From assembly GCA_963749075.1 (NCBI GenBank), contig CAVVLJ010000017.1, positions 352,001 to 416,000 on the forward strand: a stretch of 64,000 bases of DNA, written 5' to 3'. Position 1 is the first letter of the stretch; the number at the start of each line of letters is the position of its first letter. Positions 1-64,000 of the stretch are shown one piece after another. Under the pieces are notes generated by a model. The model saw only the letters and a program-made list of their open reading frames with translations, was not told where the DNA came from and ran no database searches. Made by a program: the position numbers and the translations under genes. This DNA is from an uncultured Pseudomonadota bacterium (GTDB taxonomy: Bacteria; Pseudomonadota; Alphaproteobacteria; JACZXZ01).

Positions 1-5
1 GTGCC

Positions 6-80
6 GGGCGCTTAGCTCAGCGGAAGAGCGTTCCCCTCACACGGGAGAGGTCGTAGGTTCAATCCCTACAGCGCCCACCA
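6..80 (+). tRNA. tRNA-Val(CAC)
   Basis: Acceptor stem GGGCGCT/AGCGCCC + ACCA, D-arm TAGCTCAGCGGAAGAGC, anticodon loop CT-CAC-AC, T-loop GGTTCAATCC; 75 nt. Confidence 0.97.
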
Positions 81-94
81 CTGCGGGGGCGACT

Positions 95-205
95 GGCGTC
101 CTGCTCGAGCGCTACGCCGAATGGGCCGTCCAACGCGCCCGCTGCGTGACGCTGTAAACCGTCGCAGCTTTGAGCGACAATCCCATCGTCAAGCCGCCCG
201 CTTTG
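95..205 (+). pseudogene. IS256-family transposase C-terminal remnant
   Basis: Reads GVLLERYAEWAVQRARCVTL*TVAALSDNPIVKPPA, resembling the C-terminus of alphaproteobacterial IS256 transposases (LLEQNDEWAVQRARYMTLET..SDDPIV, recalled from memory); in-frame stop. Confidence 0.7.
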
Positions 206-296
206 CTGCGCCGCTTCTTCCGCGTCCCTGCCGCGCGCCATGCACGCGCGCGGGCGCAGCGATCCTGGGAAGCTCGATATATTCTGGGAGGCTCCA

Positions 297-1406
297 ATGG
301 AACGGCAACGGAAGACGCGCGGCGTGCGGCGCCGCACCCTCCTCAAGGCCGGTGCTGCGGCCGGCGCCGCCCAGTTTGTTGCGCCGTTCATCCTGACCGC
401 GCGCGGCGAAGAGGCGATGAGCGGGGGAGGTCAGATGATCCACCGGACATTGGGCCGCACCGGGCTCAAGGTCAGCGCCGCCGGGCTCGGCGGCGGCGGC
501 TTCAGCCGGCTCGGGCTGTCCAAGGGCAAATCGGAGACCGAGGTCGTCTCGCTCATCCGCCTCGCCCTCGATCTCGGGGTCAATATCATCGACACGGCTG
601 CTTCCTACGGCACCGAGCCGGTGATCGGCCGCGCGATCAAATCGGTGCCGCGCGAGAGCCTTGTCATCACCACCAAGGCCAGCCCCGCCCAATATGGGAG
701 CTGGGAGCTTTTCACGCCCGAAAACGTGGTGGCGAGCATCGACAATTCGCTGCGCCAGCTTGAGACCGATTATCTCGACGTGCTCCAGCTCCACGCCGTG
801 GCGCCGCAGATCTACGAGCAGACGCGCGAGGCGATCTATCCGGCGGTGCTGCGCCAGAAGGAGAAGGGCAAGCTCCGCTTCATCGGCATCACCGAGGCGG
901 CACCCTACGATCTCGACCACAAGATGCTGCAGCGCGCGCTCTCCGAAGACGACATCTGGGACACCGTCATGGTCGGCTTCAACATGATGCACCAGAATAC
1001 CCGCACCAGCGTCTTCCCCAAGACCATGGAGAAGAAGGTTGGCACGCTAATAATGTTCGCCGTGCGCGGCATTTTCGCCCAGCCCGAGCGGCTCAAGGCG
1101 GAGGTGCGGGCGCTGGCGGCGAACGGGCAGCTGCCGAAATCGCTGGGCGATTCGCCCGACCCTCTCGGGTTCCTGGTCCACGAGGGCGGCGCCAGCTCGA
1201 TCATCGACGCGGCCTATCGCTTTGTGCGCGACGAGCCAGGCGTGGACGTGGTGCTGTTCGGCACCAGCGATCCCCAGCATCTCAGCGAGGACATCGCGTC
1301 CTTGACCAAGCCGCCCTTGCCGGCGGCGGACCGCGAGCAAATCGTGACCCTGTTCGGCCATCTGGTGGGCGTCGGGATCGAGGCGCCCAGCCGCGTGCAG
1401 CCCTAG
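297..1406 (+). CDS. Aldo/keto reductase with N-terminal Tat-like signal
   Basis: RTLGRTGLKVS, IDTAASYG, TTK, SLRQLETDYLDVLQLH motifs; GGGAGG RBS before ATG 297; N-terminal RRRTLLKAGAAAG. Confidence 0.9.
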   Translation: MERQRKTRGVRRRTLLKAGAAAGAAQFVAPFILTARGEEAMSGGGQMIHRTLGRTGLKVSAAGLGGGGFSRLGLSKGKSETEVVSLIRLALDLGVNIIDTAASYGTEPVIGRAIKSVPRESLVITTKASPAQYGSWELFTPENVVASIDNSLRQLETDYLDVLQLHAVAPQIYEQTREAIYPAVLRQKEKGKLRFIGITEAAPYDLDHKMLQRALSEDDIWDTVMVGFNMMHQNTRTSVFPKTMEKKVGTLIMFAVRGIFAQPERLKAEVRALAANGQLPKSLGDSPDPLGFLVHEGGASSIIDAAYRFVRDEPGVDVVLFGTSDPQHLSEDIASLTKPPLPAADREQIVTLFGHLVGVGIEAPSRVQP

Positions 1407-1489
1407 GCTCTCAGCTCGCTCCAAATGGGGGTTCTCGCCTCTTCGCGGTCATGCGAGAGAAGTGCGGAAAGGCGGCAGCTGCGCGAACG

Positions 1490-3841
1490 TCAATGGATTT
1501 CGAAACGCCGGAAGATGAAGACCTTCACCTGATCGAGAATGAGCAAGTATGCGGCGACGGCGGCCAGCAGTGCCGCAATGAGCACGGGACTGACCGGCGC
1601 CATCAAGACGCCCGTCGTCGCCATGACGGCCACCACCGCGAGATCGGCGATCGAGCTGCCGATGAGCCAGCGGCTCGGCCGCGACTGCCAGAAACGGCCG
1701 CGCTCGCGGACGAGATAGACGTTCCCTTGCCCGGTCGTCACCAGCATGACGAAGACCAGCGTCTGAAGCTGCGCCAAGGGCAGGCCGATGAGGTCGCGCC
1801 CCGTAAAGAAGACCGCGAAGGAGAGCAGCAGCACGAGCCCCGCTAGCACGCCTCCCGTGAGCATGAGCGTCTTGACGTTCCAGCGGTCGGGTTTCCGCGA
1901 GTAGGACACGTGATCGGTGGCGATCGACATCGTCACGAAGTCGTTGGTGAAGAGCAAGAGGACGATCAGCAGCGGCGTGATCACGAAGCTGTCGGTGAGC
2001 ATCACGCCGACGGTCAGGAAGACGGCGATCTCCAGGGTCTTCATGATCTTGTTGATGGTGTAGGTCAGCATGCGCTGATAGATGCGGCGGCTGATCTTGA
2101 CCGCCGAGAGCGCATCCACCAGGCCCGGAGCGGTGAGCACCACGCCGGCGGCGGCGCGCGCCACGTCGGTGGCGCTGGCGACGGCGATGCCGACGTCGGC
2201 CTGCTTCAGGGCGGGCGCGTCGTTGACGCCGTCCCCCGTCATGCCGACGACGTGGCCCGCCGCCTGCAGCAGCCGGACGAGCTGGATCTTGTGCTCGGGG
2301 AAGACCCGCGCATAGACGTCGTAATCGAGCGCGCGGTTTCCGTCGAGACTGCCGAGCGCCTCCGAGGAGGCGGCGCGCGCGCCGATGCCGACGCGCTCTG
2401 CCACCGCGCAAGCCGTCGCGAGGTTGTCGCCGGTGACCATCAGGACGCGCACCCCGAGCTCGTGCAAGCCGCTCACCAGCGATGCGGAATCGGCGCGCGG
2501 GGGGTCTTCCAGCGCCACGAGCCCTGCCAGGCGCAGCGTCTCCCGACTGCCGCCGGAGGCGACGGCGAGCACGCGATTGCCGCCGCCCGCCAGCCGCTCG
2601 ACGGCCGCCGTGAGCGCGGGCTCGTGCGGAACGAGTGCGGCGATCGCGCGCGGCGCTCCCTTGACGACGCAAAGCTTTCCGTCCGCAGCCTCGTAGAGCC
2701 CGAGCGAATAGCGCAGCACCGGATCGAAGGGGACGAACTCGAGCCGCCGCGGCGGATCGCCAAGCAGGCGGCGTCCGCCGGCGGCGGCGAGGATGGCGAG
2801 ATCGATGGGGTCTTGCGTCGCCGGATCGCAGGCCAGTGCCGCCCGGCGCAGGAGCTCGTCCTCCGACAAGGGTGCCAAAGGCTCGGCTGCGACGAGGGCG
2901 AGGCTGTTCTCGGTGATGGTGCCGGTCTTGTCGGTGCAGAGCACGTCCATGCCGGCTGCCTCTTCGATCGCCGAGAGCCTCGTGACCAGCACGCCATTTC
3001 GCGCGAGCTCCGTCGATCCGAGCGCGGTCGCGAGCGTGAAGGTCGCCGGAAGCGCCACGGGAACGGACGCCACGAGGAGGATCAGCGCGAAGGGGACCAC
3101 GTCCGCGAACGGCAGGCCGGCCCATGCGGCATAGCCAAGGAGCGCGCAGACCAGCAGCGCATCGATGATGACGAGCGTCTTGACGATGGCGAAGATCAGC
3201 GCCTGCAGGTGACTGGCCGACTTCGCCGTCCGCACGAGCTCGGCGGTCTTGCCGAAGTAGGTGCGCTGGCCGGTCGCCACGACCTCGCCGGTCGCCTCGC
3301 CCCGCCTGACGACGGCGGCGGCGTAGGCGAGCGCTCCGGCTCCCGCTTCCACGGGAACGGATTCGCCGGTCAAGGCCGATTGGTCGAGGAGAACCTCGCC
3401 GTCCGCGATGCGAATGTCGGCGGGCGCGAGATCGCCCATCCGGAGATGAACGGAATCGCCGGGAACCAGGCTTGCCGCCGTCACCGATTGCCATCGGCCG
3501 TCGCGAAGCACGCGCGCCCGCGTCGTCAAGCGGCGGCGCAGCAGCGCCAAGGCCTTGTTCGCACGGCCCTCCTCGGCAAAGCTGATCGCGGCGTTGAACG
3601 CCAGGAGAAGGGCTACGATCGCCGCCTCTCTGCGCTTCTCGAGCAGGACCTGAACCAGGATCGTGGCCTCGAGCATCCAGGGAATGGGGCCCCAGAGCTT
3701 TTTCAGCAACGCGAGCGCCGGGTGCGGACGCCGCTCCGGAATTTCGTTCGGCCCGTATTGCCCGAGCCGGCGTTGCGCCTCGGCGCCGGTCAAGCCGGCG
3801 GGCGCCTCGGGCGTCGATGCGGGTTTTATGGGCCGATCCAT
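1490..3841 (-). CDS. Plasma-membrane proton-efflux P-type ATPase (P3A-like)
   Basis: YGPNEI, WGPIPWMLE, DQSALTGES, VPVALPA, DKTGT, KGAP, TGD, GMTGDGVNDAPALK, TNDFVTMSIATD. Confidence 0.9.
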   Translation of the reverse strand: MDRPIKPASTPEAPAGLTGAEAQRRLGQYGPNEIPERRPHPALALLKKLWGPIPWMLEATILVQVLLEKRREAAIVALLLAFNAAISFAEEGRANKALALLRRRLTTRARVLRDGRWQSVTAASLVPGDSVHLRMGDLAPADIRIADGEVLLDQSALTGESVPVEAGAGALAYAAAVVRRGEATGEVVATGQRTYFGKTAELVRTAKSASHLQALIFAIVKTLVIIDALLVCALLGYAAWAGLPFADVVPFALILLVASVPVALPATFTLATALGSTELARNGVLVTRLSAIEEAAGMDVLCTDKTGTITENSLALVAAEPLAPLSEDELLRRAALACDPATQDPIDLAILAAAGGRRLLGDPPRRLEFVPFDPVLRYSLGLYEAADGKLCVVKGAPRAIAALVPHEPALTAAVERLAGGGNRVLAVASGGSRETLRLAGLVALEDPPRADSASLVSGLHELGVRVLMVTGDNLATACAVAERVGIGARAASSEALGSLDGNRALDYDVYARVFPEHKIQLVRLLQAAGHVVGMTGDGVNDAPALKQADVGIAVASATDVARAAAGVVLTAPGLVDALSAVKISRRIYQRMLTYTINKIMKTLEIAVFLTVGVMLTDSFVITPLLIVLLLFTNDFVTMSIATDHVSYSRKPDRWNVKTLMLTGGVLAGLVLLLSFAVFFTGRDLIGLPLAQLQTLVFVMLVTTGQGNVYLVRERGRFWQSRPSRWLIGSSIADLAVVAVMATTGVLMAPVSPVLIAALLAAVAAYLLILDQVKVFIFRRFEIH

Positions 3842-3976
3842 GTCCGTCCCGAAGTGCGCCGCCCCGTGATATTCCGCCCCCTGGCCGCAAGCCCGTCGCG
3901 ACGCTGCCGCGAAGCCGGGACACCGGGGCGCGAAAGTGGCATCTTAAGTGAGCGGCTCGGAACCGCGAAGACCTGA

Positions 3977-4693
3977 GTGATGGATATGCGCCTCTCCGAA
4001 TTCGGGCCGCACATCTGGGTCGGCGAGGGTCCGCTGGTGCCGTTTTACGGCTTTCCCTATCCCACGCGCATGGCGCTGATCCGGCTCTCGAGCGGCGGCC
4101 TCTTCGTCTGGTCGCCGGTTGCGCTCGCGCCAGCGCTCAAGCGCCAGGTCGATGCGCTCGGGCCGGTGCGCCACCTCGTCTCGCCCAATGCACTCCATCA
4201 TCTTTTCCTCGGCGAGTGGAATGCGGCCTATCCGGAGGCGCGCCTCTATGCCTCCCCGAGGCTGCGCCGCAAGCGCAAGGACCTCGTCTTCGCTGGCGAG
4301 CTCGGCGCTTCTCCGGAACCGGAATGGGCGGCGGATATCGATCAGGTTCCGCTCGTCGGCAGTTTCGTATTGACGGAGGTGGTGTTCTTCCACCGCGCGA
4401 GCCGCACGGCGATGTTCGCCGACCTGATCGAGAATCTGCCGGCCGACTGGTTCAAAGGCTGGCGCCGCGTCGTTGCCCGGATGGACGGCATCGTGGCGCC
4501 CAATCCGGGCGCGCCGCGCGAGTGGCGTGCCAGCTTCCTCGATCGCCGTGCGGCGCGCGCCGCGCTCGAGCGCATCCTCGCCTGGCCGATCGAGCGGGCG
4601 CTGATCGCCCATGGCGAGTCTGCAAGCGCCGACGGTGCAGCGTTCGTCCGCCGCGCCTTCGCGTGGCTGCTCCGGCCCAAGAGGCCTGCCTAG
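3977..4693 (+). CDS. DUF4336 family protein
   Basis: YPTRM..IRL..GGLFVWSPV, VSPNALHHLF, EVVFFHRASRT..ADLIEN, IAHG. Confidence 0.8.
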   Translation: MMDMRLSEFGPHIWVGEGPLVPFYGFPYPTRMALIRLSSGGLFVWSPVALAPALKRQVDALGPVRHLVSPNALHHLFLGEWNAAYPEARLYASPRLRRKRKDLVFAGELGASPEPEWAADIDQVPLVGSFVLTEVVFFHRASRTAMFADLIENLPADWFKGWRRVVARMDGIVAPNPGAPREWRASFLDRRAARAALERILAWPIERALIAHGESASADGAAFVRRAFAWLLRPKRPA

Positions 4694-4728
4694 AGCGCGT
4701 CCCACTCGAACGCACTCTCCGCTTGGTT

Positions 4729-5062
4729 CGTCATTCCCGCGAAGCCTGTCCCCGCGAAGGCGGGGAGCGGGAATCCATCGGCTCCGGACCCCCGCTTTCG
4801 CGCTATGGCATTCACACATTTCGAGGAGGACTGCAGAGCCATCGTGGGTCCTTCGAGACGCGCCCCTTCGGGGCGCTCCTCAGGATGAGGAAAATCTGTA
4901 TGTGGCACAAAGACTTAACCTCATCCTGAGGAGCGAGCGCAGCGAGCGTCTCGAAGGACCCGCCGTAACCAGTCCGAGGTTCCTTTTGCACACCGCAACA
5001 CCAGGATTTGCCGACAATCTTCGGGTTTGTGTGAATCCCGTAGCGCTTTCGCGGGAGCGACG
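4729..5062. repeat. REP-like palindrome pair (GTCATTCCCGCGAA.GCGGGAATCC type) interrupted by a MITE
   Basis: cgtcattcccgcgaag...gcgggaatcc and ggacccccgctttcgcg|MITE|ggagcgacg between convergent genes. Confidence 0.7.
4803..5043. mobile_element. 241-bp MITE, copy 1
   Basis: Imperfect 16-bp TIRs CTATGGCATTCACACA / TGTGTGAATCCCGTAG; 10-bp TSD CGCTTTCGCG at 4793-4802 and 5044-5053; near-identical to 45534-45774. Confidence 0.92.
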
Positions 5063-5153
5063 GAGGAGGCGGTTCCGACTAATCGGGACATGCTCTAGCG
5101 ATCCTGGCCTGGCCCGCGGCGCCGCGCGAACCTTCGGCGCTCCTGCGCGGCGC

Positions 5154-5930
5154 TCACGGATTTTCGGCGCCCGTCGGCTTCGCCTGCGTCATCCAGGCTT
5201 GCAGCATCTCGAGGGGGAACGGGAAGACGATGGTCGAGGTGCGCTCGCCCGCGATGTCGAACAGCGTGGCGAGATAGCGGAGCTGCATCGCCTGCGGCAC
5301 CGGTTGCAGGATGCGCGCGGCCTCGAGCAGCTTTTGCGCCGCCTGCTCCTCGCCCAGGGCATTGATGACCTTGGCGCGGCGCGAGCGCTCGGCTTCGGCC
5401 TGCCGGGCGATCGCGCGCACCATGCTCTCCTCGAGGTCGATGCGCTTGATCTCGACGTTCGAGACCTTGATGCCCCAGCCCTCGGTCTGCTTGTCGAGGG
5501 CGTCCTGGATGTCGGTGTTGAGCTTGTCGCGCTCGGCGAGCATCTCGTCGAGCTCGTGCTTGCCCAGCACCGAGCGCAGCGTGGTCTGGGACAGCTGGCT
5601 CGTCGCCTCCATGTAGTTGCGCACCTGGATGACCGCCCGCTCGGCGTCGATGACGCGGAAGTAGATGACGGCGCTGACTTTAACCGAGACGTTGTCCCTG
5701 GAGATCACGTCCTGCGGCGGCACTTCGACGACGACGATGCGCAAATCGACGCGCACCACCTGCTGCACCAGCGGCACGATCAGCACGAGGCCCGGTCCCT
5801 TGGTCCCCGTATAGCGCCCGAGGGTGAAGAGGACGCCGCGCTCGTATTCGCGAAAGATGCGGACGGCCCAGCCGATGACCAACAGAACGAAAATCGCGAC
5901 GATGACGAGGGTCGTAATACCGGTAATCAT
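5154..5930 (-). CDS. SPFH/band 7 (slipin, stomatin-like) protein
   Basis: REYERGVLFTLGR, QDVISRDNVSVKV, QTTLRSVLG, ARQAEAER.RRAKVI. Confidence 0.93.
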   Translation of the reverse strand: MITGITTLVIVAIFVLLVIGWAVRIFREYERGVLFTLGRYTGTKGPGLVLIVPLVQQVVRVDLRIVVVEVPPQDVISRDNVSVKVSAVIYFRVIDAERAVIQVRNYMEATSQLSQTTLRSVLGKHELDEMLAERDKLNTDIQDALDKQTEGWGIKVSNVEIKRIDLEESMVRAIARQAEAERSRRAKVINALGEEQAAQKLLEAARILQPVPQAMQLRYLATLFDIAGERTSTIVFPFPLEMLQAWMTQAKPTGAENP

Positions 5931-5963
5931 GCGCGTGCCTCCCTCTCTCGCTAATCGGAGCTT

Positions 5964-7394
5964 CTATCGCTGCGGCTCGACGGTGAGGACGAGGCCGTCG
6001 CGCGCGACGACCTTGATGCTCGCCCCCGGCGGCAGGGGATGACCGGCGCGCGCCAGCCAGATCTCGCCTTTGACGCGCACCCTGCCCGCCGTGCCTTCCC
6101 ACGCGACGGCCTCGCCCTCCGCGCCGATCAGCGCCTCGCCGCCGGTGACGACCGGCCGGCGCCGCGAGCGGAGCAGCATGGCGAGGACGAGGAGGAAGAA
6201 GCCGGCGCTGATGACCACGGCGGCGACCACGACGGAGATGGATAGTCCGAAGCCCGGTGCATTGCCGTGGAACATCATGACCGAGCCGAAGGCGAACGCG
6301 ACGATGCCGCCGATGCCGAGCATGCCGAACGTGCCGATGAAGGCTTCCGCGACCATGAGCGCGATGCCGAGCAGCACGAGGCCGGCGCCGGCATAATCGA
6401 CCGGCAGCAGATTGAGGGCGAACAGTGCCACGAGCAGGCTGATCGTGCCGATGAGGCCGGGCAGCACCATGCCCGGATTGGCCAGCTCGAAGATCAACCC
6501 ATAGGCCCCGAGCAGCATCAAGAGATAGGCGATGTTGGGATCGGTGATGACGGCGAGAAGCTCAGTGCGCCAGTCGGGTGCCACGGTCACGGCCTCGAGG
6601 CCGGCCGTCGCCAGGCGCTCCGGCTTGCCGGCCACCTTGACGGTCCGCCCGTCGACTTGGCGGAGCAGATCGGAGACATTGTCCGCGATCACGTCGATGA
6701 CGTGAAGCTTGAGCGCATCGTCGGCGGAGAGGCTCACCGCGCTGCGCACGGCCTCGGCCGCCCAATCCGCATTGCGGCCGTTGAGCTCGGCAAGGCTGCG
6801 GATATAGGCCACGGCATCGTTGAGGATCTTGCGGGTCTCGGTGTCCTTCGGCTCGGCGTTGGCGGCGCTGCCGGCGTTGCCCGCGGCCGTGGGCTCCTTG
6901 CCGTCATTGCCCTTCTCGGGAGTCTGCTGCGGCGGGCTCGGCAGGAGCGGAAGCCCGCCCAGCTGGACCGGCGTCGCCGCGCCGAGATTGGTCCCGGGCG
7001 CCATGGCGGCGATGGCGCAGGCATAGGCGATGTAGGTGCCTGCGCTCGCGGCCCGCGCGCCGCTCGGCGCCACATAGGCGGCGACCGGCACCGGCGAGGC
7101 CAGGATGGCGCGAATGATCTCGCGCATCGAGCTGTCGAGCCCGCCCGGCGTATCCATGCGCAGGATGACGAGGCCGGCGTCGCTCGGCCGCACCGCCCCG
7201 AGCTCGCGCGACACATAGCCGGCGATCGCCGGCCCGATGGCGCCGTCGATCTCGAGCACGACCGCCTGCCGGGCCTCCGCCGCCGTCGGGATCGTCAGTG
7301 CCGCGGCCAGCACGGCGATGGGTGCTGCAGCGACACCCCACCACGGGTGCCCGCGCGATACGCGGGCGAGGCACCGCGTGCGGCCCAACCGCAT
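5964..7394 (-). CDS. nfeD: NfeD-family membrane-bound serine protease (ClpP class)
   Basis: MDTPGGLDSSMR, VAPSGARAASAG, MAPGTNLGAATPV, C-terminal OB domain (VRVKGEIWLA); adjacent to slipin. Confidence 0.9.
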   Translation of the reverse strand: MRLGRTRCLARVSRGHPWWGVAAAPIAVLAAALTIPTAAEARQAVVLEIDGAIGPAIAGYVSRELGAVRPSDAGLVILRMDTPGGLDSSMREIIRAILASPVPVAAYVAPSGARAASAGTYIAYACAIAAMAPGTNLGAATPVQLGGLPLLPSPPQQTPEKGNDGKEPTAAGNAGSAANAEPKDTETRKILNDAVAYIRSLAELNGRNADWAAEAVRSAVSLSADDALKLHVIDVIADNVSDLLRQVDGRTVKVAGKPERLATAGLEAVTVAPDWRTELLAVITDPNIAYLLMLLGAYGLIFELANPGMVLPGLIGTISLLVALFALNLLPVDYAGAGLVLLGIALMVAEAFIGTFGMLGIGGIVAFAFGSVMMFHGNAPGFGLSISVVVAAVVISAGFFLLVLAMLLRSRRRPVVTGGEALIGAEGEAVAWEGTAGRVRVKGEIWLARAGHPLPPGASIKVVARDGLVLTVEPQR

Positions 7395-7578
7395 GGCCCG
7401 CCTCCATCCGCAGGGACGCCGCCGAGCTCCGCGGCGCCCGAACTCAGCATCTTCCGTCCCGTCCGTGCGCCGGCATCCTCGGCGCGTCGCTCGCCGCCGC
7501 TTCGCCGTCCGTTCCGGACCTTACAACCGCGCCAATTCGACCGCGAGAATATCCGGATGCACGTCCATCCCTGCCGGC

Positions 7579-7619
7579 ATGATAGGCAAGCCGCGCGGCG
7601 GCGCCTTGATCCAGCTCAA
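7579..7619 (-). promoter_or_regulatory. FNR/FixK-like box with class II promoter for nfeD-slipin
   Basis: TTGAT-CCAG-CTCAA at 7606-7619; minus-strand TATCAT (-10) at 7584-7579, putting the box centre about 41 bp from the predicted start. Confidence 0.55.
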
Positions 7620-7753
7620 GGGTCAGCTCCCCTGCGCGAGGTGCTCACTCGCGCTCAACCAGTCGCGACATAGGCTGAACCTCCGCATGGCTCGCCCGAA
7701 CGGTCAAGCCGGCGGTCGTAGGAGCGCGGCCGGTCTGCGCTAGAAGGGTGATT

Positions 7754-7763
7754 TGTGATCACA
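7754..7763. promoter_or_regulatory. Putative GntR operator TGTGATCACA
   Basis: Perfect palindrome upstream of gntR; one-mismatch copy TGTTATCACA at 8650-8659 upstream of the catabolic operon. Confidence 0.5.
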
Positions 7764-7864
7764 GTTTTATGTATGATAGGTGCGTCTGCCTTCGCTCGCG
7801 GCGCCCGCCGGAGGGCGTCTCCGCCGGCAAGGCAAGCGCGTTTCATCCTGGATGGACGGTCAAT

Positions 7865-8611
7865 ATGGCATTCCAAAGCAAGACGACGGTCAAGCCGCGC
7901 GCGCCGTTGCCCGCCGCCCGGGTAAACGAGCCCGCTGCCACGCGGGAGAGGCCCGCGCTGCACATGCTCAGCCGCGACACGCTCCATATGCGCGCCCATC
8001 AGGAGCTGCGGCGCGCCCTGATCACCGGCGTATTCCTTCCCGGCCAGCCGGTGACCTTGCGCCAATTGGTCAAGAGCCTGGGCACCAGCATGATGCCCAT
8101 ACGCGACGCGGTCGGCCGGCTGATCGCCTCCGGCGCTCTCGAGATGCTGCCCAATCGCTCGGTCATCGTGCCCCAGATGACCCGGCGCAAATTTGTCGAG
8201 CTCTCACGCATCCGCCAGGCGCTCGAAGGCATGGCGGCCGAGAAGGCGTGCCAGGTCATGGACGGGGAGACGCTCGAGAAAATAAGGCATATCAACGCGC
8301 TGGCCAAAGACGCGATCGCCCGGCGCGCGCACGAGGACGCCTTTCTCTACAATCGCGACTATCACTTCGCGATCTACGAGGCCGCGAGCATGCAAGTGGC
8401 GCTGCCGCTGATCGACACCCTCTGGCTCCAGGCCGGGCCCTTCCTCTGCCTCTCTCTCGTCAAGCACGGCGCGCGCTGGAGCGCCGTCCATCATGATGCG
8501 GCGATCGAGGCCTTTGACGCCCGGGACGCCACCGCGGCGCGCCGTGCCATCGAGCGCGACATCGAGGAAACCCTCGTCTATTTGCTCGAGCACGGCGCTT
8601 TCGCCGAGTAG
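7865..8611 (+). CDS. GntR/FCD-family transcriptional regulator
   Basis: LRRALITG.F.PG, LGTSMMPIRDAV wHTH; FCD-type C-terminus (NRDYHFAIY, HHDAAIEAF). Confidence 0.92.
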   Translation: MAFQSKTTVKPRAPLPAARVNEPAATRERPALHMLSRDTLHMRAHQELRRALITGVFLPGQPVTLRQLVKSLGTSMMPIRDAVGRLIASGALEMLPNRSVIVPQMTRRKFVELSRIRQALEGMAAEKACQVMDGETLEKIRHINALAKDAIARRAHEDAFLYNRDYHFAIYEAASMQVALPLIDTLWLQAGPFLCLSLVKHGARWSAVHHDAAIEAFDARDATAARRAIERDIEETLVYLLEHGAFAE

Positions 8612-8769
8612 CGCGATTTAGTTTGCATTGCGAAAAAACCATGGGCTACTGTTATCACAGATAAATCATGCCCCACCCGACGGCTGCCGCCATGTCCGCA
8701 TGGCCGATGAACGTGCTTGGAACGGCCATGACGTGAGCCAAAGCGCCGAACATTGAGCAAGATCGAGCG

Positions 8770-9885
8770 ATGAGACAGGACGTCATCGAGCGGCAAGCGG
8801 CGGCCATGGGGGAGCTGGGTCTCGATGCCGTCATCTCGAGCTCGCCCGAGAATTTCGCCTACGTCACCGGCTTCCTCTCGCCGACCCAGCCGCTCATGCG
8901 CTGGCGCCATGCCATGGCGCTCGTCACGCGCGACGGCAAGGCAGCGCTTCTCGTCGTCGACATGGAGGCGAGCACGATCCGCGCCAAGGCGCCGGGCAGC
9001 GAGATCGCGGTATGGCAGGAATTCCAGTTCGACGCGATTGAGGTCTTAGCCGGGCTCGTCCGGAACCATGGGCTCGCCCGCGCCAACATCGGCATCGAGA
9101 TGGATTATCTGCCGGCCGGCGATTTCGCCGAGCTCGCGAAGCAGCTGCCGGAGGCGCGCTTCGCTCCCGCGCAGGCGCTCCTGGCGCGGCTGCGTCAGGT
9201 GAAGACGCCGGCGGAGATCGCAATCCTCCGCCGCCTCTCGCGCATCGCCGACCAGGCGATCGCGGACGCCTTCGGCGCGGTCAAGGCCGGGATGACCGAG
9301 ATGGACATCGCCGCGGCCTTGAGCGGCAACGTCTATGCGCTCGGCGCCGATCACTTCAAGATCATGATCGTGGCGACAGGCGAGCGCAGCGTCTTCCCCA
9401 ACGTCGGCCCGAGCGAGCGCGTTCTGAAACGGGGCGACATCTGCCGCGTCGAGATCTTCCCGACGCTTGGCGGCTATCACGCTGGCGTCTGCCGGACCGC
9501 CATGGTCGAAGAGGCGCCGCGCGAGGCCGAGCGCATCTGGCAGAACTTGGTCGCCTGCAAGTACCTGCTGCTCGACGCCATCAAGCCGGGTGCGGGCAGC
9601 CGCGCGATTTACGAGCTCTATCTCAAGAAGGTGGGCGAGCTCGGGCTGCCGCCCATTTCCTTCATCGGACACGGCATCGGGCTCCACCTGCACGAGGACC
9701 CCTATCTGGGACCTACTCCCAGCCAACCCCTCGAGGCCGGCATGGTGCTCGGCATCGAGCCGCTGGTCTACGAGACGGGCTTCGGCTTCGGGATGCAGAA
9801 CAAGGATATGGTGCTTGTGACCGCCGGCGGATGCGAGCTCCTCTCCGACTACACGGACACGGACCGGCTGATCAGGGTGGCATAG
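8770..9885 (+). CDS. M24 (Xaa-Pro peptidase/creatinase fold) hydrolase with non-canonical metal site
   Basis: PENFAYVTGF, LRQVKTPAEI, GHGIGLHLHEDP, GIEP; ligand positions read RVEIF..GGYHAGVCRT and MQNKDM. Confidence 0.85.
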   Translation: MRQDVIERQAAAMGELGLDAVISSSPENFAYVTGFLSPTQPLMRWRHAMALVTRDGKAALLVVDMEASTIRAKAPGSEIAVWQEFQFDAIEVLAGLVRNHGLARANIGIEMDYLPAGDFAELAKQLPEARFAPAQALLARLRQVKTPAEIAILRRLSRIADQAIADAFGAVKAGMTEMDIAAALSGNVYALGADHFKIMIVATGERSVFPNVGPSERVLKRGDICRVEIFPTLGGYHAGVCRTAMVEEAPREAERIWQNLVACKYLLLDAIKPGAGSRAIYELYLKKVGELGLPPISFIGHGIGLHLHEDPYLGPTPSQPLEAGMVLGIEPLVYETGFGFGMQNKDMVLVTAGGCELLSDYTDTDRLIRVA

Positions 9886-9894
9886 CTTCGGCTC

Positions 9895-10695
9895 ATGGGC
9901 GTCGTTTCGCACATCGGGGTGACCGACCTCACGCTGCGCTACCGCTCCAAGGACGACGCGGTGGTCGCGCTCGACAACGTGTCGATGGAGATCGCTCCGC
10001 GCTCGTTCGTCAGCATCGTCGGGCCGTCCGGCTGCGGCAAGACGACGCTTCTCAAGGTGCTCTCCGGCGTCCTCAAGGCGACGAGCGGACGGGTCCTGTT
10101 CGACGGCGTCCCCATCGAGCGCACCAGTCTCGCCGGCAAGGTCGGCTACGTCTTCCAGCGCCCGCTGCTCCTCCCCTGGCGCACGGCGCTCGAGAACGTG
10201 GCGCTCACCACCGAGGTCTCCCAGAAGCACGTCGGGCGGGCGGAGCGGCTCGCCGAGGCGCGCCGCTGGCTGGCGCTCATGGGACTCGATGGGTTCGAGG
10301 ACCGCCTCCCTCACGAGCTCTCGGGCGGCATGCAGCAGCGCGTCTCGCTCTCGCGGGCGCTCGCCTTCCACCCGCCGATCCTGATGATGGACGAGCCGTT
10401 CGCGGCACTCGACGAGATCACGCGCGAGGCCATGCAGGACGAGCTCCTGCGCCTCTGGGCCATCACCGAGAGCACGGTGATTTTCGTCACCCACAGCATC
10501 AGCGAGGCGGTTCTGCTCTCCGAGCGGGTCATCGTCATGACGGCGCGTCCGGGCCGCGTCGACGAGATCATCGATGTGCCGTTTCCGCGTCCGCGCGACG
10601 AGGAGCTGCGCGGCAGTTCCGCCTTCACGGAGCTCGTCCAGCACATCCGCCGCAAGCTGCGCCGGGGCGAGCGCGTCGCGGAGGCCGCGTCGTGA
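9895..10695 (+). CDS. ABC transporter ATP-binding protein (NitT/TauT family)
   Basis: GPSGCGKTT, LSGGMQQR, LMMDEPFAALD, FVTH. Confidence 0.95.
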   Translation: MGVVSHIGVTDLTLRYRSKDDAVVALDNVSMEIAPRSFVSIVGPSGCGKTTLLKVLSGVLKATSGRVLFDGVPIERTSLAGKVGYVFQRPLLLPWRTALENVALTTEVSQKHVGRAERLAEARRWLALMGLDGFEDRLPHELSGGMQQRVSLSRALAFHPPILMMDEPFAALDEITREAMQDELLRLWAITESTVIFVTHSISEAVLLSERVIVMTARPGRVDEIIDVPFPRPRDEELRGSSAFTELVQHIRRKLRRGERVAEAAS

Positions 10696-11471
10696 ACGCA
10701 CGCGTGCTCACCCGCACGGCGAGCCAGGCCATCGTCTTCTTGGCCTTTTTCGCGGTCTGGGAGGCGCTGGTCGACGTCCTCAAGATCAAGCCGGTGATCC
10801 TGCCGGGGCCGAGCCTGATTTTTCTCAGCATGGTCAAGAACTGGGCCTATTTGATGAAGAACACCTGGCCGACGCTGATCGAGGTCGGCGGCGGCTTTGT
10901 GATCGCCGCGGCGTTCGGCTTCGCGATCGCGGTCGGCATCGCGTACTCGCGCTGGGTGAGCGAGGTGAGCTACCCCTTCCTCGTGACGGCCCAGGTGCTG
11001 CCGAAGATCGCGCTGGCGCCGCTCTTCCTCATCTGGTTCGGCTTCGGACTCACGCCCAAGCTCGTCATCGCGGCGCTCATCGCCTTCTTTCCGATCGTCA
11101 TCAACACGGCGCGCGGGCTGACCTCGGTGGAGCCCGAGCTCATACAGTATATGCGCTCGCTCGGGGCAAGCTGGCGCGAGATCTTCTTCAAGATCAGCCT
11201 GCCCTGGGCGCTCCCCTACATCTTCTCCTCGTTCCGCATCTCGATCACGCTCGCCGTGGTGGGTGCCGTCGTCGGCGAGTTCGTCGCCTCCGACAGCGGC
11301 CTCGGCTACGTCATCAGCTATGCCAACACCTCGCTCGACACCGACGTCATGTTCGCCGGCATTTTCGTGCTCAGCGGCCTGGGCGTTGCGCTCTTCCTCG
11401 CCGTCGTGCTCGCCGAGCGCCTCGTGCTGCCCTGGCAGGCGGCGATCGAGGCGGCGCCCGAGACCATGTAA
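10692..11471 (+). CDS. ABC transporter permease (NitT/TauT family)
   Basis: PKIALAPLFLIWFGFG, AFFPIVINT, GAVVGEFV; GTG overlaps the upstream stop. Confidence 0.93.
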   Translation: MNARVLTRTASQAIVFLAFFAVWEALVDVLKIKPVILPGPSLIFLSMVKNWAYLMKNTWPTLIEVGGGFVIAAAFGFAIAVGIAYSRWVSEVSYPFLVTAQVLPKIALAPLFLIWFGFGLTPKLVIAALIAFFPIVINTARGLTSVEPELIQYMRSLGASWREIFFKISLPWALPYIFSSFRISITLAVVGAVVGEFVASDSGLGYVISYANTSLDTDVMFAGIFVLSGLGVALFLAVVLAERLVLPWQAAIEAAPETM

Positions 11472-11501
11472 CCACGCACCGTCAACAAAGGAGGCTTCCA
11501 C

Positions 11502-12471
11502 ATGCTGATGAGACGATTGATGCTTGCCGGCGCCGTCTTGGCGGTCGCCGGCGGTCCGGCGCTTGCCCTCGACAAGGTGACGCTTCGTCTCGACTGGGTC
11601 TACGGCTCCGAGCACGCGCCGATCTTCCTCGCGCGCGACAAGGGCTTCTTCGCCAAGGAGGGGATCGACGTTCGAGCTCATGCCGGGCGAAGGCTCGACC
11701 GTCACCGTGAAGCTGGTCGGCAACGGCACGGCGGACTTCGGCTACGCCACCGCCGACCAGGCGCTCATGGCCTATGCCAAGGGCCTGCCGGTGGTATCGA
11801 CCGCGGTCATCCTGCAGAAGAGCGCCTCCGCGATCATCTATCCGACGGCGACGGGCATCAAGACGCTCAAGGATCTCTACGGCAAGACCCTCGGCGTGCC
11901 GATGCTGAGCGTTGGCGAGAAGCAATGGCGCGCCATCATCAAGATCAACGGGCTCGACGGCTCCAAGATCAAGGAGCTGCCGACCGACCGCAACATCGCC
12001 CTGATGATCGAGGCGAAGAAGGTCGATGCCGCCATTGCTTTCTTCTTCAACGACGGCATCAAACTCATCACCGACGGCATTCCGACGAGCTGGATCCTGT
12101 TCGCCGACGCGGGCCTGCCGATCTATTCAAGCTCGCTCATCACCAATGCCGACATGATCAAGAAGAACCCCGACCTCGTGCGCCGCTTCACGCACGCCTT
12201 CGTCGAGGGCTGGACCTATGCGCTCGGCCACGAGAAAGAGGCGCTCGACGCCTTTCTCAAGGACATCCCCCAGGCCGACGTGAAGTATTCGACCGTCAAG
12301 TTCCCCGAGGTGCTCAAGCTCACCCAGACCGAGGACACGATCAAGCACGGCATCGGCTACTCCACGAAGGAGAAATGGGAGGCCATGCAGAAGTCGCTGC
12401 TCGACATCGGCATCATGCAGACCCCGGTCGACGTCGAGAAGGTTTTCACCAACGAATTCCTCAAGCAGTGA
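11502..12471 (+). CDS. ABC substrate-binding protein (NMT1/THI5-like), frameshifted near 11671
   Basis: Signal peptide + DKVTLRLDW..G.EHAP..LA.DKGFFAKEGIDV continues in the +1 frame (ELMPGEGSTVTVKLVG); extra T in GACGTTC. Confidence 0.85.
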
Positions 12472-12475
12472 GCCC

Positions 12476-13576
12476 ATGATCAGGACCATCGCCATCCTGG
12501 GCGCCGGCCACGGCGGTGCCGCCGCAGCGGCCGATCTCGTGCGCCGCGGCTTCTCGGTGCGCCTCCACGCGCGGCGCGCCGAGCGGCTCGCCCCCTTTCG
12601 CGCCGCCGGAGGGGTCGAGGCGCGCGGCGTGCAGGAGGGCTTCGTGCCGCTCGCTCACATGACCACGGACGTGGGTGAAGCCGTGCGCGGCGCCGACCTC
12701 GTGATGCTCGTGGTGCCCTCCGATGCGCACGCGTTCTATGCCGAGGCGCTGGCGCCGCACCTCTCTCCGGACATCCCGGTCTTCCTCAACCCCGGTCACA
12801 CCGGCGGCGGGCTTCACTTCGTCCACGAGCTGCGCAGGGTGGGCTATGGCAAGCCGGTCCAGAGCTGCGAGAGCGTTTCGCTCACCTACATCTGCCGCAT
12901 GGAGGGACCGGCCAAGGTCGGCATCTACAGCTACACCAAGCGGCTCGCCTTCGCGGCATTCCCCGGCAAGAACGCCCGGCGGCTCCATGAGCTCATGAAG
13001 CCGGTCTATCCCGAGTTGACGCTCGCCTCGAGCGTGCTCGAGACGGCGCTCACCAATCTCAATGCCGTCTTCCACCCGCCCGGCATGGTGATGAACACCG
13101 GGTGGATCGAGCATACCGGCGGCAATTTCCTCTTTTACCGCGAGGGCATCACCGAGGGGATCGGACGCGTCACCGCCGCCGTCGACGCCGAGCGCATTGC
13201 CATCGCGCGGGCGCTAGCACTGCCGGTGCGCACCTTCCTCGAGGCCTTCTACCAGGCCGGGCTGACCACGACGGCGGCCTTCGAGAGCGGCTCGATCGCG
13301 CGCGCCTGCCGGGAGAGCGAGCCTAACTTCACGCTCAAGTCGCCGCCCGCGCTCGCCCATCGCTACATCAACGAGGACGTGGGCTACGGCCTCGTGCCGA
13401 TCGCCGCCTTCGGAGAGCTTGCCGGTGTCGCCACGCCCGTGATCGACGCGCTCGTGACGCTCGCGAGCAGCGCCGCCGGCATCGACTTCCGCAAGACCGG
13501 CCTCACCCTCGAAAAGATGGGCCTTGCCGGGCGGCGGCCTGCGAGCCTCGCGCAATTCCTCGAAGAGGGCGATTGA
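12476..13576 (+). CDS. NAD/NADP octopine/nopaline (opine) dehydrogenase family
   Basis: ILGAGHGG Rossmann motif, NLNAVFHP, FYREGIT, HRYINEDVGYGLVP. Confidence 0.9.
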   Translation: MIRTIAILGAGHGGAAAAADLVRRGFSVRLHARRAERLAPFRAAGGVEARGVQEGFVPLAHMTTDVGEAVRGADLVMLVVPSDAHAFYAEALAPHLSPDIPVFLNPGHTGGGLHFVHELRRVGYGKPVQSCESVSLTYICRMEGPAKVGIYSYTKRLAFAAFPGKNARRLHELMKPVYPELTLASSVLETALTNLNAVFHPPGMVMNTGWIEHTGGNFLFYREGITEGIGRVTAAVDAERIAIARALALPVRTFLEAFYQAGLTTTAAFESGSIARACRESEPNFTLKSPPALAHRYINEDVGYGLVPIAAFGELAGVATPVIDALVTLASSAAGIDFRKTGLTLEKMGLAGRRPASLAQFLEEGD

Positions 13577-13590
13577 GGGGAACGCCCGCC

Positions 13591-14583
13591 ATGGCCGCCC
13601 GCATCGGCATCTGCTTTGACGGCTTCAAGCCGTTCCACGAGACGCTCGAGCTCGCCAACGAGGCGGCGGCGGCCGGGGCCGAGAGCGTGTGGATGGCGGA
13701 CCATCTCGGTTACCGCGAGGCGATCCTTTCGTGCCTCGGCTTCGCGCTCGCCGTGCCCAAGGTCAAGGTGGTGCCGACCGCGGTCAGCCCGTATCTGCGC
13801 CATCCGATGCCGGTTGCCATGCAGATGTCGACGCTGGCCGAGGCGGCACCTGGACGCGCGGCACTCGCAGTCGGCATCGGCAATCCGCTCTTTCTCGGCG
13901 AGGCGGGCGAGGGCATCGAGAAGCCGGTCAGGATCGTGCGCGAGTTCGTCGAGGCGCTGCGCGCGCTATGGTCCGGCCAGCCCGTCGAGATGGAGGCGGC
14001 GCGCTTTCGCCTCAAGGGTGCGCGCATGATGTTCAGCGCAAGCGCGCCCATTCCCATTTATCTCGCCCCGATGCGCGAGCAGATGCTGCGGCTCGCGGGC
14101 CGCATGGCCAACGGCGTCGTGCTCTCGGCCGGCATCTCCGCGGGCTACGCGCGGCATTCCCTCGCGATCATGGCCAAGGGTGCCGAGCAGGCCGGGCGGC
14201 CGGCGAGCGACGTGCTGACGGCGGGCTGCCTCTTCTTCATGGCCTCGCGGGAGCCCAAGCGCGCGATCGAGGAGGTGCGGCGCAAGCTCGCCTTCGTCCT
14301 GCGCAACCGCTTTCTCGACGAGAGTCTCGCTTTCACCGGCATCCCCCTCGATCAGGCGGCGATCATCGCCGCGATCGCCGAGCGCGACTTCGAAGGTGCC
14401 TCGCGCCTCGTGCCGGACGACGCGGTCGAGGCCTTTGCCGTCGCCGGCAGCGCCCGCGCGTGCTGCGACAAGCTGCGGGCTTTCGCCGACGCCGGCATCG
14501 AGGAGCTCGTGCTGCTCGTCGGCGGCGAAGGCGAGGACCGGCTCGAGGGCCTTAAGGTCATCCGCGAGTTCACGGCGAAATGA
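13591..14583 (+). CDS. LLM-class flavin/F420-dependent oxidoreductase
   Basis: AESVWMADH, PYLRHP..VAM..STL.E.APGR..L.VG.G, IPIYLA...MLRLAGRMANG. Confidence 0.88.
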   Translation: MAARIGICFDGFKPFHETLELANEAAAAGAESVWMADHLGYREAILSCLGFALAVPKVKVVPTAVSPYLRHPMPVAMQMSTLAEAAPGRAALAVGIGNPLFLGEAGEGIEKPVRIVREFVEALRALWSGQPVEMEAARFRLKGARMMFSASAPIPIYLAPMREQMLRLAGRMANGVVLSAGISAGYARHSLAIMAKGAEQAGRPASDVLTAGCLFFMASREPKRAIEEVRRKLAFVLRNRFLDESLAFTGIPLDQAAIIAAIAERDFEGASRLVPDDAVEAFAVAGSARACCDKLRAFADAGIEELVLLVGGEGEDRLEGLKVIREFTAK

Positions 14584-14603
14584 CCCACCGACATCCCTGA
14601 CGC

Positions 14604-15746
14604 ATGGAGGAAGGAATGGCGAAAGAGGAGAGCGAGCACGAGGTCTTCCGCAAGTTGCGCGGCATGATGAAGGCCAAAGGCTATGACGCGCTGGTGGCGT
14701 TCTCGCCCGACAACGTCACCTACACGGCGGGCTTTCTCGTGCCGAGCCACGCGACCAACCGCTTCCGCCGCACGATCTCGGTGCTCGCGGGCGACGCCTT
14801 CGCCGCGCAGGTCGTGGTCACCGTCGAGGAGAAGCTCGCCCTCGCGCGCTCGCGCTTCAAGGACGTCCGACCTTACGGTCAGTTCGACCAGGACCCCGCG
14901 GACGTGCTCGCCGATATCCTCGTGGAGGCCGGCGTCGCCCGAGGCAGAATCGCCATCGAGCTCGACTACATGCCCGCCAAGGACTACCTGCGGCTCGCGG
15001 CGCGGCTGCCCCAGGCCGGCTTTTTCGAGTGCAAGGACATCTATTTCAAGGCGCGCATGATCAAGACGGATGCCGAGGTCGCGGTCCTCCGCAGCGTCGG
15101 CGCGCTCACCGATCGGGTCATCGGCGACGTGCTCAAGACGCTCAAGCCGGGCGTGACCGAGGCCGAGGTCGGGCGGCAGATTTCCGATCGCATGTATGCG
15201 GGCGGCTGCGGCGAGCTCAAGTATCAGATCGGCTCCGGCGTCAACAGCGGCATCACCAATTGCGGCACGAGCGACAAGCCCATCGAGAAGGGCGACGTCA
15301 TCCGCGTCGAGGTGCTCGGCAGCATGCAGAACTACCGCTCGAACGTCACGCGCACGGCGGTCATGGGGCGGCCGAGCGAGGAGCAGAGGGGGATCTGGCG
15401 GACGATGATCCGCGCGCGCGACATCTGCAAGGCGATGCTGCGGCCCGGCGTGCCCGTGCCCGAGGTCTGGCGCGCCTACGTGACGGCCTGCCGCGAGGGC
15501 GGCATCGAGCCGACGCTGCAGTTCCTCGGCCACGGCATCGGCCAGACCATCCACGAGGAGCCGTACCTCACGGCCTCCCGCGATATCGTTTTCGAGCCCA
15601 ACATCACCTTCACGATGGAGCCGCTCTACATGATGCCGGGCGTCATGGGCTTCCATGTCGAGGACATGTACGTCATCACGCCGGACGGCTTCGCGCCTCT
15701 GAGCGGCGACATCACGCCGAACGACAAGCTCATCGAAGTCGGCTGA
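14604..15746 (+). CDS. Second M24-fold hydrolase, non-canonical
   Basis: PDNVTYTAGF, RMIKTDAEV, RVEVLG..QNYRSNVTRT, GHGIGQTIHEEP, TMEP, GFHVEDM. Confidence 0.85.
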   Translation: MEEGMAKEESEHEVFRKLRGMMKAKGYDALVAFSPDNVTYTAGFLVPSHATNRFRRTISVLAGDAFAAQVVVTVEEKLALARSRFKDVRPYGQFDQDPADVLADILVEAGVARGRIAIELDYMPAKDYLRLAARLPQAGFFECKDIYFKARMIKTDAEVAVLRSVGALTDRVIGDVLKTLKPGVTEAEVGRQISDRMYAGGCGELKYQIGSGVNSGITNCGTSDKPIEKGDVIRVEVLGSMQNYRSNVTRTAVMGRPSEEQRGIWRTMIRARDICKAMLRPGVPVPEVWRAYVTACREGGIEPTLQFLGHGIGQTIHEEPYLTASRDIVFEPNITFTMEPLYMMPGVMGFHVEDMYVITPDGFAPLSGDITPNDKLIEVG

Positions 15747-15758
15747 GGGAGCCCGGTC

Positions 15759-16931
15759 ATGGCGATGTCCAGTCTCAAGATCCGCGGCGGCAAGGTGTTC
15801 CTCGTAGCACTGCCGATCCGCCGGCCGCATTTCTGGGCGGGTCACACCACCCGGATCGGCGAAGGCTATATCGTGCTGCGTCTCGAGCTCGAGAGCGGCA
15901 TTGCCGGCTGGGGCGAGACCCAGGTCATCGGCACCTGGGGCGGCGACCACGGCAGCAAATACGGCGAGGCGCCGAGGCCGACGGCGGTCGTCCTGAGGGA
16001 CATTCTCCTGCCGGCCATCACCGGGCTCGACGTGACGCAGCTCGATCTCCTCCATGGCCAGATGAACCGCGTTTTGCGGGGACATCCCTACGCCAAGGCC
16101 GCGATCGACGTGGCCGCTCTCGACGCCATCGGCACGGCTCATGGATTGCCGGTCTATCAGCTCCTCGGCGGGCGGTTCCGCGAACGGGTCGAGATCGCCC
16201 ACAGCATCGGCCTGATGGGGGCCGAGGCCGCGGCCAAGGAGGCGGCCGCGGCCGTTGACGAGGGCATCAGGACGATCAAGATCAAGATCGGCATCGATCC
16301 GGCGCGCGACATCGGGGTGGTCGGCGAGGTCCGAGCCGCGGTCGGCAAATCGGCGCGGCTCAGGGTCGACGCGAATCAGGGCTACCGCACCTGGCGCGAG
16401 GCGGTCGCGGTCATCGAGGCGCTCGAGAAATACGACATCTGGTACGCCGAGCAGCCGGTCGAAGGCTTGAGCGCCATGGCGGAGGTCAGTGCGCGCAGCC
16501 GCGTCCCGATCATGGCGGACGAGAGCGCCTGGAACGAGCATGACGTGCTCGAAATCATCCGCCGCAACGCGGCGCAGATGCTCTCGGTCTATTACACCAA
16601 GCCCGGCGGTCCCTCGCGCGCGAAGCGTCTTCTCGCGGTCGCCGGCGCCGGTGCCTTGCCTTGCGACATCAACGGCTCGGCCGAGATGGGCATCGGCAAT
16701 GCCGCCAATCTCCATCTCGCCGCGAGCTCCCCGGAAATCTCGCTCCCGGGCACGATCCCGATCACCTCGACGGCGGAGAAGGTGGTGACCGAAGTGGCGT
16801 GCCGCACATACCTCGACGACCTGATCGAGGAGCCCTTCCGCTACGCCGACGGCTACCTCCATGTTCCCGAGGGTCCGGGTCTCGGCATCAAGGTCGACGA
16901 GGCCAAGATCGCCAAATATCTCGTCGGATGA
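15759..16931 (+). CDS. Mandelate racemase/muconate lactonizing enzyme (enolase superfamily)
   Basis: GWGE, TIKIKIG (KxK), RVDANQ, EQP, MADES, GPGLGI. Confidence 0.9.
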   Translation: MAMSSLKIRGGKVFLVALPIRRPHFWAGHTTRIGEGYIVLRLELESGIAGWGETQVIGTWGGDHGSKYGEAPRPTAVVLRDILLPAITGLDVTQLDLLHGQMNRVLRGHPYAKAAIDVAALDAIGTAHGLPVYQLLGGRFRERVEIAHSIGLMGAEAAAKEAAAAVDEGIRTIKIKIGIDPARDIGVVGEVRAAVGKSARLRVDANQGYRTWREAVAVIEALEKYDIWYAEQPVEGLSAMAEVSARSRVPIMADESAWNEHDVLEIIRRNAAQMLSVYYTKPGGPSRAKRLLAVAGAGALPCDINGSAEMGIGNAANLHLAASSPEISLPGTIPITSTAEKVVTEVACRTYLDDLIEEPFRYADGYLHVPEGPGLGIKVDEAKIAKYLVG

Positions 16932-16957
16932 GCGCCTGTGCCGAGATCGAATGAGAG

Positions 16958-18022
16958 TTGGGCGACATGTCGAATGAACCATCGGCGAACGCGGACCAGG
17001 GTCTCGTACCGGTCATCGACATCGCCCCGTACCTCGGCGGGAACGAGGCGCAGAAGCGCGAGGTTGCCGCCCGGATCGACGCCGCCTGCCGCGAAGCGGG
17101 GTTCTACATCATCGTCGGCCACGGCGTGGATGCGGCACTGATCGAGCGCATGGCAGCGATATCGCGCGAGTTCTTCGCCCTTCCGCTGGCGGACAAGATG
17201 CGGCTGCACCGCGACGGGAGCGGGGAGAAGGGCTCCGTCGGCTACTCGACGATCGGCGACAACAACCTCTCCTATACGCGCGGCGAGAATCTCCCCTTCG
17301 ATCTCAACGAGACCATTCAAATCGCACCCCTCGACGTCGGCAACGACGCATATTACCGGGAAGGCGCTACGCTCGGGATGTTCCCGCCCAACCAGTGGCC
17401 GGAACGTCTGCCGGCGTTCAAGGAGATCTTCAGCGACTATTACCGACGCATGATCGCACTTGCCGGCGACCTCATGCGGCTCTCCGCCCTGGCGCTCGAG
17501 CTGCCCGAGGACTACTTCGCCGACAAGATCGACCGCAGCGTGAGCAAGCTTGCCGCTCGTCTCTATCCGGAGCAGGCCGAGGAACCGCTGCCGGGCCAGC
17601 TCCGGGCCGCGGCCCACACCGATTACGGCACGCTGACGATCCTGAAGCCCGGCAACGCGCCGGGCGGGCTGCAAATCGCCGACGGAGAAGGCCGTTGGCA
17701 CGATGTCCCGATGGTGCCCGGCTCCTACGTGATCAATCTCGGCGATGTCATGGCGCGCTGGACGAACGATCGCTGGCGCTCGACGCTACATCGTGTCACG
17801 AACCCGCCGCTGGAACTGCGCCGAAGCTCCCGCCGGCTCTCGATCGTGTTTTTCGGCCATCCGAATTACGATGTCGCCGTGTCCTGCCTGCCGTCTTGTC
17901 GGCAGCCGGGGAACCCGCCGCGCTACGAGCCGATTACCGTCGCGGATTACTATCTCTTGAAACAGAATCAGGGGCGCATCCTCCGGACTAGGGCTTCCTC
18001 TCCTCACGAGGCCGCGCCATGA
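16958..18022 (+). CDS. 2OG-Fe(II) oxygenase, isopenicillin N synthase family
   Basis: VPVIDI, ACREAGFYIIVGHGV, HTDYG, INLGDVMARWTNDRWRSTLHRV, RLSIVFF. Confidence 0.92.
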   Translation: MGDMSNEPSANADQGLVPVIDIAPYLGGNEAQKREVAARIDAACREAGFYIIVGHGVDAALIERMAAISREFFALPLADKMRLHRDGSGEKGSVGYSTIGDNNLSYTRGENLPFDLNETIQIAPLDVGNDAYYREGATLGMFPPNQWPERLPAFKEIFSDYYRRMIALAGDLMRLSALALELPEDYFADKIDRSVSKLAARLYPEQAEEPLPGQLRAAAHTDYGTLTILKPGNAPGGLQIADGEGRWHDVPMVPGSYVINLGDVMARWTNDRWRSTLHRVTNPPLELRRSSRRLSIVFFGHPNYDVAVSCLPSCRQPGNPPRYEPITVADYYLLKQNQGRILRTRASSPHEAAP

Positions 18023-18593
18023 GCGCGCGTAGCTTGCCGGCGATGCGCTCGCCCGGCGTGCCAGCATCGAACCCCGCGGCGAAGGCGCCTTGCGGGTCCA
18101 TGACGTAGATATAGGCGCTGTGGTCCATGAGGTAGTCGTCGGCGCCGGCTCCGGTCCTGCGGCGGACGTAGTAGACCCCGTATTCCTTGGCGACGGCGGC
18201 GAGCTGTTGCGGAGCGCCGATGAGGCCGACGATCCGCGGGTCGAAGGCGCGGACGTAGCTCGCCATCACCTTGGGCGTGTCGCGCTGGGGATCGACCGTG
18301 ATGAAGAGCACCTGCAGCTTTGCCGCTTCGGGCCCGAGCTTCGCGAGCGCCCGGGCGATCTCGCCGAGCGTGGTCGGGCAGGTGTCGGGACAGAAGGTAT
18401 AGCCGAAGTAAACGAGCAGCCATTTGCCGCGGTACGTCCGATCGGTGACGGTCGCGCCGCCGGCGGTCGTCAGCGTGAAGGGTCCACCGATGGTCACCGC
18501 CGCCGCGGCCGCCCGCGGCAGAGGCGGGCTCATCGCCATGAGAGCCAGCGCTGCCAGAACGGCCGGCAGCATGGAGAGGAGGCGCCGCCGCAC
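17988..18593 (-). CDS. SCO/SenC copper chaperone
   Basis: IGGPFTL, YFGYTFCPDTCP, TVDPQRDT, YLMDHS. Confidence 0.93.
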   Translation of the reverse strand: MRRRLLSMLPAVLAALALMAMSPPLPRAAAAAVTIGGPFTLTTAGGATVTDRTYRGKWLLVYFGYTFCPDTCPTTLGEIARALAKLGPEAAKLQVLFITVDPQRDTPKVMASYVRAFDPRIVGLIGAPQQLAAVAKEYGVYYVRRRTGAGADDYLMDHSAYIYVMDPQGAFAAGFDAGTPGERIAGKLRALMARPREERKP

Positions 18594-18774
18594 GAGAGCT
18601 CACTCCCCGGGTGCCGCGGCGGCCGGCGGGCGGCGGCCGCGAGCGCCGGCGCGGCAGCGCCGGCGGCACGGCGAAGCGAGCCCGCCCGGCACCAGTGCCA
18701 GTCGTCCGCTCTCGGCGATCATGGCTTCCGACCTTCCGGCGGCGGATTGGCCGCCGCCGCGGCGCCGTCCCCGC

Positions 18775-19992
18775 TCACGCGGCCTTGGGGATCATCAAGC
18801 GGCCCCAGACATCGGCGAGGGCTGCCACCAAGCTGTCGATATCGGCGTCGGAATGCAAGGGCGTCGGTGTGAGCCGCAGACGCTCGCTGCCGCGCGGCAC
18901 GGTGGGGAAATTGATCGGCTGCACGTAGATGCGGTGGCGCGCGAGGAGCTCGTCCGAGGCCTGCTTGCACAGCCGCGCGTCGCCCACGAGCACGGGCACG
19001 ACATGGCTCGGCGACGGCATCATCGGCAATCGCGCGTGGCGCAGCCGCGCTTTCAGCAAGGCGACGCGCTCCTGGTGGCGCTCGCGCACCGCCGGGGCGC
19101 CCTTGAGGAAGCGCAGGCTGGCAAGGGCGCCCGCAGCGATCGCCGGCGGCAGCGCCGTGGTAAAGATGAAGCCGGGTGCGAAGCTGCGCAGGAAGTCGAC
19201 GAGTGCCGCCGAGCCGGCGACATAGCCGCCCACCAGACCGAAGGCCTTGGCCAGCGTGCCCTGGATCAGGCTCAGCCGGTGCATCACGCCGTCCCGCTCG
19301 GCGACGCCCCCGCCGCGCGGGCCGTAGAGGCCGACGGCATGGACCTCGTCGAGATAGGTGAAGGCGCCGTAGCGCTCCGCCACGTCGCAAAGCTCGGCGA
19401 GGGGTGCGATGTCGCCGTCCATGGAATAGACCGACTCGAAGGCGACGAGCTTGGGCCGCTCCGGATCGGCGAGGGCCAGCCGGCGCGCGAGGTCCGCCGG
19501 ATCGTTGTGCGCGAAGATGTGCCGCTCGGCGCCGCTGTGCCGGATGCCTTCGATCATGGAGGCGTGATTGAGCGCGTCGGAATAGATGATGGCGCGCGGC
19601 ATCTGGCGGCCGAGGGTCGCCAGCGCCGCCTCGTTGGCGACGTAGCCCGAGGTGAAGAGGAGTGCCGCCGCCTTGCCGTGGAGATCGGCGAGCTCGCGCT
19701 CGAGGGCGACATGGTAGCGGGTGGTGCCGGAGATGTTGCGCGTGCCGCCGGCGCCGGCGCCGCTGAGGTCGATGGCCTCGCGCATGGCGGCCAGCACCTC
19801 CGGGTGCTGCCCCATGCCGAGATAGTCGTTCGAGCACCACACCGTCACCTCGGCGCCGAGGCGGTGCTCGAAGGCGTTGGGGAAGGCGCCCGCCCGCCGC
19901 TCGAGCTCGGCGAAGACGCGGTAGCGCCCCTCCCCTCTCAGCTCGGCGAGGCGCTCGGTGAAGAATGCCTCATAGTTCGGCTCTCGCCGCAT
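18775..19992 (-). CDS. hemA: 5-aminolevulinate synthase
   Basis: [60 protein letters not shown]. Confidence 0.97.
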
Positions 19993-20086
19993 CGGCCTCG
20001 ACCCAACTTCCGCGATTCCCCGAAGCGAAGCGCCGTCTCGGCGGCGGAGCGGCGGCGCGCCCCGCCGCCGCCCCGCGTAGCGCCGC

Positions 20087-20536
20087 CTAATATTGCCCGG
20101 TATCGAGCACCGAGCCCGAATTCGACCAGTAGATGTAGGTCTCGAGCGCCTTCATCGCCTCCGAGTCGGGAGTGATCTTCTCGCCCTGGTTTGGCTTCTC
20201 GATGCACCAGTTGATCATGTCCCGCAGCGTCGCGAAGGCGGCCATCTGGGATTGAAACTTCGGGAACGAGCCGGGATGGGTGTCGGAGGCCATGGGATGG
20301 CACATCGCGCAAGCCATCCCCGTCTTGCTGAGCGTCACCCCCATCGCCTTGGCGGTGGCGCCGTCGCCATGGAACAGAAGGTCGCCCTTCCTGACCTCGT
20401 CCATGAGGACATCGTTGTACGCCTTGAGCTGATCCGGCGTGACGGGCGTCTTATGGGCATCCGCAGAGCTGATCAACCCTACCGTCAGAACGGTTCCGAC
20501 GAGGAGGGCGCCGCGGACGAACTTTCGGCTTGTCAT
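20087..20536 (-). CDS. Small monoheme cytochrome c, SoxA/TsdA-domain-like
   Basis: Sec signal; CAMCH; FPKF....TLRDMINWC...[11 protein letters not shown] parallels the Cys-ligated heme domain of SoxA/TsdA. Confidence 0.8.
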
Positions 20537-20549
20537 GGCCAGTCCTCCC

Positions 20550-21689
20550 TCAGTCCTTGTATTGCCACATTTCGTCGGCGATGCGCGGATGCAGGATCTC
20601 GCGGTGGCTCAGCGAGGAGTCGGACATCGATTGAGCGTAGACCACCTTGCGGCCCCACATGACGTAGTCGTTCTCGACCTTGTCGGCGGCGCTGACGGTG
20701 AGCTTGTCCCAGCCGACGCCGTCGTAGATGTCGCCGGGATCGGCACGGATCATCGGCACGGTGAGCTTCGGCACGCCCTCCGGCGCATAGGGCCACGGCC
20801 ACGCGGTCGACAGCATGCCGATGCAGCGCATGTGCCCGATCTCGTTGTAGAGCACCTGGTGGGTATGGCCGTGGATGTTGGTGATGTTGGTGTAGGGCGC
20901 CAGCACCTCGTTGACCGGTCGCCAGTCGCGCACCCAGAAGTTCCAGCGCGGGTAGTACTCGTAGAGGGGGTTGTGCGTGAAGACGATCACCGGCTTGGCC
21001 TTGTCCCAGCCGGAGAGCGATTTCTGCAGGAAGTCGATCCCGTCGCTGCCGACCGCGGCCCAGGGACCGGCGACGTTGCCGTCGAGGGTCGCCATGTGAT
21101 CCATGCGCTCTTCCGGGCTCATCTTCCTGGCCGACCAGTAGTCCGGCGCGCGGCTGACGGTGTCGAGGCCGATGAAGCGTACGCCCTTGTGGTCGAAGGT
21201 CCAGCTCGGCTTGCCGTAGAGGTCGGTCCAGTGCTTGCCCATGTCGTAGTACCAGTCGTGCTCGCCCGGGATGAAGTGCTTCGGGGCCTTCACCTCCTTG
21301 AGGATATTGCTGCCGAGATCGAGCTCATCGGCGCGGCCGAGCTGGGCGATGTCGCCGCCGAAGACGAGGAAATCCGGCGCCGGTTTCATCTCCTGCACGT
21401 CCTTGACAGCGCGCACCGTCTTCTCGACGAAGCGCTCGTTGACCGCCTTGACATAGAGGTGCGTGTCGGAAATCCAGGCGAAGCTGAAAGGCTCCGTCGC
21501 GGCGTGGGCGACGCTGATGGTGTTGACGAGGGGGAACCAGCCCACGCTCGCCGCCCCGGCGGCCACGCCGGTGGCGATCGATTTGTGCAGGAACGTGCGG
21601 CGGCTGAGATGGAGCGACGGGTCGGGCCGCGCGCCGAGTTTGTTCAAGGTGCGGTGCATCTCACGTCGTTCGCGGTCAAGCTCGGACAT
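20550..21689 (-). CDS. Tat-exported calcineurin-like metallophosphoesterase
   Basis: SRRTFL Tat motif; SDTH, GGD, PGEHD, THNP, HGHTH metal motifs; GGAGG RBS. Confidence 0.9.
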   Translation of the reverse strand: MSELDRERREMHRTLNKLGARPDPSLHLSRRTFLHKSIATGVAAGAASVGWFPLVNTISVAHAATEPFSFAWISDTHLYVKAVNERFVEKTVRAVKDVQEMKPAPDFLVFGGDIAQLGRADELDLGSNILKEVKAPKHFIPGEHDWYYDMGKHWTDLYGKPSWTFDHKGVRFIGLDTVSRAPDYWSARKMSPEERMDHMATLDGNVAGPWAAVGSDGIDFLQKSLSGWDKAKPVIVFTHNPLYEYYPRWNFWVRDWRPVNEVLAPYTNITNIHGHTHQVLYNEIGHMRCIGMLSTAWPWPYAPEGVPKLTVPMIRADPGDIYDGVGWDKLTVSAADKVENDYVMWGRKVVYAQSMSDSSLSHREILHPRIADEMWQYKD

Positions 21690-21768
21690 GGCGTGCCTCC
21701 CTTTCTTGGTCGTCACAAAACATTGCGCACTCGCCCAAGGCGGCGAACGGCCGAGCGGGCCGTCTCGC

Positions 21769-22491
21769 CTACTTGGGCGCCTTCAGCTCGATGGCGAGTT
21801 CCACAGGCTTGCCCGCGGCAACCGTGACCGGCTGCTCCATCTCGCCCGTATAGGGCTGCCAGGTCACGAGGGTGTAGTTGCCCGGCGGCACGTCCGCGAT
21901 CGTGAACTTGCCGTCGGCGCCGGTGATGGCGTAGTAGGGATTGTCCACGACATAGATCCAGCCCAGCATCCAGCCGTGGGCGTCGCAATCCACGCGCACC
22001 TCGCCGGGCCGCGTCAGGTCCGTCTCGATGCGCTGGCCCTTGTTCGGCAAGGCCATGTTGAAGGCGGTGCGCTTGCCGTAGTAGCCGTGGGTGTTGTGCA
22101 GCACCGGATCGTCGTTGACGACCACGAGCGGTCCCGCGGGGATGACCTGGACATCGGGCACGAAGCGGCATTTCACGTTGTCGAGCTCGGGCTTCTTGCC
22201 GGGCGCCGGCCAAGCCTTGCCCTTGGCCACCTCCTTGAGGAAGACGACCGCGTTCGCGACGGCGTGGTCGGCGTCCACGTCGATCAGCGGATCCTCGCGG
22301 ATGCCGCCGCAGACCTCGACATCCTTGGTCGGAATGATCTTCCGCGTCGGTACGGTGCCGTTGTAGGTGATCTTGCCCGAGATGGTGCCGCCGCCGGTAA
22401 CCGTGCCCGCCTCATAGGCTTGCGCGGGGACGCTCAAGAATGCCGCGAGGGCGAGCGCAAGAAAAACGGCAAACGGATTGATAGTCTTCAT
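21769..22491 (-). CDS. Exported cupredoxin-like protein with carboxypeptidase-regulatory-like domains
   Basis: Sec signal; C.F.P.V, NDDPVLHNTH, CDAHGWM (type-1 Cu-like H..CxxHxxM), DGKFTIADVPPGNY. Confidence 0.75.
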   Translation of the reverse strand: MKTINPFAVFLALALAAFLSVPAQAYEAGTVTGGGTISGKITYNGTVPTRKIIPTKDVEVCGGIREDPLIDVDADHAVANAVVFLKEVAKGKAWPAPGKKPELDNVKCRFVPDVQVIPAGPLVVVNDDPVLHNTHGYYGKRTAFNMALPNKGQRIETDLTRPGEVRVDCDAHGWMLGWIYVVDNPYYAITGADGKFTIADVPPGNYTLVTWQPYTGEMEQPVTVAAGKPVELAIELKAPK

Positions 22492-22597
22492 CGCTACGGC
22501 TCGCCCTCCCAAAGCTTTCCGGCCATTATTGCGTCCGGCGTGCCGCCGGCGGCCTTTTCACGAGGCGTCGAGAGCAAGGGTGGCATGGAAGCCGCCC

Positions 22598-22630
22598 GGA
22601 AATCTTTGGCGAATTCCTGAAATCTTCTGG
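22598..22630 (-). promoter_or_regulatory. Shared upstream motif, copy 1
   Basis: GGAAATCTTTGGCGAATTCCTGAAATCTTCTGG; 30/32 identical to the reverse complement of copy 2. Confidence 0.8.
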
Positions 22631-22800
22631 TTTGACCTGATGCGGCCGCGCGCGGCTCTCGCCATTGCGCGGCGCGCGTGATGCGGCGGCGGGTCATGGT
22701 CGGCATCAGCCCATTGCGCAGGCGCCTACGGACGAGAGGTGCCCGCGGCCAGCGCCGCGTGCTCCGGCGCGGGCTGCGCCGGCCCCCACTCAGCTCATTT

Positions 22801-22832
22801 CAGAAAATTCCAGGAATTCGCCAAAGATTTCC
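22801..22832 (+). promoter_or_regulatory. Shared upstream motif, copy 2
   Basis: CAGAAAATTCCAGGAATTCGCCAAAGATTTCC, about 104 bp upstream of the ccoN-like ATG. Confidence 0.8.
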
Positions 22833-22935
22833 GCGTGGGTTTCGTGCAACGCTGGCTCTCGCGCGCACCGAATAGAGCAAGAATAGCGCGCAGCAACCGG
22901 CTGGGCTGGGAAGCCGAGGGGAGGAGGGGCGCACC

Positions 22936-24390
22936 ATGGCCGAAGCAGTGCATGGGGCGGAACCGCTGCACGGCAAGTTCGCCGGCATCGATCTCGATGA
23001 GCTGGTCGATTGGCGGCTCGTAAGAACTTGGCTCTATTTCGGCATGTTTTGGCTGATGGTGACGCCCTCGGTCGGCGTGACGCTCTCGGGCATCTTCGAC
23101 TATCCCGATTATCTCGGCCATGCGCTGGGCCTGACCTTCGGGCGGCTGCGGCCGGTGCACGTCAACGGCGTCATCTTCGGCGCCTTTTCCAGCCTGTTCA
23201 TCGGGGAGTGCTATTACCTGGTGCCGCGCCTGTGCGGCGTGCGCGTCGCCTGGGGCGAATGGGGCATTCCGCTCGCCTGGGTGTGGAACCTGGCGCTCCT
23301 GGCCGGCCTTACCTCGCTGCCCTTGGGCGATAACCACGGGCTTGAGGCGGGCGAGCTCCCCCTCCTCGCCGAGATCCCGATCTTCATCGTAACCGCGGCC
23401 GCGACCGCGCAGTTCATCGTCACCATTTCGCGGCGCCTCGAGCCGGCGCTTTACGTGGCGCTTTGGTACCTGATCGGCGCTTTCATATGGACCACGTTGA
23501 ACCTCATCCTGGGCGCCTTCATCCTGCCCTACACCATCTCGGGCGTCAACAGCGCCGCCTTCCACGGGCTCTACATCCACTACATCGTCGGCCTATGGAT
23601 CACGCCGGCGGGCTACGTCATCATCTATTATTTCCTCCCGCTCAGCGTGCGCAATCCGCTCTATGCCCACAAGCTCTCCATGGTCGGTTTCTGGTCGCTC
23701 GCGCTGTTCTATCCCTTCGTCGGCATCCACCACTATCTCTACAGCCCGATCGCCGATTGGGCCGAGACGATCGCCATCGTCTGCTCGATGCTGCTGATCA
23801 TCCCGGTGTGGACGGTGCTGGTGAACTTCTTCGGTACCGTGAAGGGCCGCTGGGCGCACTTCGGCAAGAACCTCCCGGCCAAGTTCCTGATCATGGGCTC
23901 CATCATGTATCTTGCCGGCTGCTTCCAGGGCTCGACCGAGGCGTTGCGCTCGATCCAGCAGCCAACCCATTTCACCGACTTCGTCATCTCCCATTCGCAC
24001 CTCACCGTGTTCGGCACCTTCGTGGTGTGGTCGATCGGCGGCCTCGTCTATCTCTGGCCGCGCGTCTGGGGCCGCGAGCTGTGGTCCTTCACGCTCGGTA
24101 ACTATTCCTTCTGGCTCATCACCGTCGGCATCTCCACCATGGGCCTGGTGCTGACGGCGGGAGGCCTGCAGCAGGGCTACGAGTGGATGAGCGGCACCAA
24201 CTGGCTCGACACGGTGGTGCACATGCGGCCCTTCTGGTTCGCGCGCACCCTCGCCGGGATCAGCATGGACATCGGCATGTCGCTGCTCGTCATCAACCTG
24301 ATGATGACGGCGATCACCAGTCCCGCCGCGGAGAGGCAGCCGCACGTGCGCGGCAGCGCCCCGCTGCCAGCCGGGGGGGCCGCGGAATGA
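22936..24390 (+). CDS. ccoN: cbb3-type (C-family) heme-copper oxidase subunit I, divergent
   Basis: FGRLRPVH.NG, LYVALW, helix VI IHYIVG, helix VII YPFVGIHH, helix X HFTDFVISHSH. Confidence 0.88.
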   Translation: MAEAVHGAEPLHGKFAGIDLDELVDWRLVRTWLYFGMFWLMVTPSVGVTLSGIFDYPDYLGHALGLTFGRLRPVHVNGVIFGAFSSLFIGECYYLVPRLCGVRVAWGEWGIPLAWVWNLALLAGLTSLPLGDNHGLEAGELPLLAEIPIFIVTAAATAQFIVTISRRLEPALYVALWYLIGAFIWTTLNLILGAFILPYTISGVNSAAFHGLYIHYIVGLWITPAGYVIIYYFLPLSVRNPLYAHKLSMVGFWSLALFYPFVGIHHYLYSPIADWAETIAIVCSMLLIIPVWTVLVNFFGTVKGRWAHFGKNLPAKFLIMGSIMYLAGCFQGSTEALRSIQQPTHFTDFVISHSHLTVFGTFVVWSIGGLVYLWPRVWGRELWSFTLGNYSFWLITVGISTMGLVLTAGGLQQGYEWMSGTNWLDTVVHMRPFWFARTLAGISMDIGMSLLVINLMMTAITSPAAERQPHVRGSAPLPAGGAAE

Positions 24391-26090
24391 ACGCTCGCAT
24401 CGTAGCGCTGCTCGCCGGCGTCTTCTTCTTCTTCCTCGCCGTCGTCACGCAAGGGGTGCTGCCCTTCCTCGAGCCGTCGGCACGCACCAATCTGGTGACG
24501 GCGGTGGTCCGCACCGACCTCGGTCAGCTCAAATGGATGGTGACGGCGGCCACCGATTACACCCCGCTCCAGCAGCGCGGCCGCGACGTGTATCTCAGGG
24601 AGGGCTGCTGGTACTGTCACTCCCAATACGTGCGCCCGGTGACCGGCGAGACGCGGCGCTGGGGGCCGGTGAGCGAGGCCGGCGAATACGCCTACGACGT
24701 GCCGCACCTCTTCGGCACGCGGCGCATCGGGCCCGACCTCACGCGGGTCGGCCTCAAATACGGCGACGAGTGGCATTTCGCCCACTTCTGGAATCCGCGC
24801 ATGCTGTCGCCGGATTCGATCATGGCGTCCTATCGCGATCTCTTCGACCTGCCGAGCCGGCCGGTCAAGATCGTCGATGACGGCCAGGGCGGCCGCACCC
24901 TCGAGCAGACCGCGGTCACCAAGAAGCTCTTCGACTTCGCGAGCAAGGACCAGATCAAGCTCACGCCGAATGCCGAGGGCCTGCTCTTCGTCCCCAAGGC
25001 GGCGGCGGGCAAGTTCCCGCTGATCTGGACGCCCAACAAGGAATATACCGGCGCCACGGTCACCCTTGCCGTGGAGAGCGACGATCTCGAGGGCCTCATC
25101 GCCTACGTCCAGAAGCTCGGCATGAACCGCGGCAAGTGGCGTGATCGCTTCGAGCCGCAGGAGCTCGAGTCCTCGGGGGCGGCCCTGCCGGCCTCGGAGG
25201 AATGGATCGCCTACGGCAAGGAGGTCTACGAGCGGCATTGCGTCGGCTGCCACGGCGACAAGGGCGACGGCAACGGGACCGCCGCGACCTTCATGTACAA
25301 TCAGCGGCCGCGCAACTTCACGCTCGGCGTCTTCAAGTTCCGCCTCACCCAGAAGCCCGTCCCGACCGACGGCGACCTGCTGCGGACGATCACGCGCGGC
25401 GTGCGCGGCACGGCGATGCCGCCCTGGTATAGCCTGCCGCTCAACGACCGTCTCGCCGTCATTCAGTACATCAAGTACGTTCTCGCGGTGGACCGTTCCG
25501 ACCCGAAGAAGCCTTATGCCTATTTCGTCGAGGAGCCGCCGGGTCAGCCGCTCTATATCCCCAACCCCCCGCCGCCCTCGCAGCAAATGGTCGCGCACGG
25601 CCACGACGTCTGGCAGAACGCCAAGTGCTGGGAGTGCCATGGCACGGCCGGCATGGGCGATGGCGAGAAGGCCGCCGGCTTGAAGGACGATTTCGGCTTC
25701 CCGATCCGGCCCGCCAATCTCACCACGGGCCAGTTCAAGTCGGGGCCGAGGGTGGAGGACATCTTCAGGACGATCAGCACCGGCTTGAGCGGCTCGCCGA
25801 TGCCATCGTTCCGGGATTCGGAGCCGGAGGCGGACCGCTGGGCGCTCGCCTACTACATCCTGTCGCTCTCCGCCTACAAGGATCCGCTCACCGCCAAGCC
25901 GCTCGAGCTGCCCGCGGCGGTGCGCACGGCGCTCGACGATCCCAAGCTCGAGGCGCCGACCCCCGAGCGGGCCTATGTGCCGCCCGGCGTCTCGATGGAG
26001 CGCGTGACGGAGGCGGGCGTCTCCATCGCCCCTGGCGAGACGGTGGAAGTGCGCAAGGAGGCGAGCGCGGGCACTAGCGGGAAGGATTGA
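24387..26090 (+). CDS. ccoO: CcoO-like subunit fused to two further cytochrome c domains (triheme)
   Basis: GRDVYLREGCWYCHSQYVRP, FGTRRIGPDL; further CVGCH and CWECH with GTAMP and GSPMP Met ligands; ATGA overlap with ccoN. Confidence 0.85.
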   Translation: MNARIVALLAGVFFFFLAVVTQGVLPFLEPSARTNLVTAVVRTDLGQLKWMVTAATDYTPLQQRGRDVYLREGCWYCHSQYVRPVTGETRRWGPVSEAGEYAYDVPHLFGTRRIGPDLTRVGLKYGDEWHFAHFWNPRMLSPDSIMASYRDLFDLPSRPVKIVDDGQGGRTLEQTAVTKKLFDFASKDQIKLTPNAEGLLFVPKAAAGKFPLIWTPNKEYTGATVTLAVESDDLEGLIAYVQKLGMNRGKWRDRFEPQELESSGAALPASEEWIAYGKEVYERHCVGCHGDKGDGNGTAATFMYNQRPRNFTLGVFKFRLTQKPVPTDGDLLRTITRGVRGTAMPPWYSLPLNDRLAVIQYIKYVLAVDRSDPKKPYAYFVEEPPGQPLYIPNPPPPSQQMVAHGHDVWQNAKCWECHGTAGMGDGEKAAGLKDDFGFPIRPANLTTGQFKSGPRVEDIFRTISTGLSGSPMPSFRDSEPEADRWALAYYILSLSAYKDPLTAKPLELPAAVRTALDDPKLEAPTPERAYVPPGVSMERVTEAGVSIAPGETVEVRKEASAGTSGKD

Positions 26091-26094
26091 CGCC

Positions 26095-26283
26095 ATGCCG
26101 GAGTTCGAGGTCGCAGGTCCCTATGTCACCGCCCTGATGATGAGCATCGGCGCCGTGTGCGTCTTCATCTGGGGCGTGTTATCGGGCGCTTTCAACGCGT
26201 CGGACGAACCGTCCAAGAGGTTCTATCAGTCGGAGGTCGGAGATGACGGAGTCGGAGAGGGACACGATGTCCCCGGTGAATGA
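26095..26283 (+). CDS. CcoS-like cbb3 maturation protein
   Basis: Single TM + FIWGVLSGAF..SDEPSKRF resembles CcoS FxWxxxSGQF. Confidence 0.65.
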   Translation: MPEFEVAGPYVTALMMSIGAVCVFIWGVLSGAFNASDEPSKRFYQSEVGDDGVGEGHDVPGE

Positions 26284-26446
26284 GGAGACCCACGAGGAGC
26301 TGGAGGAGTATGCCGGCGGTTACATCAAGGCACGGCACGGGTACATCCCCGCGTGGCTGCTCGTCGTCTACGCGGCCCTGTTCGTCTGGGCGCTCTATTA
26401 CCTCTTCGTCTATTGGGGCGGCGTCGGACCGGGGCGGGTGTTCTAG
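26243..26446 (+). CDS. Small membrane protein resembling the CcoP/FixP N-terminal anchor
   Basis: ELEEYAGG..K..HGYIPAWLLVVYAALFVWALYYL; no CxxCH. Confidence 0.6.
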   Translation: MTESERDTMSPVNEETHEELEEYAGGYIKARHGYIPAWLLVVYAALFVWALYYLFVYWGGVGPGRVF

Positions 26447-26510
26447 AGCCGCCGGGTAGGGTGGCGCGCGGGTGCGGCCGGCCAAATGGCCGCGGAAGGG
26501 GAGACGAGAG

Positions 26511-26609
26511 ATGCTGATGCCTAAGATCATCATAGCGGTCGCGTGCGCGAACCTGCTGTTCCTGTTCTCTGAGCTCACCATGAACGTGGTCCGGGCCTTT
26601 ATCGGCTGA
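26511..26609 (+). CDS. 32-aa single-TM peptide
   Basis: MLMPKIIIAVACANLLFLFSELTMNVVRAFIG; purine-rich RBS GGGGAG; inside the operon. Confidence 0.5.
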   Translation: MLMPKIIIAVACANLLFLFSELTMNVVRAFIG

Positions 26610-26620
26610 GGAGAGCAAGC

Positions 26621-26746
26621 ATGGTTGCGCATACCCTTTTCTCGCTGAGCACTGCGAGCCCGGAGCAGGCCGTGGCCTTCATCGGGTTCTCGCTCTTCAC
26701 CATCGGCTTCTTCGTCTGGGTGGCTTGGCTCTCGCGCAAGAAATAG
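26621..26746 (+). CDS. 41-aa single-TM peptide, CcoQ-like
   Basis: MVAHTLFSLSTASPEQAVAFIGFSLFTIGFFVWVAWLSRKK; GAGGAG RBS. Confidence 0.6.
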   Translation: MVAHTLFSLSTASPEQAVAFIGFSLFTIGFFVWVAWLSRKK

Positions 26747-26801
26747 CGCCGTCCTTGCAGCGCCGCAGGCGGCGGGCGGCCGAACGCGGGCGGGCCATGC
26801 G

Positions 26802-27533
26802 GTGATGGACTACTATCTGCTGCTCTTTGCCGCCGGCTTCGCCGGCAGCTTCCATTGCGTCGGCATGTGCGGCGGCTTCGCCTGCGCGCTCGGACGCGAC
26901 CCGCGCGGACATCCGGCGAGCGTTCTGCGCCACCTGCTCTACAACAGCGGCCGGGTCACGACCTACTGCTTCCTCGGCGCCCTCGCGGGTACGCTCGGGC
27001 AGGCGCTGTGCACGCCGAGGGGCTTGACCACGACGCCGCTCCTCGCCGGCTCGCTCGACGCCGGCCAGCGCATCCTCGCCGTGGTCGCGGGGCTGCTGAT
27101 GGTCGCCATGGCGCTGCAGTTCTTCGGTCTGCTGCAGGGACTGCACCGCGTGACCACGGGCTTCGGCGGCAGCACGCTCGCCGGCTCCCTGCGCAGCCTG
27201 CTCGCCGGGCGCGGGCACGGGGCGCCGCTCGCGTTCGGGGTCATCAACGGCTTCCTCCCCTGCCCGCTGGTCTACGCCTTCACCGCCCAGGCGGCGAGCA
27301 CCGCGAGCGCGCTCCCCGGCGTCCTCACCATGGCGGCCTTCGGCCTCGGCACCTTCCCGGCCATGCTGGCGATGGGCGGCATCGGCCGGCTAATGGGTCC
27401 CGTGTGGCGCCGCCGCGGCGTCTGGCTTGCCGGCGGCTTCATCCTGCTCCTCGGCCTCGTCACGCTCGGCCGCGGCATCCTGCCCATGGCCGGCCATGGT
27501 GGGCACCTCTGGCACGGCGGGCATCTCGCATGA
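26802..27533 (+). CDS. DsbD_2/sulfite exporter TauE-like membrane protein (cbb3 biogenesis associated)
   Basis: GSFHCVGMCGG, YNSGRVTTY, NGFLPCPLVY, MAAFGLGTFP. Confidence 0.88.
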   Translation: MMDYYLLLFAAGFAGSFHCVGMCGGFACALGRDPRGHPASVLRHLLYNSGRVTTYCFLGALAGTLGQALCTPRGLTTTPLLAGSLDAGQRILAVVAGLLMVAMALQFFGLLQGLHRVTTGFGGSTLAGSLRSLLAGRGHGAPLAFGVINGFLPCPLVYAFTAQAASTASALPGVLTMAAFGLGTFPAMLAMGGIGRLMGPVWRRRGVWLAGGFILLLGLVTLGRGILPMAGHGGHLWHGGHLA

Positions 27534-29704
27534 CTGCCGCGGGCGAAGGGCTCTGCCGCCATTGCCTGTTGCCGCTTGGCTTGCGCCCGCTGCGGCGCAC
27601 GATGCGGGGAGAGAGCCGCGCGTTTTGCTGCTACGGCTGCTGCATCGCCGATCAGGTCAAGGGCGGACGCGGCGAGGAGTGGGAAGCGGCGCTGCTCCTC
27701 ATCCGCCTCGGCGTCGGCAGCTTTCTCTCGATGAACATCATGCTGTTCAGCCTGCTCTTTTACGCCGACGCCTTCGCCGCTACCGACGTCCGGGTCGTCC
27801 GCGGCATCGACTTCCTGCTCTGGGCCCTGGCGACGCCGGCGCTTCTCATCCTCGGCGGGCCGTTCCTGCGGGAGAGCTGGGGCAACGCCGCGCGCGGGCG
27901 CCTGACCTCCTCGGCGCTCATCGTGCTCGGCGTCGGCGCCGCCTACCTCTATTCCGTCCTCGTCATTCTGGCCGGCGGCACGCACGTCTATTTCGATACC
28001 GCCGCCATGGTGTTGATGCTGTTCACGCTCGGACGCTATCTCGAGGCGGCCGGGCGCGCCCGCGCCGCGCGCGACCTCGAGCCCCTGCTGGCGGCGGAGA
28101 GCGAGCTCGTGACGGTGGTCGACGGCGAGACGGAGCGGCGCTGCCCGGCGCGCGAGGTCGTCGCCGGGATGCTGGTGCGGGTGAGGCCCGGCGAGCGCAT
28201 CGCCGTCGACGGCACGGTGCTCGAGGGCGAGTCCCATGCCGACGAGGCGGTGATCACGGGAGAGAGCCGTGAAATCGTCAAGCTTGCCGGCGCGCCGGTG
28301 ATCGCCGGCAGCATCAATCTCGACGGCGTCCTCCTCATCCGCTGCGACAGTCCCGGCAACGAGACGCGCTGGGCGCAAATCTGCCGCTCGGTGCGGGAGG
28401 CGCTGTTGCGCCGCAGCCCGATCCAGCGCCTCGCCGACGGCGCGGTGAGCGCCTTCGTGCCCCTCGTGCTGCTGCTCGCGGGCGCGACCGTGCTCTATTG
28501 GGCGACGCGGCTGCCCTTCGACGGCGCCCTGCTCGCCGGGCTCGCCGTGCTGGTGGTGGCCTGCCCCTGCGCGGTCGGCCTCGCGGCACCTCTGGCGAGC
28601 TCGCTCGGCATCGGCCGCCTGGCGCGGCACGGCTGTCTCGTGCGCAGCCCCGGCGCGCTCGAGAGCCTCGCCCGCACGCGCCTGCTTGCCTTCGACAAGA
28701 CCGGGACGCTGACCGCCGGCAGGCCGCGGCTCGTCGGCATCGCGTGCGCGGCCGCGGAGAGCGGCGACGTGCTCGCCCGCGCCGCTGGCCTCGAGCGCCA
28801 TTCCGAGCATGCGCTCGCGCGCGCCGTCACCGCCGCGGCTGCGGCGCGCGGGCTCCAACCGGCGCCCGCCCGCGAGGTCCGCGTCATCGCGGGCCGCGGC
28901 ATCCGGGGCAGCGTCGGCGGAGAGACGGTGGCAGCCGGCAGCCATGTCTTGATGGAGGCGCTCGGCTGGCCGCTGCCGCCGACCCTCGCCGAGCGCGCGC
29001 TAGAGCTTGAAGCGGACGGTCATTCGGCGATCTATGTCGGCTGGGGCGGGCGAGTTCGCGCCCTGCTCTCCTTCGCTGACACCCCGCTCCCCGAGGCCCG
29101 CGCCACGGTCGCGGCACTCGGCCGCCTCGGGCTGCAAGCAGCCCTTCTGACGGGCGATCTCGCCGGCGCCACCGCGCGCGTCGCCGCTGCGGCGGGGATC
29201 GCGGACTGGCAGGCCGGCCTCTCGCCCGAAGCCAAGCGCGCGAGCCTTGAGCGGCGGCGTCAAGGGGGCGGCCTGACGGCGATGGTCGGCGACGGGCTCA
29301 ACGACGGCCCGGCGCTGGCGGGAGCGGACGTCGGCATCGCCGTCGGCAGTGCCACGGATCTCGCGCGCGAGACCGCGGATCTCGTGCTCCCTCCGGGCGG
29401 GCTGTGGATGCTGCCCTGGATCGTCGGCCTGGCGCGGGCGGTGCGCGGGACCATCCTGGCCAACCTGGCCTGGGCCTTCGGCTACAACCTCATTGCCCTC
29501 GCCTGCGCAGCACTCGGACTGCTGCAGCCGATGCTGGCGGCCGGGATCATGGCCGGTTCGAGCATCCTCGTGGTGATGAATTCGCTGCGCTTGGAGCGCT
29601 ATCCCGATCCGGTTCCTTTCGGCACCCCGGCGCCTGACCGCGCGCAAGCGCGGCGCGCCGGCGGGGAGCCGGTCGCGAGCGCTGCGGCGCTCGAGCACGT
29701 TTGA
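27530..29704 (+). CDS. Heavy-metal P1B ATPase (CcoI-like Cu transporter)
   Basis: N-terminal CRHC and FCCYGC, YFDT, TGES, ACPCA, FDKTGT, MVGDGLND, WAFGYN. Confidence 0.92.
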   Translation: MTAAGEGLCRHCLLPLGLRPLRRTMRGESRAFCCYGCCIADQVKGGRGEEWEAALLLIRLGVGSFLSMNIMLFSLLFYADAFAATDVRVVRGIDFLLWALATPALLILGGPFLRESWGNAARGRLTSSALIVLGVGAAYLYSVLVILAGGTHVYFDTAAMVLMLFTLGRYLEAAGRARAARDLEPLLAAESELVTVVDGETERRCPAREVVAGMLVRVRPGERIAVDGTVLEGESHADEAVITGESREIVKLAGAPVIAGSINLDGVLLIRCDSPGNETRWAQICRSVREALLRRSPIQRLADGAVSAFVPLVLLLAGATVLYWATRLPFDGALLAGLAVLVVACPCAVGLAAPLASSLGIGRLARHGCLVRSPGALESLARTRLLAFDKTGTLTAGRPRLVGIACAAAESGDVLARAAGLERHSEHALARAVTAAAAARGLQPAPAREVRVIAGRGIRGSVGGETVAAGSHVLMEALGWPLPPTLAERALELEADGHSAIYVGWGGRVRALLSFADTPLPEARATVAALGRLGLQAALLTGDLAGATARVAAAAGIADWQAGLSPEAKRASLERRRQGGGLTAMVGDGLNDGPALAGADVGIAVGSATDLARETADLVLPPGGLWMLPWIVGLARAVRGTILANLAWAFGYNLIALACAALGLLQPMLAAGIMAGSSILVVMNSLRLERYPDPVPFGTPAPDRAQARRAGGEPVASAAALEHV

Positions 29705-29741
29705 ACATTTGCCGCCATGGCAAAGGGAAAAGGACCGAAAA

Positions 29742-30803
29742 GTGGCAGACGATCTTAGGGTGGACGGGTCGAGGGAGCCTGCGGAGGTTGCCGGCTTCGG
29801 GCACGGCTTCCGCGCGGTCCATGGCGCCCTCGGGCGCTTTCTGCGCCTGCCCCGCCTGCGCCGGGAGGGCGCCTGGCTGCTGGCGGCGCTCGTGCTCGTC
29901 GGCTGGGTGGCGACCGGCATCTATAAAGTGCAGCCCGACGAGCAGGGCCTGGTGCTGCGCTTCGGCCATTGGATCGCGACCGAGCCGCCGGGGCTGCACT
30001 ACCACCTGCCCTATCCGGTCGAGAGGGTGCTGCTGCCGAGGGTCACCAGCATGAACGAGATGCGCATCGGCGGCGGCACGCCCGGCCTCTCCATCGGCGC
30101 GAGCCACATGCTGACCGGCGATGAGAATCTGGTCGAGGCCGAATATTCGGTATTCTGGGAGGTCAAGGACGCCGGGCGCTATCTCTTCGCGATGAGCGAT
30201 CCGGTTGGCATGCTGCGCACCGCCGCCGAGAGCGCGCTGCGCGACGTGATCGGGCGCAATCCCATCCTCTCCGCAATGTCCGACAAGCGCCAGCAGATCG
30301 CCGATGCCACCAAGGATGAGCTGCAGCGCTTGCTGAGCGCGCATCATGCCGGCATCCAGATCGTCCACGTCCAGTTGCAGCGCGTCGATCCGCCCGCGGC
30401 GGTGATTGATGCCTTCAACGACGTGCAGCGCGCCCGCGCCGACCAGGAGCGCGCTCGCAATGAGGCCGAAGCCTACCGCAACGACATCCTTCCCCGCGCC
30501 CGCGGCGAGGCCCAGCACATCATCCAGGACGCGGAGGCCTACAAGGCGCAGGTCGTGGCCGAGGCCAAGGGCGAGCTGCAAAACTACCTCGCGACCTACG
30601 CCGCCTACGGGGTCTCGCCCGAGGTGGTGTCGTGGCGGCTCTACCTCGACAGCGTGGATCAGATGCTGCGCAAGGCAGGCAAGGTCGTCATCGATTCCTC
30701 GGGCAAGGGTGTCGCGGGCGTGGTGACCTACATGCCGCTTGCCGACCTGCCGCACCCCGGGCGTCCCGAGAGCGGCGCAGACACGAAGGGGGCGCCGAAA
30801 TGA
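29742..30803 (+). CDS. hflK: HflK-family SPFH protein
   Basis: PGLHYHLPYPVE, MLTGDENLV, VDPP..VIDAFNDVQRA, NEAEAYRNDILPRARGEA. Confidence 0.9.
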   Translation: MADDLRVDGSREPAEVAGFGHGFRAVHGALGRFLRLPRLRREGAWLLAALVLVGWVATGIYKVQPDEQGLVLRFGHWIATEPPGLHYHLPYPVERVLLPRVTSMNEMRIGGGTPGLSIGASHMLTGDENLVEAEYSVFWEVKDAGRYLFAMSDPVGMLRTAAESALRDVIGRNPILSAMSDKRQQIADATKDELQRLLSAHHAGIQIVHVQLQRVDPPAAVIDAFNDVQRARADQERARNEAEAYRNDILPRARGEAQHIIQDAEAYKAQVVAEAKGELQNYLATYAAYGVSPEVVSWRLYLDSVDQMLRKAGKVVIDSSGKGVAGVVTYMPLADLPHPGRPESGADTKGAPK

Positions 30804-31681
30804 AGCGCTTTCTGCTGCCCTTGGCACTCGCCGTCGCCGCCGGTGCTGCGTTCATCCTGCCCGCGATCTTCTATACCGTGGGCGAGACGGATCAGGCTCT
30901 GGTCACGCGCTTCGGCCGGCCGATCGCCGTCGTCACCGCTCCCGGGCTCCATGCCAAGCGGCCCTTCGTCGACAACGTCACCTTCTACGACGCGAGGCTG
31001 CTGCCGCTGGACCCGCCCACCGAGCAGATCATCCTCGGCGATCAGAAGCGGATCGAGGTCGACACCTACACGTGGTTCCGCATCGTCGATCCGCTGCGCT
31101 TCTACCAGTCGGTGCATACGCTGGAGCAGGCGCGCTCGCAATTGACGCAACTCGTCGGCTCGTCGCTGCGCCGCGAATTGGGACAGGTGGCGCTCCCGGC
31201 GCTCCTGACGGAGCAGCGCGAGACGATCACCTCCGTCATCCGGAAAGAAGTGGCGGACAAGGCGCGTCCGCTCGGCATCGAGGTCGCCGACGTGCGCATC
31301 CATCGCGCCGATCTGCCGCCCGAGACCAGCCAGGCGATCTACGACCGCATGAAGTCGGAACGCCAGCGCGATGCCAAGGAGCTGCGCGCCCAGGGTTACG
31401 AGTGGGCGCAGGAAATCAAGAGCCGGGCGGACAAGGAGCGCACGGTGATCCTCGCGGAGGCGGAGCGGCAGAGCACCATCACGCGCAGCGAGGGCGACGC
31501 CGAGGCGAACCGGCTGTTCGGCGAGGCCTTCGCCAAGGACACCAAGTTCTTCACCTTCTACCGCGCCATGCAGACCTATCGGCGGGCGCTGGCGGATGCG
31601 GCGCCGACCTTGATTCTCTCGCCGGATGCGCAGTTCCTGCGCTACCTCGGCGGCGGCCCCCTGGCGAAGCCCGCGCCATGA
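30800..31681 (+). CDS. hflC: HflC-family SPFH protein
   Basis: QALVTRFGRP, DQKRIEVD...FRIVDPLRFYQSV, RADLP...SQAIYDRMKSER, FFTFYRAM. Confidence 0.9.
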   Translation: MKRFLLPLALAVAAGAAFILPAIFYTVGETDQALVTRFGRPIAVVTAPGLHAKRPFVDNVTFYDARLLPLDPPTEQIILGDQKRIEVDTYTWFRIVDPLRFYQSVHTLEQARSQLTQLVGSSLRRELGQVALPALLTEQRETITSVIRKEVADKARPLGIEVADVRIHRADLPPETSQAIYDRMKSERQRDAKELRAQGYEWAQEIKSRADKERTVILAEAERQSTITRSEGDAEANRLFGEAFAKDTKFFTFYRAMQTYRRALADAAPTLILSPDAQFLRYLGGGPLAKPAP

Positions 31682-31723
31682 ACGCGCGTTGCGGCGGCGC
31701 CGTTCGGCTGTCGGCCTGAGGAG

Positions 31724-32971
31724 GTGGCCGTGCCTTCTTCCGTCATCGCCGCGCGCCCCTCCTGGCGCCGGCTGGCTTTTGTGGTTGGGCCCGGATTGGT
31801 GGCGATGCTGGCCGATACCGACGCCGGCAGCGTGATCACCGTGGCGCAGAGCGGGGCACAGTGGCAATACCGGCTTTTGCTGCTGCAATTCCTGCTCATT
31901 CCGGCGATGTTCATGGCGCAGGAGCTCGCCGGGCGCATCGGGATGTGCACCGGCAAGGGATGCGCCGAACTCATCCTCGCGCGGTTCGGTCGTGCCTGGG
32001 CCGCGCTCGCCATCGCGGCGCTTGCGATCAGTTGCTTTGGCGCGCTGGTCACCCAGATGAGCGGGCTTGCCGGCGCGGCCCGGGTCTTCGGCGTGCCGGT
32101 GTGGCAAGGCGTCACTCTCGCCGTGGCGATGATCTTCGTCATGGTCGTCACAGGGTCCTACCGGTCGGTCGAGCGCATCGCGATCTTTCTCGGCCTGTTC
32201 GAGCTGGCATTTGTGGTGGTCGCCTGGAGGGCCGCGCCGAACATCGGGGAGATGGCCACCCAGCTTGTCCAGATGCCGCTGGGCGACGCCAACTATCTTT
32301 ATCTGCTCGCGGCCAATCTCGGTACCGGCGTGATCCCCTGGACGATTCTCTACCAGCAATCGGCGAGCGTCGATAAGGGATTGACGCGAGACGACATCCG
32401 CGGAGCCCGAATCGAGACATTGGCGGGAGTGATTTTGTGCCAGGTGGTGACCTCCGCAATGTTGGTGGCGGCGGGAGCGGCGTTGTACGAAAGAAGCGCC
32501 GACACTGGCCTCATGGACATCGGGGACATCGCCAACGCCTTTACTCCGGTGCTCGGCGACACGGTGGGCCGCGTGGTGTTCGCTCTCGGCCTCTGCGGCG
32601 GGGCCCTGGTGGCAACCGTGGTCGTGTGCCTCACCTCGGCATGGGCGATCGGCGAGGTGCTGGGGCTGCGGCATTCGCTGGAGCATCGCCCCGCCGAGGC
32701 GCCCTGGTTCTATGGCGCCTTCGGGGCGATCCTCTTGGCCGGCGGCATGATCGTGGACTCGGGCATCAATCTGGTGGCTCTGGCCATCGCTGCCGGCGTC
32801 GTCAATGCGCTGCTGCTGCCCGTGGTCCTCGGCTTCCAGTACCGGCTGGCGCGCACGGTGCTGGCGGCGCCCGACCGGCTCAAGGGCTGGTACGCCGTCG
32901 TCGTCGGCGTGATTTTCTTCCTCACCAGCGCTGTAGGAGTTTTCGCGGGGCTCCTCGGGGCGTTCGGATGA
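31724..32971 (+). CDS. NRAMP-family divalent metal transporter
   Basis: GPGLVAMLADTDAGS, QELAGRIG..TGKG, GTGVIPW...YQQS. Confidence 0.88.
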   Translation: MAVPSSVIAARPSWRRLAFVVGPGLVAMLADTDAGSVITVAQSGAQWQYRLLLLQFLLIPAMFMAQELAGRIGMCTGKGCAELILARFGRAWAALAIAALAISCFGALVTQMSGLAGAARVFGVPVWQGVTLAVAMIFVMVVTGSYRSVERIAIFLGLFELAFVVVAWRAAPNIGEMATQLVQMPLGDANYLYLLAANLGTGVIPWTILYQQSASVDKGLTRDDIRGARIETLAGVILCQVVTSAMLVAAGAALYERSADTGLMDIGDIANAFTPVLGDTVGRVVFALGLCGGALVATVVVCLTSAWAIGEVLGLRHSLEHRPAEAPWFYGAFGAILLAGGMIVDSGINLVALAIAAGVVNALLLPVVLGFQYRLARTVLAAPDRLKGWYAVVVGVIFFLTSAVGVFAGLLGAFG

Positions 32972-33900
32972 CGGGCGAACTTTCCTGGCTGGGCCGCTCG
33001 CTGCAGATTCTCGTCGTCGACCTGCTGCTCGCCGGCGACAATGCGATCGCCATCGCACTCGTCTGCCGGTCGCTGCCGCAGGAGTGGTTGACCAGGGCCA
33101 GCCTGCTCGGCGCGGCGAGCGCCTTCGTGCCGCGCTTGTTGCTCACCGGCGTGGCGGCGAGGCTGATGGAGGTTCCCGGCTTGCGGCTGGTCGGCGCGGT
33201 GCTGCTGGCGATCATTGCCGTCAATCTCGTCGCCGCGCATGGCGAACCCGGCGAAGCGGGCACGACGGAGCGCAGCGCCGCCCCCGCCGCGAGTTTGTGG
33301 GCCGCGGGCATGGCGATCGCCGTCGTCAATCTGGCCATGAGCCTCGACAATACCGTGGCCCTCGCCGCGGTCTCCCAGGGCAGCATGCTCTACTTGGCGC
33401 TGGGTCTGGCCTTGAGCATCCCGATCCTGATGTTCGGCAACGTGGCACTGGTGATGCTGTTCCGCCGCCATCCGGGGCTGGTGGCGGCGGGCGGCGCCAT
33501 GCTCGGCTGGTGCGCCGGCGACATGGCGGCTTCCGACCCGCTCGTCCTGCCGTGGATGACGGCACAGGCACCGGCGCTGAGCGTCGTCGTTCCCATGCTG
33601 GTGGCGGTCTATGTGCTGGTGCAGGCCCGCTTCACCGTCGCGACACCCTACAGCGCCGAGCCGATCGCAACGCGGATCGTAAGCCAGCAGCCGCTGCCGC
33701 CGCGTCTCAATGCCGCCGCGGTTCCGGCGGCGGCGCCGGCTCGGCGGCCGCCGCGAGCGGTGCGGCGCGCTGCCGCGGGTGCCGCGCAGCAGCCAGCGGC
33801 TCGCCGAGCCAGCCGGAAAGAGCGCCTCGTCGTCTTCGGCCTTCTCTCCCTCGTCGTCGTCGCGGGCATCGTCCTGGGATACGTCTGGAGCATTGCCTGA
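32968..33900 (+). CDS. TerC/YjbE-family membrane protein
   Basis: VDLLLAGDNAIAIALVCRSLP, MSLDNTVALAA, GLALSIPILMFG. Confidence 0.88.
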   Translation: MTGELSWLGRSLQILVVDLLLAGDNAIAIALVCRSLPQEWLTRASLLGAASAFVPRLLLTGVAARLMEVPGLRLVGAVLLAIIAVNLVAAHGEPGEAGTTERSAAPAASLWAAGMAIAVVNLAMSLDNTVALAAVSQGSMLYLALGLALSIPILMFGNVALVMLFRRHPGLVAAGGAMLGWCAGDMAASDPLVLPWMTAQAPALSVVVPMLVAVYVLVQARFTVATPYSAEPIATRIVSQQPLPPRLNAAAVPAAAPARRPPRAVRRAAAGAAQQPAARRASRKERLVVFGLLSLVVVAGIVLGYVWSIA

Positions 33901-33926
33901 GCGCGCTCCGCGTATCGGCACCGCGC

Positions 33927-35195
33927 TCAGCCGAACACGTCGTGGGTGAAGGCGGCGTACCAATCCTCCGCCTGGCGCACCGCCCGGGCGCGCACCGCGG
34001 CGCTCTCCTCCACCTTGCTGATGGCGATATCGGCGATCTTGATCGTCCCTTCGCCGGCGCGAAAGACGATGGCGTCGCTCACCGCATCGTCGGGAGCGAG
34101 ATAGGTGAAGCAGGTATTGAACAGCTTCGGCGGCGGGGGCTGGCCGCCGGCAAGCGCCGCGGCGATGGCGAAGGCGCAGACCTTGGCTTGGCTGTTGGCG
34201 GCGAAGGCGGATTTCGGCATCCGGCCGGGGGCAATCGCGTCGCCCACGAGATGGATGCCGGGATGCAACGTCGAAGCGAAGCTCTGCGGGTCGACCGGGC
34301 ACCAGCCGGACTGGTCGGCAAGCCCGGCCTCGAGCGCGAGCCGTCCGGCCGTCTGCGGCGGGATGACGTTGGCGACCGAGGCCTTGTAGGTCTCGCCCGC
34401 CGTCCTGATCGTGCGGCTCTTCGCCTCGACCGCCTCGATGCCGCCGGTGAACTCGGCGGGCAGCCATTCGATCATCCCCGGATAGTGGCGGCTCCAGCCA
34501 TCCTCGAACAGATCCTGCTCGAAGAAGCTGTCCTTGGCGTCGAGAATGAGAATCTTCGCCCGCGGCTTCCGGCGCTGGAAATAGGAGGCGACGAGGGAGG
34601 CGCGCTCGTAAGGCCCCGGCGGGCAGCGGAAGGGCTCGGGTGGTGCCGCGATGATGAAGACGCCGCCATCCTCCATCGCCTCGAGCTGGCTACGCAGCAG
34701 CCGGGTCTGCGGCCCGGCCATCCAGGCATGGGGCATGGTCTCGCTCGCGGCCTTGTCATAGCCGGCGATCGCACCCGGCCTGAAGGAGATCCCCGGGGCG
34801 ACGACGAGACGGTCGTAGGCCAGCCGCTTGCCGCTCGAGAGGCGCACGCTGCGCTTCTCGGGGTCGATCGCCGTGGCCTGGTCATGGACGAGCTTGATGC
34901 CGTGGAGCCGCGCCAGCGCCTCATAGCCGTGGGTGAGCGAGGCGAAGGAGCGCAGCCCGGCGAGATAGAGATTGCTGAAGAAGCACGTGACGTAGTGCTG
35001 CTTCGGCTCGACCAGGGTCACCGCGACCGCCGGGGCGGCGAGGGCGAGATAGCGGGCGACAGTGGCGCCGCCGATGCCGCCGCCGATCACCACCACCCGG
35101 GCCTTGGCGCCGGCGCGCGCCGGCCGCGGCGGGAGGGCGGCGAGGCAGGCAGCGCCGGCGAGGCAGCCGAGCTCGCGCCGCGTCCAGCATCTCAT
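33927..35195 (-). CDS. fccB: Flavocytochrome c sulfide dehydrogenase flavoprotein (FccB/SoxF-like)
   Basis: Tat TRRE; VVVIGGGIGG; FRCPPGPYERAS and NTCFTY (redox cysteines); MPKSAFAANSQAK. Confidence 0.9.
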   Translation of the reverse strand: MRCWTRRELGCLAGAACLAALPPRPARAGAKARVVVIGGGIGGATVARYLALAAPAVAVTLVEPKQHYVTCFFSNLYLAGLRSFASLTHGYEALARLHGIKLVHDQATAIDPEKRSVRLSSGKRLAYDRLVVAPGISFRPGAIAGYDKAASETMPHAWMAGPQTRLLRSQLEAMEDGGVFIIAAPPEPFRCPPGPYERASLVASYFQRRKPRAKILILDAKDSFFEQDLFEDGWSRHYPGMIEWLPAEFTGGIEAVEAKSRTIRTAGETYKASVANVIPPQTAGRLALEAGLADQSGWCPVDPQSFASTLHPGIHLVGDAIAPGRMPKSAFAANSQAKVCAFAIAAALAGGQPPPPKLFNTCFTYLAPDDAVSDAIVFRAGEGTIKIADIAISKVEESAAVRARAVRQAEDWYAAFTHDVFG

Positions 35196-35554
35196 CGCCG
35201 CCGCCCGGCCTTGCCCTCGCTCGCAAGGACATGCGCCACCGTTGCGATCTCGTCCTCGCTGAGCGCCCCGGCGACGGCATGCATGATCTGGCTTTGGCGC
35301 GCCCCCGAGCGGTAGGCGAGGATGGCGCCGGCGAGACTCTTCTCATCCCGGCCGGCGAGCGCGGGAATGGCCTTGCCGCCGCCGCGGGGCAGATGGCAGG
35401 CGGCGCAAGTGGCGGCCAGATAGGCGCCAAGCCCGTCCTCCGCGGCGGGCGCCCGGCACGGGGACGAGAGCAAGGCAGCCGCGGCGAGCGCCAAAGCCAG
35501 GCCGGACCGAGGAATGCGCCGCGGCACCCGGCCCGGATGGGACGCCGCCCTCAT
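35192..35554 (-). CDS. Monoheme cytochrome c subunit of sulfide dehydrogenase
   Basis: LAATCAACH, IPALAG, AYRSG.R..QIM. Confidence 0.85.
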   Translation of the reverse strand: MRAASHPGRVPRRIPRSGLALALAAAALLSSPCRAPAAEDGLGAYLAATCAACHLPRGGGKAIPALAGRDEKSLAGAILAYRSGARQSQIMHAVAGALSEDEIATVAHVLASEGKAGRRR

Positions 35555-35904
35555 GCGCGGACGGTGAGCTGTTGCTCGAGCTTGTAGACGGCGCCGCCGT
35601 CCTCCTCCCAGATGAACTCGAGCCGGCCGCTGTCGCCCGCGCGCACGGTGAACTCGAGGTAGGGGTTGGCGGCCATGGCCTCGTGGAGGTCGACCGTGAA
35701 GACCGCCTCGCCGTTGTAGCGGCAGGTGAATTTGTTGATGATCTTGCGCGGAATGAGCTTGCCGTCGCTGTCGTGCCGCAAGCCGGTCTCCATCGGGTGG
35801 GTGATGAGGGTCCTGACCTGAAAGACCTCGCCCTTTGCCACTGCGCCCGGCGCCTGCACGCGCGGCGAGGGTACCGCCTCCCTGCGGCCCTCAGGCGCAG
35901 CCAT
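35551..35904 (-). CDS. soxZ: Sulfur carrier protein SoxZ
   Basis: VRTLITHPMETGLR.D.DGKLIPRKII, NPYLEF. Confidence 0.92.
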   Translation of the reverse strand: MAAPEGRREAVPSPRVQAPGAVAKGEVFQVRTLITHPMETGLRHDSDGKLIPRKIINKFTCRYNGEAVFTVDLHEAMAANPYLEFTVRAGDSGRLEFIWEEDGGAVYKLEQQLTVRA

Positions 35905-36355
35905 TGGTATCCACCTTGACCCAGGTCTTGGTCATCAGGAGCCCGTCGTCGCTCATCTCCGCCACTGCGAGGACGAACTGCGGCTCGGCGAGGCGAATGC
36001 GGGTGGAGACGTGCGCCCGCCCGCTCTGCGGCGTGAAGTGGAAGTCGGCGACCTCGATGATCGGATTGCGTGGCGCTATCACGCGAACGCGCCTCACGTG
36101 GTCGGCCTCGGTCATCGGGCTGTCGACCTCGAGGGTGAGCGGCACGGTGTAACCGCTCGGGAAAGATGACGGCATCAGCAGACGAACGCGGCTCGACGCC
36201 GTGGGCACCCTGCCCGTCAGGCGCTGCAACAGCTCGCTCGCCTCGTCATCCGCGCGCGCGCGCAACGCCAGGAGAAGCGCGACGCCCGTCAGCCCCGCAC
36301 CACCCACGCCCGTGGCCGCCAACAAGGCGCGCCGCGTCAGACCGGCTCTCCGCAT
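35891..36355 (-). CDS. soxY: SoxY-like sulfur carrier with variant C-terminal arm
   Basis: Tat TRRALL; VPLTLEVDSPMTEADHV, RNP, VSTRIRLAE.Q.V.AVAEMSD; ends VKVDTNGCA. Confidence 0.85.
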   Translation of the reverse strand: MRRAGLTRRALLAATGVGGAGLTGVALLLALRARADDEASELLQRLTGRVPTASSRVRLLMPSSFPSGYTVPLTLEVDSPMTEADHVRRVRVIAPRNPIIEVADFHFTPQSGRAHVSTRIRLAEPQFVLAVAEMSDDGLLMTKTWVKVDTNGCA

Positions 36356-36452
36356 GAGCGCAACCCTTGTCGAACTCACAGCCCCGTCTCGGGAAGCGCC
36401 GAGGCGGCACAGCCCCATCCTACTCCCAGGCTCGCGCTGGCCACCGCATAAG

Positions 36453-36480
36453 TCTTTGGCGAGTCCCTGGAATTTTCTGG
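36453..36480 (-). promoter_or_regulatory. Shared upstream motif, copy 3
   Basis: TCTTTGGCGAGTCCCTGGAATTTTCTGG; 25/27 identical to the reverse complement of copy 2; about 95 bp upstream of soxY. Confidence 0.8.
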
Positions 36481-36773
36481 AATAAACTGGAATCGCCAGC
36501 CCGCCCCAGCGCGAGCGCCAGCACCGATCAGAAATCCGCCGGCGTGCAGGCCGCCCGTCCGCTCGGCAACTTGCTGATTTAGCGAGAAAAAGCTCCCCCG
36601 GCCCTGGCCCGCGTCGGCGCTGGGGCAGCGCTCGCGATCGCGCGACGACACGGCAAGCATCACGCGGCGCACGGGTGGCCGTTTGACGAATCCAGGCTGA
36701 ATCCCTCTCTTATGTGTGTTAAGCTGCACTTTGGAAACGCTCTAAGAACTCCACAATAAATAAGGAGCGGGGC

Positions 36774-39654
36774 ATGGGGGCCCTGGACAACCTCGAGCCC
36801 GCCGTAGAATTCGGTCGCTTCCACATGCTGCGGCGGCAGAGGGAGCTGCTGATCGACGGCAAAGCGGTCGAGCTGGGCACGCGCGCATTCGATATCCTGA
36901 CGGTGCTCATCGAGGCGCGCGGCGCGCTCGTCACCAAGGACGAGCTCTTGAAGCGGGTCTGGCCGAGCACGGTCATCGAGGAGAACACGCTCCAGAGCCA
37001 TGTCCATGCCCTGCGCCGGGCGCTTGGCAAGGACCGCAATCTCATCCTGACCGAATCCGGCCGCGGCTACCGCTTCGTCGGCGAGATCAATTCACCGCCC
37101 GCGGAAAAGGCCGCCTTGCCCGAGCCCAAGCTCGCGGTCCCGGCGGCAGCGCCTCGCGGCGCGCCGCAGACCAACTTGCCGCTGATCGTCTCCGAGCTGA
37201 TCGGCCGCGAGACCGAGCTCGCCGAGGTGCTCGATCTCGTCGGCGCGCACCGCCTGGTGACCTTGACGGGTGCCGGCGGCATCGGCAAGACGCGGCTCGC
37301 GCTCGAGGCCGCGCGGCGTCTCTTGCCCGGCCTTCCCGACGGGGTGTGGCTCGCCGAGCTGGCGCCGCTCTCCGACCCCAAGCTCGTGCCGGTCACCGTT
37401 GCCTCGGCACTCGGCCTCGAGCTCAAGGCGACGCAGGCGTTCGTCAAGCGGGCGGCGGCCGCCTTGAGCGGAAAGCAGCTGATCATCCTGCTCGACAATT
37501 GCGAGCACGTCGTCGAGGTGACGGCGCACATCGCCGAGACGCTGCTGCACGCCGTAGCAGGCGTGCGCGTCCTGGCGACCAGCCGGGAGCCGTTGGGCGC
37601 CGAGGGCGAGTTCAGCTACCGCGTGCCGCCGCTCGAGATACCGCCCCTTGGCGCCCGCGGGGCGGAGGACGCGCTGCGCTACGGCTCGGTCCAGCTCTTC
37701 GTCGCGCGCGCGCGGGCGACCGATCCGCATTTTGCGCTGGACGACCGCGCGGCGGCGACCGTGGGGGCCATCTGCCGCCGCCTCGACGGCATCCCGCTCG
37801 CCCTCGAGCTTGCCGCCGCACGCACCGCGGTGCTGGGGATCAACGGGCTGGCGACACTGCTCAACGACAGCTTCCGGCTGCTGGCAAGCGGACGCCGCAC
37901 GGGATTGCCCCGCCACAAGACCCTGCATGCCACCTTCGAATGGAGCTACGGCCTGCTCGCCGATGCCGAGCGCGTCGTGCTGCGGCGCCTCGCGGTCTTT
38001 GCCGGCGGCTTCACCCTGGAAGCGGCCGGTGCGGTCGTCACCGACGGCGACATCGCCGCGGCGGAGGCGGTCGAGCGGGTCACGGACCTCATCGCCAAGT
38101 CGCTGGTCACCGCGGACGTCGGTGGCAGCGTCGCGCGCTATCGCCTGCTCGAGACGACGCGCGGCTACGCCCTCGAGAAGCTCGCCGAGAGCGGCGAGCT
38201 CGAGGCGCTGGCGCGCCGGCATGCGGATTACTACCGGAGCTTCTTCGAGCGCGCGGAGGCCGACTGGGAGAAGATGCGGACGGCCGACTGGTTGATCGCC
38301 TGCGCCCCCGAGATCGACAACGTGCGCACCGCCCTCGCCTGGGCCTTCGGGCCGGGCGGCGACGTTCTCGATCGGGGTCGCGCTCACCGCGGCCTCGGCC
38401 ACGCTCTGGCTGCAGCTGTCGCTGCTGGACGAATGCCGCCAGCATGTCGAGCGGGCGCTCGTCAGCCTCGACGCCGCGTCGGGCCGCTGGACGCATCATG
38501 AGATGCTGCTCCAGGCGGCGCTCGCGCTCTCGCTGATGCACACCAAAGGGCCCGTAGACGAGACCGCGGCGGCCTGGACCAGAGCGCTCGAGCTGGCGGA
38601 GAGCCTCGATCACGCCGAATATCGCCTGCGCGCGACCTACGGATTATGGCTCTACCGCCTGACGATCGGCGAGTATCGCATCGCGCTCGCGCTGGTCCAT
38701 ATGTTCAGAGCGCGCGCCGACAACGACAGCGATCCCGGCGAGCTCCCGACCGGACTCGGCATGACCGGCATCTCGTTGCATTATCTCGGCGATCAGGTCA
38801 ACGCGCGGGCGCATATCGAGCGCATGCTCGCCCGCTCGGCACCGAGCTACCACCGCTCGCTGGCGGTCCGCTTCGGCCTCGATCAGCGCGTGGGCGCGCT
38901 GGTTCACTTGGCGCACATCCTGTGGCTCCAGGGCTTCCCCGATCAGGCCAGGCGCGTGGCCCTTGCCGGCGTCGATGAGGCGCGCATGGCCGACCACGTC
39001 ACCTCGATCTGCTTCGCGCTGGCCAACGGCGCCTGTCCCCTAGGGATCCTGACCGGCGATCTCCCGGCCGCGGAACGGCTGGTGGCGATGCTCATCGAGC
39101 TCGCGGAGAAGCATGCCCTGGGCGTTTGGCAGGCCTACGGCATCGCCTTGAGCGGTTGGGTCTCCGCCAAACGCGGCAGCACGGCCGAGGGCGTGCGGCT
39201 CCTCGGCGCCGGCCTGCGCGCCATCCGCAAGACGCGCTTCGCGCAACGCTTGACCATGTACCTCGGCGGCCTGGCGGAGGCGCTCGGCGAGGCCGGGCAG
39301 ATTGCCGAGGGGCTGGCCACGATCGATGAGTCGCTGCGGCGCTCGGAGCGCAATGACGAGCGCTGGAACTTCGTCGAGCTCCTGCGCATCAAGGGCGAGC
39401 TCCTGCGCCGCCGCGCCGCCGCCGCTCCGGGAGCTGCGGAGGAGATCCTCATGCAAGCCCTCTCGCGCGCGCGCCGCCAGGGCGCCCTCTCCTGGGAGCT
39501 GCGCACGGCCATGAGCCTTGCCCGGCTGCGGCGCGACGACGGCCGCATCGCAGAGGCGCGCGAGCTTCTGGCGCCCATCTACGGCCGCTTCACCGAGGGC
39601 TTCGAGACCGCCGATCTTAGCGCGGCACAAGCGCTCATGCGCGAGCTGCGATAG
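36774..39654 (+). CDS. Winged-helix (Trans_reg_C)-STAND/NB-ARC ATPase-TPR transcriptional regulator, frameshifted near 38365
   Basis: VTKDELL.RVWP...EENTL..HV.ALRR..GRGYRF; GAGGIGKT, LLDNCEH, LATSRE, ICRRLDGIPLALELAA; C-terminal ELR.A.SLARL..FTEGFETADL in the +1 frame. Confidence 0.88.
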
Positions 39655-40771
39655 CGCATTGCGGCCGCCGCTCGCCCGTGCGCTCGCCCGTGCGGAAGCG
39701 CTCGCGCACCTCCTCGCGGGCGTCGCGGTCGAGGTAGTGGGCGCCGAGTGCGGCGAGCGCTGCGATGAGGATGCCCGAAGCGCGCTTCTCGTCGCCGTAG
39801 CGCGCGGCCGAGGCCGTCTGCTGCCAGCACCATTCCTTGACCGTGCGCTCGTGGCCGACGCAGGCATAGACGATGGAGCCCGGCGGCCGGCCGAGGCCGC
39901 CGAGCGCCTTGAGCGCGTCCCAGAGCGCGTCGCCGGCCTCGATCTGCACCTCGGCGCGCCGCGGCTCGGCGTCCATGCTGCCGTCGACCTTGAGCTCGAG
40001 GGACGCCGCATGCAGGCGCTCGAGGCCGGCCACCGCGAAGTCGCGGCGGAACTGGTGCGCCGCGCGCAAAGCCATGCCGTCGATCATGCCGTCGCGCGCC
40101 ATGCGGATCCAGCGGTCGGCGACGCGCTGCGGCCGGCTCTCGGGCCCGCACTCGTCGAAGGGTGCTCGCGGCAGGGCCAGCACCTCGTCGTGGCGCTGGC
40201 GCTCGCGGGTGGCACGGAGTGCTGCCCCCTCCTCCGCGGCGCGCAGCGCCGCCGCCTCCTGCGCCCTTCTCGCGGCGAGCTCCTGGCGTTTCGCGCGCGC
40301 CGCGGCCTTGAGCCGCATCTTGAGCGCCGGCGGCGCGGCGCGGCGCTCCTCGGTCACCTCGACGACCTGCGGCCCGCCGGCCCCGGCCTCGAGGCGGAAG
40401 AGGCGCACGCTGTCGCCCTCGCGCCATTCGAAGAGCCCCGGCACGTCGAGGCGCGGTGCCGCGAGGAGCGGGCGGCCGGCGCCGTCGCGCCCGACGACGA
40501 TCGCGCCGGGCTCCGGCCGGGCGCTGCCGGCAGGGCGGCGGGCCGCCGCCGCGGCGCCGCTCATGCCATCGCTCACGGAAGCGCTCCCCAGCGCTGCGGG
40601 GCGCGTGCGCAGTCGGCGGCGAAGCGGGAAGAGGCGCGGGAGGGCGGCCGGGGAGGTCGAGCCGCCGCTCCCGCTACGGGCGCGAGCTTGGGCGATGGGG
40701 CACCTCGCGACCCGATGGTCCGTTTGGCGGCAGTCTTGTCGGTCTTGCGCCGGAGAGACATGGCCTGGCAT
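39635..40771 (-). CDS. DUF6456-like (phage late/GTA GafZ-like) protein; start uncertain (40771 or 40564)
   Basis: C-terminal G.I....RAA.QFRRDF..AG..., ALKALGG, VYACVG.E.TVKEW, GILIAALAAL..HY resembles DUF6456. Confidence 0.6.
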   Translation of the reverse strand: MPGHVSPAQDRQDCRQTDHRVARCPIAQARARSGSGGSTSPAALPRLFPLRRRLRTRPAALGSASVSDGMSGAAAAARRPAGSARPEPGAIVVGRDGAGRPLLAAPRLDVPGLFEWREGDSVRLFRLEAGAGGPQVVEVTEERRAAPPALKMRLKAAARAKRQELAARRAQEAAALRAAEEGAALRATRERQRHDEVLALPRAPFDECGPESRPQRVADRWIRMARDGMIDGMALRAAHQFRRDFAVAGLERLHAASLELKVDGSMDAEPRRAEVQIEAGDALWDALKALGGLGRPPGSIVYACVGHERTVKEWCWQQTASAARYGDEKRASGILIAALAALGAHYLDRDAREEVRERFRTGERTGERRPQCAIAARA

Positions 40772-40804
40772 GCCGCGGAAGAATTCAAGGGATGTTTCGC
40801 AGAG

Positions 40805-40882
40805 ACGATACATTACGTATCGCTCCGTGTCAATACGCATAGTATCGTACAAGCCCCGCCGGCGCCGCTACAATTTGTATCG
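40805..40882. promoter_or_regulatory. Divergent promoters with three 17-bp operators (CGATAC-N5-GTATCG)
   Basis: Operators at 40806-40822, 40831-40847, 40866-40882; leftward TTGACA(40833-40828)-N17-TATCGT; rightward TACAAT at 40869-40874 just before the repressor ATG. Confidence 0.8.
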
Positions 40883-41380
40883 ATGGCGCAACGTCCGCAT
40901 GACCGGCTCCGCGAGGCACGGGAGGGTGCCGGCTATCCGACCGCCGCCGCCTTCGCCAAGAGCCACGATCTGCCGGAGAGCACCTACCGCAGCCACGAGA
41001 ACGGCGCGCGCGGCCTGACGCTGCCCTCGGCGCGGCTCTATGCCGATCTCCTGGGCGTGCCGTGGACCTGGCTCATGACCGGGGAGGCGGCCGCCGCGGC
41101 GGACGGCAGCGAGGGGCCGCCGCGCACGGGCAAGGGTGCTTCGCCGCGTCCGACGCCGCCCGCGCGCCGCGCGCGCATCGACATCGAGGTGCTCTCTGCC
41201 ATCATCGAGCGCGTCGAGGCCAACCTCGCGCGCCGCCGCCGCACCATGAGCCCGCTGCACAAGGGCGAGCTCATCGCCAACAGCTACGCGCTGGTCGAGG
41301 AGCTCGGCCTCGAGGCCGCCACGCGGGCGCTGCGCACGGGCTTGCGCGTGCGCAAGCACTCCCAGGCCCAGAGCGCCTGA
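40883..41380 (+). CDS. XRE-family (phage repressor-like) HTH protein
   Basis: DRLREARE.AGY.TAAAFA....PESTYRSHENGARG...YA..LGV.W.WLMTGE; no SD, probably leaderless. Confidence 0.88.
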   Translation: MAQRPHDRLREAREGAGYPTAAAFAKSHDLPESTYRSHENGARGLTLPSARLYADLLGVPWTWLMTGEAAAAADGSEGPPRTGKGASPRPTPPARRARIDIEVLSAIIERVEANLARRRRTMSPLHKGELIANSYALVEELGLEAATRALRTGLRVRKHSQAQSA

Positions 41381-41557
41381 GCCCGCCCCCGGAGCGCCCC
41401 CGCCGGCAACCGCCGCACCGCCCGCAGCCGCCCGCGCGGGGCCGCTTGCCGCGCTTCGCATGGCCGCGCCGGCCGCACGGTGCTCGACGTGCGCGCCTCG
41501 CGCCGGAAGGCTGCAAGAGACCGGGTTTCTCGTCCTTCACACGCGAGAAAATGTAAC

Positions 41558-41697
41558 TTGACGCAATCGTAGCGTGTATATTAGCCTCGTATATCCCCCG
41601 CGGTAGTGGGGGTGGGCTGCTGGCAACAGCCCACCAGCGCGGTCCGCCCCGCGCTCAACCAGAAAGCGCTGCCCACCCGCTGGGGTACCCCAGCGGG
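41558..41697 (+). other. Promoter-like site followed by a four-hairpin array (possible structured RNA or leader)
   Basis: TTGACG-N18-TAGCCT, then hairpins at 41595-41612, 41611-41635, 41636-41655 and a perfect 22-bp palindrome at 41676-41697. Confidence 0.45.
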
Positions 41698-41719
41698 CTC
41701 AGCCTAGCACAGGCGCACC

Positions 41720-42148
41720 ATGGGGTTCATTGACGGGGAGAAACGGGCACCGCCGAGGCGGCTGGCGTGCGTCGTCGCGGGCGAGGCGGGCCGCGAGAGG
41801 GCGCAAGCCATCCATGCCTTCAAGCAGGCGATCGACGCGCTGTTCGAGGCGGACTCGGCCGAGCGCGCCCCCTCCGCGGTCAGGCGCCTCCTCGCCATCG
41901 CACAGCGTCCCTCGCTCAGATTGGCCGCGCTCGACGGGCATCTCCTCTCCCCGCACCTCGCTCCCGGCCGGGCCGTGGTCCAGGCACTCGCCTCGGCCGG
42001 CATCGAGCGGCGCCTCGCCCGGCGTCCGCCGTCGGCCGCCTTCGCGGCCGTGCGCGGCGAGGCGGCGCCGCGCGGCGAGGGCCGCTCGAGCTTCCCGGCG
42101 GGCGCCGCGGAGGGGGCCGAGCTCGGCCGCCTCGTCACCTCCTGCTGA
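41720..42148 (+). CDS. Hypothetical protein
   Basis: 142-aa ORF with GC3-rich codons; no recognisable motif. Confidence 0.45.
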   Translation: MGFIDGEKRAPPRRLACVVAGEAGRERAQAIHAFKQAIDALFEADSAERAPSAVRRLLAIAQRPSLRLAALDGHLLSPHLAPGRAVVQALASAGIERRLARRPPSAAFAAVRGEAAPRGEGRSSFPAGAAEGAELGRLVTSC

Positions 42149-42164
42149 CGCCGCGGGCCCGGGG

Positions 42165-42223
42165 CGATACGGCGCGTCTCTTGACACGCATCGTATTGCA
42201 ACGTTAAGATACGGTATGTATCG
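42165..42223 (+). promoter_or_regulatory. Sigma70-like promoter overlapped by three more operator copies
   Basis: TTGACA(42181)-N18-TAAGAT; operators at 42165-42181 (weak), 42182-42198, 42207-42223. Confidence 0.72.
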
Positions 42224-42509
42224 TGCGCATCGGCGCGCGGGAGATCGCGGCATGGCCCTCGGCGAGCGGGACGGGCTCCGCGGCGCAGACGCGGCGCTGG
42301 CGCCCGCGGCAGCCGATGCGGCACCGCCCGAGGCCCCTTGCGCCGTCTTCCATGCCGAGCTCATCGAAGGGCGCGGCTACCGAGCTCCGTTGGCACTCGA
42401 CGCGGTATCGCGCGGCGCCACAGCCGCCGAGGCCGCCCGCTACGCCGCCGCCCACGGTTACCGCCTCGGCGCCATCCGGCGCTGCGGCAAGGGGCGGCCT
42501 GCCGGTTGA
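42216..42509 (+). CDS. Small hypothetical protein
   Basis: ORF immediately downstream of the operator-covered promoter; start uncertain. Confidence 0.4.
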
Positions 42510-42579
42510 GGCGCCCCCGCCATGGACCGTGCGGCTGCCGTGCGGCATGATCGGCCGCACGCAAGGGCGAGGGGGGACG

Positions 42580-44085
42580 ATGGCCGAGAAGCCTTACGTG
42601 CTCGCGATCGACCAGGGCACCACAAGCACGCGGGCGATGCTCTTCGACCGCGGCGGCCGGCCGCAGGCGGTTGCCCAGAAGGAGCTCGCGCAGAGCTATC
42701 CCGCACCCGGCTGGGTCGAGCACGACCCGGAGGAGATCTGGAGCAGCACGCTCGAGGTGTGCCGCCGCGTGCTCGCCGAGCGCCGCCTCACGGCGCACGA
42801 GGTGGCGGCACTCGGCATCACCAACCAGCGCGAGACCACGGTCCTCTGGGAGCGCGCGAGCGGGCGGCCGCTGCACAACGCCATCGTGTGGCAGGACCGG
42901 CGCACCGCCGAGGCCTGCCGCAAGCTCGCGGCGGAGGGCTTAAGCGAGCTCGTCGCCGCCAGGACGGGCCTTCTCCTCGACCCTTATTTCTCCGCCACCA
43001 AGATCGCCTGGCTGCTCGACCATGTGCCAGGCGCCAGGGCGCGCGCGGAGCGGGGCGAGCTCGCCTGCGGCACCATCGACAGCTTCCTCCTGTGGCGGCT
43101 CACCGGCGGGCGCGTGCACGCGAGCGACGTGACCAACGCCTCGCGTACGCTCCTCCTCGACATCCACCGCGAGGCATGGGACGCCGAGCTCATGGCCGCA
43201 CTCGGCGTGCCGGCGGCCCTCCTCCCCCGCCTCCTCCCCAACGTCGCCGAGTTCGGCGAGTGCGAGCGCCACCTCTTCGGCGCCGCCATTCCCATCCGCG
43301 GCATGGCGGGCGACCAGCAGGCGGCGAGCGTGGGCCAGGCCTGCCTCGCGCCCGGCATGATCAAGGCGACCTACGGCACCGGCGCCTTCATCCTGCTCAA
43401 CACCGGCGCCGCAGCGCTCGCCTCGCGGCACCGGCTTTTGACCACCATCGCCTATCGCCTGGCCGACGGTCCCGTGCACTACGCCCTCGAGGGCAGCATC
43501 TTCGTCGCGGGTGCGGCGCTGCAATGGCTGCGCGACAAGCTCGCCCTCATCCGCCATGCCGGCGAGAGCGAGGGCCTGGCGACCGGCCTCGCGGACAACC
43601 GCGGGGTCTATCTCGTCCCCGCCTTCACCGGCCTGGGTGCCCCCTATTGGGACCCCGACGCGCGCGGCGCCCTGCTCGGCCTCACGCGCGACAGCGGCCC
43701 CGCCGAGCTCGCGCGCGCGGCGCTCGAGGCGGTCGCCTTCCAGACCCACGACCTCATGGCGGCGATGGCGGCGGACGGCGCCGGCCGTCCGACGGCGTTG
43801 CGCGTCGACGGCGGCATGGTACAGAACGACTGGCTCCTCCAGCTCCTCGCCGACGTCCTCGACCTGCCCGTGGCACGGCCGGCGGTCGCCGAGACGACGG
43901 CGCTGGGGGCTGCCTATCTCGCCGGACTGGGCAGCGGCTTCTTCGCCTCGGCCGGCGAGATCGCCGCGAACTGGCGGAGCAACCGCCTCTTCGAGCCGCG
44001 CATGTCCGGCGAGCGCCGCGCGGAGCTGCTCGAGGGCTGGCGCCGCGCGGTTGCCGCCGTGCGCGCCATGGCCGCCAGTCCCTGA
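42580..44085 (+). CDS. glpK: Glycerol kinase
   Basis: [61 protein letters not shown]. Confidence 0.97.
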
Positions 44086-44104
44086 GTTCGGCCGGCACCT
44101 TAGC

Positions 44105-45352
44105 TCAGCCGGCACTCTCCCGCACCGCCGCCTCCTGCAGCCGCCCGGCCTGGGCGCCGACCGGCGTCATGCCGGTGGGATGGGCGAAGGCGCTCTTCTC
44201 CGCGGCCGGCACGCTCGGGCGCCGCGTCATGCGCCAGAGCGCGAAGAGGGCGAGGAGCAACGCCACGGCGGCCACGAAGACGAAGAGGCCGGGAGGACCC
44301 AGGCGGCCCATGAGGCTTGCGGCGAGGAGCGGCCCGGCGCTGGCGCCGATGCCCCAGGAGAGCAGCAGCCCGCCGCTCGCCTTGACCGTATCCTGCGGCT
44401 CGAGGAAGTCGTTGGCGTGCGACACGCCGAGCGGATAGATCGTGAAGGAGAAGCCGCCGTAAAGGCAGACAAGGGCGATGAGCGCGCGCTTGTCGTGCCC
44501 GGCGAGCGCTGCCATGCCGAGGCTGACGACGGCGGTCAAGAGCGCCAGTGCCACGATCACGTAGCGCCGGTCGAAGCGGTCCGAGAGGCGCCCGATAGGA
44601 TATTGGAAGAGCAGGCCGCTCGTCACCGCCGTGCCCATGAAATAGGACACCTCGCTCACCTTGAAACCGCTCGCTTGCGCGAAGACGGCGCCCATGCCGT
44701 AGAGCGAGGAGGTGATGAGCCCCGAGGCCACGCAAGCGAGGATGCCGAGCGGCGAGACGCGGTAGAGTGCCCGGAAGTTGAGCCTCGAGGTCGCGACCGA
44801 CTGGGGCGAGGCGGCGCTGGTGAGTGCCAGAGGGATGAGCGAGGCCGAATAGAGCAGTGCTGCGATCATGAAGAAGTCGCGGCTCCTGGGATCGTAGAGA
44901 TTGAGGAGGAGCTGGCCCGCGCCGAGTGCGGTGTAGCTCACCATCATGTAGAGCGAGAAGAGCTGGCCGCGCCGCTGCGCGCCTACGCGCGCGTTGAGCC
45001 AGCTCTCGACCACCATGAACAGGCCGGCGAAGCAGAAGCCGAGGACGCCCCGTATGACGCCCCACACCCAGGGCGAGATGAAGAAGCCGGCGACGAGCGC
45101 CAAGGTCGAGACCATGGCGGCAAAGGCGCTGAAGGCGCGGATGTGGCCGACCCGGTCGATGATGCGGTGGCAGCTCCGCGCCCCCACCACGAGGCCCACG
45201 TAATAGGCCGACATGATGAGGCCGGTCACCTCGGTGGGGAAGCCCTCGAGCGACATGCGCAGCGAGAGGAAGGTGCCGAAGAGGCCGTTCCCCATATTGA
45301 GGATGGCGACGCCCAGGAGAAGGGCCGCGACCGACGCCAGGATCGACAGCAT
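44105..45352 (-). CDS. MFS transporter (YcaD-like)
   Basis: GNGLFGT, RVGHIRAF, VESWLN, QYPIGRLSDRFDRR, HAND; about 12 TMs. Confidence 0.9.
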   Translation of the reverse strand: MLSILASVAALLLGVAILNMGNGLFGTFLSLRMSLEGFPTEVTGLIMSAYYVGLVVGARSCHRIIDRVGHIRAFSAFAAMVSTLALVAGFFISPWVWGVIRGVLGFCFAGLFMVVESWLNARVGAQRRGQLFSLYMMVSYTALGAGQLLLNLYDPRSRDFFMIAALLYSASLIPLALTSAASPQSVATSRLNFRALYRVSPLGILACVASGLITSSLYGMGAVFAQASGFKVSEVSYFMGTAVTSGLLFQYPIGRLSDRFDRRYVIVALALLTAVVSLGMAALAGHDKRALIALVCLYGGFSFTIYPLGVSHANDFLEPQDTVKASGGLLLSWGIGASAGPLLAASLMGRLGPPGLFVFVAAVALLLALFALWRMTRRPSVPAAEKSAFAHPTGMTPVGAQAGRLQEAAVRESAG

Positions 45353-45533
45353 CAGGCTCTCCGCAATGGTCTTCCGGCGCGGTCGGACGGGCGCCCCGTC
45401 GGCACGGCGCCCTCTTATGCCAGAAGCACGCGGCGCTTTGCCAGCTGCGACACGGCGTCTACTCGCCATCATTGAAGCGTGAGGCACCCCCTCCCCCTCG
45501 ATCCGCTTCGCGGCCCGAGCCCCCTTCAAGGGG

Positions 45534-45774
45534 CTATGGCATTCACACATCTCGAGGAAGCTTGCAGAGCCATCGTGGGTCCTTCGAGACGCGCCCCTTC
45601 GGGGCGCTCCTCAGGATGAGGAAAATTTGTATGTGGCACAAAGACTTAACCTCATCCTGAGGAGCGAGCGTAGCGAGCGTCTCGAAGGACCCGCCGTAGC
45701 CGGTCCGAGGCTCCCTTTGCAAAGCGCAACACCATGATTTGCCGACGGTCTTCGGGTTTGTGTGAATCCCGTAG
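45534..45774. mobile_element. 241-bp MITE, copy 2
   Basis: Same TIRs as copy 1; 10-bp TSD CTTCAAGGGG at 45524-45533 and 45775-45784. Confidence 0.92.
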
Positions 45775-46156
45775 CTTCAAGGGGGAGGGAGTATTTTGTT
45801 GTCTTGCCATACAGTTCCCCTCCCCCCTTGAGGGGGAGGGTTAGGGTGGGGGGTGCGCCGGGCGCGGCGGCGGCGATTAAGCCGACAAGGACGTTCTCGT
45901 CGCTCATCGAGGTCGGCTGCCGGCTCTCCTGAGCGGAGCGCGCGGGTGCGCGCCGGCGATGGGTGACCATCTCGTCGTGGAGCTCGCGCACCGCGGAGCT
46001 CGCGGTCGTCACGAAGAGGCAGGGGATGAGCGCATGGACGAGGCACGCACCGCCCGCCCGCGCGAGCCGCCACGCGAAGGAGGCGGCCATGCGCAGATGC
46101 TCGAGATAGCTCTCGTCAACGGAGCGCGGATGCGCAAGGAAGAGTCTGTCGATCAC
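45611..46156 (-). CDS. DUF6356-like small protein whose frame runs into REP/MITE sequence
   Basis: LFLAHPRSVDESYLEH..MA..F...L..AGGACLVHALIPCLFVTTAS; divergent from Lrp gene. Confidence 0.7.
   Translation of the reverse strand: MIDRLFLAHPRSVDESYLEHLRMAASFAWRLARAGGACLVHALIPCLFVTTASSAVRELHDEMVTHRRRAPARSAQESRQPTSMSDENVLVGLIAAAAPGAPPTLTLPLKGGGELYGKTTKYSLPLEATGFTQTRRPSANHGVALCKGSLGPATAGPSRRSLRSLLRMRLSLCATYKFSSS
45775..45853. repeat. REP-like hairpins (CCCACCCTAACCCTCCCCCTCAAGGGGG type)
   Basis: cccctccccccttgagggggagggttagggtggggg; the MITE sits in the partner hairpin. Confidence 0.65.
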
Positions 46157-46281
46157 TGAGGAGCCCCCCGGTCCGGTCAAGCAGCGCCTCATATGATATG
46201 CGAAGCCATGCGGTTTTTTCTCCCAAAATGCGATATGAATAGGCTCATTGTTGGGAAAATATCCCAGGAAGGCCCAGTTTC

Positions 46282-46764
46282 ATGGTCGAACTTGACCGCA
46301 TCGATCTGCGCATCCTCGGCTCGCTGCAGGCCGACGCCTCGCGCCCGATCGCCGAGCTTGCCGAGACGGCCGGCCTCTCGACCAATGCCTGCTGGCGCCG
46401 GGTGAAGCGCCTCGAGGAGACGGGCGTCATCTTGAAGCGCGTCGCACTCCTCGACCCGGCGAAGCTCGACTTGGGCGTCACCGTCTTCGTCGCCATCCGC
46501 ACGAGCCAGCACACCGAGGCCTGGCTCGAGGCCTTTGCCAAGGGCGTGGCACAGATCCCCGAGGTCGTCGAGTTCCACCGCATGAGCGGCGAGGTGGATT
46601 ACCTCTTGAAGGTGCTGGTCGCCGACATCGCCCACTACGACCGCGTCTACAAGCGCCTCATCAAGACGGCGAGCCTCACGGACGTGAGCTCGAGCTTCGC
46701 CATGGAGCAGATCAAATACACGACGGCCCTGCCGCTCGGCGAGGTCGAGCGCGGCGGGCGGTAG
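46282..46764 (+). CDS. Lrp/AsnC-family transcriptional regulator
   Basis: LDRIDLRIL..LQADA, GLSTNACWRRVKRLEE, EFHRMSGEVDYLLKV. Confidence 0.95.
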   Translation: MVELDRIDLRILGSLQADASRPIAELAETAGLSTNACWRRVKRLEETGVILKRVALLDPAKLDLGVTVFVAIRTSQHTEAWLEAFAKGVAQIPEVVEFHRMSGEVDYLLKVLVADIAHYDRVYKRLIKTASLTDVSSSFAMEQIKYTTALPLGEVERGGR

Positions 46765-46771
46765 CCCCGCC

Positions 46772-47380
46772 CTACCCCTCCGCCACCGCCACCCCGTAGC
46801 CTTCCGCGGCATCCTCGAGCCAGGTCCAGAGATGCTCGGCGAAGCTGCGCTGCACGTAGATGTCGTAACGCGGCTCGGGGTCGCGCTGGTGGAGGATGAC
46901 GGGCACCCGTGCTATGAGCGACTGGGCGACGTGGCCGGGCTGAAAGGCGCGCGGATGGAGGTCGAGCGAGCAGCCCTGGCTCAGCGCCTCGCGCGCGAAG
47001 GGGCCGGCGAGCGTGATCACGGCGCGCGCCTCGCTCACGTTGGTGACCGCGAACTGCTGGCCGGCAAGCTTCTCGATGAGGGCGCGCGCCAGGCTCTCGA
47101 CCTTGGCCTCGGGGGCGACGACGAGCCACTCGTCGGGGCCGAGCCAAAGCGCGCGCACGTCCTCCTTCTCGATCGCCCGGTTGGGCTCGAGCGGCAGCGC
47201 CGCCCCTAGTGCCGCCACGGCCGCCATGCGGAAGACGCCGTCGCCGCTGCCGCGCAAGACGAGCTGGCCCACGAAGCCCGCGTCGCCCAAGCGCACGCCG
47301 GCCGCGGCCGCCCCGGCATCGGCGCGCGCGGCGAGCTTGAGATGGGCAAGGGCGCTCTGGCGCAAATAGCGCTCAGCCAT
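46772..47380 (-). CDS. soxG: Sarcosine oxidase subunit gamma
   Basis: LWLGPDEWLV, GCSLDLHPRAF, RSFAEHLW.WL. Confidence 0.92.
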   Translation of the reverse strand: MAERYLRQSALAHLKLAARADAGAAAAGVRLGDAGFVGQLVLRGSGDGVFRMAAVAALGAALPLEPNRAIEKEDVRALWLGPDEWLVVAPEAKVESLARALIEKLAGQQFAVTNVSEARAVITLAGPFAREALSQGCSLDLHPRAFQPGHVAQSLIARVPVILHQRDPEPRYDIYVQRSFAEHLWTWLEDAAEGYGVAVAEG

Positions 47381-50300
47381 GGAGGCGGCTCCCCGATCTA
47401 TCGTAGAAGCGCGGGTCGACCACCTCGGCCTCGATCACGCGGCGGTCGGCGAGCGGCAAGCGCACGGTCTCGCCCATGCGCTTGCGCCCACCCGCAAGGA
47501 GGGCAAGGGCGATCGAGCGGCCGAGGATGGGGCTCGCATAGCTCGAGGTGACATGGCCGATCATCGCCATGGGCGGGCGCTTCTGCACCTCGGAGACGAT
47601 CTGGGCGCCCTCGGGCAGGACGAAGGCGGGATCGCGGGTCGAGAGACCTACGAGCTCCTTGCGCCCCTCGCGCGCGAGCTCGGGCCGCGCCATGCCGCGC
47701 TTGCCGATGAAGTCGGCCTTCTTCTGAGAGATGATCCAGCCCATGCCGAGATCGCGCGGTGTGGTGGTGCCGTCGGTTTCCTGGCCGACGATGACGTAGC
47801 CCTTCTCGGCGCGCAGCACGTGCATCGCCTCGGTGCCGAACGGTGCCAAGCCGAAGCGCGCGCCCGCGGTCATGCAGGCGGTCCAGAGGGCAGTGCCGTA
47901 GCTCGCCGGCACGTTGATCTCGAAGGTGAGCTCGCCCGTGAAGCTCACGCGGAAGACGCGCGCGGGAATGCCGGCGACGTGGCCGCTCCGCACGCTCATG
48001 TGCGGGAATACCTCGGGTGCCAGGTTCATGTCCGTGGTGAGCTCGGCCAGCAGGCGCCGCGCGTTCGGCCCGGCGATCGCCACCGTGGCCCAGGCCTCGG
48101 TGACCGAGACGCAATAGACGCGCCAGGCGAGGAACTCGCACTGCAGCCATTCCTCGAGCCAGGCGAGCACGCGCGCCGCGTTGCCGGTGGTGGTGGTCAT
48201 GAGGAAGTGGTTGGGCCCGAAACGCGTAGTCACTCCGTCGTCGATGACATAGCCCTGCTCGTCGCACATCAGGCCATAGCGCGAGCGGCCGATCTCGAGA
48301 TCGCCCCAGGCGTTGGTATAGACCATGTCGAGCAGCTTGACGGCGTCGGGACCCTGGATGTCGATCTTGCCCAGCGTCGAGGCATCGCCGATGCCGACGC
48401 TTTTGCGCACGGCGAGGCACTCGCGCGCGACCGCGTCCTCCATGCTCTCGCCGGGCCTCGGGTAGTACCAGGCGCGCTTCCATTGGCCGACGTTCTCGAA
48501 GGGGGCGCCGGCCGCCGCGTGCCAATGATGGATCGGCGTTCGGCGCACCGGATCGGCGAGATCGCCCAGATCGCGGCCGGCAAGTGCCCCTAAGCCGACC
48601 GGCGTATAGGGCGGACGGAAGGTGGTGGTGCCGACGCTCGCGATGCCGGCGCCGGTGTCATGGGCGAGGAGCGCCAGCGCATTGACGTTGGAGGTCTTGC
48701 CCTGGTCGGGGCCCATGCCGAGGGTGGTGTAGCGCTTGAGGTGCTCGACCGAGACGTAGCCCTCGCGCACGGCGAGCGCCACGTCGGCCGCCGTCACGTC
48801 GTTCTGATGATCGACGAAGTGCTTGGCGAGCCCGCGCTTCTCCTTGAGCGGCGGAACCAGCCAAAGGACGGCCGCCGGCTCCTCCTCCCGGGCTACGACC
48901 GCGGGCGGCAGATCGCCGTCCGCCGGCACGGCAAAGCCAGCGGCCTCCGCCGCGGCCGCACCGGCGCGCGCCCCCTCAGCCAAGCAGGCCGCAAGCGAAA
49001 AGCTGCCGTTCGCGGCGCCTGCGGACTCTTCGGCCTGCACCGAGGTGCCGGGCACGAAGATGCCGCGCACCTCGTCGTAGCGCAGCTTGCCGCGCGACTG
49101 GGAGAAGAGATGCACGCTCGGGTTCCAGCCGCCGGCAAGACAGAGGAGATCGCAGGCGATGCGCCGCGGCTCGCCGAGCAGCTTGGCGCCGCTGCCGTAG
49201 AGCGTCGCCACCTCGACCGCACGCACGCGGCGCCAGCCGTGCGCGCGCACCACTGCCTGGCCGGCGAGGATCTCGATATCCGCCTCGCGCGCCTCTGCGA
49301 CGAGCGCCTCGGCGGGCTTGCTCCGCGCGTCGACGATGGCCGCCACGTCGATGCCCGCCTCCTTGAGCTCGAAGGCGGCGTCATAGGCGCTGTCGTTCGT
49401 GGTGAAGACGACGGCCTTGCGCCCCGGCCGCACCGCGTAGCGATTGACGTAAGTCCGCGCGGCGGACGCCAGCATGATGCCGGGCAGGTCGTTGTCGGCG
49501 AAGACGAGCGGCCGCTCGATGGCGCCCGTGGCGAGGACGACGCGCGTCGCGCGCACGCGCCACAAGCGTTGCCGCGCGCCCGGAGCCTCGGGACCGAGAT
49601 GATCCGTGACGCGCTCGAGAAGGGCGAGGAAATTGTGGTCGTAATAGCCGAACACCGTGCTGCGCGGCAGGAGCCGCACCTCGGGCATCTCGCCGAGCTC
49701 GCGCAACGCTTCCGCCACCCAGGCGAGCGCGGGCTTGCCGGCGATCGCGGCCTTGGCGCCGAGAAGTGCGCCGCCGAACTCGCTCCCCTCGTCCGCGAGG
49801 ATCACCCGCGCGCCGCTGCGGCCGGCGGCGAGTGCGGCCATGAGGCCGGCCGGACCGCCGCCGGCTATGAGCACGTCGCAATGGGCGTTGCGCCGCTCGT
49901 AGCGCGCCGGATCCGCCTCGGCGGGCGCCTTGCCCATGCCCGCCATCTTGCGAATGATGGGTTCGGCAAAGCGCCAGACCGGCGGCGGCGACATGAAGGT
50001 CTTGTAGTAGAAGCCGGCGGGGAGGAGCGGCGCCGCAAGGCCGATGAGGCAGCCCAAGTCCACGTCGAGGCTGGGCCAGGCGTTCTGGCTCTCGGCCGCG
50101 AGGCCGTCATAGAGCTCGATCTGCGTCGCGCGCAAATTCGGCTCCGAGGTGCCGCGCTCGCCGAGCTGCACCAGCGCGTTGGGCTCCTCGGCACCCGCGC
50201 CGAAGATGCCGCGCGGACGATGGTACTTGAAGCTGCGGCCGACCAGCTTGACGCCGTTGGCGAGGAGTGCCGAGGCGAGCGTGTCGCCGGCAAAGCCCTC

Positions 50301-50387
50301 GAGCCTGCGGCCGTCGAAGCGGAAGCCGAGCGGCTTCGTGCGATCGATCCTGCCGCCGGTCGCCAGGCGCTCGCTCTGCCGGCTCAT
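47373..50387 (-). CDS. soxA: Sarcosine oxidase subunit alpha
   Basis: GDTLASALLANG..LVGRSFKYHRPRG, EHLKRYTTLGMG.DQGKTSN, TTTFRPPYTP, GcvT-like C-terminus. Confidence 0.96.
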   Translation of the reverse strand: MSRQSERLATGGRIDRTKPLGFRFDGRRLEGFAGDTLASALLANGVKLVGRSFKYHRPRGIFGAGAEEPNALVQLGERGTSEPNLRATQIELYDGLAAESQNAWPSLDVDLGCLIGLAAPLLPAGFYYKTFMSPPPVWRFAEPIIRKMAGMGKAPAEADPARYERRNAHCDVLIAGGGPAGLMAALAAGRSGARVILADEGSEFGGALLGAKAAIAGKPALAWVAEALRELGEMPEVRLLPRSTVFGYYDHNFLALLERVTDHLGPEAPGARQRLWRVRATRVVLATGAIERPLVFADNDLPGIMLASAARTYVNRYAVRPGRKAVVFTTNDSAYDAAFELKEAGIDVAAIVDARSKPAEALVAEAREADIEILAGQAVVRAHGWRRVRAVEVATLYGSGAKLLGEPRRIACDLLCLAGGWNPSVHLFSQSRGKLRYDEVRGIFVPGTSVQAEESAGAANGSFSLAACLAEGARAGAAAAEAAGFAVPADGDLPPAVVAREEEPAAVLWLVPPLKEKRGLAKHFVDHQNDVTAADVALAVREGYVSVEHLKRYTTLGMGPDQGKTSNVNALALLAHDTGAGIASVGTTTFRPPYTPVGLGALAGRDLGDLADPVRRTPIHHWHAAAGAPFENVGQWKRAWYYPRPGESMEDAVARECLAVRKSVGIGDASTLGKIDIQGPDAVKLLDMVYTNAWGDLEIGRSRYGLMCDEQGYVIDDGVTTRFGPNHFLMTTTTGNAARVLAWLEEWLQCEFLAWRVYCVSVTEAWATVAIAGPNARRLLAELTTDMNLAPEVFPHMSVRSGHVAGIPARVFRVSFTGELTFEINVPASYGTALWTACMTAGARFGLAPFGTEAMHVLRAEKGYVIVGQETDGTTTPRDLGMGWIISQKKADFIGKRGMARPELAREGRKELVGLSTRDPAFVLPEGAQIVSEVQKRPPMAMIGHVTSSYASPILGRSIALALLAGGRKRMGETVRLPLADRRVIEAEVVDPRFYDRSGSRLHG

Positions 50388-50680
50388 CCGCCTCCCCCCG
50401 GAGGCTCGCGCTCGGGCGCCGTCTCGTCCATGCGGTAGACGGCCTTGATCTCGTGGCTCACCGTGTCGCGCAGCATGTTGAACCAGCGCCGGCAGCCGTG
50501 GCGATGCACCCAGCGCTCGCGGTGCCAGCCCTTGGGATTGCTCCACATGTAGAGGTAGTCCGCCCACTCGGCGTCGCTCGTCTTAGCCGGATCGGCCGGG
50601 CGCGCGATGTGCGCTTCGCCGCCGCAGGCGAACTCGCTCTCCTCGCGCGGGCCGCACCATGGGCAAGGGATGAGATGCAT
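50384..50680 (-). CDS. soxD: Sarcosine oxidase subunit delta
   Basis: IPCPWCGPREESEF..GGEAHI.RP, H.HGCRRWFN..RDT. Confidence 0.95.
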   Translation of the reverse strand: MHLIPCPWCGPREESEFACGGEAHIARPADPAKTSDAEWADYLYMWSNPKGWHRERWVHRHGCRRWFNMLRDTVSHEIKAVYRMDETAPEREPPGGGG

Positions 50681-50693
50681 GCTCAGAGCCCTC

Positions 50694-51944
50694 TCAATGC
50701 GCGACGCCGGCCGAGCCGTGCTCGTCGAGGAGGCGTCCGCTCTCGAAGCGCTTGAGCGCGAAGGGTGCCGCCAGCGGATGTGGCTCATCCGTTGCTATCG
50801 TGTGGGCGAAGACGAAGCCCGAGCCGGGGATCGACTTGAAGCCGCCGGTGCCCCAACCGCAATTGAAATAGAGGCCGTCGATGGGCGTCTTGCCGATGAT
50901 CGGGCTGGCGTCCGGGCAGATGTCGACGATGCCGGCCCACTGCCGCATCATCCTCAAGCGGCTCACGATGGGAAAGAGCTCCTTCAAGGCCGCGAGCTGA
51001 GCCTCGATGACGTGGAAGCTGCCGCGCTGGGCGTAGGAGTTGTAGCCGTCGATGCCGGCGCCGAGCACGAGCTCGCCCCTGTCCGACTGGCTGACATAGA
51101 CGTGAACGGCGCCCGACATGACGACGCGGTGGAGGACAGGCTTGACCGGCTCGGTCACGAGTGCCTGGAGCGGGTGGCTCTGGATCGGCAGGCGGAAGCC
51201 CGCCATGGCGGCAAGCACGCTTGCATGTCCGGCCACCACCACGGCGACCTTCCCGGCCGCGATTGCGCCGCGCGTAGTCTCGAGGCCGCGGATGCGCCCC
51301 CCCTCGATGCGCAAGCCCGTCACCTCGCAGTTCTCGATGATCTCGACGCCGCGCGCGTCCGCCGCGCGCGCCAGGCCCCAGGCGACGGCGTCGTGCCGTG
51401 CGATGCCGCCGCGGCGCTGGAGCGAGGCGCCGAACACCGGATAGCGCGAAGCGGGCGAGCAATTGAGGATCGGGCAGTAGGCCTTGACCTGCTCTGTGGT
51501 CAGCATCTCGCCGTCGATGCCGTTCAACTGCATGGCGCTCACCAGCCGCTGCTGGGCACGCAGGTCGTGCGGGCTGTGCGCCAGCATCATGAGGCCGCGC
51601 TGGCTCAGCATGACGTTGAAGTTGAGCTCGCGGCTCAGCCCCTCGAAGAGCCTGAGCGACATCTCGTAGAGTGCCGCCGAATTGTCGTTGAGATAGTTGG
51701 AGCGCACGACCGTGGTATTGCGCCCGGTATTGCCGCCGCCGAGCCAGCCCTTCTCCAGCACGGCTACGTTGGCGACGCCGTGCTCCTTGGCGAGGTAATA
51801 GGCGGTGGCCAGGCCGTGCCCTCCGGCGCCCACGATCACCACGTCATAGGAGGGCTTCGGCTCCGGGCTGCGCCAAGCGCGCTGCCAGTCGGCATGGTCA
51901 TGGAGCGCATGGCGCGCCAGGCTGAAAATCGAGTAGCGCTGCAC
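50694..51944 (-). CDS. soxB: Sarcosine oxidase subunit beta
   Basis: [47 protein letters not shown] end. Confidence 0.96.
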
Positions 51945-52127
51945 CCGCGGACCCCGCTGATCGCGTCCCCCGAGCCGGGGCTGCGGCATTGTTGCATCGG
52001 CGCCTGGCGCCTACAACAGCGATCTCCCTCAGCGATCCGCTTCGCGGCTCGATCGCGCTTGCCGGCCTGAGTGGTGCCACGGATCGAGGGCCGGGGCGAG
52101 GGAGCGCCGCGCTCTTTCGCGGCTGCG

Positions 52128-53000
52128 TTACATGACTCCGCCGCCCTCGCTTTCGGCAAGCATGTAGCACTTAAGCTTCTCGAGCGCCCGGCACTCGATC
52201 TGGCGGACGCGCTCCTTGCTGATGCCGAGGCTGCCGCCGAGCCGCTCGAGCGTCGTCTCCTCGTCCTTGAGATGGCGCTCCTGGACGATGAGCCGCTCGC
52301 GCTCCGAGAGCCGGGCGAGCGCTTGGGCGAGCAGGCGCTCGCGCCGAGCCGCCTCGCCGCTGTCGATCGCGTCCTCCTCGGGCGACGGCCGCTCGTCGGC
52401 GAGAACGTCCTGCCAGGTCTCGTCGGCGTCGTCGCCGCGCGGCGCATTGAGCGAGAGATCGCGCGCGAAGAGCCGCGCCTCCATGGCCGAGACCTCGCGC
52501 GCGTCCACCGCGAGCTCGCGCGCGACGGCAAGCGTCCCCTCGTGGCCGAGGCGGCCCTCGCCCGGCTCGCCCAGGCGCGCGCTCAGGCGGCGAAGATTAT
52601 AGAAGAGGGTCTTCTGCGCAGCCGAGGTGCCGGTACGCACGATGGACCAATTGCGCAGCACGAAGTCCCGCATCGCGGCGCGCACCCACCACGTGGCGTA
52701 GGTCGAGAAGCGCGCGTCGTACGCGGCATCGAAGCGCCGCGCCGCCTGCATGAGGCCGAGGCTGCCTTCCTGGACGAGGTCGCCGAGCGGCAGTCCATAG
52801 CCGCGGAAGCGCGCAGCCAGGCTGACCACGAGCCGCAGGTGGCTGGTGATCAGCTCGTGGAGTGCCGTCTCGTCCCCAAGCTCGCTCCAGCGCTGCGCCA
52901 ATGCGGCCTCGCGCTCGCGGCTCAGCATGGGGGCCGCTCTCGAGGCCTCCACGAAACTGCGCTCGATGCTCTGCAGCGCCGGCCATTCCAAGCTTGCCAT
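52128..53000 (-). CDS. RNA polymerase sigma factor, RpoH (sigma32) paralog
   Basis: SHLRLVV..A..FRGYGLP..DLVQEG..GLM, RFSTYATWWVRA, LRNWSIVR.GT..AQK.LF.NLRR, SKERVRQIE. Confidence 0.9.
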   Translation of the reverse strand: MASLEWPALQSIERSFVEASRAAPMLSREREAALAQRWSELGDETALHELITSHLRLVVSLAARFRGYGLPLGDLVQEGSLGLMQAARRFDAAYDARFSTYATWWVRAAMRDFVLRNWSIVRTGTSAAQKTLFYNLRRLSARLGEPGEGRLGHEGTLAVARELAVDAREVSAMEARLFARDLSLNAPRGDDADETWQDVLADERPSPEEDAIDSGEAARRERLLAQALARLSERERLIVQERHLKDEETTLERLGGSLGISKERVRQIECRALEKLKCYMLAESEGGGVM

Positions 53001-53159
53001 CCTGCCTTCCGTTCGCCTCTGTCCCCGTAGAGTTACGTACGACCCCGGCGAGCGGCTCCGGCGCGGCAGGTCACATGTGCGTGAGGAGAACCGGGCGCCG
53101 GGCGGCGGGCCGCCCCGCGCCGAACGCGCAGGACCAACGCCGTCGAGCGCGGATCGACC

Positions 53160-53870
53160 TTAGAGAAGCCCCGGCGCCGGAGACGCCGGCTCTATGCAGA
53201 GTGGCTCGTCGAAGCGCGCGCTGTTGACCCTGGCCGAGACGGGATAGACCATCATCGCCTCGGCGGGATAGGGGCCGAGCAGCGCCAGCGCGTCCTTGGC
53301 CGCTGTCGCGGGGTCGAGCCAGCGCGCATAAGCCTCGGGCGCAAGGATGACCGGCATGCGTCCGTGGATCGGGCGCAAGAGTGCGTTGGCCTCCGTGGTC
53401 ACGATCGTGCACGACTTTACCGGAGGGCCGCCGGGCGCCTTGTCCCAGCGCTCCCACAGGCCGGCGAAGGCGAAAAGCGGCGGTGCCGCGGAAGCGCCGC
53501 CCTTGAGCACGATGCGATAGGGCTGCTTGCCGTGCGCCGTGGCCTGCCATTCGTAGAAGCCGTCCGCCGGCACGAGGCAGCGCCGCGCGCGGAAGGCGGC
53601 ACGGAAGGAGGGCTTCTCCGCCAGGCCTTCGGCGCGCGCGTTGATCAGCTTGGCGCCGATCGCCGGGTCCTTGGCCCAGAACGGCACCAGGCCCCAGCGC
53701 AGCGACACGAGCTCGCGCTCGCCGCTGCCGCCGTGGGCGGGCCGCACGGCGGGCACGAGCTGGGTGGGTGCGATGTTGTAGCGCGCCGGCAGATTGGGCA
53801 GCGGTCCCACGAAGCCGAAGAGCCGCCGCATCGCCTCCGCGGGCGTGGTGAGCGAATAGCGTCCGCACAT
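53160..53870 (-). CDS. SOS response-associated peptidase (SRAP/HMCES)
   Basis: MCGRY start, RYNIAPT, WGLVPFW, INARAE, RRCLVPADGFYEW, IHGRMPVIL. Confidence 0.95.
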   Translation of the reverse strand: MCGRYSLTTPAEAMRRLFGFVGPLPNLPARYNIAPTQLVPAVRPAHGGSGERELVSLRWGLVPFWAKDPAIGAKLINARAEGLAEKPSFRAAFRARRCLVPADGFYEWQATAHGKQPYRIVLKGGASAAPPLFAFAGLWERWDKAPGGPPVKSCTIVTTEANALLRPIHGRMPVILAPEAYARWLDPATAAKDALALLGPYPAEAMMVYPVSARVNSARFDEPLCIEPASPAPGLL

Positions 53871-53915
53871 GCCGCTCGATCCTATAGGGCAGGATGGGCG
53901 CGCAAAAGGCCTCGC

Positions 53916-55025
53916 CTAGACGCCGAGCCCCGCGAGGCGCACCGGCTGGCGCTTGCCGCCCCACTGGCCGGGCGCCGCCTCGAAGTGTCCGGCGCAACGC
54001 GCCCCGCAAGCGGCGCAGTGCCCGTCGGGCGTGAGGTTCCAGGCGCCGAGCTCGTACCAGTCGCGCGCGATGAGGAGGGTGCCGCAGCCGTGGCAATAAG
54101 TGCTTTGCCCCGCCGCGTCATGCACGTTCCCGGTATAGGCATAGCGGATGCCGCAAGCGTGCGCGATCTCGCGCGCGCGCGTGAGCGTAGCAGTCGGCGT
54201 GCTCGGGCGGTTGAGCATGCGCCAGTCGGGATGGAAGGCGGTGAAGTGGAGCGGCACGTCCGGCCCGAGCTTGTCGACGATCCAGCGGCACATCGCCTCG
54301 GTCTCCGCCGGGGCATCGTTCTCGCCCGGGATCATCAGGTTGGTGATCTCGAACCACACCGCGGTCTCGTGCTTCAAATAGACGAGCGTGTCGAGCACGG
54401 GTGCGAGCTCGCCCGAGCAGATACGCTTGTAGAACGCCTCGCTGAAGGCCTTGAGGTCGACGTTGGCCGCGTCCATATGGCGGTAGAACTCGGCGCGCGG
54501 CTCGGCGCATTGGTAGCCCGCGGTCACCGCCACCGCCTTGATCCCCTCGGCGCGGCAGGCGTCGGCCACGTCGATGGCGTATTCGTGGAAGATGACGGGA
54601 TCGTTGTAGGTGAAGGCGACGCTGCTGCAGCCGAGCGCCTTGGCGGCCGTCGCGATGCGCGCGGGCGAGGCGGCGTCGGCGAGGGTGTCCATCTCGCGCG
54701 ACTTCGAGATGTCCCAGTTCTGGCAGAAGCGGCAGGCGAGGTTGCAGCCCGCCGTGCCGAAGGAGAGCACGGGCGTGCCGGGAAGGAAGTGGTTGAGGGG
54801 CTTCTTCTCGATGGGATCGACGCAATAGCCCGACGAGCGGCCGTAGCTCGTCAGCACCATGCGGTCGCCCGCGCGGCCGCGCACGAAGCAGAGGCCGCGC
54901 TGGCCCTCCTGAAGCTTGCAGGCGCGCGGGCAGAGATCGCACGCGATACGGCCGTCCGCAAGGCGGTGCCAATAGCGCGCGGCCGTGCCCTCGATTGGCG
55001 CACTCGCCTGGTCGTGTTCGCTCAT
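53916..55025 (-). CDS. AmmeMemoRadiSam system radical SAM enzyme
   Basis: CDLCPRAC, DPIEKKPLNHF.PG, GCNLACRFCQNW, N VDLKAF, CHGC and CAAC. Confidence 0.92.
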   Translation of the reverse strand: MSEHDQASAPIEGTAARYWHRLADGRIACDLCPRACKLQEGQRGLCFVRGRAGDRMVLTSYGRSSGYCVDPIEKKPLNHFLPGTPVLSFGTAGCNLACRFCQNWDISKSREMDTLADAASPARIATAAKALGCSSVAFTYNDPVIFHEYAIDVADACRAEGIKAVAVTAGYQCAEPRAEFYRHMDAANVDLKAFSEAFYKRICSGELAPVLDTLVYLKHETAVWFEITNLMIPGENDAPAETEAMCRWIVDKLGPDVPLHFTAFHPDWRMLNRPSTPTATLTRAREIAHACGIRYAYTGNVHDAAGQSTYCHGCGTLLIARDWYELGAWNLTPDGHCAACGARCAGHFEAAPGQWGGKRQPVRLAGLGV

Positions 55026-55153
55026 GATCCGAATAGTGGCCGCTCCAGCTCTTCCGGCGGCGCCGGGGAATACTATATCAATGGTTGCGGGCGATATTGC
55101 GCTAATATGGGGCGGCACTTGCGCCTCCGCAATACGGTCCGCCCGCAGCAACG

Positions 55154-55951
55154 ATGGAGGACGGGAGGATGGCCGTGCGTCCGCCGGCGGTGGCCGGTCT
55201 CTTCTATCCCGCCGAAGCGCGCGAGCTCGCCCGCGCGGTCGAGGGTTATCTGGCCGCCGCAGCCCCGGAGGGCGCTCCGCCCGCGGCCGTGGTGGTGCCC
55301 CACGCCGGCTTCGTCTATTCCGGGCCGGTCGCGGCCGCCGCCTATGCCCGGCTGCGGCCGCTCAAGGGCCGCCTCAAGCGCGTGGTGCTGGTCGGCCCGG
55401 CGCACCGCATGGCGATCCGCGGCCTCGCGGTGCCCGGCGTCGATGCCTTCGCAACACCCCTCGGCCCCGTCCCCTTGGACCGCGCGGCCATCGCCCGCAT
55501 CGCGGCACTGCCGCAGCTCGCCGTGAGCGACGAGCCGCACCGCCTCGAGCACTGCCTGGAGGTCCAGCTCCCCTTCATCATCGCGTGCCTGGGTGCCGTC
55601 CCGCTGGTGCCGCTCGTGGTGGGGGACGCCACGGCCGAGGAGGTGGCGGAAGTCATCGAGATGCTGTGGGACGGACCCGAGACGCTGGTCGTGATCAGCT
55701 CTGACCTCAGCCACTATCACGATTACGAGACGGCGCGCCGCATGGACAGGGCGACCTCCGCGGCGATCGAGGCGCTCGACGAGCGGCGCATCGGCTGGGA
55801 GGATGCCTGCGGCCGGCTGCCGATCGCCGGCCTGCTGCGCCTTGCGCGCAAGCGCGGCCTCAAGGCGGAGACGGTCGATCTGCGCAACTCGGGCGACACG
55901 GCAGGACCGCGCGACGAGGTCGTCGGCTATGGCGCTTATGTCTTCGCCTGA
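55154..55951 (+). CDS. AmmeMemoRadiSam system protein B (Memo-like)
   Basis: RPPAVAGLFYP, PHAGFVYSG, EHCLEVQLPF, ISSDLSHY, ACG, VVGY. Confidence 0.93.
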   Translation: MEDGRMAVRPPAVAGLFYPAEARELARAVEGYLAAAAPEGAPPAAVVVPHAGFVYSGPVAAAAYARLRPLKGRLKRVVLVGPAHRMAIRGLAVPGVDAFATPLGPVPLDRAAIARIAALPQLAVSDEPHRLEHCLEVQLPFIIACLGAVPLVPLVVGDATAEEVAEVIEMLWDGPETLVVISSDLSHYHDYETARRMDRATSAAIEALDERRIGWEDACGRLPIAGLLRLARKRGLKAETVDLRNSGDTAGPRDEVVGYGAYVFA

Positions 55952-56555
55952 GCTCGCGGCACCCACGCGCGAGGCGCCCGGCGACGCCGCCCTCTTGGCA
56001 CGCCACGGCGGGCGGCTCCTGGCGCTGGCGCGGGCGAGCATCGCCTGGCGCCTCGAGAGGGGGATGCCCTTGCCATGCGACGCGGACGCGCATCCGCCCG
56101 AGCTCAGGGCCGCGCGCGCCGTCTTCGTGACGCTCACCGCCGCGGGCCGCCTGCGCGGCTGCGTCGGCACCCCCGCCGCCTGGCGCCCCCTCGTCGAGGA
56201 CGTGGCGGACAACGCCGCCGCCGCGGCACTCGAGGACATGCGCTTCCCGCCCTTGGCCGCGGGCGAGCTCGGCGGCGTCGCCATCGCCCTCTCGCTGCTC
56301 TCGCCGGCCGAGCCGCTCAGGGCCGAGAGCGAGGAGGCGCTGCTTGCCCTGCTGATACCCGGCATTCATGGCCTCATCCTCCACGCTGGCGAAGCGAGGG
56401 CGCTCTTCCTCCCGCAAGTGTGGCGGCATCTGCCGCGCCCGCGCGACTTCCTCGCCGAGCTCAAGGCCAAGGCCGGGCTCGCCAAGGACCGCTGGTCGCC
56501 GGCCTTCGCCTTTCAGCGCTTCACGAGCGCATCGGTGGCCGAGCCGGGGGCGTAG
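55938..56555 (+). CDS. AmmeMemoRadiSam system protein A (AMMECR1)
   Basis: AVFVTL...GRLRGCVG, AA.ED.RFPPL, ALFLPQVW, LKAKAG. Confidence 0.92.
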   Translation: MSSPELAAPTREAPGDAALLARHGGRLLALARASIAWRLERGMPLPCDADAHPPELRAARAVFVTLTAAGRLRGCVGTPAAWRPLVEDVADNAAAAALEDMRFPPLAAGELGGVAIALSLLSPAEPLRAESEEALLALLIPGIHGLILHAGEARALFLPQVWRHLPRPRDFLAELKAKAGLAKDRWSPAFAFQRFTSASVAEPGA

Positions 56556-56634
56556 CAGCGCGGCGCACGCGGCGCTTTACATCCCGGCCGCTTCTCCGCA
56601 GAGTTCGGCCATCGCCACAAGCGGGCAGGACCGC

Positions 56635-57237
56635 ATGACCCCTCCCAAGACCTTGCTGCAAATGGCCGGCGTCGCAGCACTGCCGAGCCATCTCGCGGAC
56701 GCGGCCCTCATCCTCATCGACTGCCAGCGCGAATACGTCGACGGCCGCCTGCCGCTGCCCCGCGTCGGGCCGGCGCTTGCCGAGGCCGGCCGCGTGCTGG
56801 AGCTCGCAAGGAAGCGCGGGGGCGGCGCCGTCATCCACGTGGTGCACCATGGCGCTGCGGGCGGCCTCTTCGATCCCAAGGGCACCTTCGCCGAGATTGC
56901 CGATCCCGTGCGGCCGCAAGCCGGCGAGGCGGTGGTGATCAAGAGCAAGCCCAATGCCTTCGCCGGCACCGACCTCGACGCGCGGCTCAAGGCGCTCGGC
57001 AAGACGGAGCTCATCGTGGTCGGCTTCATGACCCATATGTGCGTGAGCTCGACGGTGCGCGCCGCACTCGACCTCGGCTATCGCTCGACCGTGGTGGCGC
57101 GGGCCATAGCCACGCGCGCCCTCCCCGACGGCAGCGGCGGCGTGATCGATGCCGAGACGCTGCACCGCGCCGAGCTCGCCGGCCTTGCCGACCGCTTCGC
57201 GACCGTGGTCGACGACGCGAGCGCATGGGGCGCCTGA
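56635..57237 (+). CDS. Cysteine hydrolase (isochorismatase family)
   Basis: ALILIDCQ, K.KPNAFAGTDL, GFMTHMCVSSTVRAA. Confidence 0.92.
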   Translation: MTPPKTLLQMAGVAALPSHLADAALILIDCQREYVDGRLPLPRVGPALAEAGRVLELARKRGGGAVIHVVHHGAAGGLFDPKGTFAEIADPVRPQAGEAVVIKSKPNAFAGTDLDARLKALGKTELIVVGFMTHMCVSSTVRAALDLGYRSTVVARAIATRALPDGSGGVIDAETLHRAELAGLADRFATVVDDASAWGA

Positions 57238-58052
57238 ATTTGGACCAGGAGGCCCGTGCCGCCCTCGTCGACGCGGTGGTGCGCATCGCCGCGGAGGCCG
57301 GCGAGCGCATCATCGAGATCTATTGCGCCGGCTGCCCGGTCGAGGAGAAGGCGGACGCGAGCCCGGTGACCGCGGCGGACCGCGAGGCGGAGGCGCTCAT
57401 TCTCGCGCGTCTCGCAGCACTCACGCCCGACATTCCGGCCGCCTCCGAGGAGGCCATGTCCGCCGGCGCCAAGTGCCCGGCGGCGGAGCGCTTCTGGCTC
57501 GTCGACCCGCTCGACGGCACCAAGGAGTTCGTCAACCGCATCGGCGAATTCACCGTGAACATCGCGCTCGTCGAGGCGGCAGTGCCGGTGCTGGGCGTCG
57601 TGCATCTGCCGGTCTCGGGCGAGAGCTACGCGGGCGCCGGCCCCGGCACGGCGACGAAACGCGGCAAGACGGGGAAGGCGCTCCCGATCGCGGCGCGCAC
57701 ACCTGCAGCGGACGGCCTCGTCATGCTGACGAGCCGCTTCCATCGCGACGATGCGAAGCTGGCACCCTTCCTCGCAGGCTACCTCGCCCGCCGCGGCGAG
57801 GCGATCAAGGAGCAGAGGGCCGCCGGCAGCGCCAGCAAGTTCTGCCTGATTGCCGCGGGCGAGGCCGATTTCTATCCGCGCCTGGGGACCACCATGGAAT
57901 GGGATACCGCCGCGGGCCATGCGCTCCTCCTGGCGGCCGGCGGCCGTCTCGAGGGCCTGGACGGCGCTCCCTTGCGCTACGGCAAGCCGGACTTCCGCAA
58001 TGCCGGCTTCGTCGCGCGCGGCAAGTTGCCGCGGCGCCGGCCTGGGTCTTGA
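57225..58052 (+). CDS. cysQ: 3'(2'),5'-bisphosphate nucleotidase CysQ
   Basis: KADASPVTAAD, SEE, FWLVDPLDGTKEF, EFTVNIALV, TMEWDTAAG, LRYGK. Confidence 0.93.
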   Translation: MGRLNLDQEARAALVDAVVRIAAEAGERIIEIYCAGCPVEEKADASPVTAADREAEALILARLAALTPDIPAASEEAMSAGAKCPAAERFWLVDPLDGTKEFVNRIGEFTVNIALVEAAVPVLGVVHLPVSGESYAGAGPGTATKRGKTGKALPIAARTPAADGLVMLTSRFHRDDAKLAPFLAGYLARRGEAIKEQRAAGSASKFCLIAAGEADFYPRLGTTMEWDTAAGHALLLAAGGRLEGLDGAPLRYGKPDFRNAGFVARGKLPRRRPGS

Positions 58053-58079
58053 TTTTCTCGCCGCGCGTCCACATGTCCA

Positions 58080-58250
58080 ATGATGTACTGAGGCTACGCG
58101 TAAAGTAGTCGACAGGACGAACGGCCGGTCGAGGCCGGCCGTGAAAGTGCCGCCGCAATACCCTTGCGGCGACCGCGATGCGGTCATTACCGCGGATGGC
58201 CGGCATCAGCGAGAAAACGGAAAGAGCCGTCCCTAGCCGACGGCTCTTTC
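58080..58250 (+). ncRNA. Candidate small RNA
   Basis: Promoter-like CTTGAT..CCACAT (58048-58074), several hairpins, closing 12-bp stem at 58220-58250; no credible ORF. Confidence 0.35.
58220..58250. terminator. Intrinsic terminator-like hairpin
   Basis: GAAAGAGCCGTC-N7-GACGGCTCTTTC. Confidence 0.65.
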
Positions 58251-58368
58251 ATTAGGAGAGGCCGGCATTCGCAGAGGCGGGCGGGCGGCGGGTGCTGCGT
58301 TGACGGAGTGCGGCGGGACGCTTAGCGTGCGCCGCGATCGCGCCAACCGCCCGAGGCCCCGCCGCAGC

Positions 58369-59352
58369 ATGGCTCAACCCGCAATCCGCGCGCCCGACGA
58401 GGACGCCATCGCCGAGGCCGTGCGTCTCCTAAGCACGGGCCGGCTCGTGGCGTTTCCGACCGAGACGGTCTACGGCCTCGGCGCCGATGCGGGCTGCGAC
58501 CGCGCCGTGGCGGCGATCTTCGCCGCCAAGGGCCGGCCGCGCTTCAATCCCCTCATCGTGCACTGGTCCGATGCGGCGGCGGCGACGAGCGCCGTGACGT
58601 TCGATGCCCGCGCACGCACGCTCGCAGAGCGCTTCTGGCCCGGACCGCTCAGCCTCGTGCTGCCGCGGCGGAGCGGTGCTGCGATCTCGCTCCTGTGCAG
58701 CGCCGGGCTCGATACCCTTGCCGTGCGCGTGCCGGCCCAGGAGACGGCACAAGCCCTTCTGCGGGCGTTCGCGGGTCCGATCGCGGCGCCGAGCGCCAAC
58801 CGCTCGGGCGCCGTGAGCCCGACGACCGCGGCCCATGTGGCGGACTCGCTCGGCGGCCGCGTCGCCCTCATCCTCGACGGCGGCGCTTGTCCGGTCGGTC
58901 TCGAATCGACGGTGGTCGATCTCTCGACGCCGGAGGCGAGGCTGCTGCGCCCAGGCGGCGTCACGCTCGAGGCGCTCGAGGCCGCCATCGGGCCGCTCGC
59001 GCGCGGCGCCGATGCGGCGGCGCGGCGGCGCTCGCCCGGCCAGCTCGCCAGCCACTACGCGCCGCGCGCCCCGCTCCGCCTCGAGGTCCGCGGCGAGGTG
59101 CGAGAGGGCGAGGCTCTCCTCGCCTTCGGGCCCGCGCCGCCCGCGGGCTACTCGGCGAGCCTCAACCTCTCGCCCACGGGCGACCTTGCCGAAGCCGCGG
59201 CCAACCTCTTCGCCATGCTGCGCGCGCTCGACGCCGCAGGCCCAAGTGCTATCGCCGTGATGCCGGTGCCCGAGCGCGGCCTCGGACGCGCCATCAACGA
59301 CCGCCTGCGCCGCGCCGCCGCACCACGGCCGCAGAGAAAGCGGGATGCCTGA
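58369..59352 (+). CDS. sua5: L-threonylcarbamoyladenylate synthase (Sua5)
   Basis: VAFPTETVYGLGA, AKGRP.FNPLIVH, FWPGPL, AAPSANRSG, SPGQLASHYAP, AINDRLRRAA. Confidence 0.95.
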   Translation: MAQPAIRAPDEDAIAEAVRLLSTGRLVAFPTETVYGLGADAGCDRAVAAIFAAKGRPRFNPLIVHWSDAAAATSAVTFDARARTLAERFWPGPLSLVLPRRSGAAISLLCSAGLDTLAVRVPAQETAQALLRAFAGPIAAPSANRSGAVSPTTAAHVADSLGGRVALILDGGACPVGLESTVVDLSTPEARLLRPGGVTLEALEAAIGPLARGADAAARRRSPGQLASHYAPRAPLRLEVRGEVREGEALLAFGPAPPAGYSASLNLSPTGDLAEAAANLFAMLRALDAAGPSAIAVMPVPERGLGRAINDRLRRAAAPRPQRKRDA

Positions 59353-59439
59353 GCGCACGCCCGCCCCGGTTCCCTCGCGGCGTTCCGCGGCGTAAGCTAA
59401 TCCCCTCGCGCAACCGACCAAGCCCTCGGGAGTGCCATC

Positions 59440-60870
59440 GTGACTGCGCTTGCCCAACTGCTCTCGCCAGACGCGCTTTCCGAGATCAAGGCGGTGCTCG
59501 GCCCCAGGGGCTGGATCGACGATGCGTCGGAGATGGAGCGCTACCTGGTCGACGAGCGGCGGCTCTACCGCGGCCGCGCGCCGCTCGTGCTGAGGCCGGC
59601 CTCGACGGCCGAGGTCGCCGCGGTGATGCGCATCTGCCACCGCCGCCGCATCCCGGTCGTTCCCCAGGGCGGCAACACGGGCATGGTGGGGGGCGCCGTT
59701 CCCCACGAGCACGGCGGCGAGCTCGTGCTCTCGCTTGCCCGCCTCAACCGCATCCGCGCCATCGACCCGCTCAATTACACCATGACGGTCGAGGCGGGCT
59801 GCATCCTCGCCAATCTGCAGAAGGCGGCCGAGGAGGCCGACAGGCTCTTCCCCTTGAGCCTCGGCGCCGAGGGGAGCTGCATGATCGGCGGCAACCTGTC
59901 GTGCAACGCGGGCGGCGTCGCCGTCTTGCGCTACGGCAACGCGCGCGAGCTCACGCTCGGCCTCGAGGTGGTGCTGCCCGACGGCGGCGTGCTCGACGGG
60001 CTCACCGCGCTGCGCAAGGACAATACGGGCTACGATCTGAAGCAGCTCTTCATCGGCGCCGAGGGCACCCTCGGCATCATTACGGCGGCGGTGCTCAAGC
60101 TCTTTCCCCGCCCGCGCGAGGCGGTGACGGCCCTGGTGGCGGTGCCCGAGTTGCAGGCGGCGGTCGAGCTACTGGCGCACGCGCGCGCGAGCTCGGGCGA
60201 CCAGCTCTCCGCCTTCGAGCTCATGCCGCGGCTGGGCTTCGAGCTCGACATGGCCTATCTGCCGGGCATCGTCGATCCGCTCCAGCGGCCTTACGAGCAC
60301 TACGTGCTGCTGGAGTTCACCTCGGCCGACGCCGCGGCCGAGCTGGGTCCGCGCATCGAGAGCGCCCTCGCCGAGGCCATCCAGAAGGGCCTCGTGCTCG
60401 ACGCCACCATCGCCGCCAACACGGCACAGGCGAAGGCGCTGTGGCGCCTGCGCGAGGGCATCCCCGAGGCGCAGCAGGCGCACGGCGGCGGCATCAAGCA
60501 CGACGTCTCGGTGCCGGTCTCGCGCGTGGCCGATTTCATCGCCGAGGCAACGGCCGCCTGTCTTGCCCATGAGCCGGCGGTGCGCGTGCTCGCCTTCGGC
60601 CACGTCGGCGACGGCAACGTGCATTTCAACCTCTGCCGGCCGCACGGCGCCGATGCCAAGGCCTTCGAGGCGCGTCACGAGGAGTTCAACCGCATCGTCC
60701 ACGACATCGTGGCGCGCATGGGCGGCAGCATCAGCGCCGAGCACGGCATCGGCCGCCTCAAGCGCGCGGAGCTCGCGCGTTATGCGCCGGCACTCGAGCT
60801 CGAGCTCATGCGCAAGGTGAAGGCGGCCTTCGATCCCCACGGCATCATGAATCCGGGCAAGGTCCTCTGA
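59440..60870 (+). CDS. FAD-binding oxidoreductase (D-2-hydroxyacid dehydrogenase-like)
   Basis: VPQGGNTG, LRKDNTGYDLKQLFIGAEGTLGII, FGHVGDGNVH, GSISAEHGIG, MNPGK. Confidence 0.93.
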   Translation: MTALAQLLSPDALSEIKAVLGPRGWIDDASEMERYLVDERRLYRGRAPLVLRPASTAEVAAVMRICHRRRIPVVPQGGNTGMVGGAVPHEHGGELVLSLARLNRIRAIDPLNYTMTVEAGCILANLQKAAEEADRLFPLSLGAEGSCMIGGNLSCNAGGVAVLRYGNARELTLGLEVVLPDGGVLDGLTALRKDNTGYDLKQLFIGAEGTLGIITAAVLKLFPRPREAVTALVAVPELQAAVELLAHARASSGDQLSAFELMPRLGFELDMAYLPGIVDPLQRPYEHYVLLEFTSADAAAELGPRIESALAEAIQKGLVLDATIAANTAQAKALWRLREGIPEAQQAHGGGIKHDVSVPVSRVADFIAEATAACLAHEPAVRVLAFGHVGDGNVHFNLCRPHGADAKAFEARHEEFNRIVHDIVARMGGSISAEHGIGRLKRAELARYAPALELELMRKVKAAFDPHGIMNPGKVL

Positions 60871-60891
60871 CGGCCGCTTCGGGAGGAAGCC

Positions 60892-62676
60892 ATGTACACA
60901 GCCCCTTTGAGCGAGATGCGCTTCGCCCTCGATCTTGCGGGTCTCGCCGAGGTCGCCCGCCTGCCCGGTGCTGCGGACGCCGCACCCGACCTCGTCGACG
61001 CCATCCTCGAGGAGGCCGGCAAGCTCGCCTCCGAGGTGCTCGCACCCCTCAACCAGCCGGGCGACAGGGAGAGCTCGCGCCTGGAGAACGGCGTGGTCTA
61101 TACGCCCAAGGGCTTCAAGGAGGCCTATCGCACCTTCGTCGAGGGCGGCTGGAACAGCGTGCCCTTCGCACCCGAGCACGGCGGCCAGGGCCTCCCCACC
61201 CTCCTCCACATGGCGCTCAGCGAGATGTGGAACTCGGCGAACATGTCCTTCGCCCTCTGCCCGCTGCTCAATTTCGGTGCCGTCGAGGCGATCGATGCCC
61301 ACGGCTCGCCCGCGCAGAAGGCGCTCTACCTGCCCAAGATGATCGCGGGGGAGTGGACGGGCACCATGAACCTGACCGAGCCGCAGGCGGGCTCGGACCT
61401 GAGCCTCGTGAAGACGCGCGCGGTGCGCGACGGCGCGCAATACCGCATCACCGGCCAGAAGATCTTCATCACCTACGGCGACCACGATCTGACCGAGAAC
61501 ATCATCCACCTCGTGCTGGCGCGGCTGCCCGATGCACCGGCGGGGACGCACGGCATCTCCCTCTTCATCGTGCCCAAGCTCCTGGTGAAGGCGGACGGCG
61601 CGCTCGACGGGCGCAACGACCTGCGCTGCGTCTCGCTCGAGCACAAGCTCGGCATCCGCGCGAGCCCCACCGCGGTCATGGCCTATGGCGACGGCGGCGG
61701 GGCGGTCGGCTACCTCGTGGGCGAGGAGAACCGCGGCCTCCACTACATGTTCACCATGATGAACCACGCGCGGCTCGCCGTCGGGCTCGAGGGCGTCGCC
61801 ATTGCCGAGCGCGCCTACCAGCAGGCACGCGACTACGCCAAGAGCCGCGTGCAGAGCCGCGACATCGCGGGAACCGACGAGCGGCCGGTCACCATCATCC
61901 ACCACCCGGACGTCCGCCGCATGCTGCTTGAGATGCGCGCCGGCACCGAGGCCATGCGCGCGCTCAATTACTACGCTGCGGCGTTGCTCGACGTGGCCAA
62001 GCGCCACCCCGACGCCGCCGAGCGGAGCCGCGCCGAGGAGCTCGTCGATCTCCTCATCCCGGTGTGCAAGGCGTGGTCGACCGACCTCGGCGTCGAGCTC
62101 GCCTCGCTCGGCATCCAGGTGCACGGCGGCATGGGCTACATCGAGGAGACGGGTGCCGCCCAGCATTACCGCGACGCGCGCATAGCACCCATCTACGAGG
62201 GCACCAACGGCATCCAGGCGAACGACCTCATGGGCCGCAAGCTCGGCCGCGACGGCGGTGCGGCGGCGCGCCGCTTCATCGCCAAGATGCGCGAGAGCGA
62301 GGCAGGGCTCGCCGCGGCAAAGGGCGACGAGCTCGCGGCGCTGCGTAGGCCGTTGCGCGAGGGCCTCGATGCCCTCGCCGCCGCCACTGACTGGATGGTC
62401 GCGACCATGGCCAAGGACATCCGCCGCGCCGCCGCGGGTGCCGCGGAATATCTCGACCTCTTCGGCACCGTGGTGGGCGGCTGGCTCATGGCGCGCGCGG
62501 CACTCGAGGCGGCGAGGCACCTTGCCAAAGGCGAGGGCGACGCCGCCTTCCACAAGGCCAAGCTCGTCTCGGCGCGCTTCTACGCCGACTGCCGGCTGGC
62601 GCGGGCACCCGCCTCGCTCGCTCCCATCATGCGCGCGGGCGACAGCGTGCTGGCGCTCGACGAAGAGCAGTTCTAG
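60892..62676 (+). CDS. Acyl-CoA dehydrogenase
   Basis: GTMNLTEPQAGSDL, KIFITYGDHD, EHKLGIRASPT, IQVHGGMGYIEE, IYEGTNGIQA. Confidence 0.95.
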   Translation: MYTAPLSEMRFALDLAGLAEVARLPGAADAAPDLVDAILEEAGKLASEVLAPLNQPGDRESSRLENGVVYTPKGFKEAYRTFVEGGWNSVPFAPEHGGQGLPTLLHMALSEMWNSANMSFALCPLLNFGAVEAIDAHGSPAQKALYLPKMIAGEWTGTMNLTEPQAGSDLSLVKTRAVRDGAQYRITGQKIFITYGDHDLTENIIHLVLARLPDAPAGTHGISLFIVPKLLVKADGALDGRNDLRCVSLEHKLGIRASPTAVMAYGDGGGAVGYLVGEENRGLHYMFTMMNHARLAVGLEGVAIAERAYQQARDYAKSRVQSRDIAGTDERPVTIIHHPDVRRMLLEMRAGTEAMRALNYYAAALLDVAKRHPDAAERSRAEELVDLLIPVCKAWSTDLGVELASLGIQVHGGMGYIEETGAAQHYRDARIAPIYEGTNGIQANDLMGRKLGRDGGAAARRFIAKMRESEAGLAAAKGDELAALRRPLREGLDALAAATDWMVATMAKDIRRAAAGAAEYLDLFGTVVGGWLMARAALEAARHLAKGEGDAAFHKAKLVSARFYADCRLARAPASLAPIMRAGDSVLALDEEQF

Positions 62677-62728
62677 GCGCCAGGCCCGCAAGAGGCGCCC
62701 GACTGCAGGCGGAGGGGAGCGGGAGACG

Positions 62729-63517
62729 ATGAGCGAGACGATCGTGAGCGGCATCAAGCCGGGGCTGCGCGTGCTGGTGACGGCGGCGGCGGCCGGCATC
62801 GGGCGCAGCATCGCCGACGCCTTCATCGCCCATGGCGCGCGGGTCTATGTCTCGGACGTGGACGAGGCGGCGCTCTCCCGCTATCTCGCAGGCGCGCCCG
62901 CGGCACTCGGCATGCTCTCGGACGTGGCGGACGAGGCGGCCGTCGACCGCATGTTCGACGATCTCGCGGCACGGCTCGGCGGCCTCGACCTCCTCGTCAA
63001 CAATGCCGGCATCGCGGGCCCCACGGCCGCGGTCGAGGACATCGACCCCGCCGAGTGGCGGCGCACCGTCAACGTGAACCTGACCGGGCACTTCTACTGC
63101 ACGCGCCGCGCCGTTCCCCTCCTCAAGAACGCCGCGGAGGGCGCCATCATCAACATCTCGTCGGTGGCGGGGCGGCTCGGTTACGCCCATCGCCTGCCCT
63201 ATGCCGCGACCAAATGGGCGATCGTCGGCATGACGCAGTCCCTCGCCAAGGAGCTCGGGCCCGCCGGCATCCGGGTCAACGCCATTCTCCCCGGCGTGGT
63301 GGCCGGCCCGCGCATCGAGCGCGTCTTCGCGGCACGGGCCAAATTGACCGGGATGAGCATCGCGGAGGCGCGCGCGGAAAGCCTCGGCAAGGTCTCGCTC
63401 CGCCGCACGGTGTCGCCCGAGGACGTGGCCAACATGGCGCTCTTCCTCGCCTCGCCCGCCGGACGCAACATCTCGGGGCAGGCGCTCAGCGTCTGCGGCA
63501 ACGTCGAGACCCTCTGA
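62729..63517 (+). CDS. SDR-family oxidoreductase
   Basis: VTAAAAGIG, NNAGIAGP, NISS, YAATK. Confidence 0.93.
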   Translation: MSETIVSGIKPGLRVLVTAAAAGIGRSIADAFIAHGARVYVSDVDEAALSRYLAGAPAALGMLSDVADEAAVDRMFDDLAARLGGLDLLVNNAGIAGPTAAVEDIDPAEWRRTVNVNLTGHFYCTRRAVPLLKNAAEGAIINISSVAGRLGYAHRLPYAATKWAIVGMTQSLAKELGPAGIRVNAILPGVVAGPRIERVFAARAKLTGMSIAEARAESLGKVSLRRTVSPEDVANMALFLASPAGRNISGQALSVCGNVETL

Positions 63518-63627
63518 GCATCCGCCCGCCGCGCGGCCTCACGCGCATGTGACCGCGGTCATAGCGCCGCCCGCCCCCAGCCTTAAGATCACCCCCGCAC
63601 AGAGGCGCCCATTCTGTGTATCGACTT

Positions 63628-63666
63628 GGGGCGGGGGTTGCGCAAGCGGCACCCGCCCCCTTTTTT
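63628..63666 (+). terminator. Rho-independent terminator
   Basis: GGGGCGGG...CCCGCCCC stem followed by a T6 run. Confidence 0.7.
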
Positions 63667-63680
63667 GCTCTCGGCGGATG

Positions 63681-63890
63681 CTGGGGCTGCACACATCTCG
63701 AGGAGACTTGCAGCGCCGCCGTGGGTCCTTCGAGACGCGCCCCTTCGGGGCGCTCCTCAGGATGAGGCGAATTTGTGTATGGCAGATAGAGTTAACCTCG
63801 TCCTGAGGAGCGAGCGGAGCGAGCGTCTCGAAGGACCCACCGCAGCCGGTCCGAGGCCCCTTTGCACAGCGCAACACCACGATTTGCCGA
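63681..63890. mobile_element. Degenerate/truncated MITE, copy 3
   Basis: Same internal sequence (cacacatctcgagg...gtccttcgagacgcgccccttcgggg...gatttgccga); left TIR decayed, right TIR absent. Confidence 0.85.
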
Positions 63891-63939
63891 TGCCGGGACT
63901 CGGACTAAATATTGTGTTCATCATATTTTATTGTCTGTG

Positions 63940-63957
63940 ATATGATTATCATCATAT
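63940..63957. promoter_or_regulatory. Inverted-repeat operator candidate
   Basis: ATATGAT-TATC-ATCATAT in an AT-rich patch before an AGGAG RBS and ATG at 63972 (gene runs off the window). Confidence 0.5.
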
Positions 63958-64000
63958 TTATAGGAGCGGCGATGCCGAAGAGCCTGCAGCGCAAGGAGGA

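Follow-up and report, generated by a model that had tools for sequence, protein, structure and literature searches.

The region between positions 17988 and 36489 of the 64,000-nucleotide stretch of DNA that we analysed (the window) probably, though by no means certainly, encodes one co-regulated and horizontally mobile respiratory module that oxidises reduced sulfur in the periplasm and sends the electrons to its own oxidase. The host is a soil bacterium, and 5,488,800 bases (5.49 Mb) of its genome were scanned. A search of the literature found no paper on this module. Genes were called from third-codon-position GC (GC3) together with Pfam and NCBIfam profiles, and all the genes named in the original prediction were present. 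What that prediction had observed was confirmed as a whole, and its interpretation was partly supported.

Gene content of the three operons

Operon A lies on the minus strand and includes an exported copper protein of 247 aa (21769..22512) with a cupredoxin-like domain and a C-terminal CarboxypepD_reg domain (PF13620, 35.8 bits, residues 193-244). It shows the copper-site pattern C-x2-H-x2-M, and H139/H142, C176, H179 and M182 were retained in 77-80 of 80 sequences; no cupredoxin match was obtained in Pfam at E<=0.01. The small monohaem cytochrome c, which we call cytS (20087..20536, 149 aa), had been described as SoxA/TsdA-like, and it does carry a genuine domain of the SoxA/TsdA type (PF21342, SoxA-TsdA_cyt-c, 37.3 bits, cut-off 27). 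C76, C79 and H80 of its CxxCH motif and the downstream C111 were invariant in 78 of 78 sequences. C111 aligns with the Cys in each of the two SoxA domains and with chain residue 96 of TsdA, which is the haem ligand there, and the haem of cytS is probably ligated by His and Cys. The same operon encodes a 5-aminolevulinate synthase (ALA synthase; 18775..19992; TIGR01821, 647 bits, cut-off 338), one of three genomic copies above that cut-off, and a SCO1/SenC copper chaperone (17988..18593; PF02630, 165.3 bits).

The copper protein and cytS form a trio with another product of operon A, a Tat-exported (twin-arginine) dimetal metallophosphoesterase (MPE; 20550..21716, minus strand; Metallophos PF00149, 42.2 bits), the true start of which is likely residue 10, giving a 379-aa product. 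MPE retains the dimetal ligands and has GEHD where GNHD is expected, with Glu152 replacing Asn; this exchange at a metal ligand was found in all 17 core members of the family and in 13 of the 17 divergent ones. The nearest folds to its AF2 model (pLDDT 77) were those of GpdQ and Rv0805 (Foldseek E = 1.8e-15 to 8e-14). The Foldseek matches listed also included purple acid phosphatases but no SoxB, and TIGR04486 gave no match at E<=0.01. As modelled, MPE is a member of the GpdQ/Rv0805/purple-acid-phosphatase branch and is not SoxB-like, a placement that we counted against the one-module reading. Because of this, its role as an analogue of SoxB, as proposed in the original prediction, is one that we infer, and with this fold branch and no SoxB or TIGR04486 match its substrate could also be a phosphoester.

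Operon B, on the plus strand, starts with the gene for a divergent catalytic subunit, of the CcoN type, of a C-family haem-copper oxidase (22936..24390; COX1, 227.6 bits). Its TIGR00780 score (220.5 bits) was below the cut-off of 583, and over 441 residues aligned with 3mk7_A the His ligands of haem and CuB and the Tyr were retained. A separate, canonical ccoN (744 bits) is present elsewhere in the host genome. The next gene encodes CcoO (FixO) fused to a dihaem cytochrome c, with three CxxCH motifs (24387..26090; FixO, 147.8 bits; two Cytochrome_CBB3 stretches; PRK14486, 179 bits). It is followed by a 67-aa membrane protein resembling the FixP N-terminus (FixP_N; 26243..26446; PF14715, 22.6 bits, under the cut-off of 24.9), which is kept 3' of CcoO in related loci, a DsbD_2 membrane protein (26802..27533; PF13386, 150 bits) and a copper-type P1B ATPase (27533..29704, start approximate; TIGR01525, 492.5 bits; TIGR01511, 421.8 bits). 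Catalytic motifs were intact in CcoN as well as in the three proteins of the trio. Four genes that had been missing from the earlier list make up the tail of the operon (29709..33900) and encode HflK (TIGR01933, 231.8 bits), HflC (TIGR01932, 210 bits), an Nramp-like transporter (PF01566, 206 bits) and TerC (110.2 bits).

Operon C, again on the minus strand, encodes a variant SoxY that carries a Tat signal and whose C-terminal arm ends in TNGCA (35891..36418; PF13501, 98.4 bits), which remained under the cut-offs of both TIGR04487 (115.5 bits, cut-off 172) and TIGR04488 (81.6 bits, cut-off 125). Among the alpha-type orthologues this arm takes the conserved form T[N/D]GC-x, and its Cys was invariant in the 29 SoxY that were aligned (29/29). 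The other products are SoxZ (35551..35904; TIGR04490, 95.7 bits, cut-off 76), a monohaem cytochrome c as partner of FccB (35192..35554; PF00034, 25.5 bits), which sits between SoxZ and FccB in related loci too, and an FccB-type flavoprotein with a Tat signal (33927..35195; FCSD_central, 158.9 bits; FCSD-flav_bind, 50.7 bits).

Promoter element and adjacent regulator

The upstream motif said to be common to the three operons is real. Operons A and B share a divergent promoter region (22569..22861), which contains a 72-nt inverted duplication, each arm of which bears one copy of the element (22600-22639 and, as reverse complement, 22791-22835, from repeat analysis), and a third copy lies upstream of soxY (36445..36489, from repeats and a genome-wide scan). 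The element is 35-45 nt long and has the same orientation relative to the downstream gene at all three copies. In the whole 5,488,800-base genome, only three sites fell within 9 substitutions of the 35 nt, and these are the three promoters. That the three operons form one unit, as the original prediction held, is upheld by this uniqueness and by the conserved synteny described below.

A large regulator with an OmpR-type winged helix, AAA_16 and TPR parts is encoded divergently from soxY (36774..39654, plus strand; Trans_reg_C, 63.8 bits); its TPR part matches TIGR03903. In the assembly it is split into two ORFs, with a frame change near 38340 according to the GC3 profile and the translations, and the survey of 80 related loci found no copy of it. 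The promoter element was clear in only one other locus (L005) and weak in a second. The limited conservation of the element among other loci and the frame-shifted, unconserved regulator were both counted against the one-module reading.

Conservation and probable mobility of the locus

A survey of 185,579 species genomes yielded 318 loci, of which the best 80, mostly from Alphaproteobacteria, were fetched. Neighbours were counted within 10 kb in the 49 loci that had at least 9 kb on either side (full-flank loci). The copper protein and a SoxA/TsdA-like cytochrome adjoined MPE in all 49, and the trio was contiguous in 76 of the 80 loci. The wider linkage is conserved too: SoxY/Z was present in 43/49 full-flank loci, FccB in 42/49, CcoN in 44/49 and the CcoO fusion in 47/49. 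Genes for the P1B ATPase (41/49), the DsbD_2 protein (40/49), a SCO1/SenC homologue within 10 kb (39/49) and ALA synthase (37/49) were also frequent. HflK/C and Nramp occurred in 0 of 80 related loci (TerC was outside the survey), and the tail of operon B is lineage-specific.

SoxY/Z directly followed cytS in 12 of the 80 loci, from several phyla, and 11 of these 12 had no FccB in reach; in a Rokubacteria locus, SoxY and SoxZ were fused according to Pfam. Among the six full-flank loci with no SoxY/Z in reach, three have a soxYZ-cytochrome-fccB cluster of the T[N/D]GC type elsewhere in the genome. Three of the 49 loci (two Methylobacterium, one Lichenihabitans) had the trio and FccB with neither a T[N/D]GC SoxY nor CcoN, which we counted against the one-module reading. 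A reciprocal search with the SoxY of the window gave 66 loci. The T[N/D]GC-x arm was present in 10 of them, all 10 beside the MPE/oxidase cluster, and the remaining loci were GGCGG or AAC-arm types with SoxA/SoxX.

MPE was not found in the 40 relatives searched, including five of the same genus, and is present on 43 plasmid records, mostly of Sinorhizobium. Its top 120 database matches had 66-80% identity, and identity across phyla was 64-80%.

The statement that canonical sox genes are missing holds for the window and fails for the genome, because soxC, X, Y, Z, A and B are located on another contig of the host (C22) as soxC-XYZAB, where the SoxY arm is GGCGG. The earlier wording is misleading for this host. 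Genome-wide, SoxB matches were confined to C22, and the SoxA/TsdA domain was found only in the SoxA of C22 and in cytS. With a complete canonical Sox system in the host, the module is dispensable here for thiosulfate oxidation as such, a further point that we counted against the one-module reading.

Proposed pathway and alternatives

We suggest that cytS, with its single SoxA/TsdA domain and His/Cys-ligated haem, would oxidatively couple the substrate to the SoxY-arm cysteine, and that MPE, as a Tat-exported dimetal hydrolase, would then take the part that SoxB plays in canonical Sox and free the oxidised end group (sulfate). FccB and its cytochrome may supply sulfide-derived sulfur or maintain the carrier in a working state, and FccB would be an accessory of the alphaproteobacterial form. 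Electrons would pass from the blue-copper protein through the CcoO fusion with its three haems to the CcoN-type oxidase, which may obtain haem and copper by way of the module's ALA synthase, SCO1 and P-type ATPase. Because there is no SoxCD-like enzyme, complete oxidation of sulfane sulfur is unaccounted for by this pathway, which also weighs against it.

It is conceivable, if unlikely, that the locus is a TsdA-like thiosulfate/sulfite dehydrogenase chain with no covalent carrier step, in which cytS oxidises a free substrate, MPE hydrolyses a free product (a polythionate, for example, or a sulfur or phosphorus ester) and SoxYZ does no more than buffer or scavenge reactive sulfur. This would agree with the alignment of cytS to the catalytic haem domain of TsdA, chain residue 96 included, with the lack of SoxX and SoxCD, and with the three loci in which the trio has no dedicated SoxYZ. 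However, the 12 loci in which SoxY/Z has joined the operon immediately behind cytS and the invariance of the carrier-arm Cys argue against it.

The same three loci could also mean that two independent neighbours are present: a private oxidase with a trio acting on a non-sulfur substrate, and a separate SoxYZ-FccAB unit that handles or detoxifies sulfide. In the window, 11 kb that include HflKC, Nramp and TerC separate the two units, and the fold of MPE is that of phosphodiesterases. We nevertheless regard this as improbable, because the promoter element is common to the three operons and occurs nowhere else in the genome, SoxY/Z is so frequently within 10 kb of the trio or directly after cytS, T[N/D]GC arms turned up beside the cluster only, and cytS is itself a sulfur-enzyme domain.

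MPE might instead be a redox or metal-handling protein, not a hydrolase, that oxidises a metal ion or delivers one to the chain. The purple acid phosphatases among its fold matches have a comparable redox-active dimetal centre, the Asn-to-Glu exchange is a hallmark of the family, and operon B of the window includes Nramp-like and TerC genes. Since Nramp and HflKC were not found in the other 80 loci, and the conserved partners of MPE are proteins of sulfur type, this appears distinctly improbable. That the SoxYZ and cytS of the window serve as spares for the canonical SoxAXB of C22, with no pathway of their own, would suit a genome with a complete soxC-XYZAB, but it is highly improbable given that the C22 cluster lacks the promoter element, that canonical SoxA, X, B and C were found within 10 kb in none of the 80 loci, and that, of 40 other carrier genomes, no more than 9 had a SoxB above the cut-off (the 31 without it include some incomplete MAGs).

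Comparison with known systems

The proposed module resembles canonical Sox (SoxYZ, SoxAX, SoxB, SoxCD) in having a Tat-exported periplasmic SoxY/SoxZ carrier with a Cys near the C-terminus, a cytochrome domain of the SoxA family in which a Cys is conserved, a dimetal hydrolase from the metallophosphoesterase superfamily and an associated FccB/SoxF-type flavoprotein. It differs in its carrier arm (T[N/D]GC-x instead of GGCGG), in its cytochrome, which is one 149-aa domain without SoxX (TIGR04484, 28 bits, cut-off 110), and in its hydrolase, which is GpdQ/Rv0805-like, whereas SoxB is of the 5'-nucleotidase-like type; it lacks SoxCD and has a blue-copper protein and a private oxidase built in. 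In the comparison with TsdA (Allochromatium vinosum, 4wq7), cytS aligns to the catalytic haem domain and its invariant Cys falls on chain residue 96, but the match is weak (E = 0.08), and TsdA is dihaem and does not use a carrier protein.

A hydrolase other than SoxB has a precedent in Sulfurimonas sp. CVO, where SoxB is missing and SoxH was proposed as a substitute that frees sulfate from SoxY (as cited in PMC11237559). SoxH belongs to a different protein family from MPE, and the part of that source drawn on here describes no link to an MPE, a copper protein or an oxidase. The AACIE-arm SoxY paralogue clusters (TIGR04487, the best NCBIfam match of the SoxY of the window) likewise combine cytochrome c, FccB, variant SoxYZ and a SoxA-type cytochrome without SoxB. 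However, this SoxY is under their cut-off and differs in the arm motif, and the AAC-arm clusters have SoxA in full length, usually together with SoxX, whereas neither an MPE nor a copper protein or oxidase lies within reach.

The oxidase is like the cbb3 oxidase CcoNOQP of Pseudomonas stutzeri (3mk7/5djq) in the His ligands and Tyr of CcoN and in the CcoO domain, but its CcoN is below the ccoN equivalog cut-off (220 against 583 bits) and its CcoO is fused to a dihaem part. GpdQ and Rv0805, class III phosphodiesterases (3d03, 3ib7, 2hy1), share the dimetal motifs of MPE and are both its best fold matches and its sole PDB sequence matches, at just 16-18% identity. Compared to them, MPE is Tat-exported, has Glu for the Asn ligand, is extended at the C-terminus by about 100 residues rich in Trp, and is accompanied by redox proteins as fixed partners.

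Results

The three operons form one module in which parts of the sulfur-oxidation type are joined to a private oxidase. Because the G+C content of the window is about 69%, raw ORF lists were noisy; the genes were chosen by GC at the third codon position and named from Pfam and NCBIfam, and the gene set of the original prediction was recovered. Operon A (22512 to 17988, minus strand) encodes an exported 247-aa putative copper protein (hereafter copper protein), a Tat-exported metallophosphoesterase (MPE), a 149-aa monohaem cytochrome of the SoxA/TsdA type (cytS), 5-aminolevulinate (ALA) synthase and SCO1/SenC. Operon B starts on the plus strand at 22936 with a CcoN-type subunit, followed by CcoO fused to a dihaem cytochrome c, a FixP_N-like protein, DsbD_2, a copper-type P1B ATPase, HflK, HflC, an Nramp-like transporter and TerC. 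Operon C (36418 to 33927, minus strand) carries the genes for SoxY, SoxZ, a monohaem cytochrome c and FccB. Divergent from soxY is a large regulator (36774-39654) with winged-helix, AAA_16 and TPR domains. Its coding frame changes near 38340, so that the gene appears as separate ORFs of 575 and 383 aa, which may be an indel error of the metagenome assembly or a real pseudogene; none of the 80 related loci described below has a homologue of it within 10 kb. The four proteins that tail the oxidase operon (HflK, HflC, the Nramp-like transporter and the TerC-family protein, 29709-33900) appear to be confined to this lineage. The transporter scores well under the MntH cut-off, and a survey covering HflK/C and Nramp found no homologues of them beside the related loci. 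The Nramp and TerC pair hints at metal handling, possibly of manganese, for the exported enzymes.

A 40-45 nt element links the operons. Its three copies lie at 22600-22639, 22791-22835 (reverse complement) and 36445-36489, each upstream of the first gene of one operon, to which all three are oriented alike; the pair found between operons A and B belongs to a 72-nt inverted duplication. A scan of both strands of all 5,488,800 bases of the genome, allowing up to nine substitutions in 35 nt, returned these three sites only. Such a distribution far exceeds what chance would give, and it argues directly for operons A, B and C being one regulon. The shared upstream motif that had been proposed is thus real, and an element confined to three promoters gives the window its regulatory handle. 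TTYC-type repeats about 10 nt apart are visible in it by eye, a pattern that a winged-helix regulator, perhaps the one encoded next to soxY, might recognise. Among the 80 related loci searched, the closest relative (L005) carries the element twice, in the interval separating ccoN from the copper-protein gene, and L029 has one weak site with eight mismatches; because the element is clear only in L005, we regard it as lineage-specific. A consensus scan of 17800-37000 gave no promoter-like sites, and terminator-like sites were at chance level. The public sequence records in which DNA of the window occurs were contigs of soil and peat metagenome DNA, with no RNA among those listed.

Conservation of the neighbourhood was surveyed in one genome per species (185,579 species genomes), which yielded 318 loci; the best 80 were taken with up to 10 kb on each side and their ORFs were searched with the proteins of the window. 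The MPE family shows very strong conservation, with the top 120 of 3585 matches being 66-80% identical (about 377 residues). Among the best 80 of the 318 loci, the copper protein was present in 79 and cytS in 77, and the trio of copper protein, MPE and cytS was contiguous in 76. Directly after cytS came CcoN in 50 of the 80 and SoxY/Z in 12. A GroEL (Cpn60) paralogue, not found in the window, was nearby in 39/80. Flanks of 9 kb or more on either side were available for 49 loci, and among these the CcoO fusion lay within 10 kb in 47, CcoN in 44, SoxY/Z in 43, FccB in 42, the P1B ATPase in 41, DsbD_2 in 40, SCO1 in 39 and ALA synthase in 37; HflK/C, Nramp, the regulator and canonical SoxA, SoxX, SoxB or SoxC were found within this distance in none of the 49. 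In these 49 loci, homologues of operon A mostly co-occur with SoxY/Z and FccB. The usual alphaproteobacterial order is ALA synthase and SCO (divergent), copper protein, MPE, cytS, CcoN, CcoO fusion, FixP_N-like protein, DsbD_2 and ATPase, and then a convergent soxY-soxZ-cytochrome-fccB operon.

The 12 loci with SoxY/Z right after cytS belong mostly to Binatia, Rokubacteria, Myxococcota, Eisenbacteria and 'Deltaproteobacteria' MAGs. Because FccB was absent within reach in 11 of them, the core consists of the copper protein, MPE, cytS, the carrier and the oxidase, and the alphaproteobacterial form adds FccB and its cytochrome to it. The non-alphaproteobacterial form is headed by a pair of ECF sigma and anti-sigma genes. 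At the Rokubacteria MAG locus (L072, regions 10966-11832 and 16183-17625) the carrier is a SoxY-SoxZ fusion by Pfam; the fused protein also has a weak Desulfoferrodoxin match (32.3 bits). A gene for a YeeE/YedE-type sulfur transporter ends the L072 cluster and was seen in 1/80 loci, too rare to be weighed as a part of the module.

SoxY/Z was out of reach in six of the 49 loci. Three of these genomes have a soxYZ-cytochrome-fccB cluster elsewhere, with a SoxY of the T[N/D]GC arm type; the other three (two Methylobacterium and one Lichenihabitans) have other SoxY types only, and CcoN is absent nearby. The Lichenihabitans and Methylobacterium loci (L015, L055 and L056) combine the trio with FccB, a cytochrome c, a GroEL paralogue and a CcoO-dihaem protein, with no CcoN or T[N/D]GC SoxY in reach, and in L055 the CcoO-type gene abuts a gene for a photosynthetic reaction-centre cytochrome c. 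In three long-read MAG contigs (L019, L041 and L051) the CcoO fusion, the ATPase and other genes appear as strings of split ORFs, which suggests indel errors of assembly rather than pseudogenes.

A search of 40 relatives, of which five share the genus, five the family and 30 the class, gave no MPE match at E<=1e-50. The MPE occurs on 43 plasmid records, 35 of which are Sinorhizobium, and its identity across phyla stays at 64-71%. Together these observations point to lateral spread of a self-contained island.

No canonical Sox gene lies within the window, as had been stated; the genome as a whole, however, has a canonical cluster on another contig (positions 6617-12908 of L004, on contig C22), with SoxC, an unassigned 228-aa ORF where SoxD would be expected, SoxX, SoxY with a GGCGG end, SoxZ, SoxA and a SoxB of 813 bits, the named Sox proteins all scoring over their NCBIfam cut-offs. 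A BigR-like ArsR regulator adjoins this cluster. Since the genome also has a separate canonical ccoN (744 bits) and two further ALA synthases, the oxidase and ALA synthase of the window are extra, dedicated copies. Among 40 module-carrying genomes, a true SoxB scored over the cut-off in 9 and was lacking in 31, some of these absences possibly reflecting incomplete assemblies because some of the genomes are MAGs.

The SoxA/TsdA domain was found genome-wide only in the SoxA of contig C22 and in cytS, whose score against PF21342 (37.3 bits, gathering cut-off 27) bears out the likeness originally proposed. Its CxxCH motif and Cys111 are invariant in 78/78 sequences. Cys111 aligns with Cys positions of both domains of Rhodovulum SoxA (1h31, E = 0.0036) and with chain residue 96 of Allochromatium TsdA (4wq7, E = 0.08), which we take to be haem-ligand cysteines. 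Against full-length SoxA (TIGR04484) cytS reaches 28.1 bits (cut-off 110) with one domain covered. No protein of operon A or C matched SoxX, and none of the 80 related loci has it; a match inside the CcoO fusion reaches 18.4 bits against a cut-off of 61. FccB scores 158.9 bits for the FCSD central domain (cut-off 27) and 50.7 bits for the flavin-binding domain (cut-off 26). The copper protein has a C-x2-H-x2-M pattern in its central part and CarboxypepD_reg at its C-terminus, and gave no Pfam cupredoxin match at E<=0.01; its candidate copper ligands (H139/H142, C176, H179 and M182) are conserved in 77 to 80 of the 80 sequences.

The carrier has an arm type of its own. SoxY of the window ends in TNGCA and its alphaproteobacterial orthologues in T[N/D]GC plus one variable residue, with the arm cysteine invariant in 29/29 aligned sequences. 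It reaches 98.4 bits for the Pfam SoxY domain (cut-off 28.4), 81.6 bits (cut-off 125) for the true thiosulfate-carrier SoxY (TIGR04488) and 115.5 bits (cut-off 172) for the AACIE arm family (TIGR04487), and carries neither the GGCGG nor the AAC[I/L/V][E/D] arm. SoxZ exceeds the cut-off of its equivalog family (TIGR04490, 95.7 bits versus 76). Searching reciprocally with this SoxY recovered 66 loci, a sample rather than a census because exact peptide words of one protein were used. All ten loci with a T[N/D]GC-x arm adjoin an MPE/oxidase cluster; in the remaining loci, either a GGCGG-type SoxY is found next to SoxB, or an AAC-arm type belongs to a cytochrome-FccB-SoxX-SoxY-SoxZ-SoxA cluster that has neither SoxB nor MPE. 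The latter arrangement recurs (L095, L099, L106, L115, L119, L140, L141, L144, L146 and others) and seems to be another carrier-based sulfur module, apparently not yet characterised.

The MPE scores 42.2 bits against PF00149 (cut-off 21.5) and keeps the four dimetal motifs DxH, GD, H and GHxH. Motif III reads GEHD, compared with GNH[D/E] in the class III phosphodiesterase branch, and Glu replaces Asn in 17/17 core and 13/17 divergent members. Against the CpdA equivalog (NF008359) it reaches 33.7 bits (cut-off 225), and it gave no match at E<=0.01 to the SoxB thiosulfohydrolase family TIGR04486. A first AF2 model from 18 close homologues (mean pLDDT 55) was replaced by one from a 34-row alignment (mean pLDDT 77, above 85 over most of residues 73-356). 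The best fold matches of this model were GpdQ, Rv0805 and purple acid phosphatases, and SoxB was not among the matches listed. A co-fold of SoxY (57-175), SoxZ, MPE (70-388) and two Mn, made without controls, scored 0.01 and was weighed for neither side.

CcoN reaches 220.5 bits against TIGR00780 (cut-off 583). It aligns over 441 residues to Pseudomonas stutzeri CcoN (3mk7_A), with the histidines and the tyrosine in place that are presumably the ligands of haem b, haem b3 and CuB and the cross-link Tyr; its match to nitric-oxide reductase is weak (39.5 bits).

Discussion

The original prediction is partly supported: the linkage of the three operons is strong, and the putative roles given there to the enzymes are plausible. 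A hydrolase step by the MPE may be proposed because the enzyme consistently adjoins cytS, is predicted to be exported and belongs to the same superfamily as SoxB, and because most carrier genomes lack SoxB. Against it count the phosphodiesterase-type fold and the three loci that keep the trio without a dedicated carrier. In the proposed pathway, cytS would load the SoxY cysteine oxidatively, the MPE would hydrolyse the product bound to SoxY, and electrons would pass from the copper protein through the trihaem CcoO fusion to CcoN. Because there is no SoxCD-type enzyme, sulfite or the sulfone end of thiosulfate would suit this chemistry best as the substrate.

Tentatively, and with somewhat more doubt than confidence, we suggest that the module carries out carrier-based oxidation of reduced sulfur independently of SoxAX, SoxB and SoxCD. 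A single-domain haem protein with a putative Cys ligand would load a SoxY with a new arm, a dimetal enzyme of the phosphodiesterase fold, recruited apart from SoxB, would release the product, and a blue-copper protein would connect this chemistry to a private cbb3-type oxidase that provides for its own maturation. The set as a whole would move between soil bacteria of several phyla as a plug-in respiratory island, rhizobial megaplasmids included. If this is true, many soil heterotrophs, among them rhizobia with the cluster on large plasmids, can gain energy from reduced sulfur by a route that surveys of sox genes do not count. There would also be a second, independent metallophosphoesterase adapted to a protein-bound sulfur substrate, and one branch of the cbb3-type oxidases that has yet to be studied would have a defined physiological electron donor.

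No paper joining these genes was found in the literature searched; supplements of published work may list further SoxY arm types. A study on arsenite stress (PMC6620896) reportedly mentions both 'SoxYZ' and 'metallophosphoesterase'. The window contributes the regulatory evidence, a carrier of separate subunits with its own arm type, and coexistence with a full canonical Sox set. According to PMC11237559, divergent SoxY types with other neighbourhoods are known, and SoxH, as cited there, has been proposed as a substitute for SoxB. The module described here is a new variant of a Sox-kind system.
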